Shown: piece by piece, positions 1 through 64,000 of the stretch
Layout: each line of letters starts with the position of its first letter
How positions within the stretch are numbered: the first letter of the stretch is position 1
DNA from: Raillietiella orientalis
Lineage: Eukaryota
Length of the DNA stretch: 64,000 nucleotides
NCBI GenBank assembly: GCA_036172245.1
Contig: JAYWIR010000033.1
Span: 434,001 to 498,000, forward strand
Direction of reading: 5' to 3'
Translations under genes and position numbers: made by a program
The notes under the pieces: generated by a model
Seen by the model: the letters and a program-made list of their open reading frames with translations, nothing else
The model's database searches: none
Told to the model about the DNA's origin: nothing

Positions 1-2161
1 TCGGTCAACAGTAGCTTCGACGCAGAGAGGACGCCAATGTAACACCCAGGTACTTGGCCTTGTTTACCGTTCGGAATCCTCTCCCCGCTAGAGCAAAGAG
101 ATCGAGGATTCCAACGAGCAAGAGCTGACTTTTCTAGGCGTTGATATTTAGACCCAGGCCTTGATCCATCAGGTCCACCACATCCAGAAACGCTCGTTGG
201 TTTCTCTCTCCCTTGATAAGGAAGAGTGGATCATCAGCGTTTGCCAGATAAGTAGGACGCTGGCCATCGATTATCATGCCTTGCAATCGTCCGCACTTCT
301 ATATAAAGGACGACAACGTCTCCATATAGATAACGAACAGCATCGGACTTAGCGAATCGCCCTGTCGGACTCCTCGTTCCATCCTGATTGCTGCCGTCTT
401 CTGGCCGTTGATCTTGATCCGGCAGTACTGGTTCTGGAGTACCGCCCTCACGAATTTGCTGAAGTGTTCCGGAAGCCCTAGCTTCTCCAGAACCTTCAGC
501 AGCATCCCGTGGTCGATGGAGTCGAAGGCCTTCTCCATGTCAGTGAACACCAGCACCAGGTTCTCGCCGACGTATCCACTGAGTCCAACAGTGGCCTGGG
601 CACACTTGACATTGTCCGACATGTGTCGTCCTGGGACTGCAAATGTCTGGAACGGAGAGATCAGCCTCGACATGACCTTGCCTAAGCGGTTGGACCAGAT
701 CTTCCCCAACCACTTGGCATCGGAGTTTAGAATCGAGATTGGCCTCCATTGGGCGATCTCGGTAGAGTCGCCTCCTTTCGGCAGCAATCTCATCCGACTC
801 TCGTAGAAGGACTGAGGTAGTCTGCCTTCTTCCCGGATGCAGAGGGTCAACTGGTGGAACAAGCGCAGGTAGGCGTGCAGGTACCGCTGATAGTGCGTGA
901 TGGGTACACTGTCAGGGCCTGCTGCCACGTCCTTGCGAAGTTGCCCAAACGCAGTCTTCACCTCTTCTTCGGAGAACTCCTCCTCCAGTCTGTTCCGCTG
1001 GAGGTCGTCGGTCCTCTTCTCGAGATAGCTCAAGAAGGCCTGTTGACTAGAGCGACACAGCTGTTGTCGCCTGAAGTGTTTCGTGTAATGCCTGTGAAAG
1101 GCATCCACGATGTCCTCAGACGACTGTCGCTTTCGGCCGTCGTACTGGATGCAGAAGATATCTGTTGCCAGATTTCTCTTCTCCAGCACGCCGACTTCCC
1201 CTTTTATGTTATTGAGGACGTACCCACTCTCGTACTGATCGAAGTACTTTGAGAGGGAGCGATCTCGGATGTTCAGCTCCCGGTACGCCTCTTGCCTCGA
1301 GCGCCTATCCCCGAACTGCATGTTCGCAAACAGGTGTATCCTTTGTTTCAGGCTGTCTCAGTCGGCGACTCTTCGGATTGTTGTTGCCTTCAGAATCGTC
1401 TCCAGGACAGCCTGATTTCCGGGATGGGTTTCGAACCAGGCAGGCATGCTGATGAGCGCCGCCCTGGTGCCTTGCCTTCGCCGAGGATTGTCCGTTCTTA
1501 GGGAAAACCGCACCAGGGGGTGATCGGACACCGTGGTCATAATGTCTCGAAAACCCTGGATTCGATTCCTAAGTTCGGTGCTGTGCAGGACGTGATCGAT
1601 CGGCTTGTGACTTGCAGTTCGACACACCAGTCCGAACTCGTCGGATAACCGCCGATACGCCGTCCTTCCTCTGGCGTCTTCGGAGTGAGTGATCTCATCC
1701 AATATGTTGAGATCGCCAGCAACAATCACGACGTCCTTGGAAGCAACCTTTTCACGGAGTGCTGCATGCAGCGCCTCCGTACAACGATGTTTTAGCCTGT
1801 GCGGTCCGTACACGTTCACCAGGATGAGGTGAACAGTAGCGGACCAGGCGAGTCGCACGCCGATGATTCGTCCGGGTTGGGGTCAGAACACTTTCAGAAT
1901 AGTGGGGGCCAAGTTGTTCTTTATTAGGACCGCCACTCTCTGCGTGTTCCGTTCTCCCTCGCTGACGAAAATCTGCCCGTTGAATCGCCGTTCCATTTGC
2001 TTGCTAATCTCGAGACCCATCTTGTGGGTCTCCTGCAGGCACACTATGTCTTGTTGTGCGATGGTCCGCACAATCCTTCTTCTTTTTCCCTGGTCGACCA
2101 TACCGTTTACATTTTAGGAGGCGATGTTCAGCCTCCTGGCGGTCGATAGGGAAGAGGCCAT
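1..2161 (-). pseudogene. A1 ORF2 (APE endonuclease plus RT), disrupted
   Basis: Motifs LQETH, GDLN, IDH, SDH, WRPISILN, DMEKAFD, GVRQGDSLSP. The SWN codon has become a stop and there are frameshifts. Confidence 0.9.
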
Positions 2162-2174
2162 AAAAGGGGAAGAC

Positions 2175-3962
2175 CTATTTCTTGGCCTTCCTGAGCTTCT
2201 TCTGTCTGAGAGAGCGTGCTCTTCCAGACAATGAAGAAGCAGCGGGCTTCTCGCTGCCGGCGTCACTCTCATTTCCGGTGAGGTCGGTGACTTCCGCCTC
2301 GTCCGTCGAGTGTTCGGCCAGCTCGATCAGTTGTCGAGTTAGCGTCTCCATCTGGACCTTGGCGCAGAAGTTCGCCTTTACGTCGAGAAGCTGTTCCTCT
2401 AGCTTTTTGCGTTCAGCGACCTCCACAACCTATGTGATGTTCTCTTGTGCAGTGCAGATCTTCTGCAAGATTTTCTCTTGCTGGGGACCGCTCTGCACCT
2501 CTAGGACTATATTAGCCAGTAATAATAACTCCTCCGTAGATTGCAGGGCCTCCTGCGACGCCGGAGAGGCTAGGGCTTTTTCTTCATCCGCGCCTTCCTG
2601 CGCTACCTCCATCTTCTCGCCTTCTTGCTCTTTACCTTCCAGGATAAGAGGGGTTTCTTGCTCCTTGACGAGCATCCTTTTCTTTCCTTTCTTCCCCACC
2701 TGTATGAAGCCGTCTTCCGATACCGGGACGGCTTCTTTCACCTTCTTCGGCCTTCCTGCCTTCTGAGGCTGTTCCGCCTCCTTGGTGTTTCTCTCTCTCA
2801 CGGGAGAGAGACCTCGAATCCTTCTGCAGTTTGCAAACTCCGGACAGCTCCATTTGGCATGTCCGTGTTTCTTGCAGAAGGAGCACACCTCCGGCTGCGG
2901 GCAGTTTCGGACTTGATGTCTAATTTTGCCGTAGCGGGAACAACGACACGTTGGGCAAGCGCCGTCCCTGTGGCCGAACTGCTTGCACCCGGTGCAGAAT
3001 ATCGGCTGTTGCCGGTAACGCACGTTCACTCCTTCAGATTGTTCGTCAAGAACGGCTAATCCAGGGATCACAGCTCCCTCTTTCAACTTCATTTTGGCGA
3101 TCATGTCGCCAGAAAATATTTTTCCAGAGAAGTTCTGGAATTCAAGGTCCAGAACTTCCCCATACTGCTCCAAAAAGTTCCACACCGTTAGTTGCGGTGT
3201 GAGGATGGAGATGCCGTTCAGAATGACGGTTGTGTATGGCATCTCGCCAACACCACAAACCATCCTCCCTTGTATATTGATCCCCTTCTGGATCAATAGC
3301 TCTCTAATCTCTTCACAGCCTGTGAAGACTGTGAACCCGTTGTTTGCTGGCATGATCGCCTGTATGCGATCAAAATTCATGTCCGTTTTATCGAGGGACA
3401 GATACACCTCCCTGATATTATTGAATTTGATTAGCCCAGTCTTGAAAATGATGGGCTTTACATTCGGCCCTAACTCCACGATCGGTCGATCCACCTTTTG
3501 GACTTTACCGCATAGCGGCTTCCCGAAATTTCTTGGTAGGTGGACACTCGCTTGTCCAGCCGCCACCGACGCATAGGAAAAGGGCTGCGCCGCCGCAGCC
3601 GAACAAGATGGCGTCTCGCCCTGAACCGCGTGGACGCCCGCGGGTCCTGCCTGGGACGCCGCCGCTCCGAGCGCAACCCTCGACGTCGCCACCTTTGCCG
3701 CCGCGGGCGGCACCCTCGGCATCGCCGCCGCAGGCGCGACCTTCCCCGCCGCGGGCACGATCCTCGGCGTCGCCGCCGCGGGCACGACCTCCGCCGTCGT
3801 CGCCGCGGGCACGACCCTTGGCATCGCCGCCGCCGGCGCAGCAAAGCCCGCCGCGGGCGCGAACCTCGGCATGCCTGCCACCGCCTCGCCGTTGCCGCAC
3901 GTTACCTCCATGGCTTCCATGGGGGACGACGGTCTCTCCACTCCTCTTCTAGGTGCCTGCAT
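2175..3962 (-). pseudogene. A1 ORF1, gag-like nucleic-acid-binding protein with a premature TAG
   Basis: CX2CX4HX4C knuckles (CTGCKQFGHRDGAC, CSFCKKHGHAKWSC). Colinear with the intact A2/A3 ORF1. Confidence 0.9.
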
Positions 3963-4129
3963 CCTGGCAGCTGGTCTTGCTGCACGGGACCACTGCAGGT
4001 CTTCCGCCGCGATCTCCTCGGAGCTTCTTTTCTAGTTTCGTTTGGAAAACTTCGCCTCTCCGGGCACACACGAGCACAATGAACTGATTAAGTTGTCAAG
4101 TGCACAATACTTCGAGCCGCGGAGCAAGT

Positions 4130-4145
4130 TCACCGACTCGGCAGG
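4130..4145 (+). repeat. Family A TSD TCACCGACTCGGCAGG between A1 and A2
   Basis: Identical 16-mer at 9769 and 15404; variants at 47329, 52894 and 61230. Confidence 0.9.
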
Positions 4146-4279
4146 GTTCCCCAAGTCCCACAAGGGGTGGGGTAAGTTTATTTTTCTATAAAAATACAAA
4201 ATTTACATTCGCACTCTCATTCACTCAATACAAACATTTTGCACTTGAGGGTCCTTGGGTTGCACTAGAGTTCTGCTTT

Positions 4280-7200
4280 TCAGGAGGGAATTCCAGCTGG
4301 TTGGTCCCGGGCGTCGTCCTGGATCCTCTTCAGGATGAATCGGTACGTCCAGGCGTGGATCTTCCCGCAGTTCCTGATGCCGATTTCCCTCTTCAAGAGC
4401 CCTTGTAGGATCTCCATCGGTGGTGCGGCTCTTCTGGCTTTCCTCATTTTCCACCACCGCACAAGTATGGCGGTGATGAAGAGGGCTATGGTCGTCCTCA
4501 CCATGGGATTGTAACAGGGAACATTACCATCCCCATAAAATATCCCGGCGAGGATCTCCATAACGGACTTGTTGGTAAGTCCTATGATCCTTTTCAGGAT
4601 CAGGCAGTCATGCAGCAGTGTGGGACACGTCAAGACGTGAAGTCTCGTGTCGTCGTCTCCACATGCTGCGCAGTCTCGGTCTTCCCGTCTTCCTGTGAAG
4701 TGCTGCAATCGGGACCCACTCTGGATTCCTCCGTGATAAAACATCAGGAAGTCATCCTGGGTGCCCGGCGGAAGGTCACTCCTCCAGAGCGTCGTGCCGA
4801 TCGCTAACAGGTTGAACCGCTCACTCCCGTAGCGTTCGGTGGCTTCCTGGAGGGCACTGGTGTCACGGTCGTTTTCTTGGATAAGCCTTCGGAGGTTTGT
4901 TCTGGTTACCCTCGACCATGCGAAGTCGTTGTGGTTGAACCACACTTCGCGGGTCCTGAGGGTAAACCTTCCTAACATCATCTCTGTATACCGAAGTATA
5001 CGTGTTTGATGTAGGTAGCCTCCTCGCCTCCACTCCTGGATTTGCAGTAGGGTAACTCTGGACCGCTGGTAGATCCAGCTTCTCGTGTCCGGCGGGACAG
5101 GAAGCACTCAAGGGATCACCAGGATGGACTCGTCCTGCCAGAGTTCCCTGCTTCGCGGCACGATCTTGATCTGGTGCTTCCGCACCAGCCGTTGCTCCCT
5201 CCTCCAGGTCGGGTCGATTGTTATCCATTCCCCTACTTTGCCTAGCAACGCAGTCATCAGGCCTTCCGAGTTGTTAAGCAACAACGCGTAGGCCCTGTGC
5301 GCCGCATACGGCCAGTCATCCCAGTAAGTGGCCATGTCCAGGATGTGTCGCGTATCCATGATTTCCATGGAATGTGCAAGCGACTTCATCCCGGAACCGC
5401 CTAATTCCCTGGGACGACACAGGGGTTTCAGTCTTACTCTTGGACGATAGTGGCCCCAGAGTGTTTTTCTTTGCAGCTTGTCGAACTCCCTAGTAGTGTC
5501 CTTGTTCATCCTCGCGGAGGCCGCCCCGAAGAGCACTCTCGGAAGGAGTACTCCGTTCCATATTGTTGCCTTTCGCTTCATCCCAAGGTCCGTTCGGGTG
5601 TACTTGGCTGCTTCCTTCGCCGTTTTCCCCAGGATTTCTTTCCACAGCAGCTTCGACGCAGAGCCGTCGCCGATGTAGACTCCCAGGTACTTGGCCGTGT
5701 CCACCGTACGGAATCCACTACCCGTTAGAGTGGAGAGATCCAGGATTCCGACGGGCAAAAGCTGGCTCTCTGGGAATTGATTTTTAAGCCCAAGCCCTGT
5801 TCCATCTGGTCCACCACATCCAGAAACGCACGCTGATTTTTCTCTCCCTTGATGAAGAAGAGTAGATCATCGGCGTATGCCAGATGGGTAAGACGCTGGC
5901 TATCGATGGTAATCCCGCTTATTCGTCCGCTCTTCTCGATAAAGGACGACAACGCCTTCATATAGATAACGAACAGCATCGGACTTAGCGAGTCCCCCTG
6001 TCGGACTCCTCGTTCCATCCTGATTGCTGCCGTCTCCTGGCCGTTGATCTTGATTTGGCAGTACTGGTTCTGGAGTACCGCACTCACGAAGTTGCTGAAG
6101 TGTTCCGGAAGCCCTAGCTTCTCCAGAACCTTCAGCAGCATCCCATGGTCGATGGAGTCGAAGGCCTTCTCCATGTCAGTGGACACCAGCACCAGGTTCT
6201 CGCCGACGTATCGACTTAGTCCAACAGTGGCCTGGGCACACTTGACATTGTCCGACATGTGTCGTCCTGGGACTGCACATGTCTGGACCGGAGAGATCAG
6301 CCTCGACATGACCTTGCCTAAGCGGTTGGACCAGATCTTCGCCAACCACTTGGCAACGGAGTTTAGAATCGAGATTGGCCTCCATTGGGCGATCTGGGTA
6401 GAGTCGCCTCCTTTCGGCAGCAATCTCATCGGACTCTCGTAGAAGGACTGAGGTAGTCTGCCTTCTTCCCGGATGCAGAGTGTCAACTGGTGGAACAAGC
6501 GCAGGTAGGCGTGCAGGTACCGCTGATAGTGCGTGATGGGTACACTGTCAGGGCCCGCTGCCACGTCCTTGCGAAGTTGCCCAAACGCAGTCTTCACCTC
6601 TTCTTCGGAGAACTCCTCCTCCAGTCTGTTCCGCTGGAGGTCGTCGGTCCTCTTCTCGAGATAGCTCAAGAAGGCCTGTTGACTAGAGCGACACAGCTGT
6701 TGTCGCCTGAAGTGTTTCGTGTAATGCCTGTGAAAGGCATCCACGATGTCCTCAGACGACTGTCGCTTTTGGCCGTAGTACTGGATGCAGAAGATATCGG
6801 TTGCCAGATTTCTCTTCTCCAGCACGCCGACTTCCCCTTTTAGGTTATTGAGGACGTACCGACTCTCGTACTGATCGAAGTACTTTGAGAGGGAGCGATC
6901 TTGGATGTTCAGCTCCCGGTACGCCTCTTGCCTCAAGCACCTATCCCCGAACTGCATGTTCGCAAACAGGTGTATCCTGTGTTTCAGGCTGTCCCAGTCG
7001 GCGACTCTTCGTATTCTTGTTGCCCTCAGAATCGCCTCCAGGACAGCCTGATGTCCGGGATGGGTTTCGAACCAGGCGGGCATGCTGATGAGCGCCGCCC
7101 TGGTGCCTTGCCTCCGTCGAGGATTCTCCGTTCTTAAGGAAAACCGCACCAGGGGGTGATCGGACACCGTAGTCATAGTGTCGCGAAACCCCTGGATGCG

Positions 7201-7797
7201 GTTCCCAAGTTCGGTGCTGTGCAGGACGTGATCGATTGGCTTCTGGCTTGCTGTTCGCCAGACCAGTCCGAACTCCTCGGATAGCCGTCGATACGCCGTA
7301 TTTCCTCTGGCGTCTTCCGAATGAATGATCTCATCCAAGATGTTGAGATCGCCAGCAACTATCACGACGTCCTTAGATGCGACCTTTTGCCGGAGTGTTG
7401 CATGCAGAGCCTCCGCACAACGATGTTTTAGCCTGTGCGGCCCGTACACGTTCAACAGGATAAGGTGAACAGTCGCGGACCAGGCCAGTCGCACGCCGAT
7501 GATTCGTCCGGGTTGGGGACAGAACACTTCCAGAATAGTGGGGGCTAAGTGGTTCTTTATTAGCACCGCCACACCCTTCGTGTTCCGTTCTCCTTCGTTG
7601 ACGAACATCTGCCCGTTGAATCGTCGTTCCATTCGCTGGCTTATCTCCAGACCCATCCTGTGGGTCTCCTGCAGGCACACGATGTCTTGTTGTGCGATGG
7701 TCCGCACAATCCTTCTTCTTTTTCCCTGGTCGACCACACCGTTTACGTTCCAGGAGGCGATGTTTATCCTCCTGGCGGTCGATAGGGAAGAGGCCAT
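4280..7797 (-). pseudogene. A2 ORF2 (APE-RT-zinc finger), nearly intact
   Basis: SWNVNG, LQETH, GDLN, SDH, HLAYADD, KYLGVYI, CAAC..RLHVLTC across three ORF pieces. Confidence 0.95.
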
Positions 7798-7810
7798 AAA
7801 AGGGGGAGAC

Positions 7811-9598
7811 CTATTTCTTGGCCTTCCTGAGTCTCTTTTGTCTGAGAGAACGTGCTCTTCCAGACAATGAAGAAGCAGCGGGCTTCTCGCTGCCGGCGTC
7901 ACTCTCCGTACCTGTGAGGTCGATAATTTCCGCCTCCTCCGTAGAGTGTTCCGCCTGCGCGATCAATTTTCGAGATAGCGCCTCTATTTCGACCTTGGCG
8001 GAGAAGTTCGTTTTCACCTCGAGAAGCTGTTCCTCTAACTTCTCGCGTTCAGCGACCTCCACCACCTGGTTGATGTTCTCTTGTGCAGTGCAGATCTTCT
8101 GCAAGATTTTCTCTTGCTGAGGACCGCTCTGCACCTCCATGATCTCCTCCGCCAGTGTTGCCAACTCCTCCGTAGTCTGCAGAGCTTCCTGCGACACTTT
8201 AGTGGCTTCCTGTCTCTCTTCCTTCGCGGCTTCCTGCGCTACCTCCATCTTCTCGCCTTCCTGCTCTGGTGCTTCCAGGATTTGAAGAGATCCTTGCTCC
8301 TTGACGAGCATATTCCTCTTTCCCTTCTTTCCCACTTCTATGAAGCCGTCCGCCGACACCGGGACGGCTTTTTTCACTTTTTTCTGCCTTCCTGCCTTCT
8401 GAGGCTGCTCGGCCTCCTTGATGTTTCTCTCTCTCACGGGAGAGAGACCTCGAATCCTTCTGCAGTTTTCAAACTCCGGACAGCTACATTTCGCATGTCC
8501 GTGTTTCTTGCAGAAGGAGCACACCTCCGGCTGCGGGCAGTTTCGGACTTGATGTCCTACTTTGCCGCAGCGGAAACAACGACACGTTGGGCAAGAGCCG
8601 ACCCTGTGACCGAACTGCTTGCACCCGGTGCAGAATACCGGTTGTTGCCGGTAACGCACATTCACTCCCTGGGATTGTTCGTCAATAACGGCCAATCCAG
8701 GGATCACCGCTCCCTCCCTCAACTTCATCTTGGCGATCATGTCGCCAGAAAATATGTTTCCAGAGAAGTTCTGGAAATCAAGGTCCAGAACTTTCCCAAA
8801 CTGCTCCAAGTAATTCCACACCGCTATTTGCGGTGTGAGGATGGAGATGCCGTTTAAAAAGACGGTTGTGTATGGCATCTCGCCAATACCACAAACCATC
8901 CGTCCTTGTATATTGATCCCCTTCTGGATCAATCGCTCTCTAATGTTTTCACAGTCTGTAAAGACTGTGAACCCGTTGTTCGATGGAATGATCGCCTGAA
9001 TGCGATCAAAGTCTATGTCCGTCTTGTCGAGGGACAAAATGACCTCCCTGATGTTATTAAATTTTATTAGCCCCGTCTTGAAGATAATGAGCTTCACGTT
9101 GGGGCCTATTTCCACTATTGGTCGGTCCACTTTTAGTACTTTTCCGCTAAGCGGCTTACCGAATTTCCTAGTTGGGTGGACACTCGCCTGTCCAGCCGCC
9201 ACCGACGCATAAGAAAAGGGCTGCGACGCCGCAGCCGAACAAGATGACGTCGCTCCCTGCACCGCGTGGACGCCCGCGGGTCCCGCCTGGGACGCCACCG
9301 CCGCGGGCGCAAACCTCGACGTTGCCGCGGTTACCGCCGCGGGGGGCACCATCGGCATCGCCGCCGCAGGCGCGACCTTCCCCGCCGCGGGCACGATCCT
9401 CGGCGTCGCCGCCGCGGGCGCGCCCTCCGCCGTCGTCGCCGCGGGCACGACCCTTGGCATCGCCGCCGCCGGCGCAGCAAAGCCCGCCGCGGGCGCGATC
9501 CTCGGCATGCCTGCCACCGCCTCGCCGTTGCCGCACGTTACCTCCGTGGCTTCCATGGGGGACGACGGTCTCTCCACTCCTCTTCTAGGTGCCTGCAT
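7811..9598 (-). CDS. A2 ORF1p, 595 aa: Ala/Pro repeat, putative RRM-like region, three CCHC knuckles, Glu/Lys-rich C-terminus
   Basis: Open from MQAPRRG to KAKK*; same length as A3 ORF1. Confidence 0.9.
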   Translation of the reverse strand: MQAPRRGVERPSSPMEATEVTCGNGEAVAGMPRIAPAAGFAAPAAAMPRVVPAATTAEGAPAAATPRIVPAAGKVAPAAAMPMVPPAAVTAATSRFAPAAVASQAGPAGVHAVQGATSSCSAAASQPFSYASVAAGQASVHPTRKFGKPLSGKVLKVDRPIVEIGPNVKLIIFKTGLIKFNNIREVILSLDKTDIDFDRIQAIIPSNNGFTVFTDCENIRERLIQKGINIQGRMVCGIGEMPYTTVFLNGISILTPQIAVWNYLEQFGKVLDLDFQNFSGNIFSGDMIAKMKLREGAVIPGLAVIDEQSQGVNVRYRQQPVFCTGCKQFGHRVGSCPTCRCFRCGKVGHQVRNCPQPEVCSFCKKHGHAKCSCPEFENCRRIRGLSPVRERNIKEAEQPQKAGRQKKVKKAVPVSADGFIEVGKKGKRNMLVKEQGSLQILEAPEQEGEKMEVAQEAAKEERQEATKVSQEALQTTEELATLAEEIMEVQSGPQQEKILQKICTAQENINQVVEVAEREKLEEQLLEVKTNFSAKVEIEALSRKLIAQAEHSTEEAEIIDLTGTESDAGSEKPAASSLSGRARSLRQKRLRKAKK

Positions 9599-9768
9599 CC
9601 TGGCAGCTGGTCTTGCTGCACGGGACCACTGCAGGTCTTTTGCCGCGATCTCCTCGCCGCTTCTTTTTTTTTTGTTTCTTCTGGAAAACTTCCCCTCTCC
9701 GGGCACACACGAGCACAATGAACTGATTAAGTTGTCAAGCGCACAATACTTCGAGCCGCGGAGCAAGT

Positions 9769-9784
9769 TCACCGACTCGGCAGG
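9769..9784 (+). repeat. Family A TSD between A2 and A3
   Basis: TCACCGACTCGGCAGG. Confidence 0.9.
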
Positions 9785-9872
9785 TTTCCCCAAGTCCCAC
9801 AAGGGGTGGGGTAATTTTATTTTTCTATAAAAATACAAAATTTACATTCGCACTCTCATTCACTCAATACAA

Positions 9873-12800
9873 TTATTTTGCACTTGGGGGTCCTTGGGTT
9901 GCACTAGAGTTCTGCTTTTCAGGGGGAATTCCAGCTGGATGGTCCCGGGCGTCGTCCTGGATCCTCTTCAGGATGAATCGGTACGTCCAGGCGTGGATCT
10001 TCCCGCAGTTCCTGATGCCGATTTCCCTCTTCAAGAGCCCTTGTAGGATCTCCATCGGTGGTGCGGCTCTTCTGGCTTTCCTCATTTTCCACCACCGCAC
10101 AAGTATGGCGGTGATGAAGAGGGCTATGGTCGTCCTCACCATGGGATTGTAACAGGGAACATTACCATCCCCATGAAACATCCCGGCGAGGATCTCCATA
10201 ACGGACTTGTTGGTAAGTCCTATGATCCTTTTCAGGATCAGCCAGTCATGCAGGAGTGTGGGACACGTCAAGACGTGAAGTCTCGTGTCGTCGTCTCCAC
10301 ATGCTGCGCAGTCTCGGTCTTCCCGTCTTCCTGTAAAGTGCTGCAATCGGGACCCACTCTGGATTCCTCCGTGATAAAACATCAGGAGGTCATCCTGGGT
10401 GCCCGGCGGAAGGTCACTCCTCCAGAGCGTCGTGCCGATCGCTAACAAATTGAACTGTTCACTCCCGTAGCGTTCGGTGGCTTCCTGGAGGGCACTGGTG
10501 TCACGGTCGTTTTGTTGGATAAGCCTTTGGAGGTGTGTTCTGGTTACCCTCGACCATGCGAAGTCGTTGTGGTTGAACCACACTTCGCGGGTCCTGTGGG
10601 TAAACCTTCCTAACATCATCTCTGTATACCGAAGTATACGTGTTTGATGTAGGTAGCCTCCTCGCCTCCACTCCTGGATTTGCAGTAGGGTAACTCTGGA
10701 CCGCTGGTAGATCCAGTTTCTCGTGTCCGGCGGGACAGGAAGCAACCAAGGGATCACCAGGATGGACTCGTCCTGCCAGAGTTCCCTGCTTCGCGGCACG
10801 ATCTTGATTTGGTGCTTCCGCACCAGCCGTTGCTTCCTCGTCCAGGTGGGGTCGATTTTGTTCCATTTGCCTGCTCGGCCTAGCAGCGCAGTCATCAGGC
10901 CTTTCGAGTTGTTAAGCAACAACGCGTAGGCCCTGTGCGCCGCATACGGCCAGTCATCCCAGTAAGTGGCAATGTCCAGGATGTGTCGCGTATCCATGAT
11001 TTCCATGGAATGTGCAAGCGACTTCATCCCGGAACCGCCTTCTTCCCTGGGACGACACAGGGGTTTCAGTCTTACTCTTGGGCGATAGTGGCCCCAGAGT
11101 GTTTTTCTTTGCAGCTTGTCGAACTCCCTAGTAGTGTCCTTGTTCATCCTCGCGAAGGCCGCCCCGAAGAGCACTTTCGGAAGGAGTACTCCGTTCCATA
11201 TGTTGGCCTTTCGCTTCATCCCAAGGTCCGTTCGGGTGTACTTGGCTGCTTCCTTCGCCGTTTTCCCCAGGATTTCTTTCCACAGCAGCTTCGACGCAGA
11301 GCCGTCGCCGATGTAGACTCCCAGGTACTTGGCCGTGTCCACCGTACGGAATCCACTACCCGTTAGAGTGGAGAGATCCAGGATTCCGACGGGCAAAAGC
11401 TGGCTCTTCTGGGAATTGATTTTTAAGCCCAAGCCCTGTTCCATCTGGTCCACCACATCCAGAAACGCACGCTGATTTTTCTCTCCCTTGATGAAGAAGA
11501 GTAGATCATCGGCGTATGCCAGATGGGTAAGACGCTGGCTATCAATGGTAATCCCGCTTAGTCGTTCGCTCTTCTCGATAAAGGACGACAACGCCTCCAT
11601 ATAGATGACGAACAGCATCGGACTTAGCGAGTCGCCCTGTCGGACTCCTCGTTCCATCCTGATTGCTGCCGTGTCCTGGCCGTTGATCTTGATCCGGCAG
11701 TACTGGTTCTGGAGTACCGCCCTCACGAAGTTGCTGAAGTGTTCCGGAAGCCCTAGCTTCTCCAGAACCTTCAGCAGCATCCCATGGTCGATGGAGTCGA
11801 AGGCCTTCTCCATGTCAGTGAACACCAGCACCAGGTTCTCGCCGACGTATCGACTGAGTCCAACAGTGGCCTGGGCACACTTGACATTGTCCGACATGTA
11901 ACGTCAAGGGACTGCACACGTTTGGACCGGAGAGATCAGCCTCGACATGACCTTGCCTGAGCGGTTGGACCAGATCTTCGCCAACCACTTGGCATCCGAG
12001 TTCAGGATCGAGAATGGCCTTTATTGCGCGACCTGCGTGAGGTCGCCTCCTTTTGGCAACAATCTCATCCGACTCTCGTAGAAGGACTGTGGAAGTCTTC
12101 CTTCTTCACGGATGCAGAGGGTCAACTGGTGGAACAAACGCAGGTAGGCATGCAAGTACCGCTGATAGTGAGTGATGGGTACGTTGTCAGGGCCCGCTGC
12201 CACGTCCTTGCGTAGTTGACCAGACGCAGTCTTCACCTCGTCTTCGGAGAATTCCTCCTCCAGTCTGTTCCGCTGGAGATCGTCGGTCCTCTTCTCGAGG
12301 TAGCTCAGAAAGGCCTGTTGACTAGAGCGACACAGCTGTTGCCGCCTGAAGTGTTTCGTGTAATGCCTGTGAAAGGCATCCACGATGTCCTCAGACGACT
12401 GTCGCTTTTGGCCGTCGTACTGGATGCAGAAGATATCTGTTGCCAGATTTCTCTTCTCCAGCACGCCGACTTCCCCTTTTATGTTATTGAGGACGTACCG
12501 ACTCTCGTACTGATCGGAGTACTTTGAGAGGGAGCGATCTTGGATGTTCAGCTCCCGGTACGCCTCTTGCCTCAAGCGCCTATCCCCGAACTGCATGTTC
12601 GCAAACAGGTGTATCCTGTGTTTCAGGCTGTCCCAGTCGGCGACTCTTCCGATTGTTGTTGCCCTCAGAATCGCCTCCAGGACAGCCTGATGTCCGGGAT
12701 GGGTTTCGAACCAGGCGGGCATGCTGATGAGCGCCGCCCTGGTGCCTTGCCTTCGCCGAGGATTCTCCGTTCTTAAGGAAAACCGCACCAGGGGGTGATC

Positions 12801-13435
12801 GGACACCGTAGTCATAGTGTCGCGAAACCCCTGAATGCGGTTCCCAAGTTCGGTGCTGTGCAGGACGTGATCGATTGGCTTGTGGCTTGCTGTTCGCCAG
12901 ACCAGTCCGAACTCCTCGGATAGCCGTCGATACGCCGTCCTTCCTCTGGCGTCTTCCGAATGAATGATCTCATCCAAGATGTTGAGATCGCCAGCAACTA
13001 TCACGACGTCCTTAGGGGCGACCTTTGCCGGAGTGTTGCATGCAGCGCCTCCGCACAACGATGTTTTAGCCTGTGCGGCCCGTACACGTTCACCAGGATA
13101 AGGTGAACAGTCGCGGACCAGGCCAGTCGCACGCCGATGATTCGTCCGGGTTGGGGACAGAACACTTCCAGAATAGTGGGGGCTAAGTTGTTCTTTATTA
13201 GCACCGCCACACCCTTCGTGTTCCGTTCTCCTTCGTTGACGAACATCTGCCCGGTGAATCGCCGTTCTATTCGCTGGCTTATCTCGAGACCCATCCTGTG
13301 GGTCTCCTGCAGGCACACGATGTCTTGTTGTGCGATGGTCCGCACAATCCTTCTTCTTTTTCCCTGGTCGACCACACCGTTTACGTTCCAGGAGGCGATG
13401 TTTATCCTCCTGGCGGTCGATGGGGAAGAGGCCAT
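9873..13435 (-). pseudogene. A3 ORF2 (APE-RT-zinc finger, about 1190 codons), two lesions
   Basis: Pieces 13001-13435, 12021-13020 and 9873-12020; YADD present. Confidence 0.95.
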
Positions 13436-13448
13436 AAAAGGGGAAGAC

Positions 13449-15236
13449 CTATTTTTTGGCCTTCCTGAGCTTCTTCTGTCTGAGAGAGCGTGCTCTTCCA
13501 GACAATGAAGAAGCAGCGGGCTTCTCGCTGCCGGCGTCACTCTCCGTACCTGTGAGGTCGGTTACTTCCGCCTCCTCCGTAGAGTGTTCCGCCTGCGCGA
13601 TCAATTTTCGAGATAGCGCCTCTATCTCGACCTTGGCGCAGAAGTTCGCCTTCACGTCGAGAAGCTGTTCCTCTAACTTCTCGCGTTCAGCGACCTTCAC
13701 CACCTGGTTGATGTTGTCTTGTGCAGTGCAGATCTTCTGCAAGATTTTCTCTTGCTGAGGACCGCTCTGCACCTCCATGATCTCCTCCGCCAGTGTTGCC
13801 AACTCCTCCGTAGTCTGCAGAGCCTCCTGCGACACTTTAGTGGCTTCCTGTCTCTCTTCCTTCGCGCCTTCCTGCGCTACCTCCATCTTCTCGCCTTCCT
13901 GCTCTGCTGCTTCCAGGATTTGAGGAGTTCCTTGCTCCTTGACGAGCATCCTCCTCTTTCCCTTCTTTCCCACTTCTATGAAGCCGTCCGCCGACACCGG
14001 GACAGCTTCTTTCACTTTTTTCTGCCTTCCTGCCTTCTGAGGCTGTTCGGCCTCCTTGATGTTTCTCTCTCTTACGGGAGAGAGACCTCGAATCCTTCTG
14101 CAGTTTTCAAACTCCGGACAGCTCCATTTCGCATGTCCGTGTTTCTTGCAGAAGGAGCACACCTCCGGATGCGGGCAGTTTCGGACTTGATGTCCTACTT
14201 TGCCGCAGCGGAAACAACGACACGTTGGGCAAGAGCCGGCCCTGTGACCGAACTGCTTGCACCCGGTGCAGAATACCGGTTGTTGCCGGTAACACACATT
14301 CACTCCCTGGGATTGTTCGTCAATAACGGCCAATCCAGGGATCACCGCTCCCTCCCTCAACTTCATCTTGGCGATCATGTCGCCAGAAAATATGTTTCCA
14401 GAGAAGTTCTGGAAATCAAGGTCCAGAACTTCCCCAAACTGCTCCAAGTAATTCCACACCGCTAGTTGCGGTGTGAGGATGGAGATGCCGTTTAAAAAGA
14501 CGGTTGTGTATGGCATCTCGCCAATACCACAAACCATACGTCCTTGTATATTGATCCCCTTCTGGATCAATCGCTCTCTAATGTTTTCACAGTCTGTAAA
14601 GACTGTGAACCCGTTGTTTGATGGAATGATCGCCTGAATGCGATCAAAGTCTATGTCCGTCTTGTCGAGGGACAAATAGACCTCCCTGATGTTATTAAAT
14701 TTTATTAGCCTTGTCTTGAAGATAATGGGCTTCACGTTGGGGGCTATTTCCACTATTGGTCGGTCCACTTTTAGTACTTTTCCGCTAAGCGGCTTACCGA
14801 ATTTCCTAGGTGGGTGGACACTCGCCTGTCCAGCCGCCACCGACGCAAAAGAAAAGGGCTGCGACGCCGCAGCCGAACAAGATGGCGTCGCTCCCTGCAC
14901 CGCGTGGACGCCCGCGGGTCCCGCCTGGGACGCCACCGCCGCGGGCGCAAACCTCGACGTTGCCGCCGTTACCGCCGCGGGCGGCACCCTCGGCATCGCC
15001 GCCGCAGGCGCGACCTTCCCCGCTGCGGGCACGATCCTCGGCGTCGCCGCCGCGAGCACGACCTCCGCCGTCGTCGCCGCGGGCACGACCCTTGGCATCG
15101 CCGCCGCCGGCGCAGCAAAGCCCGCCGCGGGCGCGATCCTCGGCATGCCTGCCACCGCCTCGCCGTTGCCGCACGTTACCTCCATGGCTTCCATGGGGGA
15201 CGACGGTCTCTCTACTCCTCTTCTAGGTGCCTGCAT
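13449..15236 (-). CDS. A3 ORF1p, 595 aa, gag-like with three CCHC knuckles
   Basis: Intact ORF with CTGCKQFGHRAGSC, CFRCGKVGHQVRNC and CSFCKKHGHAKWSC. Confidence 0.92.
   Translation of the reverse strand: MQAPRRGVERPSSPMEAMEVTCGNGEAVAGMPRIAPAAGFAAPAAAMPRVVPAATTAEVVLAAATPRIVPAAGKVAPAAAMPRVPPAAVTAATSRFAPAAVASQAGPAGVHAVQGATPSCSAAASQPFSFASVAAGQASVHPPRKFGKPLSGKVLKVDRPIVEIAPNVKPIIFKTRLIKFNNIREVYLSLDKTDIDFDRIQAIIPSNNGFTVFTDCENIRERLIQKGINIQGRMVCGIGEMPYTTVFLNGISILTPQLAVWNYLEQFGEVLDLDFQNFSGNIFSGDMIAKMKLREGAVIPGLAVIDEQSQGVNVCYRQQPVFCTGCKQFGHRAGSCPTCRCFRCGKVGHQVRNCPHPEVCSFCKKHGHAKWSCPEFENCRRIRGLSPVRERNIKEAEQPQKAGRQKKVKEAVPVSADGFIEVGKKGKRRMLVKEQGTPQILEAAEQEGEKMEVAQEGAKEERQEATKVSQEALQTTEELATLAEEIMEVQSGPQQEKILQKICTAQDNINQVVKVAEREKLEEQLLDVKANFCAKVEIEALSRKLIAQAEHSTEEAEVTDLTGTESDAGSEKPAASSLSGRARSLRQKKLRKAKK
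14935..15150 (-). repeat. Coding minisatellite in A ORF1, unit like PAAA(M/T)PR(V/I)VPAA
   Basis: GC-rich imperfect repeats, also at about 3660-3875, 9297-9510 and, with fewer units, 52535-52690. Confidence 0.8.
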
Positions 15237-15403
15237 CCTGGCAGCTGGTCTTGCTGCACGGGACCACTGCAGGTCTTCCGCCGCGATCTCCTCGGAGCTT
15301 CTTTTCTAGTTTCGTTTGGAAAACTTCGCCTCTCCGGGCACACACGAGCACAATGAACTGATTAAGTTGTCAAGCGCACAATACTTCGAGCCGCGGAGCA
15401 AGT

Positions 15404-15419
15404 TCACCGACTCGGCAGG
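15404..15419 (+). repeat. Family A TSD at the A3/C1 junction
   Basis: TCACCGACTCGGCAGG reads on into C ORF1 (SPTRQERSDLPTVKK). Confidence 0.9.
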
Positions 15420-16077
15420 AGCGGAGCGATCTGCCGACTGTCAAGAAGGTGAATCCGTTGCCGTTTTTTAAAGGCGTAGCGAAAGCAACGCCCCCAGAGA
15501 ACGCAGCGAAAATCCCGGAGGTTTCCGCAACTACTGTCGCGAAAGCCTCCGAAAATCGCGAACGCGAATGGAAGGTTGTGGAGAGGAGGGAAGAAAAATC
15601 TCCAAAAAAAGCTCCGCAACCTCCATCCCTGAGCACTTCCGAAGGAAGAAGCAGTCGCGGGAATACGAAAACACGCGCGGCTTGTGACTCTTCCAAGGAA
15701 AAAGCCAGCGCCTTCAACGCGTGCAAGTCCGTTTCTGTGACCGCCGAGAAGACCATTCCGGTGCAATCGGACGGATGCAAGCGCACGTCGATCGTGCGAG
15801 CGTCAGACTCCGCAATGGAGTCTGATAACGCAGCTGAACGACGCGTTACTCGCGCGGGAGCGAGCGCCCGCCGGGCTTAAGCCCTGAGGCGTGACACACT
15901 CGCCGCGGAACGGCGAGTGCTAACCCCGGAACCCACAGGTTCTGCACCCGGGGAGGAGCACCCGATTACGTGCAGCACAGTTGAGGCCGGTGGCGACCGC
16001 GCCCTCCAGCCCGTCGTGCTGCTTACTGCCCGCTCGCCGGGTGAGGCGAGCACCACGGCCTCGCTTTCCCAGCCGTG

Positions 16078-19000
16078 TTGAGGGCAATCGCGTCTTCTCG
16101 TCGTGTTGCCGTAACGTCTTGGAACGTCAACGGGCTCCAACACGAGGAGAAGAGGCGACTAGTGGCTGACGCTCTGCGCGCCTTCGACTTGACGCTCCTG
16201 CAGGCGATTCAGAGCATCTCCGGAGAGCAGGCTGCCGAAATCGAACGGCGCGCGGGCGGAACGCTACTTTATAGGTGCAGCGTTGCACGTACGTGCGGCG
16301 TCGCTTTCCTCGTGCGAGGAACTTTGGCGGGAGCGGTGCGCAGCGTTCGTTTCGACACGGAAGGCCGAGTGGGACAGCTTGTACTCAAGTGGTCCGACTC
16401 GATCGACCTTGTCGTAACCAACGTGTACGCGCCGAGCGGTGCTGGACGATGGACCGAAAGGATTGAGTTCTTCGGTACCCTTCAAAGCCAGTGGCTCACT
16501 CGATCTCACCCTACTGTGGCCCATCTCATTGCGGGGACTTTAACGTCCACCTGCTTTCCGAGAATAGATCCCACATAAGGGAAAAGTTGCTAGCGGAAGA
16601 GATGTGCGCGTACGTGCACGCGTGCAACTTGTTCTCTAGCGACCCTGTTATGGCAGCAACGCCGGACCACGTATACCTTGATGAACACTTCCTCTGTCGA
16701 GTGGGTCGGAGAGGTCCCGTGCCGTCCGTGCTTTCAGACCACAACAGGCTCGAGTTCGAGTTGCTCCCGCCAGGCAAGGGGCCTCCAAACTGATTTTGGA
16801 GGATGCCGGCAGACTGGCTAAGCCACCCGGAGGCGGCTGAGCATCTTCGCCAGTACCTCCTCGGCTTTGCCATAAGTGAGCTCGAGGACTGGGACGATCT
16901 GAAAAGATCGGTCCGCGAGTTCTGCTGCCTGTTTCCCTTGCACCAGCTTCCGCGCGGCTTCGGAGAGGGCGTAGCCAACAGCAGAGATTTTCTGCAGGCC
17001 CGCTCCTTTTCCAGGCGCGCGGACGTTGGTCGATTATCCGAGTACAAGGCCAAGGCCGAGCGCCAGGTCTGGCAGTCAGGGGCGATAGTTCTGCTTGACG
17101 ACCAGGACCGGGAATGCTCGGCCTTAGCCGACGTGCGACGGATAGTCAGGCGCTATTACTCTTCTCTGTATGCAGAGGCACCGACGGAACGCAGCCTCTC
17201 CCGGCTGCTTCTGCCGATTGATGCACCTGTTGTAGACGAGGAGGAACGCGCGCGTCTTGATGAGCCCTTCACGGCAGAGGAAATTTCCTCGGCAATCTCG
17301 GGGCTCAAGAGACGTAAAGCGCCAGGCGAAGATGGGCTCCCCGCGGAATTCTTTCAGTGTTTTGCGGCGGAGCTCATCCCCCTGGTGCTCCAACTCTCGT
17401 CGCTGATGCGAGACTCGGGCAATGTCCCCGCCTCGTTTCGCTCAGCGAAGGTGCGTCTACTGCCGAAAGGCGGAGATTTGCGCCAACTGAACAACTGGCG
17501 TCCGATCACATTAGTGAATTCGGACTTCAAGTTGTTCTCGAAACTTTGGGTGGCGCGGATTGGTAGGATCGCGGAATCCTTGGTAAGTCCGGAGCAGACG
17601 TACGCTTTTCCTAGGCGGTCCATGGACGCGAATCTCTTGTTCATCCGCACATGGCTGCAATTGCAGCATCGTGTGGCGGTGGATCGTCGTGCGGAAGCGA
17701 CGCCTTCGATCTCTCACCGACGGAGGCGCAAGACGCAAAGGGAGACACCGGGAGCCTTGGCGGTTGCAGTCGATCTGCACAAAGCTTTCGATTACGCGAA
17801 CCAAAAGCTTCTTCTTGAGCTTTTGGAACGTCTGGGTCTTCCGGCATCCCTGTTGGTGTACTTGCGCTCCTGCTGTCGCCACGCGATTACATTCATTGTT
17901 TTCAGTGGCTGTCGCGTGTATAGCGTGCCGGTACGACGAGGAATTAGGCAGGGTGCTAGCTAAAGCCCGCTGCTCTTCAGCATCTATATTGAATTGGTAC
18001 TGGAGGCTTACAGGCTGACGCTAGCCAATCTGCCGAGCTCCTGTCCAGGTACGCCGGCCGTGGCAGCCTGTGCCGACGACGTGCTTCTCCTGTTGCTTAT
18101 GTCCACCCCGGCGACATCGCTTGAAGACTTCTTTGAGTTGATTCGTCGCGGTGCGGGCGTGAGCGTTAACAGGAGTAAGTGTATGGTTGTTCCGGTGGGT
18201 GCGACGTGGGAGGGGCAGTCCGACTGGATCGACCTGGGGATCCCCACGGGCAGGTACCTCAGGTACCTTGGCGTGCCGTTGGGCGACTTCTGCATCTCAG
18301 AAGCGTGGTCGGACTGCCTTCGGAAGGCAGAGCGTGTACTTGGCCCGTTTTCAGGAAACCAGTTCGTCTTGCCGGAACGGGCCTGCATCTGGAACACCTC
18401 CGTTGCTCCCCTTCTCCGCCTCCTGTTTTTTGTTTGTCCCCCCCACTTCAGGAAGTCAAAGTCTGGGCGCAGCGCCTTCTACGCCAAGCGTTGTGGTGCG
18501 CTGCAAGATCCCGGGTTAGACTTAAAGAGTTGGTGGCGCCGCGTCAGGATGCAGGCTTGGGCATCCTCGACTTAAGCAGCATCGAACTGCAGGTGCAGTT
18601 TTGCATGCTGCTTCTCTGTGCCAAGCTGTGGTGTACGCCGTGTTGCTTATACGCACGCCTTATACTGAGGCGCTGCACGGGAAGCGAGGCACTGCTTTCG
18701 TTGCTACTTCACTTTCGGCACACCAGAATAGGGTTTGGCTTCCCGCTGAGGCAGCTGTCCTCACTGCTGGAAGCCCAAAGTTGGATCTCCTGCCGCCCCA
18801 TGAACATTAGTGCATGGAGGCAGGAATCCTTTTCATCGTGGGCAGCTTCCGAAGGAACGCGCCCGGAAGATTTTCGACGCCTGCGACTTCTCCTCAGTCA
18901 TCCAATGGACGAAGTCATGCAGGACAAGAAGTTGTCGGATCGTCTGGCCGCCACACCACTCGCCGCAGTGTTGTCTGCCCTCAGGGCAAGCAACGACGGT

Positions 19001-19651
19001 TCCCTACCGGCGGAATGGCAGTTCTCCTGCAAAATAGCGGAAGTCAGTAAGCTCCTCGGCAGCTGGACGACAAAGGAGCTGGTGCAAGCCGTCTCACCTC
19101 GGAATCGGGCGAAGGGACTGCTTCGGTGGAGCGAACATTTAAGTGTGCCCCCCGGAGAGATAGTGGTTCCTTCCGTTTGTTTGGACAGCTCCGTGTTCTT
19201 CATTAAGTGGAAACAAGATGTGCTGCTCTTTTTACATTGTGCATTTCACTGAAATAGGCAGCGAAGCATCGTTTCCGGGGGAGCTGCTTTGCCAAACTGT
19301 TTAAGGTGCGGAGAGATCGAGTCTTTTCCGCACCTTTTGCTGGACTGCGGTGACCTCCGGAAACTGTGGCGAAGGCTCACTTCGGCCATAATGCCACAAG
19401 GAGGCACTGCCATTGATGTGCTGCGGCGCTTCTTCAGCAGAAATGGACTTTCGGTTGGCGCGATTGTCGCAACCATGTGTTGCGTTCCCGCCATCGTGAA
19501 GGCCCGCTACGCCCTAGAGATGTCAAAGCAGCGAAGGCAGGCTCACCTGCTTACAGTTCAATTCATGGAGAAGGCTTCAAGGTGGTCTCATCTTCGTGAC
19601 AAGGTGAATAAGCACATCACCGGCATACATCGCCGGTTTACACACCTTTGA
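16078..19651 (+). pseudogene. C1 ORF2 (APE-RT-zinc finger) with stops and frameshifts
   Basis: Pieces 16075-16578, 16491-16793, 16803-17963, 17994-18575, to 19252, and 19289-19651. Confidence 0.92.
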
Positions 19652-20004
19652 GAACTTCGTAATCCGGTGACCCCTGCGACCTCTCGCCCACCCATACCTT
19701 GTCCCCGTTCGCTCGGTAAAATTTCCGGTGCCCATGCTTTTATCCCCGTGTCTTCCAGAGCGATCCCAAAGACCCTTATCCCGTCCTCCTTATTCATTGT
19801 TTTTATTTTATTTTGGTTTCTTTGTGTTCTTCGCCATCCCACACCGTTCACAAAACTGTTACTCTGGCCTGCGTGCCAGCAATATTCTCTTCATTCTTGT
19901 TCAGTCGTCGGTTGGGAGTTTGGTTCATAACTGGTTTATTTTGTATAATTGCTTTTTTTCGTTATGTTATATGGAATAAACGCCCCGGCGTGACCGGTTG
20001 AGAA

Positions 20005-21892
20005 ATCTCTTGCGCTTGTTCTGCACAGATCACTTGGATCTATTGCAGCAGCGCATGGTCATAGGACTCCAGAAGGGCGGCCATGTCTCGTCTCCTGCCG
20101 GCGTCGCTTAGCCCGTTCACGTTCCAACAGGCGATCAGAAGACGAAAGCGAGAGGCGATTCCCGGCATTATGGCTGGGAAAGTGTCGTCGCGGCACCTGC
20201 TGCGGGGCAGGTGTAGGACAGGTCCACGGTACGAGGACGGAGGCTTCTTCAGGCGCCTGGGGTACCTGTTCGTCCTCCATCATTACCATCCCCTCCGTGT
20301 CCGAGCGTGGAATTCTCTCGGGCGACGGGTCCCGGGAGTTTCCTACGCTCATGGCACCCTCGCTACCGGAAGCCATCTCTTCCCCTACGTCGCGAAAGAC
20401 GATCTTCCGGGGCATTGTGGACTTGGGTCCTGCCTTTTTGCGGAGTGCCGCGGAGATGGATGCTGTGTTTCCGGCCTTCACCTCGGGGTCGGAAGTGGCC
20501 GACTCCTGAGGGGAATCCGGACGCCTGACGGCCTTCTTGCCAGCCTTGGGGGCAACCGGCTGCAACGAGGCAGCCAGCTCCTCCGCGGCGCGCTCGAAGG
20601 CGACGTCATCGAGCGTGGGCTCGATGACGGACGCCGCCGCCTCGTTCCCCACCTTGTTGACTTTGTCAACGGAGGGTTGAGCAGGGGCAGCAGCGAGTTC
20701 TTTAGCGCCGCATTCGTCGATGGCGAGAATCCGCTTTACAACGACGCAGTAGCTTTTAATTTTTTCGCGGCGCAGAGCGTTTTCGCTCCGTTTCGCCACG
20801 TTCTTTCCCTTCTTATGGGAGTTTTTCTTGGGATCGACCTTCTGGCATCCTGGCTCTTGACCCTCGCCCTCGACCTTTTCGGCGTTTTTCGCCGGGGTCT
20901 CGGGGCTGGCCTTCACCTTGGTGGCGGAAGTGACCTCCTTAGCAGCAGAACGAGCTGCCAGCTTTTTCCTCTTTTTAGCCGCGCGCTTTCTCGCGTTTTT
21001 CGCGGACACGACGCGGACTGTGTTTTGGGGGCACACCAGACGGGTGTGCCCCGCTTGTTTGCATTGCTGGCACTGCACGCTCGGACACCTCATTTCAAGG
21101 TGACCAAAGCTGCTGCAGCAGCCGCAAAACTTTGGTTTCCTCACGTACCACATGTCAACGGATTCACCGTTGACGGTGAGTTTGTGGGGAACCTCACATC
21201 CCTCGGGAACCGTCACTCGCGCTGCACCCAGGCCGTGAAGCAACCCGTCGTAATCGACTAAAGGAGTAGGCTTTCCCTACAGCGCGTTGACGGTTGGGAA
21301 TTTTTTCAATTCGTTCCGGACGGCCTCTTTCGTCATCCGAAACGTGATACCGGTCAGGTGAATGATCACCGACCGGTCTTCAGTAATTGGGAGAAGCGTC
21401 CGGCTGCCCATAATTACGGGGGTTCGCAAAAGTCTCTGCGCAAGAGTCGCCTCCTTGCAGATATCTTCAACAAATTGAACCCCGCTTCTGACGGACATAG
21501 CCAGAAGCTTTTCTTTCTGTACGCCGAGAACGCGCATCGCCTGTGAGAATGCGCGCGCGTTCTCGGGAGAATATAGACCGCCTACCTTATATAGAAGGGG
21601 TGGGTTATACCCCTCCTCCGGACGAGCGCGCATTTTCGCCATAGCCGCTGGAGTAGGTGCCGCAGGCACGGCGTTCCAAGCCCTGGGTAGGGCCGGGGCC
21701 GCGTTGTGCTGGCGGGAGCCTCCACTGATTCGGGAGCTTCCACCTCCATCTGCTCCGGGGGCAATGAGTTCATCGCACCCGGATCCTCACCGGTAGTGAT
21801 ATCAGGCATTTCTGCCTAATCCTTCACCCACACCACGCACAGGCACCAACGGAAATGGAACTCAGCAGCAACGAAAAGACACGTCCGCTCGA
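20005..21892 (-). mobile_element. Family B copy B1, 5' portion (ORF1 plus the first about 55 codons of APE), interrupted by C1
   Basis: ORF1 from 21809 (MPDITTGEDPG) with CGCCSSFGHLEMRC and CQQCKQAGHTRLVC. ORF2 start MPGIASR..CWNVNG at 20168. Confidence 0.9.
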
Positions 21893-21908
21893 CGCTCCGG
21901 AATCTCCA
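21893..21908 (+). repeat. Family B TSD CGCTCCGGAATCTCCA between B1 and B2
   Basis: Repeated at 27438-27453, where it reads into D ORF2 (TLRNLQDWDLFK). The left limit is uncertain by a few nt. Confidence 0.8.
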
Positions 21909-21938
21909 TTGAAACCCGGGTGCGCCGGGACGTTTATT
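21909..21938 (-). terminator. 3'-terminal signal of B2: AATAAA, 3 nt, CCCGG-cgcac-CCGGG hairpin, tttcaa; no poly(A)
   Basis: The same architecture occurs at the intact 3' ends of the other families. Confidence 0.7.
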
Positions 21939-22121
21939 CTAACAAATAAACTTATACAATCTGTGACTGGACCAATAGTCCAGCCACGCCCTGGAAAGAT
22001 ATAGCCTGCCGGGCTACCGGTGCGCAGACCGGCGCGGTCGACCTCGGCAGCAGAGGGGAGGAGGAACGAAACAAAAAGAAAACAAAAAATAAACAAAAAT
22101 CAGGGAGGGAGCGGGAAGGGA

Positions 22122-25100
22122 TCACAGTCTGCTGGGAGGGTCCGTCATCCTCTGGAGGATGCCGGCAAGCTGTTTCTGCTTGTGTGGTTCCAGATGGGGC
22201 CATCGCGTCGCCATCCTGAAGAAACGGGCAGCATACACTTTGGCATCCCTGTCGCTGGATCCTCCCGTCGCTTTGCTCCATGCCACGACGATCCCGCGTA
22301 GGCAGCACAGGGCTGCAAACGAGGTTGCTGGAGGCAGGGCGTCACGGACGAAGAGGGGGCGCAAAGCGTCTCTGGGGTTGCCTCCGGGGATACCCAGGGC
22401 TGCGGCAAAGCGTTCCCACAAGGGACGGAGGGCAACACAATCCACTAACAGGTGGGGGAGGTATTCCCTCTCCCCGCACCTGACACAATTAGGGTTGACA
22501 CCCCCCCACGTCCAGTGGTGTCGGCGGGCGTTGCAAGGAAGCCCCCAATGCAACACCATCAGTGCCGACTGTTGCCACTTCATGGGGAGGGTGCGCGAGT
22601 CCATGAGCACCGGAGGCCACTCGAGATGTTCCTCTGGAACATCCAGTAGCTCTCCCCAGCGCAAAAGTCCATTTGCGGTGGTCATCGGGGTCGCAGCGTT
22701 GGTGAGCTGACCCGTTCTCCAATCTCCGATCTTCTCTGCCCTGCTGGCGATCTTCACAGTTACCTCCCATTGTGCCGCGACGTCGCTGCTCAGATGTTCC
22801 CGTAGGGTAGGCAGTACCGCAGCAAGGGAGGTTCTTTGTGCCCACGCTGTCCTTCGGGGATTCTCGATGATTTCTCGGAGTGTGCGGCGGGCATGCGGCC
22901 CGAACAGAGCTATTCGCTCGTGTTGCGGGCTCTGCTCCTGAATCATCGCCCACGTGCTGACGGTTTCCTGCAACCAGGCAGGACCGTTCGCGGGGTGTAC
23001 GAGGATCCGCGCCGAGTTGTTCTTCACGAGCTTGGCCGCCCTCCGAAGTTGAAGTCCGCAGTGGCAGATGGGGCTTCGGAGTGCAAAGTAGGACGAGAGT
23101 CCCGCATTGCCGGTGGCCCGCTCGACGAGGAGACGTGCAGGGAGGCACCAAGGGGTGCACCAATTTCCTGCCATAAAGGCAACAACTCGGAACTGGAGCT
23201 GTAGCTCCAGCCGCTCCAACGTCAGGAGGCCCAGACAACCATCCCGACGAGGAGCGCACAAGTCGGAAAGACGGACTCGGGGCCTCCCTCTGCCCCAAAG
23301 GGCGATCCTCAGGAGGTCCTTCGTCCTCTTCTTTGACTCCGCTGAGGGGGGGCAAACAAAAAGCAAGGGGCGAAGGACGGGGGCCGCAAACGCGTTCCAC
23401 GCCGCGGCCCGTTCCTGCAGGTAGAACCTGCCGTCCTGGAACGGGCCGATCGCCGCCTGAGCCTTCTGAAGGCAGACCGGTCCGGCTGACCACGCTTCCG
23501 CAGGGGAGTACTCCCCCAACAGCACACCAAGGTACTTGAAGTAACTCACCGTGGGGATCCTTAAACGGACCCAATCCTGCTGCCCTGCCCACGCCGCTCC
23601 GACTGGCATTACGGACGACTTCGCCCTGTTCACCGTCAGTCCTGTTCCACGACTCAGCAGGTCGAAGAAGTCCTCGACCGCCGCAGCCGGGGTGGACATA
23701 AGCAGCAGCAGCAGAAGATCGTCCGCGTACGCTGAAACCGCAGGCGTACCGGGGCAATCGAACGGCAGGTGCGCAAGAGTCTCCCTGTACGCTCTCAGCA
23801 CCAATTCGAAAAAGGCGCTAAACTGCAGGGGGCTCAGGCTGTCTCCCTGCCGTATGCCGCGTCGCACCGGTACTCCGTGCACGGTTTGCCCGCTGAAAAG
23901 AACATTAATAAGCGCGTCGCGTCAGCTGGAGCGCAGGTAGGCCAACAAAGAGGCCGGGAAGCCCAAGCGTTCTAGAAGCTTCAGCAGGAGATTCTGGTCG
24001 ACGCTTTCGAATGCTTTACGCAAGTCGACAGCGACCGCAAGGGCTCCCTTCCCCACCCAACCGTTCCGTCTCCCGCCAACGGACGCACCGGAATTCCGGC
24101 TGCTCAATAAGCCCCTTTCTTGTTGGAGCTCTAACCATGTGGAAGCGTGGAACAGGTTCGCCTCCATGCTCCGCCCGGGAACAGCATAAGTCTGTTCCGG
24201 GCTGATGAAGATCTTGGCGACCCGTGCCAGGCGCTCTGCCCACATCTCATCTATCAACTTGGCGTCCGCATTCACTATTGTGATGGGACGCCAGCTGTTC
24301 ATGCTCCTAAGGTCTCCTCCCTTAGGGAGGAGCCGCACCTTTGCTGAACGAAACGAGGTGGGAACGTCACCTGTTTCACGGATCAGCAAGGTGAGCTGAT
24401 GTATCAGGGGAGTGAGCTCAGCCGCGAAAGTTTGGTAAAACTCCGCGGGCAGGCCGTCCTCCCCTGGAGCCTTCCGCCTCTTGAACTTTCCGATGGCCGA
24501 GAGGATCTCGTCCATCGTGGAAGGCTCGTCGAGGCTTCTTTTCTCCTCCTCCCCGATCGCTGGAGCACCTTCCGGAAGCAGAAGTCGTGAGACGTCTCGC
24601 TCCGGAGGCGCCCTGGCGTACAGGAAGGAGTAAAATTTTCTTACTATCCTGCGTTTCTGAGCGGGAACCGAGTGCTCCCGGCCCTGGTCGTCCAGCAAGC
24701 TGGCCGATCCGGATTGCCAGGCTTGCCTCTCGGCTCCCGCTCGGTACTCTGCTAACCTGCGCATGTCGGGGGTTCTGGCGTAACGTCGGGCCTGGATATA
24801 GCACCTTTCGTTATGCGGCCCCTTCCCAAAACCCGCAGGTAGGCGATGCAGGGGGAACTGGTCGCAGAACTCCTGGACTGACCGCTTGAAGCGGTCCCAG
24901 TCCTGAAGTGTCTGCATCCTGAAGCTCCGAATAAACGCGCGGAGGTGCTCCGCCGCGTCGGGAAACTTCAGCCAGTCCCCTGGCAGACGCCACGCTGACG
25001 AGGGGGGGCCCTTGTCGCGCGGACGCACTTCGAACATGATCCGACCATGGTCCGACAGCTCGGATGGTACCTTTCCGGGCCTGCCCACCCGAGAGCATAG

Positions 25101-25712
25101 GTGCTGATCAAGGTACACGTAATCGATGCTGCTTTCCATGGCCGTGTCCCCGGCCAACAAGTTGCGCGTGTTCATTTCTGCGCACAACTCGTTGACGCGG
25201 TCGTTCAGTGTATCCGGCGCACCTGAAAGCAGGCGCAGGTTGAAATCACCTGCGATCAGGTGCGCTTAGCGAACTCCTGCATCGGTCAGCCAATCGCGTC
25301 TCAGGGCAAGGTAGAATTCCCTTCTTGCCTTCGCCTTCAACGCGTTATTTCCGCTAGGAGCGTATAGGTTGGTGACGACCAGTTCGATAGAGTCGGACCA
25401 GCTGAGAGTCAACTGACCGACGCGACCAGCGTCATCGAACCGAACGTCCTTTATTGCGGTCTCGATGGCGGGCCGAAGCAGGAAGGCGACACCGCTTGAT
25501 TTCGCGGTGCCGCAACGCCACAACAGCCGCCCACCCGAGATCCGTTCGATCACCCGGGCTTGATCTGCGGAGATCACTTGGATCTCCTGCAGCAGCACCA
25601 GGTCGAAGGATGCCAGGGTGGCGGCCACGTCACGCCTCTTGCCGTCGTCGCTTAGCCCGTTCACGTTCCAACAGGCGATCAGAAGACGACGGCGAGAGGC
25701 GATTCCCGGCAT
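22122..25712 (-). pseudogene. B2 ORF2 (APE-RT-zinc finger), few frameshifts
   Basis: CWNVNG, LQEIQ, IDY, SDH, DLRKAFE, GIRQGDSLSP, AYADD, KYLGV, CVRC..LPHLLVDC. Confidence 0.93.
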
Positions 25713-25714
25713 TA
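25710..25714 (-). promoter_or_regulatory. TAATG overlapping ORF1 stop / ORF2 start (translational coupling)
   Basis: Also at 20166-20170, 36997-37001 and 56002-56006; TAATA in E at 31334-31338. Confidence 0.8.
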
Positions 25715-27354
25715 TGGCTGGGAAAGTGGCGTCGCGACACCTGCCGCGGGGCAGGTGTAGGAAAGGTCCATCGGTACGAGGATGGAGGCCTCTTCAGGCG
25801 CCTGGGGTACCTGTTCGGCCTCTATCCTCACCATTATCTCCGTGTCCGAGCGTGGAATTCTCTCGAACGACGGGTCCCGGGAGTTTCCCACGCTCATGGC
25901 AACCTCGCTACAGGAAGCCATCTCTTCCCCTTCGTCGGGGGACACGATCTTTCGGGGCATTCTGGACTTTCGTCCTGCCTTTTTGCGGGGTGCCGCGGAG
26001 ATGGATGCTGTGTTTCCGGCCTTCACCTCGGGGTCGGAAGTGGCCGACTCCTAAGGGGAAGCCGGACGCCTGACGGCGTTCTTGCCAGCCTTGGGGGCAA
26101 CCGGCTGCAGCGAGGCAGCCAGCTCTTCCGCGGCGCGCTCGAAGGCGACGTCATCGAGCGTGGGCTCGATGACGGACGCCGCTGCCAAGCTCCCCTCCTT
26201 GTTGACTTTGTGAACGGAGGGTTGAACAGGGGCAGCAGCGAGTTCTTTAGCGCCGCATTCGTCGATGGCGGGAATCCGCTCTACAACGACGCAGCAGCTT
26301 TTAATTTTTTTCTCGACGCAGAGCGGTTTCGCTCCGTTTCGCCACGTTCTTTCCCTTCTTATGGGAGTTTTTCTTGGGGTCGACTTTCTGCCACCCTGGC
26401 TCTTGACCCTCGCCTCGACCTTTTCGGCGTTTTTCGCCGACGTCTCGGGGCTGGCCTTCGCCTTGGTGGCGGAGGTGACCTCCTTAGCAGCAGCACGAGC
26501 TGCCAGCTTCTTTCTGTGTTTTGCCGCGCGCTTTCTCGCGTTTTTCGCGCACACGACACGGACTGTGTTTTGGTGGCACACCAGACGGGTGTGCCCCGCT
26601 TGTTTGCATTGCTGGCACTGCACGCTCGGACACCTCATTTCGAGGTGACCAAAGCTGCTGCAGCAGCCGCAAAACTTGGGTTTCCCCACGTACCACACGT
26701 CAACGGATTCACCGTTGACGGTGAGTTTGTGGGGAAACTCACATCCCCCGCGAAATGCCACTCGCGCTGCATCCAGACCGCCAAGCACCCCGTCGTAATC
26801 GACAAAAGGAGTAGGCTTTCCCAACAGCGCGTGGACAGTTGCAAATTTTTCTAATTCGTTCCGGACGGCCTCCTCCGTCATCCGAAACGTGATACCGGGC
26901 AGGTGAATGATCACCGACCGGTCTTCAGTAATGGGGAGAAGCCTCCGGCTGCCCATAATTGCGGGGGTTCGCAGAAGTCTCTGCGCAAGAGTTGCGTCCT
27001 CGCAGATAACTTCCAGAAATTGACCCTTGCTTTTGACGGACATAGCCAGAAGCTCCTCTTTTTGTACACCGAGAACGCGCATCGCCTGCGAAAAGGCGCG
27101 CGCGTTCTCGATAGAATATAAACCGCCTACCTTATATAGAAGGGGTCGGTTGTACCCCTCCTATAGGTAAGCGCGCATTTCCGCCATAGCCACTGGCGTA
27201 GGTGCCGCAGCCACGGCGTTCCAAGCCCTGGGAAGGGCCGCGGCGCACATATGCTGGCGGAAGCCTCCACTGATGCGGGAGCCCCCACCTCCATCTCCTC
27301 CGGGGGCAATAAGTTAATCGCCCCCGGATCCTCACCGGTGGTGGTATCAGGCAT
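25712..27354 (-). pseudogene. B2 ORF1 with two CCHC knuckles
   Basis: Pieces 27127-27354, 26051-27082 and 25712-26026. Confidence 0.88.
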
Positions 27355-27437
27355 TGCTGCCTAATCTTTCACCCACACCACGCACAAGCACCAACGGAAA
27401 TGAAACTCAGCTGCAACGAAAAGACCGGTCCGCTCGA

Positions 27438-30400
27438 CGCTCCGGAATCTCCAGGACTGGGACCTTTTTAAGGAATCGGTCCGCGAGTTCTGTGAGCAGT
27501 TCCCCCTAATCGCCTGCCCCCCGGATTCGGCAAGGGTGCTCGCAACCATCGGGTCTATTTGCAGGCTCGTAGGTACGAGAGAACCCCTAATGTCCGTCTT
27601 CTGGACGAGTACCGCGCCGGGGCCGAACGCCAAGCCTGGCAATCCGGGTCGGCCAGCTTGCTGGACGACCAGGGCCGGGAATGTTCGTCCCCGGCGTCGG
27701 TACGGCATCTTGTGCGGAGTTTTTGTTCCTCCCTTTACGCCAGGGAGCCCCCGGATCGGAACGCTTCTCGGCGCTTGCTTCCGGATGGCGCTCCGGCAAT
27801 AGGGGAGGAGGAGATGGAAAGCCTCGACGAGCCTTTTACCACCGGCGAAATTCTCGCCGGTAGCAAAAGGCTTAAGAGGCGTAAAGCTCCAGGGAAAGAC
27901 GGCTTGTTCGCGGAGTTCTTTCAGAGCTTCGCGGAAGAGCTGGCATCCCTCCTGCTTAAGTTTATCAGGCTGATTCGAGACGAAGGCGATGTTTTCGCCT
28001 CGTTTCCGTCAGCCAGAGTGAGGCTCCTTCCGAAAGGGAGAGACCTCAGGAATTTAAAGAACTGGCGTCCGATCTCGATCGTGAATACGGACGCCAAGTT
28101 GATAGCAGGGCTATGGGCTTGGCGTCTTGGGCAGGTGGCAGAATCCGTTATTAGCCCGGAGCAGACTTATGCTCTTCGCGAGCGAAGTATGGATGCCAAC
28201 ATCTTCTTCGCAAGCACATGGATGCACCTACAGAGAAGAGAAAAGAAAGGGAGAGGGAAAGTCGGCAACGCTACATTGGGGCCGCCAGCCGGGCTGGGAA
28301 GGGAAAACTGGGCGGGGAAGGGGGCCCTGGCGCTCGCAGTCGATCTCCACAAGGCGTTCGACTGTGTAGACCAGGAACTCCTCTTAGAGTTCCTGGGTCG
28401 CATGGGCTTCCAACCCTCTCTGATTTCCTACCTGCGCTCTTGCTGGCGGAATGCGATGATTACCGTCTCTTTCAGTGGACAGAATGTGTATGGCGTGCCG
28501 GTGCGGCGAAGCATAAGGCAGAGCGATAGCCTCAGCCCCCTGCTCTTCAGCACCTACTTTGATTTGGTGCTGAGAGCGTACAAGGTGACTTTGGCCCCTT
28601 TGCCGAACTCGTGCCCCGGCACGCCCGCCGTAGCAGCGTACGCCGACGATCTTCTGCTCTTGTTGCCAATGTCCACCCCGGCAAAGGCGGTCGGAGACTT
28701 CTTCGATCTGCTCAGCCGCGGAACCGGACTGCAGATTAACAGGGCGAAGTCGTCGTTTGTGCCAATAGGTGCGGCGTGGGCAGGGCAGCAGGACTGGGTC
28801 CGTCTGGGGATCCCCACGGCGAGGTGCTTCAAGTATCTTGATGTGTCGTTGGGGAACTACTCCCCTGCGGAAGCGTGGTCCAGCTGCCTCCAAAAAGACG
28901 AGACGGCGATCGGCCCGTTCCTGGGAGGCAAGTTTCACTTGCCGGAACGGGCCGCGGTTTGGAACGCCTTCGCGGACTTCATCCTGCGCCCTTTGCTTTT
29001 TTTTTGCCCCCCCACTGTGGAATCCAAGAGGAGGACGAAGGACCTCCTCCGTATCGCCCTTTGGGGCAAGGGGAGGCCTTGAGTCCCTCTGAGGGACTTG
29101 TGCGCTCCGCGTTGGGTCGGCGGTCTTGACCTCCTGACGCTGGAGCGTGTGGAGAAGCAGCTGCGGTGGCGAACCCTCGCCATCGCAGCAAAGATGTGGA
29201 GCACCCCTTGGTGCACTCCGGCTTGCCTCCTGGCCAGCCGTGTGTCACGGTGCGATGCACTCGTGTCTTTTCTTCTGAGTGGTGGCCGGAAGATGCGAAA
29301 ATGCGGCCTACTGCTTGGGCGCCTGGCAACATTGGCCAAGGAGAACAGCTGGATGGTTTGCTGCCCCGCCAACTCTCCCGCCTGGCTGGAGGAGAATATT
29401 GGAATGTTGGCAGTGGTTAACCAGAGAAGCCACGAGGCGTGGAATCGTCTCCGATGCAGCTTTTACGCCCTCTGCACGCTGCGGAATCTCCTGGAGAGTC
29501 CAGCAAGATGCACGTGGGCAGAGACGACCTGCCTAGCTACGGCGCTCCCCTTTCTGAGGAGGGCACTTCACAGCAGCCGGACGTCAAGGTGGCAAGTCTC
29601 GTGCTGCATCGAGGGACGCGAGAAGTTGATTAGCGGCTGGACAACAGGAGAACTGGCCGACGCCACGACACCGAGCTTCCAGCCGCGAGGACTAAGAAGA
29701 TGGGGCGAGCTGCTGGCCTTCCCTATGGATGTGCTGAAGTGACTTCCGCTTCTTCAGGAATCCAGGATCCTGCCCCTAAAGTGGAGAGAGTCGGCGTTGC
29801 TGTTGTTGCATTGGGGTTTACCCTGCAACGCACGCCGCTCTCACTGGACAAGAGGAGTTGTGGATCCTGCGTGTGTCAGGTGCGGAGAGCGGGAATCGCT
29901 CTTCCACCTTATTGTGGACTGTGCTGCCCTTCGTGTTCTTTGGGAACGCTTTGGTAGGATCCTCTGTCTCCCTACGGACAGTTCCTTTAGAGACGTTCTT
30001 CGGCTCTCTTCGTGAAGGGCGCCCTGCAGGCAGCCGCAGATTTGCAGCCATGTGCTGCGTCCGAGGCATCGTGGCGGCATGGAGCGACACCAACAAGGAA
30101 GGAGTGGGTCAACACGCGAGGGATGTCATCCCATATGCCCAACGCTTCTTGCGGAGAGCTGCTGGATCGCCCCAACTGGGGAATATACAGATGGAGCTCG
30201 AGGGCTTCCTTCAACGGATGGGCCCTCCTCCCAGCGAACAGTGATCCCTTTTCTGCCCCCGAACCTCATTTGTTTGTTTGCGTTCTTGTTTTTATTTTTG
30301 TTTTTTCCCATCCCCTTTCGTTGCCGGGGAGTGCAACGCCGGGCTGCGTCTCGGCGTCCCGGTAGGTCCCGTGCATGAGGCTGTGAGCGGGGCCTGGTAC

Positions 30401-30453
30401 CGCGATTGTAAAGTTTTTTATAAATAAACGCCTTGGGCGTCCCCGGGTGGCAA
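27438..30453 (+). mobile_element. Family D element, 3' portion (linker, RT, zinc finger, 3' UTR), host of B1/B2
   Basis: ORF 27559-29082 with WRPISIVN, DLHKAFD and AYADD; CVRC..LFHLIVDC near 29870. Ends AATAAAcgccttgggcgtccccgggtggcaa. Confidence 0.92.
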
Positions 30454-33182
30454 CGCCGAATCCCCGGGGCAGATGTTGCACAGGGAACTGTTCGCAGAGC
30501 TCCCAAATTGAGTCCTTAAATAGGTCCCAATCCGCGAGACTCTGGAGGGTGATACCTCGCAGGAATTCACGAAGATGTTCTTTCCCTCCTCACACGCGCG
30601 TCCATTCCCCTTGCATACGCCAATCCCTGGATGGCGGTCCCTTGTCGCGCGGGCGCATCTCGAATAATTACCGGGAATAGTCCAACAGCGTCGATCCAAC
30701 TGTCCCTCGTTTTCTTACCCGTCTGAACAGGTCTTCGTCGAGGAAGACGTGATCCACGCTGCTGACCATCCCGCTTATTTCTGTCAACAACTTGCGCGCG
30801 CGCATGGCGGAGCCCAACTCGTTGATCACGTTCCCCTTTGGTCCGGGCTGATCTGAGAGCAGGCGGACGTTGAAATCCCCTGCTATCAGATGCGCCTTTC
30901 GCACGTCCGCGTCCACCAGCTATTCGCGCTTCAAGGTTTCCAGTAACGCGTTGCGCTGCTGGTATCCCTGTTTACCGCTAGGAGCGCACACATTGGTGAC
31001 GATGAGGTCGATCGAATCGGACCACCTGAGAATCAGTTGGCCGATCCGTCCGCCGTCCTTAAAGCGCACGCCCTTCACGGCCGCGTTAATGGCTGGCTTT
31101 AGGAAGAACGCGACCTCACAAGTGTTGCGGGCGCCGCATCTCCAGTACAACCGCCCTCCCGCGTTCGTTTCGATGTCCTGGGCGTTTTTTGCGGTGATCG
31201 CGTGGATCTCCTGCAAATGTACCAGGTCGAAATCTCGCAAGGTGGCGGCTGTATCTCGTCTGTTTCCGTGGTCGCGCAGCCCGTTAACATTCCAACTGGC
31301 CGCGCGGATCCTACGGCGACAGGCGAGTCCAGGTATTATTCCTGGGAACCTCGCGGTGTTGCTCCAGCCACCTTTTGGGGCGGGTCGCTGGACGGGGTCG
31401 GCGTCTTGCCCACCAACTCCCCATCCTTCTTTAGTGCCGACGTCTCCGGCTGCCCGTGCGAAAGGGGTGTTGTTCGTACCTGTTGACCCACATCCATTGG
31501 TGCCGGTGGTTCAGGTTCGGCGGTTTCAGGGGGCACTACTGACCCCAGGTTACCCTCCTCCATTGGAATCGCCTCCTCGTCGACTTCCGCACGTGGGTGA
31601 TGCCCGACTTGGGCTCCCACGCTGCCATCCACTGGTTCCTCCACTATTGGATCCCCCTCACGAGTAGGCGGAATGCACCTTCGGGGTTTCTGGGATTTTC
31701 GCCCCGCTTTCCTTAGTAATGCTTCCGCAGAGGAGGATGCACTTCCGGCCTCCCGGTCCGACTCACCTGCGGGGGCCACTTTAGCCACTGCCGAACTACA
31801 CAACCCTTTTCGCGAAGGGTTCTCGTGTTCGGCATCTTTGCGAAAAGCTTTCCGGCGGCCTTCTCGAAGGCTGCGTCCTTGGTTTCGGCGATTTTGTCGT
31901 CCGGCTGACCCTCTTCGCAAGCAGGGGGTGGGTTTTCGCGCGCATTCGTCGCGGCGGGAAAATCGATCGAAGCCGTATCGCCCCCGGTTGTGACGGCGGG
32001 AACGTCAATGCGCTCCAGAGTAACCGTGCATTCCCGGAGAGTTTTTACACGCGACACGGATTGGGCTTTTGTTCCGGCCGCCGCCTTCTCTTCTTTCTTT
32101 GGGACATGCTTGTCCTTTTTTTCTTTTTTGGCTTTGACTAGATGCAAGCCCTGTTCACCCTCTGCGGTTTCGGGAAGATTTTTCTCCGATGCCGCGCTTG
32201 AAGCTTGAATTATTGGCAGCTTTTCTCGGCCAGTTTCACGGTTTTCTATTTTTTCTTTCCCCGCGCGTTTCCCTTGCGCCTTTTTAACGGCCGAGGAAAT
32301 TAGGGTGGGGCGTTTAGGGCACACGCGACGGACGTGTCCCTTCTCCCCGCACAAGTAGCATACGATGTTTAGGCACCTCTTACGGATGTGTTCGACCGCT
32401 TCACAGTAGCCGCAATACCGTGTCTTGCCCGCATACCAGAGGTCTACCGGTTCTCCCGCGACCTCAAGTTTGTAGGGTAGCTTCGCTTTGTTTTTGGGGA
32501 TTAAGCGTGCCGCGGCCAGGCCCCCGAAGTGGCGTCCGTAGCCCTCAAAGATTGTGGGCTTCGGCCACAGCGCGTGTACGTCCCCGTACTTACTTAATTT
32601 TGCTTTTAGGGCAGTGCGCGTCATGCGCTTGGATATTCCTGTCAAGTGGACCACTACCGAGTGGTCCATTGACACCGGGAAGATCTTACGGCCGTCCATG
32701 ATCAGCGGGGTATTTATAAGGCGATCGGATAGGCTGAGCTGTTGCACACCAGCTCAACCCGCGGCGCCCCGCTGAGCACGCACAGACCTTCCAGATCTTC
32801 CTCACGGACATTAGCGTTTTGAAGCGCTCTGCTGAAAGAGCGCGCCGTGTTTATTTCAAACAAAGGGCCTACCTTGTATACAAGCGATGGCTTGTATTCA
32901 GAGGCCCGATAGGCGGCTTCCTTGGCCATGGCCTCTGCACTGGGAGCGGCGACCATTTCACTCCAAGTCTTCGCCGGCTGCAAAGACGTTCCAGGGACTA
33001 TTGCCCCATAGCTGTAGGTCTTGTGGTAGAACTTGCCTCCCCCACAACTACATCCATCGCAGTGTCCTCTAACACGGCTGCCATCGGACACCGACGACCC
33101 ACACTTTACACCTGACTACACTAAAAACTCTGGTTGCTTCCCAGACAAGGCTGGCGGAGCGACCAAAAAACACGTCCACCCA
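30454..33182 (-). mobile_element. Element E (D-related lineage), 5' portion: ORF1 plus APE up to LPRGFG; host of D
   Basis: ORF1 pieces 32714-33091, 31713-32747 (CGYCEAVEHIRKRC, CYLCGEKGHVRRVC) and 31336-31920. APE has SWNVNG, LQEIH and GDFN. Confidence 0.9.
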
Positions 33183-33197
33183 CACCGGCTTTCGGCG

Positions 33198-36100
33198 ATG
33201 CCACCCGGATTCGCCGGGACGTTCATTAAAAACATTTCAACGGTCAATACACAACGTGGAACAAGGCCCCACTGACGACCACGCTATACTGGAACTGCCG
33301 GGACACCGGGACGCAGCCCTGTGTGGCTCTCCTCGGCAGTGAAGGGGGATAAGGGAGAAAACAAAAATAAAATAAAAGCGAAAAACAAACCACAAAAAAA
33401 AAGTTTGGAGGGCCATGAAGGGATCACAGAAGACTGCTGGGAGCGCCCATACTTTGCAGGATGCCTTCTGGTTCTATTTTCAGTTTTCCTAGATTGGGCC
33501 ATCGGGTAGCTCTCTGCAGGAAGCAAGAAGCATACTCGATGACGTCCCTCACGATGCAGCCTTTATCTTCGGCATCCCTCCAGGCCGCCACGATACCACG
33601 AATGTAGCAAAGTGCTGCCAGGGCTGCGGCTGGACTGAGGGCGTCCCGCACGAAGACAAGACTGAAGACACATCCAACATTGCCACCATCCGCTATCCGG
33701 AGGGCCGTTTTCAAACGATCCCATAGAATCTGGAGGCATGGCATTCAACTAAGAGGTGGAGGAGCGACTCCCGCTCCCCACACCTAACACACGCCGGATT
33801 TACTCTTCCCCGCGTCCAGTGAAAGCGGCGCGCGTTGCAGGGTACACCCCAATGCAGCCACAGAAGCGCCGATTCTTGCCACTTCAGGGGAAGAATCCTG
33901 GATCCAAGTAAAACCGGGGACCACTTCAGGTCATCCAATCAAATGTTGAGCAGCTCGCTCCATCTTCTAAATCCACGCGGCTGGAGACTAGGGCTCGTTG
34001 CATCTGTCAACTCTCCCATGGTTCAGCCGCTCATCATCTTCTCTCTGCCTGCGATACGGCAGCAGACTTGCCACCTTGGCTTCCGGCTTTCGTGAAGCGC
34101 CCTTTGGAGGAAGGGCATCGCCGTAACAAGGGGTGTGCCTTCCGCCCACGTGCAACTCGGTGGAAATTGAAGAATTTCACGGAGAGTTCGGCGGGCGTGA
34201 AAGCCGACTCGCAGGCAGTTCATCCGGTCTTCGCACTCCTGGTTCTGTTTGGCCAAAGTGCCAGCAGTCTCTTCCAGCTAAGCGGAGGAGTTGGCAGGGC
34301 CACAAACCATCCAGTCGTTCTCCTTTGCCAGGGTTGCCATGCGGCCGAGCATTAGACCGCATCTTCGAATCTTCCAGCCAGGGCACAGAAGAAACGATGC
34401 GAGTCCTTGGCAGCGGGAAGCACGCCTGGCCAGGAGGCGGGCCGGAATGCACCAAGCGATGCTCCACATCTTCGCTGCGATGGCGAGAGTCCGCCATCGC
34501 AGCTGGATTTCCACGCGCTCCAGCGTCAGGATACTGAGACCGCCGTCCCAAAGCGGAGCGCACAAGTCCATCAAAGAGACTCGGGGCCTCCCCTTGCCCA
34601 AAAGAGCTATGCGGAAGAGGTCCTTTGTCCGCTTTTTAATTTTCTCTGTGGAGGGGGCCAACAAAAAGCAGGGAGCGGAGGAGAGGAGCCGCGAACGTGT
34701 TCCAAACCGCGTCCCGTTCAGGCAGGAAAAACCTGCCGCCTCGGAATGGGCCAATCGCCGTCTCTACTTTTTAGAGGCAGCCTGACCACGCTTCCGCAGG
34801 GGAGTAGTCCCCCAACGGCATACCGAGGTACTTGATGCACCTCACCGTGAGGATCCCCAAACCGACCCAGCCCTGCCCACGCCGCACCAACTGGCATCAC
34901 GGACGAATTTGCCCTGTTCATCGTAAGTCCGGTTCCCCGATGCAGCACGTCGAAGAACTCCTCGACCGCCGAAGCCGGGGTGTACATAGTGAGCAGCAGC
35001 AGAAGGTCGTCCGCGTACTCTGAAACGGCCGGCGTACCGGCACAGTCGTACGGCAGGTGCGCCAGAGTTTCCCTTTACGCTCTCTGTACCAACTCAAAGT
35101 AAGTACTGAAGAGCAAGGGGCTTAGGCTGTCTCCCTGCCGGATCCCACGCCGCACCGGCACGCCGTGCACGATCTACCCGCTGATAGTAACGTTGATAAG
35201 CGCGTCGCGCAGCAGGAGCGCAGATAGGCCACTAATGAGGCCGGGAAGCCCAAGCGTTCCAGAAGCTCCAAAAGGATATTCTGGTCGACGAAATCGAATG
35301 CTTTTCGCAAGTCGATTGCTACCGCAAGGGCTCCGTCACCCACCCGACCATTTAACCCCCTGCGGGAGCACGCACCAGAATTCCGGCTGCGCACCAAACT
35401 CCTTTCCTGTTAGAGCTCTAGCCAGGTGGAAGCGTGGAACAGGTTCGCCTCCATGCTCCGCCCGGGAACAGCATATGTCTATTCTGGGCTGATGAAGATG
35501 TTGGCAACCCGTCCCAAACGCTCTGCCTACATCTTGACTATCAACTTGGCGTCCGGATTCACTATTGTGATGGGACGCCAGTTGTTCATGCTCCTCAGAT
35601 CTCCTCCCTTAGGGAGGAGCCGCACCTTTGCCGAACGAAACGAGGCATGAACTTCACGTATTTCGCGTATCAGCAACGTAAGTTGCTGTCCCTGTGGGGT
35701 AAGCTCAGCAGCGAAAGTTTGATTAAACTTCGCGGGCAGGCCGTCCTTCTTTAAAGCCTTTTGCCTCTTGAGCTTTCCGATGGCCGAGAGGATCTCGTCC
35801 ATCGTGAAAGGCTCGTCGAGGGTCTTTCTCTGCTCCTCCCCGATCGCTGGAGCGTCTTCCGGAAGCAGGAGTCGTGTAATGTTTTCCTCCGGAAGTGACC
35901 TGGCATACAGGGAGGAGTAGTAACTCCGCAGCAGGCCGCGGATTCCGACAGGTGCCGAGTGCTCCTGGCCCTGATCGTCCAGATAGCTTGCCGATCCGGA
36001 CTGCCAGGCTTGCCTCTCGGCTCCTGCTTTGTATTCCGGCAGCCTGCGGATGTCGAGGGTCCTGGCGTAACGACCAGCCTGCAGGTAGGCTCGTTCGTTA

Positions 36101-38725
36101 CGGACTTCGGTCCCAAAACCCGTAGGTATGCGGTGCAGAGGGAACTGGACGCAGAACTCCTAGAGCGACCGCTTGAAGCGGTCCCAATCCTGGAGTGTCC
36201 GCAGCCTCAAGCTCCATATGAACGTGCGGAGATGTTCCGCCGCGTCCGAGAGCTTCAGCCAGTCTTCTGGGAGACGCCACGCTGTCGAGGGGGGGCCCCT
36301 GTCGCGCGCATGGATCTCGAGGACTAGCGCGCGATGGTCAGACTGCTCGCACGGTAACTTGCCGCGCCTGCCCACGCGAGGGCACAGGTGCTCGTCAAGA
36401 AACACGTGGTAAATGCTGTCTTCCATCCCCGGTGCACTGGCCAACAAATTACAGGTGTGCACCGTCATGCACACCTCGTTGACCACGTCTCGCTCGGGAT
36501 TCTGCCCATCTCATTTCAGACGAACGTTGAAATCGCCTGCAACCAGATGGGCATTCCGCACGCCTGCTTCAGTCAGCTAGTCTCGCCGGAGGGCAAGGAA
36601 AAACTCTTTCTTCGCCCTCCTGTTCATCAGGTCCGCGCCGCTCGGTGCGTACACGTTCGTGACGATCAGATCGATCGAGTCGGACCACCTGAGTGTCAGA
36701 TGGCCGACACGACCGTTATCGTCGAACCGTACGCCGCGAGCCGCGGCCTCGACGGCAGGCCGAAGCAGGTAGGCGACACCACAAGTTTTCGCTCTCCCAC
36801 ACCTGTACCATAGCCGCCCTCCGGAGATCCGTTCGATCTCTTGCGCTTGTTCTGCAGAGATCACGTGGATCTCCTGCAGCAGCGCAAGATCGTAGGACTT
36901 CAGAAGGGCGGCGATGTCTCGTCTCCTGCCGGCGTCTGTCATGCCGGTCACGTTCCTAACGGCGATGCGCAGACGACGGCAGGAGGAGATTCCCGGCATT
37001 ACTGCTGAGAAGATTAAGTTGTGGGGGAGCCCTCCTCTTGCGAGGCAGGCGGGATGTCCATGGGGCTTCCGGCCTTCTCAGGCACCTGAGGCACCTGTTC
37101 GGCCTCCACCCCCTCCATCCCCTCCGTGTCCGCGCGTGGGAGTCTCTCGGGCGATGGGTCCCGAGAGTTGCCCACGCTCATGGCACCCTCGCTTGCGGAA
37201 GCCATCTGTTCCCCTTCGACGGGGGAGACGAGCTTTCTTGTCTTTGTGGACTTACGTCTAGCCTTCTTGCGCGGTGCCGTGGAAACGGAGGCTGCATTTC
37301 CGGCCTCAACCTCGGGGTCGGAAGTGGGGAACTCCTGAGGCAAAACCGGACGCCTTACGGCCTTCTTGCCAGCCTTGAAGGGTTCTGGCTGCAATGAGGC
37401 GGCCAGTTCCTCCGCGGCTCGCGCGAAGGCTACGTCATCGATGGTGGTGTCGATGACGGACGCCGCCGCCGGCTCGCTCCCCTCGCTGTTGACAGTGTCA
37501 ACAGAGGGGAGGTCGTCGGTAGCGGCGACTTCTTTCCGGCAGCGTTCGGCAACGTCGAGAACGCGTTCGACAACGACGCTGCACTCTCTAATTATCGCGC
37601 TACCCTGCTCTTTCTTCTTTTGTTGTTAGGCGATTTTCTTTCCCATCCTCCTCTCCTTCTTTGATTTTTTGGCCTTTGCCATTTGCCACCCAGTCTTCTG
37701 GCTTGCTTTCTCAACTTTTTCGGCGTTGGTCGCCGTGGTCTTTGATGCGGCCTGTGTCTAGGGCGCGGGTGGCACAGGCTTCGCGGCAGCTTTCGCAGCC
37801 AGCCTTTTCTGCAGAAGCCGGGCGCGTTTTTTAAGGTTTCTCTTGGAAACCACCCGCTCTGCTGCTTTTGGGCACACTTTTTTCGTGTGACATATTGTGC
37901 CGCAAACTTTGCACTGCACATTGGGACGCCTCTTCTTGAGGTGACCCGACGTATTGCAGAAGCCACAGTGTTTCGGCTTCCCCACATACCAGAGGTCGAC
38001 GGTTTCGCCTTCGACCACCAGTTTGTGGGGAAGAGTGCAGCCCTCCCGAACGGTCACGCGCGCAGCAGTGAGGCCGTGTTGCAGCCCCGTGTAGTCTTTG
38101 GAAGGACTTACTTTCGTCCACTGCGCGTGGATCGTTCCGAACTGTTCCAAAGCGGCGCGAACCTGTTCTTTGTGCATTCGCGCGGTTACGCCTAATAGGT
38201 GGACCACCATGCTGCGGTCCGCCGTAGTGAGGAGGAGCCTGTGCGTCCTCATCACAACGGGGGTTTTAAGCAGTCGTTGGGCTAGCTCTGCATGTTTGCA
38301 GATGACCTCAAGGTACTGAATCCCGCTGCGGATGGTCATAGCGCTGAGCTCCTCCTCTTTCACATCGAGAGCGCGCATGCCCTTCGAGAAGGCGCGCGCG
38401 CTCCCTAAAGAATAAAAATTGCCTACCTTTTAGAACAATGAGGGGTTGTACCCCTCCTCTACATAGGCCGAGAATTCCGCCGCGGCTGCAGGCGTTGGCG
38501 GCGACACAACGGCGCTCCACGCCCGCGCTGCAGCGGGGATCGATACTGTGGGGGCGGATGCCCCCACCTCCATCGCCTCTGGGGACGGCGTTTCCGCTTC
38601 CCCCTGGCCATCCCTGGTGGTCGCGTCAGGCATCGCTTCCTGATCGACCACCGAAACACAGGACGCTATCACTAGGGGAAACTTCCTGGCACGAGGAGCA
38701 CCGAGAAAACACGTCCACCCTGGAG
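33198..38725 (-). mobile_element. Copy B3, full-length but chimeric (B'-type 5' half, D-type 3' half), degraded
   Basis: ORF1 from 38633 (MPDATTRDG); ORF2 36999->33424 in many pieces. The two junctions lie at different target sites. Confidence 0.88.
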
Positions 38726-38745
38726 CACACATAGCATTCGACTGC
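38710..38745 (-). promoter_or_regulatory. Putative composite core promoter: Inr-like GCAGTC (target-derived) plus DPE-like GGACGTG (element-derived) at +28
   Basis: A(+1) at 38743 and GGACG starting at 38716. Same spacing at 27458/27431 and 57774/57747. Confidence 0.5.
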
Positions 38746-40744
38746 GTCGACCAGGATCTCCTTATGGAGCTCCTGGAACGCATGGGTTTTCCATCCGTCC
38801 TCCGGTCTTACCTACGCTCCTGCTGGCGCAACGCGTATATCAATATTGGTTTCAGCGGCCGGCACGTGTACTGCGTGCCTGAGCGACGCGGCATTTAACA
38901 GGGTGACAGCCTGAGCCCCTTGCTCTTCAGCATCTACTTCGAGTTGGTGCTGAGGGCATACAGGGTAACTCTGGCAACTCTGCCGAGCTCGTGTGCCGGT
39001 ACGCCTGCCGTGTCGGCCTATGCAGACGATCTTCTGCTGCTGCTTCCCGGGTACACCCCGGCGAGTGCGCTCGAGGACTTCTTTGAAATGCTGCGCCGCG
39101 AAACGGGCCCTAAGGTAAACAGGGCGAAGTCGTTCATGGTCTTCGTCGGTTCGGCGTGGGCTGAACGGTCGGACTGGATCTTCTTGAGGATCCCCACGGG
39201 CAGGTGATTCAAGTACCTTTGCGTTCGGTTGGGGGACTTCTGCGCAGCAGAAGCCCTGTGCGACCGTCTCCAAAAGGCAGCGTTGGCGATTGGTCCGTTC
39301 CAAGAAAGCAAGTGCTACTTGCAAGAACGGGCCGCGGTGTGGAACGCGTTTGCGGCCCCCCTCTTTGGCCCCCTACTTTAGGTTTGCCCCGTCCCTTATT
39401 TCATTCCAAAACGAGCAGCGAACCTCCTGAGGACAGTCCTTTGAGGCAAAAGGAGGTCCCGTGTGAGGCTCAAAGACTTGTGCGCTCCACGTAAGGACGG
39501 TGGACTTGGCGTACTTACGCTGGAGCGCATGGAACTGCAACTCCAATTCAGGACGCTCGACCTCGCGGCCGAATTGTGGAACACGCCTTGATGCGTTCCA
39601 GCACGCCTCCTGGCCCAACGAGCCTGCGGATCCGGCAGACTTTTGTCGTTTCTGTCTGCGCGCGTCTGCTGAAGAGCACACTGTGGCTCCATGCTGCGAC
39701 GCATCCTCGTTGCGGTTCAAGAGAACGCCTGGATCTCCTGCCTTCCAGGGAACTACTCTGCCTGGTTGCACGAGTCAGTCTCCACCTGGGAAAAGATCCA
39801 CGTTCTGGCGAGCACAAGGAACACTTGCCTGAAAAGGTACGTCCGCTGGACGCTGCAGGAGATCGTGCAGTCCCACGACAAGCTTCTGTGGGCCTTGATA
39901 ACCCCCCTCGCCACATTGCTGACACTCCTTGTGAATGCCAGGGACAGTAGCAAGCAGGGGAAATGGACCGTGTCCTGCACGATAGGAGGCAGGACACAAT
40001 CGATAAAGGCGTGGACATCTCGGCAGCTAGCGGACCCTGCGACGCCGAGTGTCCCGCTTAACGGAATTCCACGCTAGAGCGAGCTACTCGGACTATCTCC
40101 GGAGGAGATGAAGTGGCCCCCAGCGTCCTGGAACAGTGCATTCCTCCCCCTGAAATGGCAGGATGTGGCGTTGATTGTGGTACTCTGGGGATAACCATTC
40201 AAAGCACGCCTGCACCACACCACCCGGGGGGCTGTGGATCCTAATTGTGACCGGTGTGGGGAAAAAGAAACACTCCCTCACCTTCTCCTTGATTGCAGAG
40301 CCGTCCGCCCTTTGTGGGATCGTCTCGCGGCGATCCTGGACTTGCGCGGATGCGGCATAAAGGACGTTTTAAGGAGCCTCTTCTGTAGTGACGCCCTGTC
40401 CCCGCCCGCTAGTGTAGCAGTCCTCTGCTGCATGAGAGGAATAGTGGCGGCTTGGAACGCCACCAGAAGAAGGCGTCAGCCAACCGGCAAAGCCTTACAC
40501 TGGACTCGCCTTTTCGCGCGCAGTGTCTGCAAGTGGCGCCACTTAGGCGCTAAAAGGACTCAGCTTGTGCGGATCCTTGACAGGATCTAGAGGACCTGTC
40601 CACGCGCACCGTGATCCCGTCCCCGCCCTCCCACCCCTACAACATTTGTTCCTCCCCACATTTGAGCTTTTGGTTCCTTTTTGTTTTTCTTTATTCCCCA
40701 TCCCCGCGCATCGGTAGGACCTCTCCGGCATGGAGCCGGTAACC
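38726..40744 (+). mobile_element. Element G, degraded 3' portion (RT from KAFD, zinc finger, partial 3' UTR)
   Basis: AFDCVDQDLL, SAYADDLLL (38920-39207), CDRC..LPHLLLDC (40234-40590). Confidence 0.88.
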
Positions 40745-40800
40745 AGCAAGCTGTTTTGGAGTGGTGAAACTTCGAGTTCGCCACTCCAAAACAGCTGGCT
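40745..40800. repeat. Inverted repeat, 24-bp arms (22/24 match), at the G/H junction
   Basis: agcaagctgttttggagtggtgaa ... ttcgccactccaaaacagctggct. Confidence 0.9.
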
Positions 40801-41416
40801 TTCTCCACATCGCGAAAACACTTGCGCATTTTTCCAGTACAGCGCGGGAGCCGTTCTCATCCATCCGCACTGTTGTCCATGTTAGGTGGACCACAAAAGA
40901 GTGGTCCACCGTGTGTGGGAGTGAATTCCTGCCCTCAAATTGTACAGGCGTGCAGAGCATTTTGTGGGTAAGAGCTGCATGCTTGCAGATGAGGTTCGCC
41001 AACTGCCCACCGCTGCGTATTGACAGGCAAAGAATTTCATGGTCGCCAATGCCTATCTTTTTGATGGCATTGCAGAAATTTCGCGCCCTTAACGGGGAAT
41101 ATAAATTTCCGACCTTGTACAGGAGGGCCGGATTGTAGCCCTCCTGGATGTAGGATTGTATCTCGGCGATGACATCGGGCGTTTCCGCCGCTGCCACCGC
41201 GCTCCAGGCCCTCGCCGTAGTGTCGGGGCAAGGTTCAGAAGTAGCAGTGGGGCGTGATCCCACCTTCTTTGGCTTAAGAGACGCGGTCTTCCCGCCTTCC
41301 TTACCTTAAATTGCGGCGTTCACAGGCATTTCGGCCTGTCAACGTCGGCGAAACACACTCGAAACACCAGACAAAAAACTCCCTATCCACGAAGCGCACA
41401 ATAATAGCGTCCGCCG
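40777..41416 (-). mobile_element. Element H, 5' UTR plus ORF1 N-terminal fragment
   Basis: RAWSAV..EGYNPALLYKVGNLYS..SIRSG is homologous to B/E ORF1. GGCGGACG motif at the 5' end. Confidence 0.8.
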
Positions 41417-41736
41417 TTTGTCAACCGATAAACCGAGATATTTATTATTTTGAATTGTTACAAAAATTAAATAATAAAGTCTTTAAAAAATGTTTTCTGT
41501 GGGAGAACACTGAGTTCTCCAGTGCACTCAAGTTCGGTTTTTATTGTGAAAGGTAAACGCCACCTTGTCGCCGTCTCCAAAGAAATCTTCGTCTAGTGGA
41601 TGGCGTCCCTGCATCTTAGGCCTCTTCTTCTTGCGTGCCACCTTTGCACAATACCGCGCAAGCAGCAGAAGACTGGTAGAGACGCAGCTGGGTGCAGGCC
41701 GTCACTCAGAAAGCGGAGACGGTAAATGTCCTTAGG
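41417..41736 (-). mobile_element. Element H2, short 3'-end fragment (ORF2 C-terminus plus AT-rich 3' UTR)
   Basis: FLSDGLHPAASLPVFCCLRGIVQRW resembles the ORF2 C-termini of B and G. Ends AATAAAtatctcggtttatcggttgacaaa. Confidence 0.7.
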
Positions 41737-42336
41737 TTCGCTCTCGGAGCTGCTTGTGCCAGCGGATTCCCCTGCGGTCGACGAGGAGGAACGCGCCACT
41801 CTTGACTTGATCTTCACGGCGGAAGAAGTGTCTTTCGCCATTGCGGGCCTCAAGAAGCGCAAGGCGCCAGGTGAGAATGGTCTGCCTGCGGAGTTCTTCC
41901 AGTGCTTCGCGGCGGAACTCATCCGCCTGGTGCTAAGGATTTCTGCGCTGATGCGAGAGACGGGCAATGTCCCGGCCTCGTTTCGCTTAGCAAGGGTGCG
42001 AGTCTTGTTTTAAGGCGGAGACATGCGCCATTTCAGCAACTGGTGTCCGATCACCTTGGTGAATGCGGACGTCAAGTTGTTCTCCAGGCTCTGGGTCGCG
42101 CGCCTAAGCAGGATCGCTGGATTCTTGGTAAGTCCGGAGCAGTCATACCCTGTTCCCTAGCGGTCCATGGAGGCGAACCTGTTCTTCGCGCGCACGTGGC
42201 TCGAGCTGTAACTTTGCGTGGCGCACGACAACCAGGCATCCGCATCTGCGGCTGCCAGGGCAAGGCGGCGCTTCATTTGGCCTGAGGAATTGCCAGGTGC
42301 CTTGGCCTCCACGGTAGATCTTCGCAAGGCGTTAGA
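41737..42336 (+). mobile_element. Element F (C-related), RT N-terminal part up to DLRKA(L/F)D
   Basis: KKRKAPGENGLPAEFFQCF, NWCPITLVN, TVDLRKALD. The frame resumes at 57757. Confidence 0.85.
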
Positions 42337-45300
42337 TGTTCACCCGGATTTCGCCGAGGCGTTCATTGTTCAATAAACATTCACAAAGACGTGCAGTGGC
42401 TGGATTATTGCTACAGCCACGCACGAAGAAACACATAGCCTGCCTGGTCACCGATTCGCAGACCGGTACGGTCCACCACGGCAGCGGGGGGAAGGGGGAA
42501 ATACAAAAAACAAAACAAAAAAGAAAAAAAAAGTTAATAGGGTAAGGGAAGGGATCACAGTTGCTGTTGGGGCCGTTGCATCCTTTGCAGGATGCCGGCA
42601 AGCTCCTTCCGTATTCCTGGATCCAGGTGGGGCAATCCGGACGCCCCCTCCAGGAACTGGGAAGCTTGCTGGATCGCATCCTGGTCGTTTGGTCCTCCCG
42701 TAGCCTTCCTCCAGGCGGCGACAATCCCGCAAAGGCAGCACAGGGATGCTAACGAGGTCGCTGACCGAATGGTGTCGGCAACGAAGAGAACTTTCAGCAC
42801 GTATCTGCAGTTGCCGCAGGGGATTTCGATGACCGCGGCAAAGCGGAGACAAAGGGGCCGAAAGGCAACAGAATCCACTAGCAGGTGGGGGAGGGACTCC
42901 CGTTCACTACACCTGACGCAATTGGGGTCCACCGATTCCCAGGTCCAGTGGTGACGGCGGGCGTTGCAAGGGAGTCCCCAGTACTGCAACAGAAATGCCA
43001 ACTCCAGCCATTTTAAGGAGAGGGTGGAGGTGTTCATTAGTACCGGGGGCCACTTCAAACGTTCAATGGGAACGTCGAGCAGCCCGCCCCAGCGAAGAAG
43101 ACCATGGAGAGTCGTACTCGGGGTGCGAGCGTCAGTCAGCTGACCCGTCTTCCACTCTCCTATCTTCTTCTCTTTTCCAGAGATCGTTACTGTAACCTCC
43201 CACTTCGCCGCAACATTGCTATCCAGATCTTCCATCAGAGAGGGCAGCGCAGCAGCGAGGAGTGTTCTTCCTGCCCACGCTCTCTTCTTTGCATCCCCCA
43301 TGATCTCTCAAAGCTTGCAACTTCTGTAACTTCCAAAAAGGAACCTTCGTTCCTGTTGAGAGCGTTGCATGCCGAACTGTCCCCACGTGCGAACGGTTTC
43401 CGGCAACCAGGCACTACCGTTCAAAGGGCGACAGGTGAACAATCCTGGGTTTTTCCGATACAGCGCAGCCAACCTCCGTAGCTAAAGTCCGCATCGGCTG
43501 ACGCGGCGGCGGAGTGGAAGAAACGACGCCAGTCCTGTCTTTCCGGTGGCTCGCTGGAGGAGAAGACGTGCAGGGACGCACCAACAGGTGCACTACAACT
43601 CTAAAACAAGTGCCGAAATTTGGAACTGGAACTGAAGCTCCAGCCGCTCCAGCGTCAGGAGCCCCAGACTACCGTCCCGACGAGGAGCGCACAGGTCCTT
43701 TAGACGGATTCATGCTCTCCTATTGCCCCAAAAAGCAATACGGAGGTGGTCCTCTGTCCGCTTTTTAATCCTCACTGTAGGGGGACAAAGAAAAAGCTGG
43801 GGACGGAGGAGAGGAGCCGCGAACGTGTTCCAAACCGTGGCCGGTTTAAGCAGGAAAAACCTGCCTCCTCGAAACGGGCCGATCGCTGTCTCTACATTTG
43901 GGAGGCAGCCGGACCACGCTTCCGCAGGGGAGTAGTCCCCCAACGGCACAGCAAGCTACTCGAAGTACCTCATCCTGGGAATCCCCAAACGGACCCAGTC
44001 CTGCAGCCCTGCCCACGCCGCACCAACTCGCATCACGGACGACTTCGCCCTGTTTACCGTAAGTCCTGTTCCGCGATACAGCAGGTCGAAGAACTCCTCG
44101 ACCGCCAAAGCCGCGGTGCACATAGGGAGCTAAAGCAGAAGGTCGTCCGCGTACGCTGAAACAAATGACGTACCGGCACAGTCGTGCGGCAGGTGCGCCA
44201 GGGTTCTCCTGTACGCTCTCAGTACCAACTCAAAGTAGGTACTGAAGAGCAAGGGGCTCAGGCTGTCTCCCCTTTGGATCCTACGCCGCACCGGCACGCC
44301 GTGCACGGTCTGCCCGCTGAAAGTAACGTTGATGAGCGCGTCGCGCCAGCAGGAGCGCAGATAGGCCACTAATGAGGCCAAGAAGCCCAAGCGTTCCAGA
44401 AGCTCCAGCAGGAGATTCTGGTCGACGCAATCGAATGCTTTCCGCAAGTCGATTGCGACCGCAGGGGCTCCCTCCCTCTCACGACCAAATAAACCCTAGC
44501 TGGCGCACGCACCGGAATTCCGGCTGCGCACCAAGCTCCTTTCATGTTGTAGATTTAGCCAGGTGGAAGCGTGGAACAGGTTCGCCTCCATGCTTTGCCA
44601 GGGAGCAGCATGTATCTGTTCCGAGCTGATGAAGATGTTGACAACCCGTCCGAACCTCTCTGTCTAAACCATAGCTAGCAACTTGGCATCCGCATTCACT
44701 ATGGTGATGGGACGCCAGCTGTTCATGCTTCTCAGATCTCCTCCCTTAGGGAGGAGCCTCAGCTTTGCCGAACGGAACGAGGCGGTAACGTCATCTGTCT
44801 CGCGTGTCACCAAGGTGAGTTGCTATAACAAAGGGGTAAGCTCAGCCGCGAAAGTTTGCTAAAAGTCCGCGGGTAGGCCGTTCTCCTCTGGAACCTTGCG
44901 CTCCTTCAGCTTCCCGATGGCCGAGAGGATCTTGTCCATCGTAAAAGGCTCGTCGAGGGTTTTTCTCTCCTCCTCTTCGATCGCTGGAGCGCCTTTTGGA
45001 GGCAGAAGTCGTAAAAAATTTCTCTCAGGAGGTGCCCTCGCATACAGGGAGGAGTAGTAACTTCGCAGCAGGCCGCGGATTTGGGCGAGTGCCGAGTGCT
45101 TTTGGCCCTGATCGTCCAGCAAGCTGGCCGATCCGGACTGACAGGCTTGTTTCTCGGCTCTCGCTTTGTATTCCGTTAGCCTGCGGATGTCGGCGGTCCT
45201 GGCGTAATGACGGGCCTGCACATAGGCTCGTTCGTTACGGAACCCGGTCCCAATACTCGTAGGTAGGCGGTGCAGAGGGAACTGGTCGAAGAACTCCTGG

Positions 45301-45986
45301 ACCGACCGCTTGAAGCGGTCTCAATCCTGGAGTGTATGCAGCCTGAAGCTCTGTAGGAACGTGCGGAGAGGTTTCACCGCTTCCGGGAGGTTCAGTCTGT
45401 CCCCTGGGAGACGCCACGCTGACGACGAAGGGCCCCTGTCGCGCGGATGGATCTCGAGAACTATCGGGCGATGGTCGGACAGCTCGCACGGTAACTTGCC
45501 GCGCCTGCCCACGCGAGGGCACAGGTGCTCGTCAAGAAACACGTGGTCAATGCTGTCTTCCATCCCCGCGGCACTGGCCAACAAAATACAGGTGTGCACC
45601 GCCATGTACACCTCTTTGAACAGGTCACGCTCGGGATTCTGCCCATCTGGTTTAAGGCGAACGTTGAAATCCCCTGCAACCAGATGGGCATTCCGCACGT
45701 CTGCTCCGGTCAGCCAGTTGCGCCGGAGGGCGAGAAAAAATTCTTTTCTCGCCCTCCTGTTCATAAGGTCCGCGCAACTCGTTGCGTACACGTTCGTGAC
45801 GATTAGAAACATCGAGTTGTACCACCTGAGAGTCAGGTGGCCGACGCGACCGGCATTATCAAACTGTACGTCCTTTATTGGGGCCTCGATGGCTTGCGGG
45901 AGCAGGAAGGCGATACCGATTGATTTCGTGGTGCCACAGTGCCACAGCAGCCGTACTCTTGCGATCCGTTTGATCTCCCGCGCTCG
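42337..45986 (-). mobile_element. Family B' copy B4, 3' portion (most of ORF2 plus 3' UTR)
   Basis: GDFN, IDH, SDH (45321-45812), RKAFD..AYADD (44130-44447), CVRC..LPHLLVD (42555-43301). Confidence 0.9.
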
Positions 45987-47344
45987 TACAATGCAGACGT
46001 GGTTTTGCGTCTATACGCGCTAACGATCGGGCAACTTCCTGCCTGCGTTTTCGCTCCCACTTCTGTGTTCCTGTGCAATCCTCTAAGTAGCATAGTGCAA
46101 CATGGCCAGAACACAGAATAGTGTAGAAGAGGAAGCCACTGGATGCACTTCAGCTGCACTTGAAGTGCCCGCAAACTCCGTAATGGTTTCCTCGCCCCCG
46201 GTGAGGAGTTACGCCGCCGTTACCTCTTAAAGGCCAGGACCCTGCGATGCGGAGTTTCAGGCATATGTGTCATTAGGATACATGCCTACACTCCGTTATA
46301 AGGTCAGTGGGCCCCTTAACGGGAGAATCGGTCGTGAGCTCAAAGATAAGCTCGTCCGGATCGGCGTTTGCGAGGTGGAACACCTTGCCATAATGCCTGC
46401 TGGCAGGATGGAATATACGAAGATTCGGTGCAAGGACGCAGCACTTGTGCAGTGCCTTCTCCGTACGCCGTTGACCATCAACGGCAAGGAAGTCCTACCT
46501 ACCGCGATGGACGACTCTTTGTCGTTCAATTGTGCGACATCGAACCGGAAATCTCCGATCGCGATGTGGTTAGCGTGCTGGCGAAGTTTGCCACCGTGCA
46601 CGCCCTGTGGGTGAGGCCGAACCCTGTGTAGGATTTCTCCTTTGTCCACATCGGAGAAACCTCCGCGCGGATCACTCTCATGAACAGGCGTGTTGTGCCT
46701 TAGCAGCTGCTGGTGAACGGCATGGTCGTTCACCTGTGGTTCATAGGTCAGACTCACGCGTGCGAGCAGTGCGGCAAGGATGGGCACCAAATTAAAGAGT
46801 GCCCCTCTCCAAGATGCCGCTATTGCAAAGATTACGGGCACGAGATCAAAAAGGGCCCGGTACTTACAAAAAAAGGAGCCGCAGCGGAAATACGTCGGGT
46901 TCAAGAGACCACTGCACGAAAAGCCGCAGCGGCAAATAAAAAAAGATCGACCGTAAAAACTCGGAAGGAACAACGAGCGATCCGAGGATCAAAAGAAAGC
47001 TTCCCGCCCGCAACGCCCCGAAAAGGAAAAGTCACGGCTGGAAAGCCAATTAAAAAGGGGCGCGAGGGTTTGACGCGTGCTGTGCCCTCCCTCGCTGCCG
47101 AACTCGCAGGCACCTCTCCGAGCCACGTACTATGAAATCTTTGTAACAGCCTTGAGGGGAAAGTAGCAAAACAGGAAGATCGCTACAGTACGAAGAATTC
47201 TTGCCCCGTTCCGTTGTCCCTTGAGTTCCGGACAGCCCCGCTGCAGCGCAGGCCCCTTTGCAAAGGCTACGAAAGCCGTAAAAAGCAGCGTCGCGACGAG
47301 CAAAGGCACGCTGGATGCAGTCGCCCCATCGCCGACTCGGCAGG
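45987..47344 (+). mobile_element. Family C copy C2, 5' UTR plus ORF1 up to the A target
   Basis: GYMPTLRYKV, CEQCGKDGHQIKEC, CRYCKDYGHEIKK. Ends in TCGCCGACTCGGCAGG. Confidence 0.9.
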
Positions 47345-50300
47345 TTTCTTCAAGTCCCACAATGGCTGAAGTAAATTTATTTTTCAGAAATTTTTGTGCA
47401 AAAGCATTCATACTACAGTCTCATTCATACAATTTGAGCTGTTTTTACCACTCCGAAGTCCATGGGTTCACAAGTTCTGCACTCATGGCGCGTTTCCTGC
47501 TGTTTGGTTTCGGGCGTTGTCTTTTATCCACTTCAGGATGAATCCCTACGTCCAGGCTTGGATTTCCGTACAGTTTCTAATCCCGATTTTGCTCTAGAGA
47601 AGCCCTTGTAGGACCTCCATCGTTGATTCGGCTCTTCTGGCATTCCTCATTTTTCACCACCGCACAAGTATGGCGGTGATGAAGAGGGTGATGGTCGTCC
47701 TCACCATGGAATTGTAACAGGGAACATTACCATCCCCCTGAAACATCTAGGCGAGGATCTCCATCACGGATCTGTTCGTGAGACCGATGATCCTTTGCAG
47801 GATTAGCTAGTCATGCACCAATGTGGGACACGTCAAGGGGTGAAGTCTCGTGTCGTTGTCTCCACATGGCGTCCTGTCTCGAACTTCCCGTCTTCCGGTA
47901 TAGTACTGCGATCGGGATCCACTCTGGATTCTTCCATGATGAAACATCAGGAGGTCATCCTGCGTGCCCGGCGGAAGGTCACTCCTTTAAAGAATCGTGC
48001 AGATCGCTAGCAGCTTGATGCAGTCTCCTCCGTAGCGAACGGCGGCTTCCTGGAGGGCACAGATGTCACGGTCGTCTTCCCGAATTAATCTTCGTAGGTT
48101 TGTTTTGAATACCCTGGACCACGCGAAGTCGTTGTGGTTGATCCACACCTCGCGGGTCATGTGGGCAAACCTTCCAAACATTATCTCTATATACCTAAGT
48201 ATAAGAGAGCGATGTAGGTACCCTCCTCGTTTCTACTCCTGCATTCGTTGCACGGTAACTTTGGACCGCTGGTGGATCCAGCTTCTCGTGTCCGGCAAGA
48301 CAGCAAGCATCTAAATGATCACCAGGATGCACTCGTCCTGCCAGAGTTCCCTACTTCTCCTCACGATCTTGATTTTGTGCTTTCGCACCAGCCGTGTCTT
48401 CCTCGTCCTGGTTGGGTCGATTTTTTTCCATTCGCCTGCTCGGCCTAGCAGCGCAGTCATCAGGCCTTTCGAGTTGTTCAACCACAACGCGTAGGCCCAG
48501 TGCGCCGCATGCGGCCAGTCATCTCAGTGAGTGGCAATGTCCAGGATAGCTCACGTATCCATGATTTCTATGAAGTGTGCAAGCGACTTCATCCCGGAAC
48601 CGCCCTCTTCCCTGGGACGACACAGGGGTTTTAGTCGAACTCTTGGGCGATAGTGGTCCCACAGTGTTTTTCTATTCAGCTTGTCAAACTCCCTCGTGGT
48701 GCCCTTGTTCATCCTCGCCAAGGCCGCTCCGAAGAGCACTTTTGGAAGCAGTACTCCGTTCCATATGTTGGCCTTTCACTTCATTCCAAGGTCCGTTCGG
48801 GTGTACTTGGCTGCTTCCTTGGCCGTTTTACTCGAGGATCTCGGTCCACAATAGCTCCGACGCGGAGACGTCGCCAATGTAGACACCCAGGTACTTGGCC
48901 TTGTCCACCGTTCGGAATCCTCTCCCGCTAGAGGGAAGAGATCGAGAATTCCAACGGGCAAGAGCTGGCTTTTCTGGGGGTTGATCTTTAGACCCAGGCC
49001 TTGATCCATCAGGTCAACCACATCCAGAAACGCTCGTTGATTTCTCTATCCCTTGATAAAGAAGAGTAGATCATCAGCGTATGCCAGATGAATAAGACGC
49101 TGGCCATCGATTGTTATGCCTTTAAGTGGTCGGCTCTTCTCGATAAAGGACGACAACGCCTCCATGTAGATGACGAACAGCATCGGACTTAGCGAATCGC
49201 TTTGCCGGACTATCCGTCCTATGCGGATTACTGCCGTCTCCTGGCCGTTGATTTCTGATTCGGAAGTACTGGTTCTGAAGTACCACCCTCACGAGGTTGC
49301 TGAAGTGTTCCCGAAGGCCTAGCTTCTCCAGAACCTTCAGCAGCATCCCATGGTCGATGGAGTCGAAAGCCTTCTCCATGTCAGTGAACACCAGCTCCAG
49401 GTTTTCGGCGACGTATCGGCTGAGTCCAACAATGGCCTGTGCACACTTGACATTGTCCGACATGTGACGTCCAAGGACTGCACACGTTTGCACCGGAAAG
49501 ATGAGCTTCGACATGACCCTGCCTAAGCGGTTGGACCAGATCTTCGCCAACCACTCGACATTGGAGTTCAGGATTGAGATTGCCCTCCATTGAGCGATCT
49601 GGGTTGGGTCGCCTCCTTCCGGCAACAATCTCATCCTACTCTTGTAGAAGGATTCAGGTAGTCTGTTTCTTCACGGATCCATAGGGTCAACTGATGAAAC
49701 AAGCGCAAGTAGGCATGCAGATACCGCTGATAGTGCGTGATGGGTACACTGTCAGAGCCCGCCGCCACATCCTTGCGCAGTTGTCCAAAAGCAGTCTTCG
49801 CCTCGTCTTCGGAGAATTCGTTCTCCAGTCTGTTTCGCTGGAGGTCGTCGGTCCTCTTCTCGAGATAGCTCAGAAAGGCTTGTTGACTAGAGTGACAAAG
49901 ATGTGTTCGCTTGAAGTGTTTCGTGTAATGCCTGTGAAACGCTTCCACGATGTCCTCAGACGACTGTCGCTTTTGGCCGTCGTACTGGATGCAGAAGATA
50001 TCTGTTGCCAGATTTCTCTTCTCCAGCACGCCGACTTCCCCTTTTATGTTATTGAGGACGTACCCACTCTCGTACTGACCGAAGTACTTTGAGAGTAAGT
50101 GATTTTGGATGTTCAGCTACCGGTACGCCTCCTGCCTCAAGCGCCTATCCCCTAATTTCATATTCGCAAACAGGTGTATCCTGTGTTTCAAGCTGTCCGA
50201 GTCGGCGAATTTTCTGATTTTGGTGGTCTTCAGAATCGTCTTCAGAACATCCTGATGTAAAGGATGTGTCACGAACTAGGCGGGCATGCTGATGAGCGCC

Positions 50301-52893
50301 GCCCTGGTGCCTTGCCTCCACCGAGGATTCGGCGTTCTTACGGAAAACCGCACCAACGGGTGATCAGACAGAGTAGTCAACGTGTCTCGAAAACCCTGAA
50401 TGCGATTCCCTAGTTCGGTGCTGTGCAGGACGTGATCGATCGGCTTGTGACTGGCTGTTCGCCACACCAGTCCGAGCTCGTCGGACAGCCGCCGATACTC
50501 CGTCCTTCCTCTGGCGTCTTGGGAATGACTGATCTCATCCAATATGTTGAGATAGCCAGCAACAATCACGTCGTCCTTGCGGCGACCTTTTCACGAAGTG
50601 CTGCATGCAGCGTCTCCGCCCAACGATGTTTCAGCCTGTGCGGCCCGTACACGTTTACCAGCTTAAGGTAAACAGTAGCGGACCAGCCCAATCGCACGCC
50701 GATGATTCGTCCGTGTTGGGGACAGAACACTTCCAGAATAGTTGAGGCCAAGTGGTTCTTGATTAGGACCCCCACACTCTGCGTGTTCCTTTTTTCCTCG
50801 CTGACGAACATGTGCCTGTTGAATCGCAGTTCCATTTACTGACTAATCTCGCGACCCATCTTGTGGGTCTCCTGCTGGCACACTATGTCTTGTTGTGCAA
50901 TGGTCCGCACAATCCTTTTTCTTTTTCCCTGGCCGAGCACACCCTTTACATTTCAGGAGGCGATGTTCAGCCTCCTGGCGGTCGATAGGGAAGAGGCCAT
51001 AAAAGGGGGAGACCTATTTCTTGGCCTTCCTGAGTCTCTTTTGTCTGAGAGAACGTGCTCTTCCAGACAATGAAGAAGCAGCTGGCTTCTCGCTGCTGGC
51101 GGCACTCTCAGTTCCTGTGAGGTCGGTTATTTCCGCTTCCTCCGTCAAGTGTTCGGCCCGCGCGAACAATTTTCGAGATAGCGCCACTATCTCGACCTTG
51201 GCGCAGAAGTTGGTTTTTAAGTCGAGAAGCTGTTCCTCTAGCTTCCCGCGCTTGGTGACTTCCACAAACTGGTTGACCTTCTCCTGTGCATTGCAGAACT
51301 TCTGGAAGATTTTCTCTTGCTGGGAATCGCTGTGCACCTTTAAGACTTCATTAGCCAGTTATGCCAACTTCTGTGTAGATTGCAGGGCCTCTTGCGACAC
51401 CGTAGTGGCTTCGGCTATTTCTTCTCCCGCGCCTTCCGGCGCTAGCTCCATCTTCTCGCCTTCTTGCTCTTCACCTTCCAGGATAAGAAAGGTTTCTTGC
51501 TCCTTGACGTGCATGCTCCTTTTTTTTTTCTTCCCTACCTGTATGAATCCGTCTTTCTATACCGGGAGGGCTTCTTTCAGCTTCTTCGGTCTTCCTGCAT
51601 TATGAGGCTGTTTCGCATCCTTAAGGTTTCTCTCTCTCCCGGGAGAGAGACCTCGAATCCTTCTGCAGTCTGCAAACTCTGGACAGCTTCATTTGGCATG
51701 TCCGTGTTTCTTGCAGAAGGAGCACACCTCCGGCTGCGGGCAGTTTAGGACTTGATGTACTACTCTGCCGCAGTTGAAACAACCACACGTTGGGCAAGCG
51801 CTGGTCTGGTGGCCGAACTGCTTGTATCCGGTGCAGAATACCGGTTGTTCCCGGTGATCCACGTTCACTCCCTAGGATTGTTCGTCGAGAACGGCTAATC
51901 CAGGGATCACAGCTCCCTCTTTCAACTTCATTTTGGCGATTATGTCGCTGGAAAATTATATTTTTAGAGAACTTCTGGAATTCAAGGGCCAGAACTTCCC
52001 CGTACTGTTCCAAAAAGTTCCACACCGTCAATTGCGGTATCAGGGTGGAGTTGCCGTTCAGAAAGACGGTTGTGAATGGCATTTCGCCAATACCACGAAC
52101 CATCCTCCCTTGTATATTGATCCCCTTCTGGATCAATCGCTTTCTAATATTTTCACAGTCTGTGAAGAATGTGAACCCGTTGTTTGCTGGTATGATCGCC
52201 TGTATGGGATCAAAATTGATGTCCGTTTTGACCGAGGGACAGATACACCTCCCTGATATTATTGAACTTGATCAGTTCAGTCTTGAAAATGATAAGCTTC
52301 ACATTCGGCCCTAACTCCACGATCGGCCGATCCACCTTTTGGACTTTTCCGCATAGCGACTTCCCCAATTCTCTTGGCGGGTGGACACTCGCTTTTCCAG
52401 CCGCCACCGACGCATAGGAAAAGGGCTGCGCCGCCGCAGTCGAACAAAATGGCGTCTCGCCCTGCACCGCGTAAACGCCCGCGGGTCCAGCCTGGGACGA
52501 CGACGCCGTGAGCGCAACCGTCCACGTCGCCACCGTTGCTGCAGCGGGCATCACCCTCGGCATCGCCGCCTCAGGCACGACCTTCCCGGCCGCGGGCACG
52601 ATCCTCGGCGTCGCCGCCACGGGCACGACCCTTGGCATCGCCGCCGCCGGCGCAGCAATGCCCGCCGCGGGCGCGATCCTCGGCATGCCTACCACCGCCT
52701 CGCCGTTGCCCCACGTTATTTCCATGGCTTCCATGGAGGACGACGGTCTTTCCACTCGTCCTCCAGGTGCCTGCATCCTGGCAGCTGGTCTTGCTGCACG
52801 GGACGACAGCAGGTCTTCCGCCGTGATCTTCTCGGCGCTTCTTTTGTAGTTTCGTCTGGAAAACTTCCCTTGTCCGGGCTCACACGATCACAA
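47345..52893 (-). mobile_element. Family A copy A4, degraded, about 50 nt shorter at the 5' end, TSD on both sides
   Basis: Colinear with A2/A3: ORF1 52776->51014, ORF2 from 51000. TSDs at 47329-47344 and 52894-52909. Confidence 0.93.
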
Positions 52894-55840
52894 TCACCGA
52901 CTAGGCAGGAGACGAGGAATCTCTCGACTGTCAAGAAGGTGACTTCGTTGCCGTTTGTTGAAGGCGTAGCGAAAGCAACGCCCTCAGAGAGAGCAGCGAA
53001 AATCCCGGAGGTTTCCGCAACTATTGTCGCTCAAGCCTCCGGAAATAGCGAAGTCGAATGGAAGGATGTGGAAAGGAGGAAAGAAAAATCTCCCAAAAAA
53101 GCTTCGCAACATCCACCCTTGAGCTCTTCCAAAGAAAAAAGCAGTCGCGGGAATACGAAAACACGCGCGGCTTGTGCCTTTTCTCAGGAAAGCCAGCGCC
53201 TTTAACGCGTGCAAGTCCGCTTCTGTGACCGCCCAGAAGACCATTCCGGTGCAATCGGACGGATGCAAGCGCACTTCGATCGTGCGAGCATCACACTACG
53301 CAAAGGAGTCCCATAGCGCCGCTGAACGAGCGCCCGATCACATTAGTGAATTCGGACGTCAAGTTGTTTTCGAAACTTTTGTTGGCGCGGACGGGTAGGA
53401 TCGCGGAATCCTTGGTAAGTCCTGAGCAGACGTACGCTGTTCGTGGGAGGTCCATGGACGCGAATCTCTTGTTCATCCGCACATGGCTGCAATTGCAGCA
53501 TCGTCTGGCGGTAAAACGTCGTGCGGAAGCGACGCCTTCGATCTTCCATCGATTGAGGCGCGGGACGCAAATGGAGACAACGGAAGCCTTGGCGGTTGCA
53601 GTCGATTTGCACAAAGCTTTCGATTGCGTGAACCAAAACTTTCTTCTTGAGCTTTTGGAACGTCTGGGTCTTCCGGCATCCCTGTTGGTGTACTTGCGCT
53701 CCTGCTGTCGCCACGCGATTACATCCATTGTTTTCAGTGGCTGTCGCGTGTATAGCGTGCCGGTACGACGAGGAATTAGGCAGGGTGCTAGCTAAAGCCC
53801 GCTGCTCTTCAGCATCTATATTGAATTGGTACTGGAGGCTTACAGGCTGACGCTAGCTAATCTGCCGAGCTCCTGTCCAGGTACGCCGGCCGTGGCAGAC
53901 TATGCCGACGACCTGCTTCTCCTGTTGCCCATGTCTATCCCGGCGACATCGCTTAAAGACTTCTTTGAGTTGATTCGTCGCGGTGCGGGCGTGAGCGTTA
54001 ACAGGAGTAAGTGTATGGTTGTTCCGGTGGGTGCGACGTGGAAGGGGCAGTCCGACTGGATCGACTTTGAGATTCATACGGGCAGGTACCTCAGGAACTT
54101 TGGCGTGCCGTTGGGCGACTTCTGCATCTCAGAAGCGTAGTCGGGCTGCCTTGGAAAGGCAGAGCGTGCACTTGGCCCGTTTTCAGGAGGCGAGTGAGTC
54201 TTGTGGGAACGTGCCTCCTTGTGGAACACCTTCGTTGCCCCCTCCTCCGCCTCCTGGTTTTTGTTTGTGCACTCCCCCAGGAAGTCAAAGTTTGGGCGCA
54301 GCGCCTTCTACGCAAAGCATTGTGGGGCGCTGCAAGATCCCGTGTTAGACTTAGAGACTTAGTGGCGGCGCCTCAGGATGCAGGCTGGGGCATCCTAGAC
54401 TTGAAAAGCATCGAGCTGCATATGCAGTTTCTAATGCTGCGGCTCTGTGCCAAGATTTGGTGTACGCCGTGGTGCTCACCCGCACGACTCATTCTAAGGC
54501 GCTGCACGGGAAGCGAGGGACTGCTTTCGTTGCTACCTTACTTTCGGCACACAAGAATAGGGTTTGGCTTCCCGCCGAGGCAGCTGTTCTCACTGCTGGA
54601 AGTCCAACGCTGGATATTTTGCCGCCCCATGAACATTAATGCGTGGCGGCAGTAATCTTCTTCATCGTGGGCAGCTTCCGAAGGAACGCCTTCGAAAGAT
54701 CTTCGATGCCTGCGACTTCTTTTCAGTCATCAAATGGACGGAGTCATGAAGGACAAGAAGATGTCGGATCATCTGGCCGCCACACCACTCGCCGCAGCGC
54801 TGTCTGCTTGCAGGGCAAGCAACGACGGTTGCCTATCGGCGGAATGGGAGTTCTTCTGCAAAATAGAGGGAGTCAGTAAGCTTCTCGGCAGCTGGACGAC
54901 AAAGTAGCTGGTGCAAGCAGCCACTCCTCGGAATCAAGCGAAGGGCCTGCTTTGATGCAGCGAACATTTAAGTGTGCATCTTGAGGAGATAGAAATTCCC
55001 CCCGTTTATTTGGACAGCTTCGTGTTTCTTCTACAGTGGAAACAAGATGTGCACAATGTACAAAATTTTTGTACATTGTGCATCACACTGTAATAAACAG
55101 CGAAGTATCGTTTCCGAGGGAGCTGCTTTGCCAAACTGTTTAAGGTGCCTAGAGATCGAGTCTTTTCCGCACCTTTTGCTGGACTGCGGTGACCTCCGGG
55201 AACTTTCGCGAAGGCTCACTTCGGCCATTATGCTACAAGGAGGCACTGCCATTGATGTGCTGCGGCGCTTCTTCAGCAGAAATGGACGTTTGGTTGGCGC
55301 GATTGCCGAAACCATATGTTGCGTTCGCTCCATCGTGAAGGCTATCTACGCCCTGGAGTTGTCAGCGCAGCGAAGGTGGGCTAGTCTGCTTGCAGCTTAA
55401 TTCATGGAGAAGGCTTAAAGGTGGTCTCATCTTCGTTACAAGGTGAAAGAGGACATCACCGGCCTACATCGCCGGTTTTCATACCTTTGAGAACGGCGTA
55501 ATCTGGTGACCCCTGCGACCTCTCGCCCACCTATACTAAGTCTCCGTTCGCTCGGTAAAATTTCCGGTGCCCATGCCTTTATCCCCGTGTCTTCCAGAGC
55601 GATCCCAAAGACCCTTATCCCGTCCTCCTTATTCATGTTTTCATTTTATTTTGGTTTCTTTGTGTTCCCCGCCCTCCCCACACCGTCCGCAAAACTGTTA
55701 CTCTTGCCTGCGTGCCAGCAATATTCTCTTTATTCTTGTTCGGTCGTCCATTGGAAGTTTGGTTCCCAACTGATTTATTTTACATGATTTTTTTTGTTGA
55801 TGTAATATGCAATAAACGCCCCGTCTTGACCACGTAAGAA
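52894..55840 (+). mobile_element. C2 3' portion, with an internal deletion that removes the APE
   Basis: Matches C1 15404-15870, then C1 17497-20004; YADD near 53900. Confidence 0.92.
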
Positions 55841-57756
55841 ATCTCTTGCGCCTGTTGTGCGGAGATCACGTGGATCTCCTGCAGCAGCGCAAGTTCGTAC
55901 GACTCCAGAACGGCGGTCATGTCTCGTCTCCTGCCGTCGTCTGTCATTGCGTTCACGTTCTAAACGGCGTTGCGCAGACGACGGCAAAAGTAGATTCCCG
56001 GCATTACTGCTGGGGAGATTAAGGTGTTGGGGAGCCCTCCTCTTCCGATGAGGGCGGGATGTCCATGGTAGTTTCGGCCTTCTCAGGCACCTGAGGCACC
56101 TGTTCGGCCTCCACATCTTCCATCCCCTTCGTGTCCACGCTTGGAATTCCCTCAAGCGACGGGTCCCGCGAGTTTCCCACGCTCATGGCACCCTCATTCG
56201 CAGATGCCATCTCTTCCCCCTCGACGGGGGAGACGAGCTTCCTCGGCTTTGTGGACTTACGTCCAGCCTTCTTGCGGGGTGCCGGGGAAACGGAGGCTGC
56301 GCTTCCGGCCTCCACCTCAGGGTCGGAAGTGATGGACTCCTGAGGGGAGGCCGGACGCCTTACGGCCGTTTTGCCAGCCTTGCATGGTTTGAGCTGCAAC
56401 AAGGCCGCCAGTTCCTCTTCAACTCGCGCGAAGGCTACGTCATCGATGGTGGTGTCGATGACGGACGCCGCCGCCGGCTCGCTCTTCTCGCTGTTGACAG
56501 AGTCAACAGAGGAGTGGTCGCCGGTAGCGGCAAGTTCTTTCTGGCAGCGTTTGCCAACATCGACAACGCATTCGACGACGAAGCTGCAGATTTTAATTAT
56601 CGCGCTAACCTGCTCTTTCTCCTTCTGTTGGTAGGCGATTTTTTTCTCCAACCTCCTCTCGTTCTTTGATTTTTTGGCCGTAGCCACCTGCCACCCATGC
56701 TCCTGGCTAGCTTTCTTGACTTGTTCGGCGTTGTTCGCCGAGTTCTCGGGTGCGGCCTGGGCCTTGGGAGCGGGTGGCACAGCTGTCTCCGCCAGCCTTT
56801 TCTGCAGAAGCCGGGCGCGTTTTTTAAGGCTTCTCTTGGAAACCACACGCACTGCTGCTTCTGGGCACACCCCCCTCGTGTGACCCATTGTGCCGCATAC
56901 TTGGCACTGCACGTTGGGACACGTCTTTTTGAGCTGGCCCGACGTTTTGCAGAAGCCACAGTATTTCGGCTTCCCCACATACCAGAGGTCAACGGTTTCG
57001 CCTTCGAACACCAGATTGTGTGGAAGAGTGCACCCCTCCCGAACGGTTACGCGCGAAGCCGTGAGGCCGTGTTGCAGCCCCGTGTAGTCCTCGAAAGGAC
57101 TAACTTTCGTCCACTGCGCGTGGACCGTTCCGAACTGTTCCAGAGCAGCGCGAACCTGTTCTTTGCGCATTCGCGCGGTTACGCCTAACAGGTGGACCAC
57201 CATGCTGCGGTCTGCCGTAGTAAGAAGGAGCCTACGCGTCCCTATCACAAAGGGGGTTTTGAGCAGTCGTTGGGCAAGCTCTGAATGTTTGCAGATGATC
57301 TTAACGTATTGACTTTCGCTGCGGATGGTCACAGCGCGGACCTCCTCCTCTTTCACATCGAGAGCGCGCATGCCCTTCGAAAAGGCGCGCGCTATCTAAA
57401 GAATAGAGATTGCCTACGTTGTAGAACAATGAGGAATTGTACCCCTCCTCTACATAGGCCGACAATTCCGCCGCGGCTGCAGCGATGGCGCCGACACAAC
57501 GGTGCTCCACGCCCGCACTGCAGCGGGGACCGATTCTGTGAGGGCGGATGCCCCACCTCCATCGCCTCTAGGGGCGACGTTGCCGCCGCTTCCTGGCTCT
57601 CCTTCGCTTCTGGGGGCGGCGTTGCCGCTGCCCCCGGGCCATCTTTGGTGATCGCGTCAGGCATCGCTGCCTGATCGACCACCGATCCACACTACGCTTG
57701 CACTGGGGGAGACTTCCTGGCACAAGGTGCACCAAGAATACACGTCCGCCCTGGAG
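55841..57756 (-). mobile_element. B4 5' portion (ORF1 plus APE start)
   Basis: ORF 56019-57371 with CGFCKTSGQLKKTC and CQVCGTMGHTRGVC. ORF2 ATG at 56004. Confidence 0.92.
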
Positions 57757-59845
57757 TAAGAAAGGCGGTCGACTGCGTATATCAGGATATCCTCCTGGAG
57801 GTCCCGGAACGCCTCGGGCTTCCGGTGCACCTCGTGGCGTATATTCGCGCTTGTTGGCGCCACGCACTAACTTTCATCCCTTATAGCGGCTGCCACGTGT
57901 ACAGCGTGCCGCTGCGGCGGGTCATCAGCCAGGGCGACAGTTTAAGCCCATTGCCCTTCAGCATCTTCTTTGAGTTGGTGCTAAGTGCGTACAGGCTGAC
58001 GCTGGTCAACTTGCCGAGCCTTTGTCCAGGAACGCCTTTTGTGGCGGCCTATGCTGACGACCTGCTTCTTCTTTTACCCATGAGCACCCCGGCGTTCAGT
58101 CTCGAGGATTTCTTCGAGCTGATTCGCCGGGGAGCGTACGTGAGCGTAAGCAGGAGCAAGAGAGTGGTTGTACCTATTGGTGCTGCGTTTAAGGGGCAGT
58201 GCGACTGGATCCGCCTGTGGATGTCGACCGCTTCGTCCACTCAAAATCTGGGCGATCCGCTGGGGTGCATCAGCCCAGTGGAAGTGCGGTCGGACTGCCT
58301 TCGGAAGGCTACGAGTGCGCTGAGCCCGTTCCAGCATGGCAGGTTCCTCCTGTCGAAGCGGGTCGCGATATGGAACACTTTCGTTGCCCTTCTTTTGCGC
58401 CCTCTGTTTTTGGTTAGCCCGCCAACCTACTCGGTGAAGATTCAGGCGCACAGCCTGATTAGGAACGCTTTTTGGGATCCTGCGAGGTCCAGGACCCGCC
58501 TGAAAGCCTTGGCAGCTCCACGACGGGATGCTGGCTTAGGCATTCTGACGCTGGAGAGAATCGAGCTGCAGGTGCATCTTCGAATGTTGGCCCTTTGCGC
58601 CAACGTTTGGTCCACTCCTTTCTGCGCTCCTGCGCGCCTGCTCCTGCGGCGCTGCACCGGCAGCGAAGGACTTCTGTCGCTGCGTCCGCACACGGAGCAC
58701 CCCACGACAAGATTCGGTTTCCCTTTGAAACCACTCTACCGGATCCTGGCACCCCAGGAAAGGATCTCCTGCCGCCTCAGGAAATTTGAAGCCTGGCGGC
58801 AGGAACCGTTGCATGGCTGGGCAAAGCACCAGGATGTTTCCCTCCTGGAACCCTGTTGCGTTCACCTCTCCCCGTAATGCAGGGTGGATGATGTCTGAAG
58901 CAGCCAGGAGAAGTGGACCCCCCTGGCCGTCACCCCTCTCGCCGACGCACTGTAAGCCCTCAGGGTAAGAGATGACAGCTTCGAACCGGCGAGATGAGAG
59001 GTCGCCTGCACCATTGGAGGAACAACACGACCTATTGGCGGCTGGAGGACTTGCGAGCTGGCAGACGCCGCCACGCCTATTCACATCTCGAAGGGACTCC
59101 TCCGGTAGAGCGAACACTTGAGTGTGTCCGCCGAAGAACTTGTGATCCCTCCCTCTTGTTTGACACTTCTGCCTTCCCCCTTTCGTGAAAGCAGGACTTC
59201 ATCATGGTGGTGCATTGGGGTTTTGACTCCAACCAGCAGAAGAACCGTGTTTCCGGGGGAGTTGTCTACTTAAACTGTAAGCGGTGCGGGGAAATGGGAA
59301 CGCTTCCGCACCTGCTTATGGACTGCAATGCCCTTCAAGGACTTTGGCGGAGGCTGGCCTCAGCTCTCCTGCACCAGGGGGACACCGCGAGGGACTTGAT
59401 GCGCCGCTTCTTCACGCCAGGCGGCCTGTCTATGAGTGCTGTAATTGCAACCGTGTGTTGCACCCGTGCCAACGACAAGGCCCACCGAGAGTTGGAGAAG
59501 CTGACCATTCATCCTCAGACCAACTGATTAGCCAGCACAAGCATGTCGTCGGCTGCCGAGTGGGCCCATCTGCCACAGGACGTAAGGAGAGAGATCGTCG
59601 GCATCTATCGCCGGTTTTGAATGGAAGGAACGGACTCGCCAAAGACCCCTCTCCTCTGCCCACCATATTTTTATTTTACATTTTTATAGTAGTGTATTTG
59701 TGGTTCCCTTTCTCCCGTAGCGGACTTTCGCCATAACGACCTGCGTGTCGGGGATCCCACCCCCTTTGTATCTTGTTTTCCCCATTGTGAGGTACCCTGT
59801 TCTCGGATAGTTCTTAACAAACGCCTTGGAGCACTCAAGTTACAA
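57757..59845 (+). mobile_element. Element F 3' portion (RT from KAFD, zinc finger, 3' UTR)
   Basis: ORF 57825-58877 with SQGDSLSP and AYADD; CKRC..LPHLLMDC (59204-59527). Confidence 0.9.
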
Positions 59846-59885
59846 ATAGCCGCCATACAGAGATTCGTTCGATCTAGTGCGCTCG
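59846..59885 (-). mobile_element. 40-bp island of B-type APE coding sequence between the F and C3 insertions
   Basis: atagccgccatacagagattcgttcgatctagtgcgctcg aligns without gaps to B3 36810-36849 atagccgccctccggagatccgttcgatctcttgcgcttg. Confidence 0.8.
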
Positions 59886-61243
59886 CACAGTGCAGACGTG
59901 TTTTCGCGTCTCTCCGCGTCCGCAATCGAGCATCTTTGTGCGTGCGTTTTCGCTAGCACTTTTGTGTTTCTTGGAAGTGGACGGAGCCGCGTTGTGCAGT
60001 ATGGCTATTTCTGCTAATGGATTGAAGAAGACAGCCGTCGAACCCAATTCAATTGGAATGGAAGCGGCCACATCCTCCGTGACAGTTTCCCCGCCTTCGA
60101 TTAAGCGCTACACCGCCGTCACCTCCCAGGGAACAGAACCCTGCGATGCAGAGTTGCAGGCTTATGTGGCATCCGGCTACATGCCCACACTTCGTTATAA
60201 GGTCAATGGGTCCCTTTACGGGAGGAACGAACGTGAGCTCATCGATGAGCTCGTCCGGATCGGCGTTCGGGAGGAGGAGCTCCTTGCCATCATGCCTGCG
60301 GGCAGGATGGAATACACCAAGATTCGCTGCAAAAACGCGGCACTTGTGCAGCGCCTTCTCCGTACTCTGTTGTCCATCGGTGGCAAGGAAGTTGTGCCTT
60401 CAGTGATGGATGACTCCTTTGTCGTCCAATTGTTAGACATCGAGCCGGAAATCTCCGACCGCGATGTCGTAAGTGTGCTGGCGAAGTTCGCTACCGTGGA
60501 CGCTCTGTGGAGGAGGCCAAATCCTCTGAAGGTTTCTCCTCTTTGCACATTGGACAAGCCTCCGCGAGGATCACCATCCCGAACAGGCGTGTTGTGCTCC
60601 AGCAGCTGCAGGTGAACGGCACGATCGTTCACCTGCGGTTTCTAGGACAGACTCGCGCGTGCGAGCATTGCGGCAAGGGGGGACACCGAATAAACGAATG
60701 TCCCACCCCGAAATGCCGCTATTGCGAAGAAACCGGGCACGTTATAAAAAAGTGCCCGGTCCTTGCAAAGAAAAGAGCAGCAGCGGAAGTTCATCGCGTC
60801 CAAGAGACCAACGCACGAAAGGCCGCTGCCTCCAAGAAAAAGTAGTGTTCGCGGAAGCTTGGCAAAAGAGCCAAGCAATACGCGGCAATACAAAAGGCGC
60901 CCCCGCCCGCAACGTCACAAAAGGGAGAAATCGCGGCGATGAAGTCAATTAAAAAGGGGTCTGAGGGTTCGACGCGTGCCGTGCCCGTTCTCGCTGCCGT
61001 AATGGGAAACACCTGTTCAAGCCTGGAACCGTGGAATATCCGAAGAACCTCGGTAGGAAAGGTAGGTAAGCAAGAAGATCGCCACAGTGCGAAGACCTCC
61101 AGCTTTAACCCGCTGTCTCTTCCGATACCGCCAAACTCCCAGTCCAACGTAGGGGTCTCTGCGGCGGATACCAAACCCGTAGCAAGGCGCGGCGCGCCGC
61201 GCAAAAACACACTGCAGGCAGCGGCATCTTCACCGACTTGGCA
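59886..61243 (+). mobile_element. Family C copy C3, 5' UTR plus ORF1 up to the A target
   Basis: GYMPTLRYKV, CEHCGKGGHRINEC, CRYCEETGHVIKKC. Ends in TCACCGACTTGGCA. Confidence 0.9.
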
Positions 61244-63438
61244 ATCTTTCAGAAGTCCCACAAGGGGTGGGGTAGATTTATTCTCTATTTTTGAAAACAC
61301 ATTTATTAGACAATCACATTCTTATAACATACCCACTTAACATCACTCCCAAGACCTTGGGGATATCACAAGTTCTTCTTTCAGGGTGGACTTCCAGATG
61401 TTTGGTCCCGGGCGTCGTCTTCAATCCACTTCAGGATGAATTGGCAGGTCCAGGCATGGATTCGTCCACAATTCCTGATGCCGATATCCTTCTTGATGAG
61501 TCCATGAAGGATCTTTATCGTAGGTGCGGCTCTCCTGGCTTTCCTCATCTTCCACCACCGCACAAGTATGGCGGTGATGAAGAGGGCAATGGTCGTCCTC
61601 ACCATGGGATTGTTACAGGGAACATTACCATCTCCCTGAAACATCCAGGCGAGGACCTCTGTTGTGGTGTTAATGGTGAGTTCAATGATACTTTTCAGGA
61701 TCAGCCAGTCGTGTAGCAATGTGGGACACGTCAAGACGTGAAGACTTGTGTCGGTGTCGCCACATACTGCGCAGTTTCGATCTTCCCGTCTCCCGGTGAA
61801 GTACTGAAGTCTGGACCCGCTTTAGATTTCTCCATGATAAAACATCAGGAGGTTCTCCTGCGTGTCCGGCGAAGGGTCACTCCTCCAGACCGTCGTTCCG
61901 ATCGCTAACAGGTTGATCCGGTCACTCCAGTAGCGATCGGCGGCTTCTTGGAGGGCACTGATGTCTCGGTCATCTTCTTTGATGAGTCTTCGGAGGTTTA
62001 TTTCTATCATCCTAGACGACGCGAGGTCGTTGTGGTTGATCTACATCTCGCGGGTCATGTTGGTGAGCCTTCCTAACATGATCTCTATATACCGAAGTAT
62101 ACGAGTGTGATGTAGGTAGCCTCCTCTTCTTCACTCCTAAATTCGATGCAGGGTAACTCTGGTCCGCCGGTAGATAAAGCTTCTCATATCCGAAGGAACC
62201 GGAAGCATCCATGGGATCACCAGGATGGACTCGTCCTGCCAGAGTTCCCTAATTCTCTGCACGATCTTGATTTTGCCCTTACGGACCAGCCGTTGCTTCC
62301 TCCTCCAGGTTGGGTCGATGCATGTCCACTCTCCTGCTCGGCCAAGCAGCGCAGTCATCAGGCCTTTCGAGTTGTTCAGCAACAACGCATAGGTCCTGTG
62401 CACCGCATATGGCCAGTCATCCCAATGGGTGGCGATATCCAGGATGTGTCGCATATCCATGATTTCCATGGAATGTGCAGGCGACTTCATTCCGGAACAG
62501 CCTTCTTCCCTGGGACGACACAGGGGTTTCAGACGAACTTTTGGGCGATAGTGGCTCCACAGTGTTTTGCGTTGCAGCTTCTCTACCTCTCTCGTGGTTT
62601 CTTTGTTCACTCTAGCGAAGGCGGCCTCAAAGAGTACCTTTGGAAGGATTACTCCGTTTGACAGGTTAACCCTTCGCTCCATCCCAAAGTCCAGTCGAGT
62701 GTATTTGGCTGCCTCCGTGGCCGTTTTCTTCAGGATTTCCGCCCACAGTAGCTTCGATGCGGAGTCGTCGCCTATGTAGTGTCCCAGGTACTTGGCTGTG
62801 TCTACCGTACGGAATCCACTCCCTGTGAAAGCGAAGAGATCCAGTATTCCGACGGGCAAAAGCTGGCTCTTCCAAGCATTGATCTTCAGGCCCAGTCCAT
62901 CTCTCATAAGGCTGACCACATCCAGGAACGTCAGTTGATCCCTCTCACCTCTTATTAAGAAGAGGAGATCGTCCGCGTAGGCTAGATGGGCTCGCTTCTG
63001 GTCGTCTACGTTCACTTCGTTCAAACGTCCGTTCTTCTCGACGAAAGAAGAAAGCTCTTCCATATAAATAACAAACAGCATCGGACTTAGCGAGTCGCCC
63101 TGCCGAACTCCTCGTTCCATCCGAATGACAGCCGTTTCCATTCCATTGATTTCATTCCGGAAGCGTTGATTCCGGAGGATCATTTGCACGTTACTGAAGT
63201 ATTCTGGAAGTCCCAGCTTTTCCGAAATCTTCAGCAGCATCTCGTGGTCGACTGTGTCGAAGACTTTTTCCATGTCTGTGAACGCAAGCACCAGGTACTC
63301 GCCGACGTATCGGCTAAGTCCCACGATAGCCTGGGCGCACTTGACATTGTCCAGCATGTAGCGTCCAGGTACTGCACACATCTGAACATTCAATATCAGC
63401 CTCGACATTACTTTGCCTAAGCGGTTGGCCTTGATCTT
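61244..63438 (-). mobile_element. Family A copy A5, 3' 2.2 kb only, diverged
   Basis: ORF 62137-63408 with DMEKVFD, GVRQGDSLSP and HLAYADD; A-type 3' end. Confidence 0.92.
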
Positions 63439-64000
63439 ACTGCCCGCTCGCCAGGTGAGGCGAGCACCACGGCCTCGCTTTCCCAGCCGTGATCACGGCT
63501 GGGAAAGCGATCGCGAGGGCGATCGCATCTTCTCGTCGTGACGTGCTGGAACGTCAGCGGTCTCCAACGCGGAGAGAAGAGGCGACTAGTAGCTAACGCT
63601 CTGCGCGCCTTCGACTTGACGCTCCTGCAGGAGATTCACAGCATCTCCGAAGACCAGGCTGCCGAAATCAAACGGCATGTGGGCGGAACGCTACATTATA
63701 GGTGCTGCGTCGAACGTACGTGCAGCGTCGCTTTCCTCGTACGAGGAACTATGGCGGGTGCGGTGCGCGGCGTTCGCTTCGACACGGAAGGCCGAGTGGG
63801 ACAGCTTGTACTCAAGTTGTCCGAATCGATAGAACTTGTCGTAACGAACGTGTACGCGCCGAGCAGTGCTGGATGATGGGCCAGAAGGATCGAGTTTCTC
63901 GGTACCGTTCGAAGCCAGTGGCTCACTCGTTCTCACCCTACTGTGGCGCATCTCATCGCGGGGGACTTTAATATCCACCTGCTGACCGAGAATAGCGCAC
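63436..64000 (+). mobile_element. C3 continuation (ORF1 end plus APE), runs off the window
   Basis: Matches C1 from 16022; CWNVSG, LQEIH, NVYAPS, GDFN. Confidence 0.9.
63475..63510. repeat. Perfect 36-bp palindrome at the C3 ORF1/ORF2 junction
   Basis: tcgctttcccagccgtga|tcacggctgggaaagcga; absent from C1 at 16061-16085. Confidence 0.95.

Follow-up and report, generated by a model that had tools for sequence, protein, structure and literature searches.

The stretch of DNA analyzed here, a window of 64 kb, is made up along its whole length of about 24 pieces of L1-superfamily non-LTR elements, as established by protein and nucleotide mapping. With ORF1 and ORF2 queries taken from the window, tblastn assigned a strand to every block, and in ORF-wise searches the long open reading frames matched the Pfam families RVT_1, Exo_endo_phos, zf-CCHC and zf-RVT. 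A search of the 64 kb for RNA genes found none. The repeats that compose the window are 65–97% alike in self-comparison. We count as lineages A, the pair C and F, the group B, B′, d-type and E, and g; all junction counts given below refer to this one window. The original prediction described blocks that alternate in strand with no host DNA between them. The LINE-only composition was upheld, as the whole window parses as LINE pieces, but strict alternation was not: four sets run head to tail on the same strand (three A copies, Bfrag/B-full, e/D and m/n). The window is a nested LINE-only cluster built by insertion into existing copies.

What kind of elements are these? Lineage A has Exo_endo_phos (E = 5.6e-17) and RVT_1 (E = 7e-31) domains in a single 745-aa frame, and the APE and RT of the B-type elements were located by tblastn. 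An N-terminal APE followed by the RT in ORF2 places the elements in the L1 superfamily. For both A (E = 8e-48) and B (E = 2.4e-29), the best match in the PDB was human LINE-1 ORF2p; R2 proteins scored far more weakly. Pfam reported zf-CCHC in ORF1 of A and of the E-type element; three CCHC knuckles are present in the A ORF1 translation, and such knuckles are also visible in ORF1 of B and C. CCHC zinc knuckles with an RNA-binding module are features of the plant-L1/Tx1-type ORF1. The poly(A) 3′ tail of the L1 clade proper is absent, with no A run at any 3′ end in the window. The 3′ end of A reads ...GGGGAAACC followed by the target repeat, and that of the B/C/d/F group reads AA(T/C)(A/G)AACG....

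The best match to A ORF2 in a protein search was 27% identical, and B ORF2 had one relative at 65%; the ESM Atlas yielded generic RVT_1/zf-RVT clusters only. When metagenomes were scanned with an alignment of B-type RTs, 36 distant loci were returned, with identity not exceeding about 30% over long segments and no close relative among them; a scan of GTDB genomes found no relative. One independent public sequencing run contained 21% of the words sampled from 20000–29999. Contigs from this run that map to 14500–34499 number 702; most are short, and 404 are less than 90% alike. The families are multi-copy there. The joints listed from the run, which cover 6 of 508 loose ends and 8 of 738 pieces, are cross-mappings between homologous copies.

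The window begins with three A copies in tandem on the reverse strand. Copy 1 (1..4129), cut by the window start, retains ORF2 aa 1–710 and ORF1 according to tblastn and self-blastn. Copy 2 (4130..9768) is full length at 5.6 kb, with a 595-aa ORF1 bearing the three CCHC knuckles, an ORF2 with APE and RT, and a 16-nt target repeat at its 3′ end (4130–4145). Copy 3 (9769..15403) is likewise full length, and its target repeat occupies 9769–9784. Next comes C1 (15404..20013, forward strand), which runs from the A target (SPTRQ codons of ORF1, 15404–15419) through ORF2 to the 3′ end ...AATAAACGCCCCGGCG...GAG. C1 interrupts Bfrag (20004..21906, reverse) at the C site (repeat 20004–20018); Bfrag is a B-type 5′ part with ORF1 and ~90 aa from the start of ORF2/APE. 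The 5′ end of Bfrag is separated from the 3′ end of B-full (21915..27453, reverse) by an unstranded 8-nt remnant (21907..21914) that is possibly a decayed LQDW target repeat. B-full is a full-length B element of 5.5 kb; its own C site, near 25545–25570, is diverged and unoccupied. The host of this B pair is d (27454..30450, forward), a d-type piece extending from the (L)QDW codons to the 3′ end ...CCCCGGGTGG. That 3′ end cuts e (30451..33184, reverse), an E-type 5′ part with ORF1 and the APE up to GFG, right after the GFGV codons.

Between the 5′ end of e and the 3′ end of D lies a 16-nt remnant of the GFG site (CCGGCTTTCGGCGATG; 33185..33200, forward). D (33201..38733, reverse) is a mosaic of two lineages: its 3′ 1.3 kb is d-type, with the 3′ junction at GFG, and its 5′ 4 kb is B′-type, with the 5′ junction at KAFD of g. 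An extra recombination step is needed to account for these two different end sites. The element g (38734..40795, forward) comprises the RT from the AFD codons to the 3′ UTR and terminates at a hairpin, lacking the usual tail. Two B-type fragments on the reverse strand, m and n, follow head to tail in 40796..41740; m contributes ORF1 aa 1–116 (40796–41143) and n the C-terminal aa 514–574 of ORF2 (41560–41742).

From 41741 onward, the window consists of nested elements. One host is F, whose left half, h (41741..42340, forward), covers RT aa 225–~430 of the B_o2b reference and ends ...VDLRKALDV, and whose right half, k (57757..59840, forward), runs from the RKAVD codons to the 3′ end ...AACAAACGCCTTGGAGCACTCAAGT. 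Neither the 5′ end of F nor the junction of g into m is at a recurrent site, and F requires a host deletion of ~3.1 kb. In the KAFD of F sits a B′ element, itself divided into a 3′ part, i (42341..45986, reverse), cut at the C site (repeat 45972–45986), and a 5′ part, i′ (55840..57756, reverse; repeat 55840–55854). The element dividing it is C2. The first part of C2 (45987..47328, forward) begins at the element's 5′ end and stops at the A site of ORF1; the remainder (52894..55839, forward), with the 3′ end at 55839, is without the stretch matching C1 15842–17497 (breakpoint 53329/53330). Inside C2 is the A copy of locus 2 (47329..52893, reverse), flanked by the 16-nt repeat (47329–47344 and 52894–52909) and with a 5′ end ~55 nt short of that of the array copies. 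To the right of F, a ~45-nt B-type APE remnant, p (59841..59885, reverse), separates the F 3′ end from the C3 5′ end and includes the C-site repeat (59871–59885). C3 is present from its 5′ end to the A site (59886..61228, forward), where an A-like copy 5′-truncated at ORF2 aa 486 constitutes locus 3 (61229..63438, reverse). C3 then resumes at the APE (63439..64000, forward), with ~600 nt of C absent compared with C1, and is cut by the window end.

The positions of these insertions within their hosts recur. All four visible A 3′ junctions (4130, 9769, 47329 and 61229) fall at a single nucleotide, in the SPTRQ codons of C ORF1, 157 codons upstream of the stop. The 16-mer CCTGCCGAGTCGGTGA flanks A copies at six places in the window; with up to three mismatches allowed, it occurs seven times vs. 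0.77 expected by chance. The A 5′ ends vary, being full length, ~55 nt shorter or truncated at 2.2 kb. As had been claimed earlier, A occupies C ORF1 at three loci in five copies. The 5′ end of the locus-3 copy is not at a recurrent site, and this copy requires a host deletion of ~0.6 kb.

The other sites proposed in the original prediction were also found. C, expected in the B-type APE at three loci, has two 3′ junctions (20013/20014 and 55839/55840) and two 5′ junctions (45986/45987 and 59885/59886), all four at one site with a flanking repeat of ~15 nt. This site is filled in three of the four hosts that carry the ATCTCTTGCGC allele vs. neither of the two hosts, B-full and e, that carry diverged alleles. 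F, placed earlier ~25 nt from the C site, has its 3′ end at about 59840, some 30 nt from that site, at a single locus. Also at one locus, the 5′ end of B-full adjoins d at LQDW (27453/27454), as had been claimed for B. For B′, said to occupy KAFD at two loci, the 3′ junction of i (42340/42341) and two 5′ junctions (57756/57757 and 38733/38734) all lie inside the DLRKAFD codons, with a repeat of ~16–18 nt. Finally, the element earlier called D/E-type at two GFG loci is d-type: both of its 3′ junctions (30450/30451 and 33200/33201) break after TTCGGCG(T/A)TG, in hosts that are on opposite strands. Site and 3′ tail are particular to each lineage, and target-site duplications of 15–18 nt are present in the window. 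Integration within the window is sequence-specific: the 3′ junctions are precise, and events that occurred independently share them to the nucleotide. Host and guest are on opposite strands at 13 of 13 contacts, as predicted for every resolved junction; counted over the 6–7 distinct sites only, simple arithmetic gives p ~0.01–0.02 for this orientation bias.

Were these junctions made repeatedly, or were they made once and inherited? One or a few composites (e.g., C with A inside it, or a B-type element with C inside it) might have been copied by segmental duplication or as retrotransposed passengers. Such copying is favored by co-linear matches that cross junctions (9769–15841 and 17498–21618 vs. 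47329–57450; 45963–49544 vs. 59862–63438; 36836–39098 vs. 55841–58129) and by the near-neutral comparison of C1 with C2 (dN/dS 0.65–0.88). It is also favored by A and its C flanks, which show similar identities between loci, across the junctions, with the congruent similarity order ((locus 1, locus 2), locus 3) in host and guest. Against it, C1 and C2 are 79–97% alike per 200-nt bin and their hosts 57–80%, the identity falling from ~90% to ~67% exactly at the C/host junction. The 5′ parts of B′ behave similarly: they are 80–92% alike vs. 70–80% for the flanking hosts, with a drop from ~86% to ~72% at the B′/host junction. The A copies, at 85–87%, are more diverged than the C copies carrying them (87–92%), and the frame breaks of A2 and A3 are in different places. 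Among the A copies, tandem neighbors included, dN/dS (NG86, ignoring transition bias) is 0.22–0.57 vs. 0.96–1.75 in wrong-frame controls, and the excess of synonymous differences has p values of 4e-9 to 5e-36. By these substitution patterns, the A copies diverged under purifying selection, whose signature would be absent from a DNA duplicate and from an antisense passenger alike. For A in C, where the similarity orders are congruent, independence is argued by the dN/dS values and the differing 5′ ends. The origin of all same-site junctions from a single duplicated composite is rejected for A into C, C into B-type, B′ into KAFD and d-type into GFG because identity drops at junctions, A copies diverged under purifying selection, 5′ ends differ and 15–18-nt target-site duplications are present. 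Inheritance from composites is thus largely refuted as an explanation, and we regard it as very unlikely. On the same evidence, the original interpretation, that lineages insert antisense and independently at fixed positions of another lineage, stands for the extent of the window.

A looser account would have the elements merely prefer LINE-rich heterochromatin or centromeric DNA, in the manner of Zepp, with the recurrent positions being microhomology hot spots or chance. LINEs alone do fill the window, and the clusters of Zepp/ZeppL and of Cnl1 (PMC8226300, PMC3446292, PMC9942834) show that LINE domains can be self-nesting; the junction of g into m and the 5′ ends of F and of the locus-3 A copy, all outside recurrent sites, also fit this account. 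Yet a general preference would have to contend with junctions that recur to the nucleotide (A, 4/4; C, 4/4; d-type, 2/2), a separate site and 3′ tail for each lineage, the A-flanking 16-mer at well above its chance expectation, and one allele common to the occupied C sites; we think it improbable. Chimeric joins between repeat copies, made during assembly of a highly repetitive region, would be easier to envisage in a region that consists only of repeats 65–97% alike and of which the public run contains so small a share of the sampled words (21% for 20000–29999). The junctions have matching target-site duplications and complete element termini; mis-joins would create neither. Moreover, an independent 519-nt contig from the public run spans the A 5′ end/C junction (24 differences, 3 gaps). 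We give an assembly artefact almost no credence.

In our view, the window was likely built up by independent target-primed insertions, each sequence-specific, that at least six LINE lineages of the L1 superfamily made into one another, with target-site duplications feeding head-to-tail arrays. In this scheme, each lineage would nick one defined sequence of 15–25 nt within another lineage's coding region. This cut would fall on the host coding strand, and the guest would therefore be antisense; that the first nick is on this strand is deduced from the textbook TPRT model. The guest would enter with a defined 3′ end and no poly(A) tail, and a target-site duplication of 15–18 nt would arise. Because the duplication would restore the target on either side of the guest, later re-insertion could produce the head-to-tail arrays (A x3, Bfrag/B-full and e/D). 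The APE endonuclease is the presumed source of specificity, perhaps helped by pairing between the RNA 3′ end and the target. The benefit to the elements would be that other LINEs are harmless landing sites. Fixed junction positions, flanking repeats, independent events and antisense orientation are all observed in the window.

Target-specific LINEs of the Tx1 and R1 clades include Tx1L and Tx2L in DNA transposons and Mutsu in 5S rDNA. The present elements share with this group the APE, specific integration into multicopy targets, a defined 3′ junction and a CCHC ORF1, but integration in the known cases is into RNA genes, microsatellites or DNA transposons, and here into the ORFs of other LINEs. 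For APE-encoding LINEs, PMC4640811 describes sequence-specific integration into multicopy targets, transposons among them, and gives Keno as a target-specific APE-type LINE in U2 genes. With the L1-type clusters of Zepp (Chlorella/Coccomyxa) and ZeppL (Chlamydomonas), the window shares a LINE-only, GC-rich make-up, nesting by insertion into existing copies, and tandem arrays (PMC3446292, PMC8226300, PMC9940879). Zepp/ZeppL is described as one family that hits its own copies, yielding arrays of 5′-truncated 3′ ends, and Chlamydomonas has a single ZeppL family (PMC9940879). Clusters of this type are centromeric, one to each chromosome or centromere. The window differs from these descriptions in that at least six lineages are involved, fixed codons of other lineages are hit, always in antisense, and there are several full-length guests. 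Several lineages cross-target in the window, and full-length A copies are arrayed there. Cnl1 of Cryptococcus is characterized in PMC9942834 as a non-LTR element that prefers insertion into itself and forms nested arrays. Its nesting is tandem, in the same orientation, of one family and in subtelomeres, whereas here different lineages nest in one another, in antisense and at set codons. No set of related LINE lineages that reciprocally target each other's ORFs was found in the literature searched.

Site-specific LINEs persist by landing in multicopy genes. Self-nesting LINEs form centromere-like clusters in algae; in fungi they form subtelomeric arrays. The insertions described here suggest mobile elements that subsist by using one another as targets. 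Targeting in the window is mutual: C and F have entered B-type elements, and B′ has entered F. The diverged C sites of B-full and e may represent escape of target alleles. Tentatively, and with somewhat more doubt than conviction, we propose a closed intragenomic ecosystem of at least six related LINE lineages, whose main or only targets would be specific codons of one another and which would always nick the host coding strand, with mutual targeting, possible allele escape and self-renewing LINE-only domains (centromere-like clusters). If true, lineages that each recognize a codon block of another would join the themes of site-specificity and self-nesting, and would show how APE-type target specificity diversifies inside one clade. 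They would also supply natural endonuclease/target pairs for biochemistry and programmable insertion, and a concrete case of parasite-on-parasite dynamics in one genome, including possible target-site escape. Such an arrangement could account for LINE-only chromosomal domains that grow without gene damage.

About 24 pieces of non-LTR elements, mapped by tblastn with ORF1/ORF2 queries derived from the window and by self-blastn, account for essentially all 64 kb, in agreement with the original prediction of LINE pieces without intervening host DNA. The sole stretch lacking a match in this map, 41143–41560, probably represents the untranslated ends of two fragments, m and n. The G+C content is 52–61% across the window, and an ORF scan found long frames on both strands; in these, Pfam recognized RVT_1, Exo_endo_phos and zf-CCHC (zf-RVT fell below threshold). 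Searches of the 64 kb with Rfam and ARAGORN returned no RNA genes, and Tandem Repeats Finder detected in the window only periodic repeats of 27 to 75 nt, all within the coordinates of A ORF1. These repeats (periods of 27, 36, 48 and 75 nt; 3687–3872, 9352–9508, 14935–15146 and 52545–52684) differ in number and sequence among A copies, and the N-terminal region of A ORF1 is Ala/Pro-rich (...AAMPRVVPAA...). Between m and n, 41330–41560 is AT-rich, contains a short hairpin (GGAGAACACTGAGTTCTCC) and matches nowhere else in the window.

Lineage A and the other L1-superfamily lineages share ~45% nucleotide identity in the RT and 21–34% amino-acid identity. The others form one group (61–87% alike in the RT between lineages) in which C is sister to F, a second cluster comprises B, B' and d-type, and g is separate from both; E (piece e) has no RT inside the window. 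For both deep clades, human LINE-1 ORF2p is the closest solved protein. Metagenome and GTDB scans yielded no close relatives. The only one found among 5.8 billion clustered proteins was P0028, an uninterrupted, RT-containing JGI protein of 619 aa that is 65–75% identical to the B/d-type lineages.

The nesting order could be read from the junctions. With guests bracketed and strands in parentheses, the left side reads g(+)[ e(-)[ d(+)[ Bfrag(-)[ C1(+)[ A A A ] ], B-full(-) ] ], D(-) ] g, with the start of the window inside the A array; the right side reads F(+)[ i(-)[ C2(+)[ A ] ] i' ] F, followed by p(-)[ C3(+)[ A ] and further sequence. Host and guest lie on opposite strands in 13/13 contacts (11 without a 16-nt remnant and the atypical g/m junction). 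The predicted alternation of strand blocks is not strict; it is broken by the head-to-tail sets A x3, Bfrag/B-full, e/D and m/n, the only same-strand neighbors. The original prediction had placed A in C ORF1 (three loci, five copies), C in the APE of B-type elements with F close by, B at the codons LQDW of d, and B' at KAFD and d/E-type at GFG (two loci each), all in antisense; every placement was recovered. The observation of LINEs within LINEs is thus confirmed, and we consider it likely that it reflects site-specific, antisense, cross-lineage insertion within this 64-kb window.

All four visible A 3' ends (4130, 9769, 47329 and 61229) fall on one and the same nucleotide of C, where ORF1 encodes SPTRQ, 157 codons ahead of its stop. 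The 16-mer CCTGCCGAGTCGGTGA flanks the A copies at 4130, 9769, 15404, 47329, 52894 and 61230, with 0, 0, 0, 1, 1 and 3 mismatches, respectively; with up to three mismatches it occurs seven times in the window vs. 0.77 expected, and none of 100 shuffles reached seven. At least one contig of a public sequencing run (702 mostly short contigs) bridges the junction between an A 5' end and C, and the window's LINE families are multi-copy in that run. The truncated A of locus 3 is joined to C ~600 nt past the canonical target (63439–63455; 16022–16040), where 10/16 positions, counted by eye, match the 16-nt target; this join could be a target deletion that ended at a target-like site.

Both 3' and both 5' junctions of C lie on (G/A)ATCTCTTGCGCTTG, antisense to the host APE stretch just past the LLQE motif, and in remnant p, F has its 3' end ~30 nt left of this site. 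The ATCTCTTGCGC allele is present in four B-type hosts, three of them occupied (Bfrag, i and p) and one empty (D); diverged alleles occur in B-full and e, both empty. Occupancy tracked the allele, in small numbers (3/4 vs. 0/2 hosts). The unoccupied hosts have three alleles of the C target, diverged at 25545–25570 (B-full) and 31170–31195 (e) and perfect at 36835–36849 (D). Bfrag is 91% like B-full overall, yet it carries a D-like C-site allele and is occupied; target-site escape or a mosaic origin could explain this. In C2, sequence from the end of ORF1 to mid RT (15842–17497 of C1) is missing; this internal deletion spans 1.65 kb, and its breakpoints (53329/53330) are clean. To the left of F lies a C-terminal fragment on the - strand, which implies the loss of ~3.1 kb of host.

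The remaining sites lie in d, e, g and F. At LQDW (one locus), d borders the 5' end of B-full, and an 8-nt remnant lies between the 3' end of B-full and the 5' end of Bfrag. The d and D 3' ends each come after TTCGGCG(T/A)TG, which in host sense encodes GFG plus one more codon. At KAFD, the i 3' end comes after ...CGCAAGGCGTTAGATGTT in h, the left half of F, and in k, the right half, host sequence starts again at AGAAAGGCGGTCGAC, with a repeat of ~16–18 nt over the codons RKAFD; the D 5' end joins g at GCATTCGAC, 6–9 nt farther along. D (33201–38733) is itself a mosaic: its 5' 4 kb (positions 1–4000) is B'-type (82–93% to i/i'), its last 1.3 kb is d-type (69–81% to d, 60–69% to i), and trees of the two parts conflict (support 0.988 and 1.000). 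Since D ends at two sites of one host, g (3' at GFG, 5' at KAFD), the simplest account is that two adjacent - strand guests recombined, with loss of the intervening 850 nt of host. At 40745–40800, g terminates in a hairpin with a perfect 16-nt stem (AGCTGTTTTGGAGTGG ... CCACTCCAAAACAGCT); it lacks the AATAAACG-type tail seen in its relatives and adjoins, at aa 116, a piece of ORF1 on the - strand. Such a junction occurs once in the window.

Could the same-site junctions all descend from one duplicated composite, an outcome that the original prediction named as refuting it? For C, in 200-nt bins, C1 and C2 are 79–97% alike as far as the junction and their hosts 57–80% alike past it, and those hosts belong to different lineages, B and B'. 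Likewise, D and i' are 80–92% alike in their B' 5' parts, and the adjoining hosts g and k 70–80%. The guests at the two GFG sites are 69–81% alike, and their hosts are on opposite strands (e on -, a 16-nt remnant on +). For A in C, identities are similar on both sides of the junction, and we therefore used selection as the test of independence. All A pairs gave dN/dS of 0.22–0.57 vs. 0.96–1.75 in the two wrong frames, with 44–48% of differences synonymous vs. 23% expected (p = 4e-9 and 4e-19 for the two tandem-neighbor pairs, down to 5e-36 for locus 1 vs. locus 2). The method is able to return near-neutral values, as C1 vs. C2 gave 0.65–0.88. A DNA duplicate or an antisense passenger inside C would not evolve like this. 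The A 5' ends also differ: the array is full length, locus 2 is ~55 nt shorter with its flanking repeat intact, and locus 3 is truncated at ORF2 aa 486; the breaks also fall apart, with A2 broken near aa 680 and A3 near aa 138. On these identities, selection and end points, we count at least five A, three C, two B' and two to three d-type/E fixed-site events.

Published accounts describe related behaviors. Zepp and ZeppL nest in their own copies, in clusters thought to be centromeric (PMC3446292, PMC8226300, PMC9940879), with one ZeppL family in Chlamydomonas (PMC9940879); Cnl1 self-inserts in tandem (PMC9942834); and in the Tx1 and R1 clades, target-specific APE LINEs insert into RNA genes, microsatellites and transposons (PMC4640811). 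A full-text literature search returned no description of related LINE lineages targeting one another's fixed codons in antisense, in line with the original prediction, although one may still exist.

Target-primed reverse transcription leaves defined 3' ends without poly(A), 15–18 nt duplications and 5' truncations. The guests have such 3' ends and duplications, and some are 5' truncated; they probably inserted by this route. In the standard model, the strand that provides the primer bears the new copy in antisense, so an antisense guest points to a first nick in the host coding strand. The site specificity could come from the APE domain, from base pairing between the target and the RNA 3' end, or from both; the last 16 nt adjoining A are identical to the target, so that either possibility would fit. 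The duplication rebuilds the target on both guest flanks and thereby accounts for the arrays of independently derived A copies. As for the uniform antisense orientation, we speculate that it is either selected or mechanistic, for example if the coding strand displaced during transcription of the host is the accessible one.

Follow-up and report, generated by a model that had tools for sequence, protein, structure and literature searches.

Head-to-tail copies of an L1-like retrotransposon at a 16-bp site in the ORF1 of another LINE, probably built by repeated insertion

Tandem copies of R1 in the 28S rRNA genes of Drosophila are separated by a 14-bp target-site duplication (TSD), and are explained by a new element entering the TSD that adjoins the 5′ end of an R1 already in place (Stage and Eickbush 2009, PMC2718515). 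Tandem arrays of transposable elements can also start when one site is hit twice, yielding a dimer whose units have the TSD between them, and unequal exchange can then expand it (McGurk and Barbash 2018, PMC5932611). LINEs of the Tx1 clade, which is known from animals, target other transposons: Tx1 the piggyBac-type Tx1D, the Tx1-Mar families Mariner-N4_AMi, and Tx1-8_Crp and Tx1-4_AMi LTR retrotransposons (Kojima 2015, PMC4494074).

Here, we describe a 64-kb stretch of DNA from Raillietiella orientalis (the window) in which copies of one LINE, A, are stacked within the ORF1 of a second LINE, C. We consider it likely that A is a sequence-specific, APE-type, L1-like non-LTR retrotransposon whose 16-bp target lies in the C-terminal tail of C ORF1, in antisense orientation, and that repeated insertion at this target built the array.

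Layout of the array and its target

The minus-strand element A, a non-LTR retrotransposon of 5.62 kb, has an ORF1 carrying CCHC knuckles and an ORF2 carrying an APE endonuclease and a reverse transcriptase (RT). Three copies (A0, A1 and A2) stand head to tail with one 16-mer between neighbours (Table 1), and the array may continue to the left of base 1. In A1, ORF1 is open and ORF2 is open across APE and RT, then falls into three pieces. A2 has an intact ORF1, with Ala/Pro-rich tandem repeats at the N-terminus, and an ORF2 broken within the APE domain and ahead of the RT. Of the two copies elsewhere in the window, A47 begins at sense column 50 and is thus 50 nt shorter at its 5′ end than the array copies. 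A61 begins at sense column 3431 (3.4 kb missing), with its 3′ end at the same site as in the other copies; at the 5′ end it meets C ~600 bp past the target and so lacks a second target copy.

A predicted hairpin near the 3′ terminus of A1 is placed between AATAAAC and the terminal GAAC, with no poly(A) tail. Its outer stem is kept between A1 (CCCCA/UGGGG) and A47 (CUUCA/UGAAG) and is missing from A61; with only four sequences available, support for the hairpin is weak.

From 15404 rightward lies C, a different LINE on the + strand. The ORF1 of the second C copy retains an N-domain and CCHC knuckles, and the remainder of this copy carries an internal deletion of 1656 bp relative to C1 (15842-17497). 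C, in turn, occupies a fixed site within a third LINE. Two further segments of the window, 36836-38964 and 55841-57995, are 83% identical across an element junction and look segmentally duplicated.

A search of the window found TCACCGACTCGGCAGG exactly on the + strand at 4130-4145, 9769-9784 and 15404-15419, with spacings of 5639 and 5635, just as the preliminary description had reported. Copies with one mismatch each occur on the + strand at 47329 and 52894; these flank the old A47 and differ from each other at 2 of 16 positions. The decayed target of the third C copy (TCACCGACTTGGCAAT, 61231-61246) differs at 3 of 16. Allowing up to two mismatches, the window holds five matches, compared with a mean of 0.05 in shuffled sequence (0 of 100 shuffles reached five).

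Table 1. Positions of the A and C copies and of the 16-bp target copies in the window
Feature	Position	Strand	Basis or identity
A0, array copy cut by window edge; ORF1, APE, most of RT	1..4129	-	91.0% identity to A2 over 4126 nt
A1, full length, 5623 nt	4146..9768	-	96.6% identity to A2 over 5623 nt
A1, predicted 3′-terminal hairpin	4149..4172	-	z -2.1 for 70-nt 3′ end
A1 ORF2, open part: APE (PF03372) and RT (PF00078)	5728..7962, stop-to-stop	-	domain match
A2, full length, 5619 nt	9785..15403	-	alignment
A2 ORF1, 593 codons stop-free, then stop codon	13449..15236	-	CCHC zinc knuckles (PF00098)
A47, solo, old, heavily decayed, many stops	47345..52893	-	85.2-85.8% identity to A2
A61, 5′-truncated, last 2.2 kb only	61247..63438	-	80.0% identity to A2
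C1, insertion site to 3′ end, ends ..GAGAA	15404..20003	+	ORF1 tail to 15880; APE 16045-16578; RT 16794-18572
C47, 5′ part of second C copy (5′ UTR and frameshift-decayed ORF1), left of A47	45985..47344	+	73.7% identity to 59862-61230
C52, rest of second C copy	52894..55840	+	88.6% and 89.3% identity to C1
C61, 5′ part of third C copy; CCHC-knuckle ORF1 frame enters decayed target	59874..61246	+	alignment, frame
C61 continued, APE region, cut by window edge	63439..64000	+	90.1% identity to C1 16022-16567
Target copy, A0 (5′ end) / A1 (3′ end) boundary	4130..4145	+	exact match, junction alignment
Target copy, A1 (5′ end) / A2 (3′ end) boundary	9769..9784	+	exact match, junction alignment
Target copy, A2 (5′ end) / native C1 ORF1 boundary	15404..15419	+	exact match, junction alignment; SPTRQ in open C1 frame
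Left target copy of solo A47, TCGCCGACTCGGCAGG	47329..47344	+	1-mismatch match, junction alignment
Right target copy of solo A47, TCACCGACTAGGCAGG	52894..52909	+	1-mismatch match, junction alignment

Proposed growth of the array

In the insertion pathway that we propose, the A endonuclease would nick the + strand of the window directly after ..GGCAGG (a putative position and specificity), and the freed 3′ OH would prime reverse transcription of an A RNA ending in AATAAAC, the hairpin and GAA(C/A), without poly(A). The second strand would be cut 16 nt leftward, and fill-in would duplicate the 16 bp. On A's 5′ side, the resulting site copy would consist of the 16-mer plus native C across the first-nick position, still a full target; on the 3′ side it would run straight into A. 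Because only the 5′-side copy keeps native C after the 16-mer, new copies of A would be expected to enter beside the right flank of C and shift older copies leftward, giving 16-A-16-A-16. The target copy next to C1 would accordingly be the one that retains the native first-nick context, and the probable entry point for new A copies.

Growth at the target copy on A's 5′ side predicts a leftward rise in private changes. These number (synonymous/nonsynonymous) 22/57 in A0, four stops among them, 6/20 in A1, 16/17 in A2, where a large share falls within one imported patch, and 73/155 in A47. They are near-neutral in A0 and A1, and their number grows leftward from A2 to A0, a gradient drawn from few changes and a four-sequence reference. 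A0 would then be the oldest of the three array copies; it belongs to another A lineage than A1 and A2.

The same 16-A-16-A-16 layout would arise if A had inserted once with a 16-bp TSD and the unit of A plus 16-mer had been multiplied by unequal sister-chromatid or homologous exchange, followed by mutation and gene conversion. For the R1 array with 33-nt spacers in D. melanogaster, the accepted origin is a double insertion expanded by unequal exchange (PMC5932611), and all three array copies here share the same full-length 5′ end. A1 and A2, furthermore, are 96.6% identical, with nearly neutral differences outside one patch. Along most of their length they differ by only 2-4%, and their dN/dS values are 0.57 (P 0.07) and 0.71 (P 0.34); this pair is explained equally well by duplication through unequal exchange and by a third insertion.

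For the array as a whole, however, a single insertion is unlikely. A0 differs from A1 and A2 with dN/dS of 0.23-0.35 (P 6e-8 to 8e-16 over long ORF1 and ORF2a segments) and a synonymous divergence of 12-22%. Codons at which A1=A2 differ from A0=A47 comprise 82 synonymous and 43 nonsynonymous differences, whereas neutral decay after duplication would give ~1:3.3. These two observations argue against one insertion that was later duplicated, and bear out the earlier view that the copies are not one recent duplication. Under a single-insertion history, moreover, the only homology available to the initial exchange would have been 16 bp.

As had been noted before, the copies differ in patches: identity in 200-column windows ranges from 0.88 to 1.00 between A1 and A2 and from 0.75 to 0.995 between A0 and A1, with 15 of the 16 A0=A1 sites confined to columns 1800-2600. 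There are patches in which A0 matches its array neighbours less well than it matches A47, the solo copy at another locus; this also speaks against a single insertion. Instead of reflecting different source elements, the mosaic could be due to ectopic gene conversion, which could in principle also import selected differences.

Together, these substitution patterns show that two or more lineages of A, having separated while still under selection, contributed members to the array. We take the visible array to be the product of no fewer than two independent insertions, probably three, with unequal exchange perhaps having lengthened or shortened it.

Site choice by A and ownership of the 16-mer

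All four visible 3′ ends of A (4146, 9785, 47345, 61247) adjoin the 16-mer or a version with 1-3 mismatches. All three C copies in the 64-kb window carry A, in antisense orientation and at the same ORF1 codons, SPTRQ; an unoccupied C site was found in none of the three. The 3′ junction is constant across visible copies and the 5′ ends vary: three are full length, one is 50 nt shorter (A47) and one is truncated by 3.4 kb (A61). Within this one window, with its five A copies and three C copies, the preference of A for the 16-bp site appears absolute, in keeping with the preliminary claim of repeated hits.

The shared site would say nothing about specificity if A had entered an ancestral C once and the composite had then been copied, by segmental duplication or by retrotransposition of a C RNA containing A. 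Divergence at the first two loci is similar for both elements (A2-A47 85.8%, C1-C52 88.6-89.3%), and two stretches of the window (36836-38964 and 55841-57995, 83% identical) do resemble a segmental duplication. We nonetheless regard this history as very unlikely. At loci 1 and 2 the X-type sequences just outside C share only 67.4% identity, whereas C itself shares 88.6-89.3%; the loci are independent, and one segmental duplication is ruled out. When loci 1 and 3 are compared, identity is 90.1% for C but only 79.7% for A, and the 5′ junction of A differs at each of the three loci. Furthermore, A47 differs from A1 and A2 with dN/dS of 0.29-0.36 (for A2, P 6e-15 in ORF2a and 2e-12 in ORF2b). Such purifying selection on the A ORFs is unexpected for a passive antisense passenger, arguing that A was not one.

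Returning to insertion of A at a fixed target, the position of the 16-mer in C supports the preliminary assignment of this sequence to the target. The SPTRQ frame through the copy at 15404 stays open for 159 codons, up to 15880, so the last copy reads on into C ORF1 as first described. At the two other loci the left flank of A is C-type ORF1, as had been anticipated for the left flank of the array; in C61, the CCHC-knuckle frame, with one stop, reaches ..SSPTWQ, and C1 continues in the same codon phase from SPTRQ. Dropping the 16 nt would put the right flank of C1 in frame with a stop after 10 codons. Since C ORF1 is in frame with exactly one copy, and since the 5′-shortened A47 still has the 16-mer on both sides, the comparison of the loci assigns the 16-mer to C rather than to A.

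Conversely, were the 16-mer the terminus of A itself, the array could have formed by head-to-tail joining through RT template jumping, read-through dimer transcripts or rolling-circle copying. Each complete unit in the window does have a 16-mer beside it, and the window offers no empty C site showing the 16-mer minus A. Such an origin is nevertheless highly improbable: n complete array elements come with n+1 16-mers, solo A47 is flanked on both sides and adjoins the 16-mer despite its shortened 5′ end, the frame of C ORF1 is kept only when one copy is assigned to C, and the copies beside the decayed C47 and C61 carry substitutions of their own.

Finally, an assembly artefact, in which reads of A insertions scattered among different C copies had been mis-joined, is barely credible, for although 5.6-kb repeats at 91-97% identity are difficult to assemble, long reads can distinguish units that differ by 3-9%, the junctions are clean and in register, a single-copy version of the structure stands at 47329-52909, and the window contains no N and its sequence no hint of a chimeric join.

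Relation to known LINEs

The best solved relative of A ORF2 is human L1 ORF2p (PDB 8sxt, 8c8j and others; E 1.2e-47 over the RT and its flanks), and L1 endonuclease chains match the A APE domain (E about 1e-5); relatives in the database are only 23-28% identical. In this limited test, which carries no claim of R1-clade membership, A appears nearer to L1 than to other solved relatives. Human LINE-1 ORF2p has the same order of domains, APE then RT. In contrast to A, with its fixed 16-bp site, 3′ hairpin and lack of poly(A), LINE-1 chooses its targets loosely and carries a poly(A) tail.

In their arrangement, the R1 arrays described in PMC2718515 resemble A: both are site-specific APE-type LINEs, head to tail, with a spacer of TSD length (14 bp in R1, 16 bp in A). 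The cause proposed for R1 is the one that we propose here, and the age gradient among the A copies fits that direction. R1 targets an rRNA gene, however, whereas A enters the coding part of ORF1 in another LINE, in antisense. A also resembles the Tx1-clade LINEs, which are likewise L1-like, bear an APE and use a specific landing sequence inside another multicopy mobile element, a likeness rather than a clade assignment; the Tx1 targets cited above from Kojima 2015 (PMC4494074) include no LINE, whereas A targets the ORF1 of a LINE that is itself lodged in a third one. As in McGurk and Barbash 2018 (PMC5932611), distinct 5′ truncations and sequences argue for separate insertions, but the cases described there mostly involve weak site preference and rare polymorphisms, whereas A shows an apparently absolute preference within the window and its array has units from diverged lineages.

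The stacking of A in C is thus a new example of a behaviour known from insect R1 elements: A is a real new family with a new target, and the kind of behaviour is already known.

Element A and its target site

Judged from its sequence, element A, a LINE family of 5.62 kb, is a minus-strand non-LTR retrotransposon of the APE type. The open part of ORF2 in the array copy A1 (5728-7962, minus strand) encodes an APE endonuclease (PF03372, E = 5.6e-17) and, downstream of it, a reverse transcriptase (PF00078, E = 7.2e-31), and a C-x2-C..H..C motif can be read from the A translation 3′ of the reverse transcriptase. ORF1 is open and ORF2 broken in both A1 and its neighbor A2, and the reading frames of the solo copy A47 carry stops throughout. 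The 3′ terminus consists of ..AATAAAC, a predicted hairpin and GAA(C/A), without poly(A). The 5′ part of ORF1 is tandemly repetitive, with repeat periods of 27, 48 and 75 nt; the repeats encode Ala/Pro-rich units (..PR(I/V)xPAA..) and vary in layout from copy to copy.

Among solved proteins, the top relative of A ORF2 is human L1 ORF2p (E = 1.2e-47), with R2 proteins at E = 3.5e-25, and in a PDB search the APE domain matches L1 endonuclease chains. An R1 endonuclease chain exists in the PDB; no chain of that name is among the 20 PDB hits for A. A collection of 5.8 billion proteins returned 32 hits for ORF2, none of them close (the best is 28% identical), and the best-scoring hit with a name, a protein from a frog, is 26% identical. 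Nine of the 12 top database relatives carry PF13966, which a Pfam search at E ≤ 0.01 did not detect in A itself. A protein atlas yielded generic APE+RT clusters only, and an exact-pattern scan of metagenome contigs with a 22-nt stretch of the A 3′ end found 0 loci. By its ORF2 E-values, CCHC-bearing ORF1 and Cys-rich motif, A appears to sit nearest the L1/Tx1 group, with L1, Tx1 and other clades alike possible.

The preliminary description placed three head-to-tail copies of A here, each separated by one copy of a 16-bp target, and our exact matching agrees: TCACCGACTCGGCAGG occurs on the plus strand at 4130, 9769 and 15404, with spacings of 5639 and 5635. Between units lies a single target-length piece, to the left and right of which the A ends are in register, and the unit between 16-mers is of a single 5.62-kb type. 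Comparison of the A ends revealed no LTRs or other terminal repeats apart from the 16-mer. The patchy differences reported among the copies are likewise evident, with identity over 200 columns ranging from 0.88 to 1.00 between A1 and A2 and from 0.75 to 0.995 between A0, the leftmost unit, and A1. Two further copies of the 16-mer, each with 1 mismatch, are found at 47329 (TCGCC..) and 52894 (..CTAGG..). These five matches at up to 2 mismatches compare with 0.05 in shuffles, and the window holds no other 16-mer within that distance. The core of the target, CCGACTCGG (4133-4141 and in other 16-mer copies), forms a 9-bp palindrome centered on a C. All three array copies and the copy at 47329 preserve this palindrome, and substitutions break it at 52894 and 61231.

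Coordinates of the A, C and X-type features in the window
Feature	Position	Strand	Description
A0	1-4129	minus	Array unit cut by window edge; 91.0% identical to A2
A1	4146-9768	minus	Array unit; 96.6% identical to A2
A2	9785-15403	minus	Array unit; reference for the identities of the other copies
A2 ORF1	13449-15236	minus	Ala/Pro-rich tandem repeats near start; CCHC knuckles, PF00098
A47	47345-52893	minus	Flanked by two 1-mismatch 16-mers; 85.2% identical to A2
A61	61247-63438	minus	Last 2.2 kb only; 80.0% identical to A2
A ORF1 tandem repeats	3687-3872, 9352-9508, 14935-15146, 52545-52684		
C1 APE	16045-16578	plus	Right of 15404
C1 RT	16794-18572	plus	Right of 15404
Second C copy (locus 2, middle level)	45985-47344 + 52894-55840	plus	Split by A47, which it contains
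Third C copy	59874-61246 + 63439-64000	plus	Split by A61
X (locus 2, outer level)	42396-45984 + 55841 to about 57700	minus	Contains C
3′-end design sites	4146-4182 (minus), 19975-20003 (plus), 55811-55840 (plus), 30423-30460 (plus), 21900-21938 (minus)		

The last 16-mer had also been described as reading on into ORF1 of C, the plus-strand LINE that carries A. It does so in the SPTRQ frame, which stays open for 159 codons, to 15880, and closes just before the APE domain; the phase of SPTRQ in C1, the copy holding the array, matches the codon phase of C61, the third copy. In the left flanks, the C-type ORF1 comprises an N-terminal domain also present in X-type LINEs, a third LINE group in the window, and then CCHC knuckles. 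The knuckle-bearing frame of C61, with a single stop, reaches ..SSPTWQ, a decayed target. Counting the 16 nt exactly once makes ORF1 of C continuous; without them the right-flank frame stops after 10 codons. One 16-mer is therefore native to C, and at each insertion the other copy is a target-site duplication (TSD).

Rfam returned 0 families at gathering score anywhere in the window, which excludes a known RNA gene as the target. The 64-kb window contains no unoccupied C copy. The ORF1 tails of X-type elements are too diverged from C to align around the A site, and no empty A site was recognized there. A 31-nt stretch to the right of the target, common to C1 and C52 (the right-hand part of the second C copy), gave 0 loci in an exact-pattern scan of metagenome contigs. 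The second C copy also has an internal 1656-bp deletion at 53329/53330, relative to 15842-17497, and so lacks the ORF1 end, the APE domain and the beginning of the RT region.

Formation and proposed growth direction of the array

The step that relates A1 to A2 fits either a third insertion from a near-identical source or a duplication by unequal exchange. The two units differ in one ORF2 patch with a dN/dS of 0.21 (P = 4.5e-11), and outside this patch they show 2-4% differences with dN/dS of 0.57 and 0.71, not significantly below 1.

Unequal exchange might also be held to have multiplied one insertion into the entire array. This predicts neutral decay between units, but the differences between A0 and A1/A2 are not neutral. 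Synonymous divergence of A0 from A1 or A2 is 12-22%, with dN/dS of 0.23-0.35 (P from 6e-8 to 8e-16 for the long ORF1 and ORF2a segments). Codons at which A1 and A2 agree with each other and differ from the shared state of A0 and A47 number 82 synonymous and 43 nonsynonymous, against a neutral expectation of about 1:3.3. The non-neutral differences suggest that A0 and A1/A2 come from different active lineages that entered the same C copy separately, and on this comparison the preliminary view that the copies are not one recent duplication holds. Four-taxon site patterns group A1 with A2 at 171 sites, A0 with A1 at 16 and A0 with A2 at 16. The sites of the latter two classes cluster (for A0+A1, 15 of 16 fall in columns 1800-2600), as local mosaic patches derived from recombinant source elements or gene conversion.

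A direction of growth can be proposed for the array. With A antisense, its first-strand cDNA would be the plus strand of the window, primed from the plus-strand end just 3′ of ..GGCAGG, the putative nick position, and the second cut would fall 16 nt leftward of the first nick. At the site copy on the 5′ side of A (the right in the window), the 16-mer would be followed by native C across the first-nick position; at the copy on the 3′ side, it would be followed by A itself. Because only the 5′-side copy keeps native C across the nick, new copies would enter at the right and older ones would lie to the left.

Private changes (synonymous/nonsynonymous) amount to 22/57 in A0, 6/20 in A1, 16/17 in A2 and 73/155 in the old solo copy A47, and are near-neutral for A0 and A1. 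Counted over all sites, A0 has 110, A1 47 and A2 42, with 20 of those in A2 confined to one imported patch. These small numbers match an age that rises leftward, toward the 3′ side of the array, and are supporting evidence rather than proof of the proposed direction.

Insertion of A across C copies and of C within X-type LINEs

All results on A, C and X rest on one 64-kb window. Within it, the 3′ junction of A lies at the target in each of the four visible cases, and all three C copies carry A in antisense. Three 5′ ends are full length, that of A47 is 50 nt shorter, with the 16-mer still directly adjoining it, and that of A61 is 3431 columns shorter. A constant 3′ junction combined with differing 5′ ends is the signature of target-primed reverse transcription. 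A61, truncated by 3.4 kb, has its junction with C (63436-63440) at a point some 600 bp downstream from the target (61231-61246). Microhomology there amounts to 1-3 nt, and a second 16-mer is absent. This arrangement reflects either an insertion with target deletion or a later deletion.

Several lines of evidence argue against one C::A composite having been copied to several loci in place of separate A hits. First, the 3′ junction is constant across loci, yet the A 5′ ends differ. Second, C is 89.3% identical between locus 1 (C1 with the array) and locus 2 (the second C copy with A47), whereas the adjoining X-type sequences, which belong to different X subfamilies, are 67.4% identical; these loci are therefore not one segmental duplication. 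Third, A47 compared with A1/A2 gives dN/dS of 0.29-0.36, with purifying selection between A47 and A2 (P = 6e-15 and 2e-12), indicating that the copies diverged as active elements and not as passengers inside C. Finally, locus 1 and locus 3 (C61) are 90.1% identical in C but only 79.7% in A. Together, these observations indicate that within the window A entered three C copies at one and the same nucleotide, always in one orientation. The independence of the loci rests on the flank identity of 67% against 89% and on the A dN/dS of about 0.3. We further infer a specificity of the A endonuclease for the 16-bp target.

C itself looks site-specific. Its 5′ junctions fall in the APE-coding region of X-type LINEs in both visible cases (45984/45985 and about 59873/59874, within 45960-46000 and 59848-59880), and its 3′ junctions fall at the same place in that region, again in two of two visible cases (20003/20004 and 55840/55841, within 19995-20015 and 55832-55852). 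The X-type LINEs that host C are on the minus strand, with about 5 bp (ATCTC) duplicated at the C insertion, and two uninterrupted X copies display the empty C site (near 25558 and at 36836-36858). It is quite possible, if not quite probable, that these elements form a three-tier chain of sequence-specific LINEs, each landing only in coding sequence of the tier below. Under such a three-tier reading, one of the three occupied C copies would have been struck at least three times. A, C, X and the plus-strand X-like copies have a common 3′ end of AATAAAC, a GC-rich hairpin and GAA/CAA, without poly(A), which suggests shared 3′-end recognition by their reverse transcriptases.

Other features of the region concern the C and X boundaries. 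The first ~25 nt of C (45985-46010, 59874-59900) resemble X just downstream of the C insertion site (36841-36880); this likeness may be due to chance or to an ancient 5′ transduction of the target. At 59800-59873, left of the C61 insertion site, a plus-strand X-like 3′ end (..AACAAACGCC..GTTACAA) adjoins a 25-nt remnant of X-type APE sequence, so the entry points of two different LINEs lie within some 25 bp. The stretches 36836-38964 and 55841-57995 are 83% identical, and in both of them a minus-strand X, represented by its 5′ part, meets a 5′-truncated plus-strand X-like element at a shared junction, indicating that some segmental duplication also shaped the region.

The whole of 1-64000 is LINE sequence, nested and head-to-tail, with a GC content of 52-61%, and no host gene was recognized in it. 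We rejected a plus-strand ORF (25406-26851, 482 aa) as ORF1 of a plus-strand element "D", because it runs opposite an ORF1 with CCHC knuckles that belongs to a minus-strand X, and a Pfam search of it found nothing. Long plus-strand frames also lie antisense to X and A ORF1 genes at 20065-21258, 8039-8854 and 13677-14462. The antisense open frames of X and A ORF1 have no Pfam hit and are most likely by-products of sense-ORF composition, not genes.

Relation to known site-specific LINEs

Research on site-specific LINEs treats them as natural tools for inserting DNA at chosen places and as models of how mobile elements survive without harm to the host. Their known targets include rRNA and snRNA genes, microsatellites, telomeres, DNA transposons and LTR elements. 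A LINE sheltered in ORF1 of another LINE, itself fixed in a third, would lengthen this list, and such LINE-in-LINE-in-LINE nesting would be a case of transposon-on-transposon parasitism. If true genome-wide, A would be a hyperparasite disabling every C copy it met, and a parasite-on-parasite arms race would be legible directly in the nested insertions. The A array would itself be legible, with successive hits recorded in order, and the fixed 16-bp site with its clean 16-bp duplication would offer a defined substrate for long-site recognition by an L1-like APE.

Tandem arrays of this kind have precedents. Stage and Eickbush (PMC2718515) describe tandem R1 elements at the usual 28S site with the 14-bp TSD between neighboring copies, and explain R1 arrays by new elements inserting into the TSD that adjoins the 5′ end of an R1 already in place. 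The stacking is the same in the A array, with units separated by the TSD in both. McGurk and Barbash (PMC5932611) hold that double insertion seeds tandem TE arrays in general, with unequal exchange following, and cite a D. melanogaster R1 array with 33-nt spacers. Mobile elements also serve as targets for Tx1-clade LINEs: Tx1D is the target of Tx1, a mariner family is that of Tx1-Mar, and LTR elements are those of two further families of the clade (PMC4494074). A word search of open-access text found no report of a LINE specifically targeting ORF1 of another LINE. Together, the R1 precedent, the Tx1-clade targets and this search point to a new family with a new target and a known mechanism: the A family and its site in C appear to be new, and the way it would insert and build arrays is already familiar from these systems.

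Follow-up and report, generated by a model that had tools for sequence, protein, structure and literature searches.

Nested copies of two L1-like LINE lineages (A and B) in a 64,000-nucleotide stretch of DNA from Raillietiella orientalis, referred to here as the window, terminate without a poly(A) tail, and the copies of lineage B do so at a fixed base within a conserved 3' module. Directly seen in this lineage are the module itself and its conservation, the fixed end point, a terminal AA that is derived from the element, target-site duplications (TSDs) and covariation in an upstream hairpin, SL1. From these sequences we propose, as a reading to which we give an even chance, that the last ~140 nt of B RNAs would act as a modular handle, which is bound by the element's own ORF2 protein in the manner of stringent-type LINEs and which fixes the start of reverse transcription. 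In the RNA, the parts of this handle would follow each other in the order SL1 with its CUGCGN loop, SL2, AAUAAA, the terminal hairpin SL3 and six bases. The features of the window are the following:

5725-7962, minus strand: A2 ORF2, 5' part, APE endonuclease and RT (profile matches)
7811-9841, minus strand: A2 ORF1 with CCHC knuckle (sequence analysis)
4146..4182, minus strand: A2 3' end; AATAAA 4177-4182, inner CCCAC-CCCTT-GTGGG 4157-4171 or outer CCCCA/TGGGG 4149-4172, terminal AAC
9785..9821, minus strand: A3 3' end, module as in A2, terminal AAA
47345..47381, minus strand: A4 3' end, decayed single copy with CTTCA/TGAAG
61246..61282, minus strand: A5 3' end with the inner stem kept and the 3' arm of the outer stem altered
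4133..4145, minus strand: A-family target duplication, 13 bp, CCTGCCGAGTCGG; also at 9772-9784, 15407-15419 and 47332-47344
21909..21938, minus strand: B2 (fam0) terminal module with AATAAA, SL3 at 21915-21929 and a TTTCAA end
21932..21951, minus strand: B2 helix GTTTATT/AATAAAC predicted by folding, hexamer occluded
21963..21987, minus strand: B2 SL2, family-specific stem
22014..22035, minus strand: B2 SL1, loop CTGCGC, closing pair T-A
21893..21908, minus strand: B2 target duplication, 16 bp, TGGAGATTCCGGAGCG; partner 27438-27453
19975..20004, plus strand: C1 (fam1) terminal module, TGAGAA end, followed by target ATCTC
19861..19882, plus strand: C1 SL1, loop CTGCGT, closing pair C-G
19910..19932, plus strand: C1 SL2
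55811..55840, plus strand: C2 terminal module, decayed stem; C2 SL1 at 55700-55721
30423..30453, plus strand: D (fam8) terminal module, stem with one additional G-C pair, TGGCAA end
30336..30357, plus strand: D SL1, closing pair G-C; D SL2 at 30387-30403
33198..33227, minus strand: B3 (fam7) terminal module, AATGAA ... TGGCAT
33303..33324, minus strand: B3 SL1, closing pair G-C; B3 SL2 at 33256-33272
42337..42367, minus strand: B4 (fam2) terminal module, 6-nt loop CGAAAT; family consensus TGAAAA, then TCGAA
42448..42469, minus strand: B4 SL1, loop CTGCGA, closing pair T-A; B4 SL2 at 42396-42420
59816..59845, plus strand: F (fam3) terminal module, heavily decayed; family consensus CCCCGG-CGCAC-CCGGG
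59733..59754, plus strand: F SL1, closing pair C-G, second pair A-T
41418..41446, minus strand: further decayed end of similar kind, possibly H2 (by eye)

The absence of a tail is seen throughout the genome, where 2,168 B ends exactly match the pattern AATAAA-N3-CCCGG-N5/6-CCGGGT (0 matches for a reversed-pattern control) and where at least seven A's occupy the tail position in only one of them. No tail was found at any of 150 loci that were chosen by their upstream 3' UTR alone with a query lacking both stem and tail, one of these loci lying on a contig that ends just past the AA; a search with lineage A, whose query contained the stem and was thus biased, is left out of these counts. The best-40 ranking of loci favours young copies. 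Within 14 nt past the stem, runs of A do not exceed five in any of the 236 scorable among 238 unique ends, even with A's of the target counted in. All eight stem motifs quoted in the earlier note were found in place (8/8), with the full ends reading as quoted. Its description of the end as shared has to be qualified, since in lineage A the stem is another one, the spacer measures 5 nt and there are 3-4 A's. The hexamer is retained in lineage A and in 9/10 B family consensuses. In lineage B, the element ends with AA six bases past the stem in 159/168 cases, irrespective of whether the family has a 5-nt or a 6-nt loop. The distance from the hexamer to the end is 24-25 nt in lineage B and about 31 nt in lineage A, close to the usual range of cleavage in animals, and since the host is an animal, as indicated by a teneurin exon, AAUAAA and the hairpin might serve solely as a host 3'-processing signal that fixes cleavage, with the enzyme copying from the RNA end without recognising its structure. 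We regard this explanation as very unlikely, as it accounts neither for an added tail that is almost never copied nor for a covarying SL1 located 100-135 nt upstream.

The junctions are further defined by their targets. Candidate TSDs of at least 11 bp accompany 25 of the 238 ends, with most of them spanning 13-16 bp, and 15/21 B-type candidates start exactly at this six-base end point; in lineage A, the 13-bp duplication sits between the tandem copies A3-A2-A1. Empty target sites show that the terminal AA is derived from the element. Both empty and 5' sites are devoid of upstream A's and the targets of B2, B4 and A begin with T, T and C, respectively, which leaves the primer unable to pair with poly(A). 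Insertions are found at fixed positions within other LINE ORFs, and the junction is followed by ATCTC in 29/30 cases in fam1 and by TCGAA in 23/30 cases in fam2. Such a motif of 4-5 bases is kept past the junction in each family, even at dispersed sites, and no preference is visible upstream of the nick in the TSD candidates. Both observations are compatible with a second, R1Bm-like explanation, in which the transcript extends past the AA into the TSD of its parent, so that 4-5 or more of its bases can anneal to the nicked strand and determine where exactly the junction falls as well as which target motif the family has, while the hairpins help recognition and a helix including AAUAAA may dampen cleavage. 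Human L1 requires pairing of the last four primer bases (PMC3649969) and, for R1Bm, accurate starts are said to depend on target sequence located downstream (PMC7265360). In the occlusion test, which covered 20 of 32 clusters including all 10 multi-copy families, AAUAAA was paired beyond shuffles in 4/10 families, as this explanation would predict, but such pairing was absent in 5/10 and borderline in one, and we thus rejected occlusion as a universal feature. Additionally, in one B2 copy located at GCGAG, a variant that is also found at sites without a preceding element end, a mismatch may be tolerated at the first two bases of the primer, and in family F 11/25 distinct sites deviate from ACAG without tracking sub-lineage (p 0.66, low power). 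The target motif could equally well be explained by the preference of the endonuclease. Annealing of a read-through transcript is on balance rather unlikely to be the correct account, even though it would explain the junctions about as well as priming at the tail boundary, which was suggested in the earlier note and which is possible.

The terminal hairpin SL3 combines an invariant stem, in which five of five pairs never vary among all 10 B families (10/10), with loops of varying sequence and length (5-6 nt). This invariance precludes any covariation from being obtained from SL3. Its folding is weak, since by itself it is not more stable than shuffles (z -0.32) and within a 145-nt context its pairs form with a probability of less than 0.1 in 6/10 families, whereas the last 30 nt fold into a terminal hairpin in 10/10 families, in some with a shifted register. 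Invariant pairs and weak folding, together with the CCGG that several families carry in each arm of SL1, would also be expected if two CCGG boxes were read as primary sequence on RNA or DNA, with the hairpin as a by-product of their self-complementarity. We find this hardly probable in light of the variable spacer of 5-6 nt, the extra G-C pair at the loop of fam8/9, and the 5-bp stem CCCAC/GTGGG of lineage A with a 5-nt loop of other sequence, whose homology to SL3 is putative.

The earlier note had described compensatory substitutions in the terminal stem. These reflect decay of single copies, with zero covariation between families in SL3. The CTTCA/TGAAG stem of A4 is confined to the copy in the window among 30 A4-type loci and was counted once by eye in a listing of 100 out of 197 matches, which contained 95 A-type ends, while double changes in the outer A stem of A4 relatives are as frequent as expected from independence (3 observed vs 2.83). 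Similarly, CCTTGG/TCAAG of F stems from one decayed copy of a family with CCCCGG/CCGGG, and the G.U arm of D deviates from its own family consensus CCCCGGG (3 copies). The changes in A4 and F are, as read from these sequences, C>T/G>A decay after insertion. A genome-wide probe for double variants of the fourth SL3 pair did not reveal a family with compensation, the 29 variants found being scattered and paired in 16/29 cases (by eye). As for the stems described as degenerate, C2 is indeed decayed, whereas A5 keeps its inner CCCAC/GTGGG and has lost the outer stem alone. The proposed conserved structure for RT recognition thus draws its support from the conservation among families and from the constant six-base register, and not from the swaps cited for A2/A4, F and D. 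Of the traits of stringent-type LINEs, a conserved 3' terminus that can fold into a stem-loop is apparent in the sequences, and compensatory changes in the terminal stem are not.

Covariation was instead found in SL1, a hairpin not contained in the earlier note, which is located about 100-135 nt upstream of the end in lineage B and is absent in lineage A. Its closing pair shows all four Watson-Crick types, which need at least three changes. In a comparison that ignores kinship, 48/50 cells are paired with 9 both-side changes (46/50 if the first of the two CTGCG motifs of fam4 is used and 49/50 under a fixed 'last motif' rule), and the covariation of 0.516 compares to 0.176 in shuffled alignments, with 0/500 shuffles reaching the value, and to 0.151 in the best slid control, over which SL1 has an advantage because these very sequences had given rise to the proposed structure. 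SL1 is thus a stem in the 3' UTR with compensatory changes and a conserved loop, kinship being ignored in this assignment. The exact loop motif is found in 20/32 clusters, comprising 10/10 multi-copy families and 10/22 single copies.

As a separate observation, on which we do not rely, the base after GCG in SL1 matches SL3 in 6/9 multi-copy families (p 0.08) and, with relatedness ignored, in 12/17 clusters (p 0.03).

In the handle mechanism, AAUAAA would direct cleavage of the RNA near its end and ORF2p would dock on the common stem and family-specific loop of SL3, with SL1 as a second conserved contact. The docked enzyme would then set the start of the cDNA six bases past the stem, either on an RNA that is cut or trimmed to the footprint of the enzyme or by priming at the tail boundary, and poly(A) would for this reason not be copied. 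The endonuclease would mainly provide the family-specific target, making pairing with a T-tract unnecessary, and lineage A might use a different hairpin with the same logic. The invariant SL3 stem with differing loops in 10 families, whose ORF2 C-termini share 30-78% identity, argues for such a handle, and a common stem with a specific loop is, by analogy, the pattern read by ZfL2 ORF2p as described in PMC4176376. Against it stand the lack of covariation and the weak folding of SL3 and the incomplete occurrence of the exact SL1 loop among clusters, and the fixed register could be a matter of plain inheritance.

Stringent LINEs recognise 3' stem-loops and elements of the L1 clade usually end in poly(A). 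ORF1 and ORF2 of A2 (5725..9841, minus strand) show the carriers of the 3' module to be two-ORF APE-type LINEs. In A2 ORF2, the APE endonuclease (PF03372, E 5.6e-17) precedes the RT (PF00078, E 7.2e-31), and B copies share this order (tblastn). In a phmmer search against the PDB, A-lineage ORF2 matches LINE-1 ORF2, its top-scoring named solved relative by sequence, with E 5e-37, and R2 with 2.5e-24 or weaker. Together with the TSDs, the domain order and an RT nearer to LINE-1 than to R2 would place the elements in the L1 group (L1/Tx1). Named relatives are RT proteins from plants, mammals and other vertebrates at 25-33% identity, and no match bearing the name Tx1 emerged from the protein searches run. 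A candidate C-terminal zinc-binding region (zf-RVT, PF13966) scores E about 1e-4 in B ORF2, under the curated cut-off, with no match in A. As regards possible partner SINEs sharing the 3' tail, 3/32 clusters lack an ORF2 match inside 1,450 nt upstream, one of them resembling a short truncated fam4 copy. A search of 19700-22200 of the window against Rfam returned a single match at chance level. The family-specific 5-mers past the junction and the fixed sites in other LINE ORFs agree with the target-sequence preference of the Tx1 clade, the poly(A) tail and T-rich primer site of relaxed mammalian-type L1 are missing, and the ends consist of the stem and NNNNAA without the terminal short tandem repeat of the L2 clade.

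L1-group ORFs with a conserved 3' hairpin are shared with the stringent L1-clade LINEs described by Ohshima (2012, PMC3472496), namely monocot lineage 1a (LINE1-1_ZM with ZmSINE2/3) and Chlamydomonas L1-1_CR, where Table 1 lists families without a 3' repeat in 9/233 cases from flowering plants and 5/15 from green algae. SL1 resembles hairpins of that account in its conserved loop letters and variable compensated stems. Unlike the examples presented there, the elements described here reside in an animal, contain up to three hairpins with an invariant terminal stem and end at an exact base, without the poly(A) of L1-1_CR; a similar tail-less end may be recorded in the supplementary alignments of that work. 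UnaL2, ZfL2-1 and ZfL2-2 of the L2 clade likewise possess a 3' stem-loop whose stem is common while its loop is specific to the family, and which is bound by ORF2p (PMC4176376), whereas binding in the different clade studied here is predicted and UnaL2 ends in TGTAA repeats (PMC3747384) instead of two A's. Like R1Bm and SART1 of the R1 clade, in which 3' UTR structure and short target pairing set the RT start, these are site-specific APE LINEs, but SART1 requires long poly(A) and the R1 clade targets rDNA or telomeres (PMC7265360) rather than reading frames of other LINEs. Tx1L, Tx1-Mar and Tx1-8_Crp are likewise animal L1-group elements at fixed places in other transposons, although the Tx1-clade targets reported in PMC4494074 are DNA or LTR transposons, snRNA genes and microsatellites, with SINEU partners carrying poly(A). 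Finally, mammalian LINE-1 shares an APE-RT ORF2 and TSDs of similar length but primes within poly(A) on a T-rich primer (PMC3649969, PMC5135761), neither of which is present here. No paper on this 3' module was found by title or abstract start, with Repbase and most subscription journals outside the scope of the search.

The strategy of an enzyme recognising a folded RNA end is already known and stringent L1-clade ends are in print, with plant and algal examples and the proposal that the ancestral L1 clade recognised a structured 3' end and that recognition of poly(A) alone came later (PMC3472496), which makes the surprise moderate. It is conceivable, albeit unlikely, that we are confronted with an animal L1-group radiation without poly(A) priming, whose families would transcribe a few bases into their own TSD and pair them with the nick, with AAUAAA partly hidden in a helix, a hairpin scaffold holding the register and a motif of 4-5 bases inherited from the flank helping to steer insertion to a set position within a sister LINE. 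The system may be of interest to those who develop retrotransposon tools for precise, site-specific insertion. With at least 10 diverged families that are built on a common scaffold but have their own loops and targets, and with tail-less junctions exact to the base, this animal genome provides a panel suited to asking how an enzyme of the L1 type can start when neither poly(A) nor a T-tract is available.

The LINEs that fill the window are nested two-ORF elements, whose ORF1 carries a CCHC knuckle and whose ORF2 combines an APE endonuclease with a reverse transcriptase (RT). They belong to two deep lineages, A (copies A1-A5) and B (the copies labelled B, C, D and F). The top named solved-structure match of one lineage A ORF2 is LINE-1 ORF2p (E 5e-37), with R2 scoring far lower and a second high-scoring entry, titled just 'RNA-directed DNA polymerase', also well over R2. 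When clustered, the 168 B ends fell into 10 multi-copy families, with 30-78% identity at the ORF2 C-terminus, and 22 single copies. That the host is an animal is clear from a teneurin exon carried by another contig. In this 210 Mb genome, the nest reaches far past the window, with ORF2 ends every few kilobases through at least the initial 264 kb of G000 C33:234001-648000 on the same contig (54 ends), a region whose CpG observed/expected ratio is 0.97 vs 0.75-0.94 in five other stretches.

Structural features of the window
3687-3872, 9352-9508, 14935-15146 and 52545-52684: 27/48-bp tandem repeats in lineage A ORF1, coding for an Ala/Pro-rich stretch
4146-15419 (-): head-to-tail array of three A copies with a 13-bp duplication between them
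21880-21908 (-), 27438-27465 (-) and 59846-59900 (+): B-lineage 5' ends with the motif RGACGTG, about 23 nt past the duplication start
21932-21951 (-): TTTATT upstream of the hexamer AATAAA, which is an antisense AATAAA as well
40580-40900 (+): element E, whose 3' UTR has hairpins but is truncated ahead of any terminal module

The elements end in a conserved module without a poly(A) tail, as the earlier note had claimed from stem motifs that were recovered in the window in all eight cases. No poly(A) tail was seen in loci selected by queries that end before AATAAA, 30 each for B2, C1, F, A4 and B4 (the best 30 of 40 scored, out of 202-1,450 candidates each), and no run of more than 5 A's follows the stem in any of the 236 scorable ends (238 unique ends). 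The exact B 3'-end pattern matches 2,168 times genome-wide and its reversed control not once; a single match, at G000 C46:276586-276620 on another contig, is a canonical end followed by at least 7 A's. The end is fixed, with AA, which lies outside the search pattern, at bases 5-6 past the stem in 159 of 168 B ends. Two terminal modules, at L098 ~1980 (-) and near C33 597166 (single-copy ends fam25 and fam14), have 1,450 nt of upstream sequence without an ORF2 match and are possibly non-autonomous partners or interrupted copies. At L109 ~1736-1807 (-), an extremely 5'-truncated F copy of about 60 nt stands in tandem directly behind another F end.

The compensatory substitutions proposed between copies are not real. 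The pair swaps of A4 vs A2 are contradicted by the closest A4 relatives, which have the A2-type stem and in which C>T or G>A changes confined to one arm are common. Of 197 A-type matches in the genome 100 were listed, 95 of which are true ends on inspection by eye; within these the A4 form appears once and the only recurrent variant is a loop T>C (18 copies). Cells of the outer A stem changed on the 5' side only in 22 cases, on the 3' side only in 14 and on both sides in 3 (2.83 expected under independence), two of the latter from the window's own A4. The F stem, likewise taken as compensated, is that of a decayed copy of a CCCCGG-CGCAC-CCGGG family: both paired changes among its 3 double changes (0.36 expected) lie within the window's F alone, and a same-flank copy shows different, unpaired ones. 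In all five sets stem positions mutate as fast as upstream G/C positions (e.g. B2, 0.030 vs 0.024), and C>T or G>A accounts for 78 of 111 stem changes, a count in which overlapping A stems enter twice. The 29 scattered both-side changes found genome-wide at pair 4 of the terminal B hairpin SL3 (by eye 13 A-T, 1 T-A, 2 T.G and 13 unpaired) follow the pattern that double CpG decay would give.

SL3 itself shows no covariation, its five pairs being unchanged across the 10 B families, with a loop of 5-6 nt that differs by family and an extra G-C pair in fam8 (D) and fam9. SL3 folds weakly alone (z -0.32) and is often outcompeted by long-range pairings in a 145-nt fold; a terminal hairpin, in some families in a shifted register, is predicted from the last 30 nt in 10/10. 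For lineage A, either an outer stem or an inner 5-bp/5-nt hairpin (CCCAC-CCCTT-GTGGG) is predicted depending on context; A5, described as degenerate, has lost the outer stem and kept the inner CCCAC/GTGGG. Between the hexamer and the upstream hairpin SL1, a further hairpin of family-specific sequence, SL2, is predicted, its segment folding at z < -2 in 5/10 families. Pairing of AAUAAA with an upstream GUUUAUU-type arm exceeds shuffles in 4/10 families, is borderline in one and does not in five. No Rfam family scored above chance at 19700-22200 of the window.

It is in SL1, about 100-135 nt upstream of the end, that covariation is found. Its stem closes a CUGCGN loop (CUAUGC in fam5; two candidate loops in fam4), which was not seen in lineage A and whose exact form is absent in 12/22 single copies. 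The closing pair is T-A, C-G and G-C in three families each and A-T in one, four states that no tree can explain with fewer than three double changes, to which pairs 2 and 4 contribute another one each. In consensus, 49/50 cells are paired (closing pair permutation p 9e-5, relatedness ignored); in real copies 48/50 are, with both-side changes in three pairs and nine cells. Covariation amounts to 0.516 vs 0.176 +/- 0.045 in shuffles (0/500, relatedness ignored) and at most 0.151 in slid controls. The base after GCG is the same in the SL1 and SL3 loops of 6/9 multi-copy B families (p 0.08), a hint that there may be two binding sites of a similar kind.

By analogy with stringent LINEs, whose protein reads the stem with a conserved region and the loop with a variable one (PMC4176376), ORF2p would bind the structured B 3' end and the bound hairpin would set the start of reverse transcription six bases on, so that the tail made under AAUAAA would be trimmed or skipped. 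We give such docking, with an uncopied tail, about an even chance. Candidate B target duplications (n=21) start directly past the AA in 15 cases, one base earlier in 4, three earlier in 1 and one later in 1; apart from a tandem case they measure 11-21 bp, and those of 11 bp may have arisen by chance. Since empty and 5' sites read CCCAGTCC/TGGAG, TCCGTTCG/ATCTC and GCTCCGCT/CCTGC, the terminal A's are the element's own and the primers of several families are unable to pair with poly(A). The 4-5 bases past the junction, conserved within each family, agree with the main alternative, in which read-through RNA anneals to the nicked target. Such annealing is described for R1Bm (PMC7265360) and accords with human L1, whose priming requires the last 4 primer bases to pair (PMC3649969). 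However, a preference of the endonuclease would account for the conserved bases equally well. Two weak tests speak against annealing, which we consider rather unlikely. A pure processing signal and a pure sequence motif are about equally improbable, both fitting more poorly than either docking or annealing.

LINE families occupy fixed, family-specific sites within reading frames of other LINEs, both in the window and in loci L031-L200 gathered from the genome.

Target sites by family
fam0 (B2): past the endonuclease region of another LINE, antisense, 21/31, plus 8 tandem
fam2 (B4): RT of another LINE, antisense
fam1 (C1) and fam3 (F): endonuclease start of another LINE, antisense
Lineage A: an ORF1, antisense
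fam4 (7/7) and fam9 (3/3): flanks read sense, so nesting is not always antisense

TTTATT is present in 5/10 multi-copy families (fam0, 1, 2, 4 and 5), and the antisense AATAAA could terminate host-LINE transcripts that enter an antisense insert. At B 5' ends, RGACGTG resembles a downstream promoter element; its spacing would place the transcription start in target DNA, where B2 has an Inr-like CCAGTC at matching distance, whereas the targets of other families match poorly. The A 5' end bears TAATCAGTT, an Inr-like motif.

In anatomy the elements resemble stringent LINEs, a putative membership judged from genomic sequence. Conserved, compensated 3' hairpins in L1-clade lineages of monocots, a shared tail in Chlamydomonas and a table of L1 families lacking 3' repeats appear in Ohshima 2012 (PMC3472496), and target-specific Tx1 elements inside other transposons were already known (PMC4494074). 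In the part of the literature covered, we found no paper on this particular 3' module. Collectively, the observation is partly confirmed and its interpretation as an RT-recognition or processing structure partly supported, by the conserved module and fixed end, while the A4 and F swaps reflect decay. What is new is the refutation of copy-level swaps, the genome-wide counts of tail-less ends and the covarying SL1.

Follow-up and report, generated by a model that had tools for sequence, protein, structure and literature searches.

The Drosophila LINEs Doc, F, G, I and jockey combine an initiator (Inr) with a DPE, for which the part of the literature cited here gives the consensus A/G-G-A/T-C-G-T-G/T-C/T around +29 to +36 (PMC1636488). 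The same 8-position motif occurs at LINE 5' ends in the 64 kb stretch of DNA analysed here (the window), accompanied in one family, B, by a CAGT 27 nt upstream. The initiator of the Drosophila elements, however, consists of the element's own first bases, whereas element-specific sequence in the window begins at the DPE-like motif or 11-22 nt before it; any initiator would therefore lie in target-derived DNA. A second likeness is to HeT-A, whose transcription can initiate within the upstream element's 3' end, an arrangement termed 'promoting in tandem' (excerpted from PMC1636488). Similarly, in head-to-tail LINE pairs, upstream DNA outside the downstream copy could supply promoter function. However, the candidate upstream element in the window is target DNA and not a neighbour's 3' end, and in the tandem pairs B2-B1 and B3-E the downstream copies have no CAGT at -27.

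For integration, a close system is R1 of the melanogaster group, like the elements here a site-specific APE LINE. Its RNA is inferred, in the sections cited, to carry 6-27 nt of upstream 28S target, which anneals at the target and yields precise 5' junctions (PMC2718515). Ancestral R1 types are described there as making 14-bp target duplications, against 22 nt or 14 nt here. R1 targets 28S rDNA whereas the window LINEs target the ORF2 of other LINEs in antisense, and the two are compared by description. Tx1L, found in the Tx1D transposon, and Keno, found in U2 genes, are also sequence-specific APE LINEs whose targets include transposons (PMC4494074, in part). The window differs from the Tx1 clade, to which we liken it by description, in that several LINE families target one another's coding sequence reciprocally and in antisense. 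Finally, Zepp/ZeppL of green algae form LINE-only clusters by nested insertion into existing copies, as here, but their arrays are described as mostly 3' ends because of 5' truncation (excerpts of PMC8226300), whereas B2, B3 and A4 in the window are full length with precise junctions. Additionally, the window holds several families and has AATAAA before 3' ends; this comparison too is by description.

Composition of the window

We mapped the elements by self-BLAST, repeat search, Pfam and a tblastn six-frame map. The 64 kb are built of nested LINEs from several related APE/RT families (A, B, E, XY and others). Every part assigned is a LINE copy, either nested or in tandem, while 15842-16021 and most of 39616-41740 have no assignment. 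Pfam domains in ORF2 are Exo_endo_phos (5.6e-17), RVT_1 (7.2e-31) and zf-RVT (8.8e-5), with zf-CCHC (2.9e-4) in ORF1. By this domain content (APE, RT, CCHC) the elements are APE-type non-LTR retrotransposons, L1/Tx1-like. The best protein relatives are 28% identical. Family A has units of 5.64 kb, with CCHC knuckles in ORF1 and APE and RT domains in ORF2. The features are as follows.

1-15841, minus strand: tandem array of family A LINEs (self-BLAST, repeats, Pfam, tblastn map); the last array copy is full to its 5' end at 15841
16022-20004, plus strand: X1, ORF2 part (APE and RT) of an XY-family element; its 3' end, AATAAACGCCCCGGCG..GAGAA, adjoins antisense B1 ORF2
20005-21886, minus strand: B1, 5' part of a B element (5' UTR, ORF1, ORF2 start), interrupted by X1; starts with GGACGTGT at 21886
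21887-21908, minus strand: 22-nt copy of TGGAGATTCCGGAGCGTCGAGC separating B2 (3' end) from B1 (5' end)
21909-27431, minus strand: B2, full-length B element, 5.5 kb; 3' end ..AATAAACGTCCCGGCGCACCCGGGTTTCAA at 21909, 5' end GGACCGGT at 27431
27432-30452, plus strand: D, B-like LINE from ORF2 '..STLRNLQDWD..' to the 3' end, target of B1 and B2; holds the second 22-nt repeat copy (27432-27453) and, on its minus strand, CCAGTCC at 27455-27461 (A = 27458)
30453-33198, minus strand: E, 5' part of a third-family element, interrupted by the 3' end of D; a 21-nt leader (33198-33178) comes before GGACGTGT, whose first base is 33177
33199-38727, minus strand: B3, full-length B element whose 3' end (33199) comes immediately upstream of the E leader; from 38716 it reads GGACGTGT, after the 11-nt leader TGCTCCAGGGT (38727-38717)
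38728-39615, plus strand: G, RT fragment from '(H)IAFDCVDQ', target of B3; minus-strand GCAGTC at 38745-38740 (A = 38743)
41741-42336, plus strand: H, RT fragment ending '..VDLRKALD', placed by translation and by its junction with the C1 3' end
42337-45972, minus strand: C1, 3' part of a B element (ORF2 to 3' end ..CCGGGTGAACA)
45973-47328, plus strand: Y1, 5' part (ORF1) of an XY-family element, interrupted by A4; AGACGTGG starts at 45995, after a 22-nt B-ORF2-like segment (45973-45994)
47329-53329, minus strand: A4, full-length family A copy, antisense inside the XY element
53330-55840, plus strand: X2, XY element from RT to the 3' end, which meets antisense B4 ORF2 at the site also used in X1/B1
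55841-57758, minus strand: B4, 5' part of a B element; the 11-nt leader TACTCCAGGGC (57758-57748) precedes GGACGTGT, which begins at 57747
57759-59845, plus strand: F, RT fragment from '(R)KAVDCVYQ' to the 3' end, target of B4; minus-strand GCAGTC at 57776-57771 (A = 57774)
59846-61228, plus strand: antisense remnant of a B-like ORF2 (26 nt, 59846-59871), a 22-nt segment (59872-59893) and Y2, with AGACGTGT at 59894 and ORF1, interrupted by A5
61229-63438, minus strand: A5, 5'-truncated family A copy
63436-64000 (window end), plus strand: X3, APE part of an XY-family element, after A5

Probably, H (left) and F (right) are two halves of one element, and C1 is the other half of B4, separated from it by the XY insertion.

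Insertion sites and the marks of integration

Members of these families insert antisense at fixed places in one another's ORF2. The first-pass annotation had spoken of correctly targeted antisense insertions; the comparison of elements with their flanks supports site-specific antisense insertion and shows independent events at the same codon-level sites. B3 and B4 are about 87% identical (mostly 81-92% per 100-nt window) and join G and F between the same codons, but the G and F flanks are only 51-78% (about 60-70%) identical. Because the elements are alike and the flanks far more diverged, B3/G and B4/F are independent insertions and not one duplicated event. The same holds for X1/B1 and X2/B4, which share a site and whose flanks (B1 vs B4, 40-84% identical) are more diverged than the elements (X1 vs X2, mostly 84-100%).

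The 22 nt TGGAGATTCCGGAGCGTCGAGC before the GGAC of B2 (27453-27432) are colinear with D ORF2 and homologous to the intact ORF2 of B3, C1 and B2, and they recur perfectly at 21908-21887, on the opposite side of B2, as a 22-bp direct repeat. These 22 nt are therefore target DNA flanking B2, and B2 starts exactly at GGAC. At the RT site, the 11-nt leaders of B3 and B4 are not colinear with six intact RT copies, so that the leader common to both travelled with the element. B3 and B4 have it in common although it is not target sequence, so their retrotransposed unit extends 11 nt or more beyond the motif in the upstream direction, and some RNA 5' ends would lie upstream of GGACG.

At both sites the first-strand nick of the B family coincides with the pentamer CAGTC: CCCAGTCC^TGGAG within the QDWD codons of D and GCAG^TCGAA within the FDC codons of RT motif A. 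The latter was placed at CAG^TCG from one 3' junction (C1 joined to H, which ends RKALD) and our judgement that the C1 tail ends ..TGAACA. CAGTC would thus recur near B 5' ends because the B-family endonuclease nicks there, for which target choice alone suffices. Between nick and GGAC lie 22 nt of target at the D site, and 14 nt of target plus the inherited 11-nt leader, 25 nt in all, at the RT site. Target duplications likewise vary by element: 22 bp and perfect for B2, about 22 nt for XY, and 14 nt for B4 plus C1, where the H end and the F start overlap with 10/14 positions identical. A search for a duplication flanking B3 found none.

The XY family has a similar layout. Placed on the B ORF2 sequence that they have in common, its 3' junctions (X1|B1 and X2|B4) lie about 22 nt from its 5' junctions (C1|Y1 and remnant|Y2), so that about 22 nt lie between the nick, CGTTCG^ATCTC, and AGACG, as in B. 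The 22-nt segments before AGACG agree at 17/22 positions between Y1 and Y2, compared with 15/26 in the pre-nick DNA (both small numbers), and both carry the same 2-nt indel relative to 4/4 B copies. This hints that the XY segment may ride on the RNA.

Taken together, our best explanation, to which we give a little less than even confidence, is that the 27-nt spacing from CAGT to GGAC described below is mainly a footprint of LINE integration and by itself no evidence of an insertion-built promoter. The endonuclease would cut at CAGTC, which places that pentamer there, and a short stretch of target stays between the nick and the element's first conserved motif, RGACGTGY. The RNA would carry this segment, retained or inherited, which would help the cDNA to pair with the cut target, as in melanogaster-type R1. 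Such pairing would make full-length 5' junctions precise to the nucleotide and leave 21-22 nt between the members of head-to-tail pairs (B2-B1, B3-E). Against this, nick-to-GGAC distances (22 vs 25 nt) and duplications (22 vs 14 nt) differ between the two sites, yet CAGT-to-GGAC is 27 nt at both; under the integration footprint the equal spacing would be a coincidence, which we put at roughly 1 in 5 to 1 in 10. The single 3' junction behind the RT-site nick also tells against it, as do the missing duplication at B3 and the 21-nt E leader, for which comparison within the window found no source.

The 27-nt spacing and the RGACGTGY motif

Seven 5' ends in the window carry RGAC(G/C) followed by a T-rich run: B1 (21886), B2 (27431), E (33177), B3 (38716), B4 (57747), Y1 (45995) and Y2 (59894). 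The minus-strand positions given in the first-pass annotation hold: the first G is at 27431 for GGACC and at 38716 and 57747 for GGACG, and counting 27 nt upstream leads to the A of CCAGTCC (27458) and of GCAGTC (38743 and 57774). As also proposed there, CAGTC is the antisense of GAC-TG codons, GAC-TGG in '..LQDWD..' of ORF2 and GAC-TGC in '..KAFDCV..' of RT motif A. The further idea, that the distance is kept although element spacers differ in length, stands in part: it is exactly 27 nt at both sites, but the supposed 22-nt spacer of B2 is target DNA. The 27 nt consist of 27 target and 0 leader nucleotides at B2/D, and of 16 target and 11 element-borne leader nucleotides at B3/G and B4/F. Within the window, only the B family has CAGT at -27. 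CAGT is found at 3/7 of the motif-bearing 5' ends (B2, B3, B4), T at 1/7 (B1) and G at 3/7 (E, Y1, Y2). For the Y ends, called family C in that annotation, the plus-strand AGACG at 45995 and 59894 and the G of CCGTTT (45968) and TCGTTC (59867) were correctly described, and family A was rightly placed outside the pattern.

Could the shared CAGTC and its spacing have no mechanistic meaning at all? Only two independent sites are available, and of 200,000 randomly drawn 60-nt flanks, 4.8% have one or more same-offset 5-mers in common with the B3 flank. However, CAGT occurs 413 times in 128,000 strand positions, a background of 0.0032 at what is here one pre-specified position, and CAGTC, the sole same-offset 5-mer common to the B2 and B3/B4 flanks (at -28), matches the independently mapped 3' junctions at both sites. 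We therefore regard pure coincidence as very improbable.

On the element side, the resemblance to a DPE claimed earlier proved very good. GGACGTGT or AGACGTGT fits 8/8 extended DPE positions in 5/7 copies (B1, B3, B4, E and Y2) by a consensus that is that of Drosophila LINEs and may not be the host's; Y1 fits 7/8 and B2 6/8. An 8/8 match has a chance rate of 16/65536 per position. The general form RGWYVT fits 6/7, and the motif is kept at the 5' boundary of three families about 65% identical. RGACGTGY may well be a downstream core-promoter element, and the 8/8 matches invite a promoter reading over that of an integration footprint. The initiator side differs: the fly consensus TCAKTY, which may not be the host's, fits 0/7 around -27, and with A at -27 YYANWYY fits 1/7 and BBCABW 3/7, so that only the CAGT core is present, in 3/7.

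Another way to view the junction, then, is as a composite core promoter, a possible reading but in our estimate a doubtful one. RGACGTGY would act as DPE, TFIID would initiate transcription at the A in the target's CAGTC, 27 nt upstream, the RNA would carry target sequence, and only cognate antisense insertions would be well expressed. Such a promoter would account for an exact 27 nt at two unrelated sites despite different target and leader lengths (27+0 vs 16+11) and for a LINE DPE consensus held across diverged families. The inherited B3/B4 leader, which puts RNA 5' ends upstream of the motif, and the length difference shared by the Y1 and Y2 segments are in keeping with it, and R1 offers a precedent for target-derived RNA leaders (PMC2718515, in part). 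However, the poor initiator match tells against it, as does the XY family, which shares motif and geometry yet carries G at -27; B1 and E at present follow another element's 3' tail, with T and G there; and family A does not conform. CAGTC at the nick is already accounted for by target choice. The earlier suggestion that promoter assembly 'enforces' site and orientation is needless, since the integration machinery already fixes both.

A combination of the two mechanisms, which we consider unlikely, is that the endonuclease cuts an Inr-like CAGTC and the geometry of integration sets a perfect DPE, formed by the element's first bases, exactly at +28 from the A of that pentamer. Each cognate antisense insertion would then make a TATA-less Inr/DPE promoter, one half of it target and the other half element, and the target RNA leader of ~27 nt would guide 5' integration, precise to the nucleotide, at the next target copy.

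Less probable still, though above pure coincidence, is an internal start, with the RNA beginning at the leader's first nucleotide (11-22 nt upstream of RGACG) or at RGACG itself. RGACGTGY would then be another 5'-end signal, such as a site for protein binding or for second-strand priming, or else an initiator-proximal element whose distance from the start is not that of a DPE. Immediately beyond the leaders, which measure 22 nt in B1, 21 nt in E and 11 nt in B3/B4, another element's 3' tail or the target begins; none of the leaders reaches -27, and most LINEs are said in the source excerpted to begin transcription at their own first base (PMC1636488). Against an internal start, B2 and Y1 lack element-specific sequence before RGACG, and such a start gives no reason for the 8/8 DPE match. 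Nor is there support for a conserved hairpin in the RNA at the motif, with 4 pairs predicted at -1.0 kcal/mol and 0 compensatory changes.

Implications for LINE biology

If the composite promoter were true, a eukaryotic promoter would be assembled at the insertion junction, and target choice, transcription and 5'-end integration of a LINE would be linked in one 27-nt module. Regardless of how the spacing arose, these LINE families take conserved codons in one another's ORF2 as antisense safe-haven targets, and their precise junctions and head-to-tail pairs form a clean natural data set on second-strand cleavage and 5' joining in APE-type LINEs.

LINE copies and their 3' ends

All assignable parts of the window (G+C 52-61% over 64 kb) are non-LTR retrotransposon copies. 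Pfam assigns to one long frame an endonuclease of the apurinic type and a reverse transcriptase (RT) followed by zf-RVT; the frame upstream has CCHC knuckles. A tblastn map with the family A ORF1 and ORF2 as queries showed LINE pieces, about 20 in all, on both strands, and self-BLAST of the window resolved several families that are 65-90% alike. Protein searching returned distant LINEs of at most 28% identity as the closest proteins, an atlas search for relatives gave mixed taxa and an Rfam search of the window gave no match. The degenerate 5'-end pattern of the B family had 91 matches in metagenomes, about the chance expectation, and BLASTN and TBLASTN of the fetched loci (80 listed) against the window detected no similarity. 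Contigs from a DNA run matched 20001-40000 in 678 cases, short and mostly less than 90% alike, the eight longest listed covering 317-495 nt; none of the listed matches had loose ends or joints at the junctions.

CpG observed/expected is 0.98 and TpA 0.57 across the whole window, with no sign of CpG decay in the old LINE copies. Family A forms a head-to-tail array at 1-15841, whose 5.64-kb units, 91-94% alike, are joined between ..GAGTCGGTGA and ACTTGCTCCGCGG, the same internal 5'-UTR position each time; only the last copy of the array extends to the complete 5' end (15841, corresponding to 53329). Twice, at 47329 and 61229, family A lies antisense at the same position of Y sequence (the ORF1/5' side of the XY family). 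The two Y copies are about 60-87% alike per 100 nt, as are both A copies, a likeness that does not decide whether these were independent events. Two stretches have no assignment: the 180 nt of 15842-16021, which separate X1 from the 5' end of family A, and about 2.1 kb after the LINE part G (39616-41740), B-like only in part (40034-40456).

The 3' ends have no poly(A), reading AATAAACGYCCCGGCG...CCGGG (a G+C stem-loop) and then 5-8 nt ending in CA or AA. AATAAACGYC, the stem-loop (CCCGG..CCGGG) and the short CA/AA tail are common to all B, D, C1 and X 3' ends.

3' ends with the AATAAACGYC layout
21909-21945
33199-33235
30423-30452
42337-42375
19975-20004
55811-55840

This spacing looks like that of a polyadenylation signal and its cleavage site, with reverse transcription seemingly starting from the unique end. 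At 30453-30480 the 3' end of D, a LINE part that serves as a B target, is joined to antisense ORF2 of a third family, E, in '..LPRGFGV' codons. We rejected a junction at the equivalent of the ORF2 target site in D (the QDWD site), as the join falls in the PRGFG codons, some 66 nt beyond that site. The flank there, ACGCCGAATCCCCGGGG, is similar to the B-type 3' stem-loop (CGGCGAATCCGGG in B3); pairing of the RNA 3' end with the target may guide some insertions.

Insertion sites of the B and XY families

At the B2/D junction, CCAGTCC and GGACC are separated by 22 nt that on the plus strand read on in frame into D ORF2 ('..RSTLRNLQDWDLFKESVREF..') and align with ORF2 in B3, C1 and B2, where it is intact ('..SLRLRTLQDWDRFKRS..'); being colinear D target, they place the start of B2 exactly at GGAC. 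A second copy of this 22-mer, with 0 mismatches, lies on the other side of B2, between the B2 3' tail and the GGACG of B1, so a perfect 22-bp direct repeat flanks B2. The first-strand nick at the D site is CCCAGTCC^TGGAG, and the B1 insertion at the same place predates B2.

The second B site lies in the RT. The B3/G and B4/F junctions fall, against 6 intact RT copies, at the same codon boundary of motif A, between ..VDL and H/R-K-A-F-D-C-V... Between target and GGACG stand 11-nt leaders, TGCTCCAGGGT in B3 and TACTCCAGGGC in B4, which are alike but not colinear with the RT; a contiguous RT origin was rejected, as the 6 intact copies differ and the alignment needs a 13-nt deletion. Identity per 100 nt is mostly 81-92% between B3 and B4 and 51-78% between G and F, and because the elements are so much more alike than their flanks the two junctions represent separate events. 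Segmental duplication was rejected on the same ground, both here and as the source of the X1/B1 and X2/B4 pairs. The C1 3' tail (..CCGGGTGAACA) joins the RT fragment H, which ends '..VDLRKALD', placing the RT-site nick at GCAG^TCGAA. The last 14 nt of H overlap the first 14 of F (10/14 identical), and with the C1-H junction this makes H and F look like one target and B4 and C1 like one element. Searches found neither a target duplication around B3 nor an origin for the 21-nt leader of E.

The XY family in turn enters B. X1 and X2 (ORF2 side) meet antisense B1 and B4 ORF2 with their 3' ends at ..^ATCTCTTGCGC; Y1 and Y2 meet that same B ORF2 sequence with their 5' ends, about 22 nt further along (..CGTTYG^[22 nt]AGACG). 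Since X1 and X2 are more alike (mostly 84-100% identical) than B1 and B4 (40-84%), these were independent insertions at one site. The 22-nt segments before AGACG agree between Y1 and Y2 at 17/22 positions and differ in length from 4/4 B copies by the same 2 nt, whereas the 26 nt before the nick agree at 15/26 (22/26 for Y2 against B3); in these small numbers there is a hint of an R1-like, target-derived leader. The full-length family A 5' terminus (15841, 53329; TCGTTCAG..) resembles the pre-nick XY sequence TCGTTCG^ (59865-59871), and in this genome TCGTTC could be start-site-like.

Promoter and integration readings of the 27-nt spacing

Seven element 5' ends in the window carry RGAC(G/C) with a T-rich run after it.

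5'-end motifs (element, first base, strand)
B1, 21886, minus
B2, 27431, minus
E, 33177, minus
B3, 38716, minus
B4, 57747, minus
Y1, 45995, plus
Y2, 59894, plus

The first-pass annotation proposed a composite core promoter, in which the A of a target-derived CAGT is the Inr and the element motif a DPE at +28. Its coordinates and motifs for B2, B3 and B4 are correct to the base: 27 nt upstream of the motif lies the A of CAGT (27458, 38743 and 57774). The corresponding base is T in B1 and G in E, Y1 and Y2, bearing out the weaker match it had noted for Y (its family C). CAGT occurs in the window at 0.0032 per position, and a random flank shares at least one same-offset 5-mer with the B3 flank in 4.8% of draws; we consider coincidence quite improbable.

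Such a composite promoter, with transcription starting at the three predicted bases, is a possibility we hold only tentatively. In its favour, CAGT-to-GGAC is exactly 27 nt at both B sites despite unequal nick-to-GGAC distances (22 nt at D, 25 nt at the RT site). The earlier claim that differing pieces yield this distance survives as 27+0 nt of target and leader at D against 16+11 at the RT site; the element spacer it assumed for B2 falls away, those 22 nt being target. Moreover, an RGACGTG-type motif is kept at the 5' boundary of 3 families in the alignment, and GGACGTGT or AGACGTGT matches 8/8 positions of A/G-G-A/T-C-G-T-G/T-C/T in 5/7 copies. An excerpt of PMC1636488 quotes it for Doc, F, G, I and jockey at around +29 to +36, and the window's motif is similar to these fly LINE promoters as there described. 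A conserved RNA hairpin over RGACGTG was rejected as the cause of conservation, with no covariation and 0 compensatory pairs. Against starts at CAGT, XY has the same motif and geometry yet a G at -27, B1 and E now lie behind another element's 3' tail, and the family A 5' end (TCGTTCAGC..) has no DPE-like match at the right distance, a misfit already recognised in the annotation. The fly initiator TCAKTY fits 0/7 motif-bearing 5' ends. An internal start, with another role for the conserved motif, seems unlikely.

The reading we favour, if without great confidence, is that the spacing is an integration footprint with no start at CAGT. CAGTC is located at the B-family nick at both sites, and endonuclease target choice thus accounts for the recurrence of this pentamer beside B 5' ends although the two coding contexts are unrelated. 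The stretch from nick to RGACG is short and nearly constant (22 nt at D, 14+11 nt at the RT site, about 22 nt in XY). A documented mechanism is that of melanogaster-type R1, whose transcripts, according to an excerpt of PMC2718515, are inferred to include 6-27 nt of target from upstream, through which the cDNA can anneal to the cut top strand, giving precise junctions. In B3 and B4 the outer, RT-matching half of such a leader would anneal to the new target, and the 11 nt without a match would survive flap removal, giving the same junction at each event. Intact targets at 2/3 sites (..GCAGAGATCACGTGG; ..GAGCTCCATATGAACGTGCGG) have ACGTG 5-8 nt past the second-strand cut, which echoes the element RGACGTG.

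ACGTG beyond the second-strand cut
36858-36870
ORF2 antisense beside the QDWD site

Our literature searches yielded no description of several families reciprocally targeting LINE coding sequence in antisense, which is weak evidence of absence. As far as the excerpted accounts go, the window's LINEs are like the R1 and Tx1 groups in being site-specific APE LINEs, and they share with Zepp the targeting of existing LINE copies. The annotation's interpretation is supported in part: site-specific antisense insertion holds up, as do the DPE-like motif and an RNA leader ahead of that motif, whereas promoter assembly is not needed to enforce site and orientation, because integration already fixes both.

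Follow-up and report, generated by a model that had tools for sequence, protein, structure and literature searches.

The window analysed here, a stretch of 64,000 nucleotides (positions 1-64,000), is a nest of L1/Tx1-type LINEs in which two copies of a family designated B' lie in members of sister families, one of them interrupted in turn by further elements. The host is an invertebrate animal, judging by an HSP70 encoded in its genome that shares 87-88% identity with named proteins of arthropods and molluscs. The features on which the argument rests are the following.

57758 to 42337, minus strand: B' copy 2 overall, its endonuclease (EN) interrupted by a family C element, which holds a family A element
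55841..57758, minus: 5' part of B' copy 2 (5' UTR, ORF1 of 458 aa, EN start), 82-93% identical to the full-length B' copy L096 in 250-nt windows
42337..45983, minus: 3' part of B' copy 2 (EN-RT-zf, 3' UTR, terminal CCCGG/CCGGG hairpin)
57759..57772, minus: 5' copy of the 14-bp target of B' copy 2, a donor-type leader with a TCGACC allele that recurs across different hosts
57741..57747, minus: DPE-like GGACGTG of B' copy 2, a putative promoter element
57774, in host sequence: Inr-like CA(+1)GTC, 27 nt upstream of the DPE-like GGACGTG, its function likewise putative
57759..59830, plus: 3' half of host F (RT from RKAVD to the 3' end), 87% identical to intact F copies
41700..42336, plus: 5' half of host F (...DLRKALD), with the catalytic Asp codon (D600 equivalent) at 42317-42319
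42323..42336, plus: 3' host-derived target copy, codons R-K-A-L-D
45984..55840, plus: internally deleted family C element, sitting antisense near aa 83 of the EN that belongs to B' copy 2
47345..52893, minus: family A element inside ORF1 of C, with a target duplication (TSD)
34600..38727, minus: B'-derived part of B' copy 1, 84-96% identical to L096
33201..34500, minus: E/D-type 3' end joined onto B' copy 1, which is thereby a chimera; 82-91% identical to E and 51-66% to B', ending at the GFG target at about aa 324
38728..38741, minus: 5' target copy at the junction with host G; DPE-like motif at 38710-38716, Inr-like +1 at 38743
38728..40740, plus: 3' half of host G; the corresponding 5' half is situated about 14.7-15.6 kb to the left of position 1
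21909..27449, minus: element of family B, the sister of B', in a D-family host at its QDWD site

Both host halves that flank B' copy 2 belong to family F (87-90%), the 3' half opening with RKAVDCV, and the target duplication (42323-42336 / 57759-57772) is 14 bp long with 4 mismatches. B' copy 1 joins host G at 38727/38728, with the nick position at 38741/38742, and the missing halves of the nest, the 5' half of G included, were found left of the window in the expected order. A preliminary description of this DNA had placed B' junctions at 42336/57757 in host F, which we recover, and at 38726 in host G, which is 1-2 nt off (true 38727/38728) and belongs to a chimeric copy. Because that copy is B' only to about 34600 and then continues as an E/D-type 3' end, 38726 marks a real B' 5' junction that has no 3' junction of its own. 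The fusion within the chimera (33201-38727) lies near 34550, and the intervening part of host G is absent; the simplest account would be recombination between B' and E-type copies inserted in the same G host. Elsewhere in the nest, internal deletions are seen in C at 53329/53330, where ORF1 is joined to RT, and in A at 63436, where it is truncated against the EN of C. Between the 3' end of host G and the 5' half of host F (40740-41700) lie a short ORF1-like fragment and an AT-rich piece, the start of which is also present twice left of the window.

Across the genome, B' insertions lie antisense in the RT of sister LINEs, at one exact base in the K-A-F-D codons of about ten host families. Among non-redundant full-length B' 5' junctions in all fetched DNA, 83 of 84 are at the target base, the 84 (from 86 rows, 2 family B rows being dropped) comprising 76 in RT hosts, 7 tandem and 1 without an RT host. 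A DNA search placed 30/30 B' 5' loci at the same base, the window copy and two duplicate pairs included, and a pattern search with 114 matches did so for 30/30 of those listed. On the 3' side, 87 of the first 100 listed of 142 ends (in contig order, classified by eye) are at the target base, a share that applies to copies with the exact 3' 17-mer only; among three B' copies with a variant 3' end, two are off-site, and on the large contigs C1-C9 the on-site share is lower (14/20, with 6/20 off-site). The same 100 ends divide into 69 in host RT, 14 tandem, 4 re-insertions at the site and 13 off-site, and the 69 are distributed over D-group (20), I (12), F (10), K (8), B/B'-type (6), H, G and C/J-like hosts (3 each) and two minor families (2 each). 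The proposal drawn from the window, that B' inserts at this RT motif of diverged hosts, holds genome-wide, and junctions are not spread along the RT, since only two B' 3' ends within LINEs (L039 and L042) lie elsewhere than at the target base. The accompanying suggestion that many lineages share the target is not supported in that breadth: the roughly ten host families are sisters within one local radiation, and the distant family A hosts none of the 66 assigned 5' junctions and none of the 69 host 3' junctions (the latter by eye).

These insertions are independent. Among 66 junctions there is no pair in which both host and element are at least 97% alike, and 121 of 172 near-identical B' element pairs sit in hosts less than 80% alike. 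The TPRT signature of 5' truncation with TSD is present in B', with a true TSD of 14-15 bp, and every off-site copy (13/13) is 5'-truncated, flanked by an exact TSD of 11-15 bp in 12 of 13 cases and by one with a single mismatch in the thirteenth. Off-site copies keep the core GCA(C/G)^TCGA, with GCAC upstream of the nick in 5 of 13. The idea that the TCGA at 3' ends is derived from the element was ruled out, as off-site insertions have TCGA in each of their two TSD copies, with one starting ACGA. At two loci, G000:C14:225498 and L182, the insertion at the RT site is flanked by a TSD and spans hardly more than the terminal hairpin of B' (about 27-30 nt). L105, where a full-length B' joins a D host at one end and a K host at the other, is probably a product of recombination between copies.

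The nick falls inside the second Asp codon of KAFD, the equivalent of D606 when aligned to L1; the same alignment equates the first Asp with D600 and the Phe with F605, which in L1 are the catalytic residue and the gatekeeper, respectively (PMC10830420). The TSD spans (H/R)-K-A-F-D and leaves the D600-equivalent codon just outside, so the catalytic aspartate after which the motif had been named is not part of it. The motif is constrained, as had been supposed, with a mean nucleotide conservation across host families of 79% over 27 nt versus 33% in a variable stretch upstream. The further suggestion that hosts cannot easily mutate it away fails, because codon variants, several of them synonymous, are far less occupied. 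There are 1034 motif sites genome-wide, and 17 of the first 100 listed are occupied: 13/39 of those with AAG-GCG versus 4/61 of other variants (p=8e-4; by eye, with family age as a confounder), and 0/19 of B/B'-type sites (by eye, with the same confounder). B-type hosts are nonetheless used occasionally, in 6/69 host 3' ends and 3/66 assigned 5' junctions. Judged from these nucleotide patterns, the target appears to be DNA and not a protein motif. The 9-mer core alone is insufficient to account for the 87%, since it is too common, with 5583 occurrences in the genome against the 1034 motif sites.

The full-length copy L096, elsewhere in the genome, has an open EN-RT-zf frame of 1215 aa, and the best PDB match of its ORF2 is human L1 ORF2p (E 5e-45). 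The EN has its catalytic residues, and L1 EN is the top structural match of its model. A zf-RVT domain was detected in sister B (E 9e-5, below the curated cut-off) and zf-CCHC in ORF1 of A and E; ORF1 of B' has CxxC motifs and no Pfam match. The span from GDFN to IDH in the EN is 37 aa versus 58-60 in six homologs, about 21 aa shorter, and the pLDDT of this segment is 35-38, so that the model is unreliable there. We set aside the statement that the EN lacks the hairpin: the segment is shortened, and alignments can place the residual loop on the bB6-bB5 hairpin. The segment before IDH differs between sister families, whose ENs are 37-55% different, and a loop in this region has been assigned a role in target choice (PMC1950540), with which a variable residual segment would fit.

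Over their full length, the nearest database proteins are 25-31% identical, the top named ones being fish LINE proteins at 29%. Among 1.84 billion representatives in the protein database, a single protein of 106 aa came up as a close relative at E <1e-30, and the other genomes searched held no look-alikes. B' is best described as an L1/Tx1-type APE non-LTR retrotransposon, a broad label that is not meant as strict placement in the Tx1 clade. Its 87 of 100 listed 3' ends on site lie above the share of flanks (>20%) by which target preference is recognised in PMC4494074.

B' is one of a set of families with comparable habits. In about 520 kb of cluster DNA, 57 3' ends group into families with fixed sites, at about aa 83 (C), 91 (F), 180 (sense, EN GDFN), 298 (B), 324 (D/E), 381, 473, 496, 515 and 597 (B'), with ORF1 sites besides (H; A), and all fixed-site families are antisense except the GDFN family. 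That B and B' are related and differ in target is confirmed, their ENs being 63% identical at the amino acid level and 9/9 B 3' ends (8 tandem) lying at the QDWD site at about aa 298. Genome-wide, 1121 exact-pattern copies carry the lineage 3' end, and among the first 100 listed (all on C1-C4, judged by eye) about a quarter are recognisably at LINE sites and about three quarters are dispersed; with only this quarter at LINE sites, the sister families have preferred rather than exclusive sites, B' being one of the stricter of them. Family A (about 30% EN identity to B') occupies positions 1-15419, 47345-52893 and 61229-63436 of the window, with a tandem array of three copies; it uses one site in C-type ORF1 with a 16-bp TSD, and 7 of the 8 3' ends seen are at that site, tandem counted. 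In the C76 and C101 blocks, sense insertions lie at the EN catalytic GDFN codons in 8/8 3' ends, one tandem (for example G000:C76:229135, 259136 and 304267). Sister 3' ends have no poly(A) and read AATAAA-n-CCCGG-loop-CCGGG followed by a short family-specific tail. Considered as a significant fold, this 3' hairpin was rejected, not exceeding shuffles in 4/4 ends (z -1.2 to +0.7), and is a conserved inverted repeat only.

The 5' junctions of full-length copies carry a second kind of information. Eleven full-length copies have both junctions and match the reference at 93-96% identity; their two TSD copies differ in every case (22/154 positions), and the host family on the two sides agrees in 10 of 11. 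The 5' TSD copy reads TCGAACGCCTTG in 8 of these 11 regardless of host. The letter at TSD position 13 goes with element position 15 and not with the host (p=9e-12, n=65), and the C of the TCGACC allele occurs in 7/43 B' junctions. In D and I hosts, CGC is found in 0/16 intact copies, yet 9/35 junctions have the non-host letter; five junctions show that of the host, which is what a heteroduplex open to resolution in either direction would produce. The leader is present in L117, which has no RT host. Taken together, a mostly donor-derived origin of the 5' "TSD" of full-length B' appears well supported, although gene conversion between copies could likewise homogenise 5' junctions. A logo of B' flanks, which had been recommended, would mislead on the 5' side, because that side is largely donor-derived.

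Sister-family 5' ends share (A/G)GACGT(G/A), the motif that served as search anchor, and DPEs are reported to lie at about +28 to +32, with CGTG at +25 to +28 in L1Tc (PMC4748587). Since the DPE-like motif of B' comes after only about 9 nt that are specific to the element, +1 would fall in target DNA at either spacing. With the +28 spacing, +1 is the A of host CA(G/A)TC, and C|A stands at -1/+1 in 41/43 B' junctions; of about 16 families or subtypes, 6 have CA at the exact spacing (p=3e-4, though these are not independent) and about 10 are without it. The CA(+1)GTC in host DNA is what we take to be Inr-like, going by the general Inr consensus. On this basis the B' RNA start site may be set in host DNA by the DPE-like motif. 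The CA in B' is, however, simply part of the conserved target, which counts against the promoter reading. In two full-length copies, Rfam gave no ribozyme match at E up to 1, a chance snoRNA match aside, in a search that can miss diverged ribozymes.

Our best explanation, which we consider probable, is that B' is an autonomous element of about 5.55 kb (ORF1 and an APE-RT-zf ORF2) whose target preference is strong without being absolute, and that it belongs to a set of more than ten sister families that each seem to prefer their own site in LINE ORFs. The junctions show the host sense strand nicked at TTCGA^(C/T)(T/A)GC in the F-D-C codons, with TPRT starting there, which is why B' is always antisense; a second nick, also read from the junctions, follows 14-15 nt away. 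The APE endonuclease may read the core GCA(G/C)^TCGAA and prefer the extension ...CGCCTT, with host clustering raising the on-site rate further. EN-based recognition is an assumption here, given an EN about 21 aa shorter than its homologs and a model that is unreliable in that segment. RNA from full-length copies very likely begins in flanking DNA and takes along about 14-16 nt from the target copy of the donor. The cDNA end would then anneal to the new target and so yield precise 5' junctions that bear donor letters, as has been proposed for R2. The start might be set by the element's DPE (GGACGTG) together with the Inr-like CA(+1)GTC, supplied by host Asp-Cys codons read antisense, in which case a copy would gain its promoter by landing at the site.

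Alternatively, the RNA-borne target copy, as 5' leader and/or 3' read-through, could pair with target DNA and add specificity beyond the EN core, a new site becoming heritable after landing. A donor-derived leader, a core too common for the on-site rate, a shortened EN in all sisters and more than ten targets within one radiation would all suit such RNA-assisted choice, and there is a tendency for leader and host family to agree in type (F 7/10 vs D 10/30, p=0.066). We nevertheless regard it as rather unlikely, for a single leader type occurs in many host families, 3' TSD copies follow the host (one starting ACGA), and the GCAC shared upstream of the nick by 5/13 off-site copies is not explicable by a 3' RNA tail. 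The sister ENs, moreover, differ by 37-55%, with the variable segment where the specificity loop lies (PMC1950540).

A second alternative would need only an EN that reads a short motif of about 8 bp, chromatin clustering and purifying selection, B' surviving mainly in LINE-rich heterochromatic clusters. The off-site copies, all 13 short and 5'-truncated, are what one would expect if long ones were purged, and among the first 100 lineage 3' ends listed, all on C1-C4, about three quarters are dispersed (by eye), which points the same way. Within hosts, however, one base is used in 69 cases against two other places, and codon variants outside the core shift occupancy sevenfold, which makes this scheme distinctly improbable to us. 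Least credible, to the point that we give it hardly any weight, is the amplification of a few ancient composite units of host plus B' by duplication or co-transposition: a few flanks are indeed duplicated (L012=L013, L006=L017, the C11/C13 and C12 pairs), but about ten host families are involved, near-identical B' copies sit in hosts less than 80% alike, and truncated copies of many lengths occupy the site.

Going beyond an autonomous element with a strong preference, one could imagine a guild of sister LINEs that has partitioned its own conserved ORF codons, the RNA-borne copy of the last target sealing the 5' junction and helping to choose the site, and host codons supplying the initiator. 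We think this broader picture doubtful. If it were true, target identity would be inherited via RNA and would be re-programmable in an APE-type LINE. With more than ten related APE endonucleases whose preferred sites are mapped, LINE target change becomes directly testable, and R2-style homology-guided 5' joining would be extended to an APE LINE. On the promoter reading, the promoter of a new copy would become complete at the target only. These LINEs disable their relatives, while B' largely spares its own codon variant. A literature search, outside which most subscription papers and Repbase Reports fell, returned no report of LINEs targeting the codons of sister LINEs.

Several known systems share parts of this arrangement. 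DPE-type internal promoters are described for jockey, Doc, G, I, F, SART1, TRAS1 and L1Tc, and B' resembles these in a CGTG-containing motif near the 5' end that is kept across sister families (PMC4748587); it differs in that about 9 nt of element-specific sequence precede the motif and the start would fall in target DNA. Zepp and ZeppL of green algae are likewise L1-type LINEs in nested clusters, but the portions of the sources consulted describe for them one centromeric cluster per chromosome and no fixed nucleotide target (PMC3446292, 10.1101/2025.03.28.645958), whereas here there are several clusters per contig (in a contig-level assembly), many dispersed copies and an animal host. R2 RNA retains up to 36 nt of upstream 28S sequence, whose annealing has been proposed to yield uniform 5' junctions, and B' is similar in that target sequence appears to be carried on the RNA, with donor letters at full-length 5' junctions (PMC3774820). 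R2, on the other hand, has a restriction-like endonuclease, an rDNA target and an HDV-like ribozyme, while B' RNA seems to be started by Pol II from within the flank.

The closest likeness is to target-specific Tx1-clade LINEs, which share with B' the layout of ORF1 plus APE-RT-zf, another transposon as target, a TSD of about 15 bp, tandem re-insertion and the use of different positions of one host by different families (PMC4494074). The examples given there include Tx1L in Tx1D, Tx1-Mar in Mariner-N4_AMi and Tx1-9_AMi in Harbingers, as well as Tx1-8_Crp and Tx1-4_AMi, which target LTR elements, and SINEU-2B has target-derived 5' extensions as B' does (PMC4494074). B' departs from them in that its targets are coding codons in sister LINEs that belong to the same radiation, common to about ten host families, and in that its nearest database proteins are only 29-31% identical and its EN is about 21 aa shorter. 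B' behaves as do the target-specific Tx1 LINEs whose insertion sites are other transposons, with an R2-like carry-over at its 5' end.

Follow-up and report, generated by a model that had tools for sequence, protein, structure and literature searches.

How does a stretch of genome come to consist of retrotransposons lying one inside another, and what determines where each of them lands? The window, i.e. the whole 64-kb stretch of Raillietiella orientalis DNA that was analysed, is LINE sequence throughout, a cluster of nested copies from several lineages that are mostly full length or nearly so (5.5-5.6 kb). The nesting of LINE within LINE is confirmed as real, each element sitting at one exact coding-sequence site in another family, and very probably the region is a nest at least five deep (B5 > F > B4 > C2 > A4), built by site-specific LINE insertions.

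Layout of the nest

The original prediction had placed four of these elements in the order F(+) > B4(-) > C2(+) > A4(-), and this order holds, the strands agreeing by tblastn: A4 (47345-52893, minus strand) lies in C2 (45987-55840, plus strand), which lies in B4 (42337-57758, minus strand), itself inserted in F (41738-59845, plus strand). A4, C2 and B4 are each flanked by a target-site duplication (16, 14 and 14 bp, respectively), and their removal in silico either restores the host frame or yields a match to an uninterrupted copy within the window. The three inner rejoin points were recovered where they had been predicted, to within 1-15 bp of bookkeeping. All six insert-host lineage pairs are antisense, and every insert disrupts a host ORF.

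As judged from sequence, all elements belong to the L1-like non-LTR retrotransposons and combine an APE endonuclease and a reverse transcriptase (RT) with a CCHC-type ORF1; the L1-like label rests on the ranking of solved structures and on domain order. In ORF2 of A (the 745-aa frame of A2), Pfam finds Exo_endo_phos (PF03372, E 5.6e-17) followed by RVT_1 (PF00078, E 7.2e-31), and in ORF1 a weak zf-CCHC (E 2.9e-4); B2 has a zf-RVT below the Pfam cut-off, and B, C and F are collinear with the domain order of A by tblastn. The best relative among solved structures is human LINE-1 ORF2p (E 1.2e-47), followed by R2 (3.5e-25) and a group II intron RT (1e-4). The nearest proteins in a database search are 23-31% identical; a further protein search with the B2 frame returned no match, the protein atlas gave generic LINE clusters, and Rfam gave 0 matches. 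As is usual for LINEs, duplications go together with variable 5' ends, A4, A5 and F being 5'-shortened. No poly(A) or A-rich tail follows A, B, C or F, whose 3' ends abut the duplication directly; no microhomology between these ends and the targets was seen by eye. Small 3'-terminal hairpin stems are present in young copies (z -1.2 to -2.1) and lost in the nest copies; they were not used as evidence.

A4 in C2 and C2 in B4

The innermost element, A4, is a near full-length but decayed A-family LINE with ORF1, APE and RT, 48 bp short at its 5' end. It is 88.5% identical to A1 and 85% to A2 and A3, and tblastn yields broken minus-strand matches that span ORF1 and ORF2, with at least 25 ORF disruptions. 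The left copy of its duplication, TCGCCGACTCGGCAGG (47329-47344), codes for S-P-T-R-Q of C2 ORF1 and matches the right copy, TCACCGACTAGGCAGG (52894-52909), at 14 of 16 positions. This duplication supports the proposed rejoining of C2 at 47344/52910, as do the in-frame halves of C2 ORF1, which read ...LDAVAP-SPTRQ on the left and SPTRQ-ETRNLSTVKKV... on the right, in agreement with C1. The A family comprises five copies at three C loci, and all their 3' ends adjoin the same 16-mer in C ORF1. Allowing up to 3 mismatches, this 16-mer occurs 7 times in the window where 0.78 are expected, a number reached by none of 100 shuffles; six occurrences are A junctions and the remaining one (23646) is not. 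The three spacer 16-mers of the A1-A3 array are identical. At the 5' side the copies vary: A1-A3 are full length, A4 lacks 48 bp, and A5 retains 2.2 kb, ~600 bp of its target being absent. The window contains no uninterrupted C copy, so that the A site has no empty-site control within it.

C2 lies in the APE codons of B4, where the left copy of its duplication, ATCTCCCGCGCTCG (45973-45986), is identical to the right copy, ATCTCTTGCGCCTG (55841-55854), at 10 of 14 positions. Its 5' part (45987..47328, plus strand) contains the 5' end and an ORF1 that includes the CCHC region; tblastn places ORF1 at plus-strand positions 46380-46859, and the part as a whole is 73.6% identical to C3 59886-61228. 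Its 3' part (52910..55840, plus strand) holds the end of ORF1, an internal deletion, the remaining RT and the 3' end, and is 89% identical to C1 15420-15841 plus 17498-20000. The alignment and tblastn place the deletion at 53329/53330, where 1657 bp of C1 (15841-17498; endonuclease and early RT) appear to be missing. Because of this deletion, C2 is still short of full length once A4 has been excised.

For this layer an uninterrupted reference exists. The empty C target site that had been predicted, ATCTCTTGCGCTTG (36836..36849), is found exactly there, in the uninterrupted B3, as a perfect C target. B3 aligns to both halves of B4, which meet at 36836-36858, so that the predicted rejoining of the B4 APE at 45986/55855 is sound. 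A second, diverged empty C site is present in B2 at about 25552.

B4 in F and F in B5

The 3' part of B4 (42337..45972, minus strand) comprises the 3' UTR, the ORF2 C-terminus, the RT and most of the APE domain; it matches on the minus strand by tblastn, shares 75% identity with B2 21963-25560, which is uninterrupted, and 84% with B3 34510-36858, and its 3' terminus lines up with those of B2, B3 and E. The 5' part (55855..57758, minus strand), with the APE N-terminus, ORF1 and the 5' end, is 87% identical to B3 36850-38725; minus-strand tblastn matches cover ORF1 and APE aa 45-111, the APE peptide being ...LALLQEIHVISAQQAQE. On either side lie cgcaaggcgttaga (42323..42336), which codes for R-K-A-L-(D) of F RT motif A, and agaaaggcggtcga (57759..57772), which codes for R-K-A-V-D. 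The two copies are identical at 10 of 14 positions and 14 bp is the best register. Of the predicted F RT rejoining at 42336/57773 with a degenerate duplication, the junction therefore stands, while the 15-mer register was one base off. Across B4, the frame of F runs from ...VDLRKAL to RKAVDCVYQD..., and the flanking halves of F fall on adjoining positions, ~17791 and 17793, of its uninterrupted relative C1.

F is a C/F-type LINE truncated at its 5' end: protein homology to the C1 ORF starts sharply at 41738. Its left piece (41738..42322, plus strand) carries the N-terminal part of the RT up to motif A (RT aa 439-582 at 41777-42208 by tblastn) and is 76% identical to C1 17196-17656. The right piece (57773..59845, plus strand) continues from motif A through the C-terminal domain to the 3' end; it is collinear with C1 17825-19436 at 66%, and its tblastn match covers 57726-58679 on the plus strand. 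No target-site duplication of F could be identified. F adjoins the B5 remnant (59846..59885, minus strand), 40 bp of B-type APE coding sequence that host F on the left and C3 on the right. This remnant is identical to the endonuclease region of B3 (36810-36849) at 33 of 40 positions, counted by eye, and it ends in the 14-bp duplication of C3, ATCTAGTGCGCTCG. That F ends in another B-type APE, as had been proposed, is thus borne out by the B3 match; this outermost step, F in B5, is half documented, by one junction and 40 bp. The left flank of F, 41480-41736, was considered as the left part of B5 and rejected, since no alignment with the 3' ends of B-type elements was obtained.

Since the region is repeat-rich, we asked whether its layers might have been created in assembly. 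One public DNA sequencing run is listed, in which 0.46 of the sampled words occur; no RNA run is. The public contigs of this DNA run leave room for such an artefact, being short, with 330 of 518 aligned pieces in 41000-60500 less than 90% alike, and none spans a layer; among the contig joints listed for the same interval, none skips a whole layer. Nevertheless, an artefact is extremely unlikely: every layer shows a diverged duplication and a level of decay of its own, the halves fit in frame, and a chimera would not generate matching duplications of 14-16 bp at both ends of three successive layers.

Independent insertions at identical sites

Within the window, insertion at the same nucleotide and in one orientation is repeated for A (3 loci), C (3 loci) and B3/B4 (2 loci). 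In three hosts, of which two are only 65% alike, the C inserts occupy the same 14-mer of the B endonuclease gene. C1 and C2 are 89% alike (K2P 0.116-0.124), whereas B1 and B4, in which they lie, share 65.5% identity (K2P 0.466); both thus sit at the homologous endonuclease site despite the divergence of their hosts. Similarly, B3 and B4 are inserted at RT motif A of two diverged hosts, F2 and F. In windowed comparisons, B3 and B4 are ~89% alike up to their 5' ends and then 64-73% at the host junctions 38743/57774, and this drop implies that two distinct elements, F2 and F, received inserts at the same motif-A site. BLAST extends the B3/B4 match into F2/F, as far as 58129, which had suggested a shared composite; windowed identity shows RT conservation only, and this candidate was discarded. 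Within the window, insertion is thus site-specific, and the divergence of hosts versus inserts shows that the events were independent; the junctions, the duplications and the empty site are likewise shown. The independent events (C1/C2 in diverged B1/B4, B3/B4 in F2/F) also lend support to the earlier proposal that the lineages target one another in a cycle rather than a ladder. C1, C2 and E each have an RT motif-A site without an insert; the unoccupied B target in E is near-perfect, which we count against our explanation. Separately, E and G were considered as the two halves, one of them inverted, of a single B-type element; this reading was rejected, as E carries host-derived B1/B2 duplications and adjoins G at a different codon.

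Shared junctions could instead have been inherited, a composite (C with A, or F with B) having been multiplied through segmental duplication, through gene conversion or through retrotransposition of its RNA, so that site specificity would not be needed. Distances within the A and C families fit this, A1-A4 (K2P 0.125) being similar to C1-C2 (0.116-0.124) and A4-A5 (0.278) close to C2-C3 (0.330), and an A insert is present in each of the three C copies of the window. The same match in distance, however, is expected if A colonises each new C copy soon after landing. Moreover, A1, A4 and A5 have different 5' junctions, terminal branches within pairs are unequal (A4 0.090 versus A1 0.035, C2 0.081 versus C1 0.033), the 89% identity of C1 and C2 is paired with hosts 65% alike, and identity at the B3/B4 loci breaks exactly at the junction. 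We therefore regard inherited composites as improbable.

Targeting of a chromatin domain (centromeric or heterochromatic, as for centrophilic retrotransposons) rather than of a DNA sequence would make nesting a by-product of crowding. It would account for 64 kb made up entirely of LINE sequence, and nested clusters of similar appearance are reported at centromeres in the accessible parts of several studies (PMC3446292; bioRxiv 10.1101/2020.06.13.149070; bioRxiv 10.64898/2026.09.17.752431). Identical insertion nucleotides in independent events, fixed orientation and array spacers of the same sequence are left unexplained by it, and we consider it very unlikely. Sequence-specific insertion is the reading retained below.

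Decay of the nest

Divergence had been predicted to rise outward. In this nest it does not, and the proposed check fails in the form given: the terminal branches of A4 (0.090; 0.080-0.101), C2 (0.081; 0.063-0.099) and B4 (0.079; 0.061-0.097) have overlapping intervals, and this overlap likewise gives no grounds for calling the inner layers older. An outward rise does appear in a younger neighbouring nest. The minimum number of ORF disruptions per kb is 4.5 for A4, 4.0 for C2, 3.0 for F and 2.7 for B4 (5.3-8.3 in shuffled sequence), making the innermost layer the most decayed by this measure. This pattern fits, but does not prove, a nest whose layers accumulated rapidly and decayed together thereafter. 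In the A tree, codon-position changes on the internal branch (20/18/63 and 11/11/35) show a third-position excess, and those on the A4 terminal branch (50/37/45 and 43/44/62) are close to neutral. The A lineage was thus under purifying selection and active. Within the array, terminal branches decrease toward the 5' side (A1 0.035, A2 0.018, A3 0.017), and a direction of growth along A1-A2-A3 is suggested.

Mechanistic model and implications

We propose that the nest was built as L1-like LINEs of the APE type inserted one after another by target-primed reverse transcription, their endonucleases, or associated DNA-binding parts, recognising one sequence within the coding part of a different LINE lineage; the endonuclease is the likely determinant of specificity. 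The putative target of A is codons S-P-T-R-Q of C ORF1, with a 16-bp duplication; that of C is codons E-Q-A-Q-E-I of the B endonuclease gene, just past LLQEI, with a 14-bp duplication; that of F would lie 26 bp from the C site; and that of the B3/B4 subfamily would be RT motif A ((H/R)-K-A-F-D) in C/F-type elements, where the duplication is 14 bp long. The junction of upstream flank plus target would stay intact at the 5' side of each insert, so that the site can be hit again, giving head-to-tail arrays with one duplication copy between elements (A1|A2|A3).

A broader reading, to which we give somewhat less than even weight, is that at least six related L1-like lineages (A, C, F, B3/B4, B1/B2 and E) form a closed community, each with its own antisense target of 12-16 bp in a conserved coding motif of another, and propagate only by disabling one another, a cyclic parasitism. 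The target motifs in this reading are the ORF1 tail, the endonuclease just past the catalytic QE, the endonuclease-RT linker and RT motif A. Such a community would form self-expanding, gene-free LINE islands, which may be centromere-like, and would provide a natural series of related APE/RT enzymes retargeted to different long sites. The lineages are close (RT nucleotide identity 65-75%, same domain order), yet their 12-16 bp targets differ; comparing endonucleases and flanking domains could reveal how APE-type LINEs switch specificity, a question relevant to designing tools for site-specific insertion. If site-specific nesting is correct, these would be transposons whose sole niche is other transposons, reciprocally (B into F; F and C into B), and a system for studying competition and coexistence of mobile elements. 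It would also offer a sequence-based route to self-growing repeat islands, as proposed for centromeres in some algae. Targets in catalytic or conserved motifs are ones that the host element cannot easily alter, a logic that resembles that of homing endonucleases.

Comparison with known systems

Nested Zepp-type LINE clusters and site-specific LINEs are already known; our literature search did not find reciprocal, multi-lineage LINE-in-LINE targeting. According to the accessible parts of the reports, Zepp/ZeppL of Chlorella, Coccomyxa and Chlamydomonas are L1-type LINEs that insert into existing copies and form nested clusters of tens to hundreds of kb, one per chromosome (PMC3446292; bioRxiv 10.1101/2020.06.13.149070; PMC9940879). 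By these descriptions, L1-like LINEs nested in earlier copies are common to both systems. Zepp is described, in the part of the source available, as one self-targeting family of mostly 5'-truncated 3' ends (bioRxiv 10.1101/2020.06.13.149070), a pattern different from that of the window. Here, at least 4-6 diverged lineages, mostly full length and without poly(A), each occupy a different exact site in another, and none of the three algal names occurs among our protein-search matches, few of which carry names.

Nested LTR-retrotransposon centromeres ("omega-state"), as far as the accessible text describes them, share several insertion strata recovered by in-silico excision and inserts on both strands, but they are LTR elements, and in the case described there the duplications are not widely shared, so that insertion is not sequence-specific (bioRxiv 10.64898/2026.09.17.752431). 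Human LINE-1 resembles the elements of the window in an ORF2 match collinear over residues 410-733, in target-primed reverse transcription, in duplications of similar length and in 5' truncation. LINE-1 has a poly(A) tail and a loose target preference; the elements described here have neither.

The target-specific APE-type LINEs of the Tx1 and R1 clades (R1, TRAS/SART, Keno and Tx1L among others) are described, in the portion of the source available, as having exact sites, fixed orientation, occasional tandem insertion into a regenerated target and multicopy targets (PMC4640811). The likeness to our elements (APE endonuclease, exact sites, fixed orientation, tandem insertion, multicopy targets) is one of insertion behaviour, as given in those descriptions. 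The known targets of those clades are rRNA, snRNA and tRNA genes, microsatellites, telomeric repeats and a DNA transposon, Tx1L inserting into the Tx1D DNA transposon, whereas in the window they are conserved coding motifs of sister LINEs, and the targeting is reciprocal.

Element class and composition

Related retrotransposon copies make up the entire 64-kb window (GC 52-61%), with long self-BLAST matches all across it and 0 matches to Rfam families within it. In copy A2 of the A lineage, one 745-aa frame carries a Pfam Exo_endo_phos endonuclease (E 5.6e-17) followed by RVT_1 (E 7.2e-31), with weak CCHC knuckles (Pfam) in the ORF upstream; a zf-RVT in copy B2 falls under Pfam's cut-off. Compared with solved structures, A ORF2 best matches human LINE-1 ORF2p, and does so collinearly (E 1.2e-47; R2 3.5e-25). 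By these Pfam domains and the LINE-1 ORF2p match, the elements are two-ORF non-LTR retrotransposons, L1-like and APE-type. For each copy, strand and order of domains were read from tblastn with the A proteins. No poly(A) tail was seen in any family: each 3' end passes directly into the duplication.

Structure of the nest

From outermost to innermost, the nest reads B5 > F(+) > B4(-) > C2(+) > A4(-), where letters denote LINE lineages and numbers denote copies. A4 (47345-52893, minus strand), which is 88.5% identical to A1 and 85% to A2 and A3, lies in C2 between the duplications TCGCCGACTCGGCAGG (47329-47344) and TCACCGACTAGGCAGG (52894-52909), 14/16 identical. Read separately, the C2 pieces give ...LDAVAP-SPTRQ and SPTRQ-ETRNLSTVKKV..., and the C2 ORF1 tail is the same as that of C1, to the right of C1's own A array. 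C2 in turn occupies 45987-55840 (plus strand) of B4, flanked on both sides by duplications, ATCTCCCGCGCTCG (45973-45986) and ATCTCTTGCGCCTG (55841-55854). The empty site is found in B3, which is uninterrupted and has a single ATCTCTTGCGCTTG at 36836-36849; both B4 halves align to B3, at 84% and 87%. In the B frame, the C site codes for E-Q-A-Q-E-I, directly after the endonuclease LLQEI motif. B4 (42337-57758, minus strand) sits in F between cgcaaggcgttaga (42323-42336) and agaaaggcggtcga (57759-57772), 10/14 identical, and the F pieces ...VDLRKAL and RKAVDCVYQD..., which represent RT motif A, map to adjoining positions of C1, uninterrupted there.

Duplications and in-frame or collinear host halves thus confirm the nesting of A4 in C2, C2 in B4 and B4 in F, and the coordinates, strands, duplications and empty site of the original prediction were right. 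That the layers rejoin on excision held for C2 ORF1 and for the B4 and F halves, except that C2 lacks 1657 bp relative to C1 (C1 15841-17498, endonuclease and early RT), an internal deletion located at 53329/53330, with the A4 site 420 bp to its left.

F had also been said to end in a B-type APE, and the 40 bp right after its 3' end (59845) indeed match the B3 endonuclease gene at 33/40 positions. Beyond this remnant, the canonical C site is occupied by C3, which starts at 59886. The 40-bp remnant is all that is visible of B5, the fifth, outer member of the nest. The four-level nest F > B4 > C2 > A4 therefore stands for its inner layers, has a further member outside it, and is half documented in its outermost layer: F is 5'-truncated at 41738, and no target-site duplication was found for it.

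Several local features were recorded alongside. An isolated fragment at 40694-41305 (minus strand), between F2 and F, encodes the N-terminus of a B-type ORF1, with identities of 45% to B2 ORF1 (E 4e-30) and 37% to B4 ORF1; the sequence from there to F (41306-41737), on the left flank of F, was assigned to no element. There are two short palindromes, one of 57 bp (84%) at 40745-40800, close to where F2 is broken, and one of 33 bp (97%) at 55050-55082, within the 3' region of C2. The last 1.3 kb at the B3 3' end (33200-34510) differ from B4 much more than the remainder of B3 does (84-87% identical), and across the matching part B2 aligns to B4 at 75%; from these alignments, B3 seems to be a mosaic drawn from two subfamilies.

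Target sites and orientation

The five A copies are located at three C loci: a head-to-tail array of three in C1 (A1-A3, 1-15419, minus strand, period ~5639 bp), A4 in C2, and the 5'-truncated A5 in C3 (A5, 61230-63438; C3 resumed, 63439-64000). The 3' ends of all five adjoin one 16-mer which, allowing up to 3 mismatches, occurs 7 times in the window versus 0.78 expected; 6 of the 7 occurrences are A junctions and one, at 23646, is not. The 5' junctions vary, A1-A3 being full length, A4 48 bp shorter and A5 cut to 2.2 kb. A fixed 3' end combined with a variable 5' end is the hallmark of target-primed reverse transcription at a specific sequence. Beyond A5, C3 picks up at the equivalent of C1 16022 instead of 15420, so that the target lacks ~600 bp there, and A5 has no duplication on its right. 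Imperfect 27/48-bp tandem repeats in A ORF1 (3687-3872, 9352-9508, 14935-15146 and 52545-52684) differ in copy number between A copies.

In the A array, the three spacer 16-mers are identical, and terminal branches shorten in the direction of the A 5' end, A1 being the oldest by this measure and A3 the youngest. This agrees with repeated insertion at the surviving junction between upstream flank and target, where the first, bottom-strand nick would be expected. By eye, no microhomology was seen between element 3' ends and targets, and specificity is therefore most likely protein-encoded. The insert is antisense to its host in 6/6 lineage pairs (A/C, C/B, F/B, B3/B4 in F-type elements, B1/B2 in E, and E/G), for which the chance is ~1 in 64 if orientation is random per pair. 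Since all targets are coding, every insertion inactivates the element that receives it.

We asked whether the common sites reflect repeated insertions or composites inherited as such. C1 and C2 are 89% identical (K2P 0.116-0.124) versus 65.5% (K2P 0.466) for their hosts B1 and B4, both being at the homologous B site. Similarly, B3 and B4 share ~89% identity as far as their 5' ends; at 38743/57774 it falls to 64-73%, which is also the level of each host to C1. F2 and F are therefore separate elements that received their inserts at one and the same motif-A site. Inheritance of composites would account for the A1-A4 distance (0.125) being equal to the C1-C2 distance, but the same match would arise if A colonised each new C copy promptly; moreover, 5' junctions differ between A copies and terminal branches are unequal within each pair (A1/A4, C1/C2), as expected of repeated insertions rather than of shared descent. 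Some RT motif-A sites are unoccupied: that of E (28342-28362, CACAAGGCGTTCGACTGTGT) barely differs from the occupied one in F, and those of C1 and C2 are more diverged.

A probable second nest in the left half

Positions 1-33195 appear to belong to another and younger nest, G(-) > E(+) > B2|B1(-) > C1(+) > A3|A2|A1(-), of which the window holds the right-hand half with its junctions, the left-hand halves lying outside. The 13-mer TCCGGAATCTCCA is found at both B1|B2 (21896-21908) and B2|E (27441-27453). It matches the homologous B3 coding sequence at 10/13 positions and is therefore a duplicated E site, located at codons T-L-Q|D-W-D. On this match, the B1/B2 subfamily seems to target the B-like element E at T-L-Q|D-W-D and not the site of B3/B4. 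The E 3' end, ~30453, adjoins G at codons P-R-G-F-G. The G 5' end adjoins the B3 3' end (33195-33200) with an 11-nt spacer, CTTTCGGCGAT, which showed no match when compared with the targets.

Ages and decay

Terminal branches were obtained with FastTree and bootstrapped three-point estimates, no consensus being built. The predicted outward rise in divergence was not resolved in this nest, values being 0.090 for A4 (95% bootstrap interval 0.080-0.101), 0.081 for C2 (0.063-0.099) and 0.079 for B4 (0.061-0.097); neither do these values support inner layers older than their hosts. The F value (0.34) is uninformative because F has no close relative. In the younger neighbouring nest, terminal branches do increase outward (A3 0.017, A2 0.018, A1 0.035, C1 0.033, B1 0.043).

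Minimum ORF disruptions per kb are 4.5 in A4, 4.0 in C2, 3.0 in F and 2.7 in B4, versus 1.1-2.0 in the younger A2, A3, B2 and C1 and 5.3-8.3 in shuffled sequence. Duplication mismatches, from the inside outward, are 2/16, 4/14 and 4/14. Changes at codon positions 1/2/3 on the A tree internal branch (20/18/63 and 11/11/35) indicate purifying selection in an active lineage, while those on the A4 terminal branch (50/37/45 and 43/44/62) are close to neutral decay. The simplest reading is that new copies were colonised soon after landing, the finished nest then decaying as a unit. As a whole, the analysis supports the original interpretation of the nest, with three limits: its outermost layer is half documented, C2 has an internal deletion, and the divergence gradient that had been proposed is absent from this nest.

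Comparison with known systems

Parts of published accounts describe, in green algae, nested clusters of Zepp/ZeppL L1-type LINEs targeting existing copies (PMC3446292, bioRxiv 10.1101/2020.06.13.149070, PMC9940879, bioRxiv 10.1101/2024.02.27.582245), APE-type LINEs of the Tx1 and R1 clades that insert at specific sites (PMC4640811), and LTR centromeres that are nested and stratified (bioRxiv 10.64898/2026.09.17.752431). In the main texts of open-access papers and bioRxiv full text, we found no description of related LINE lineages reciprocally targeting exact sites in each other's coding sequence.
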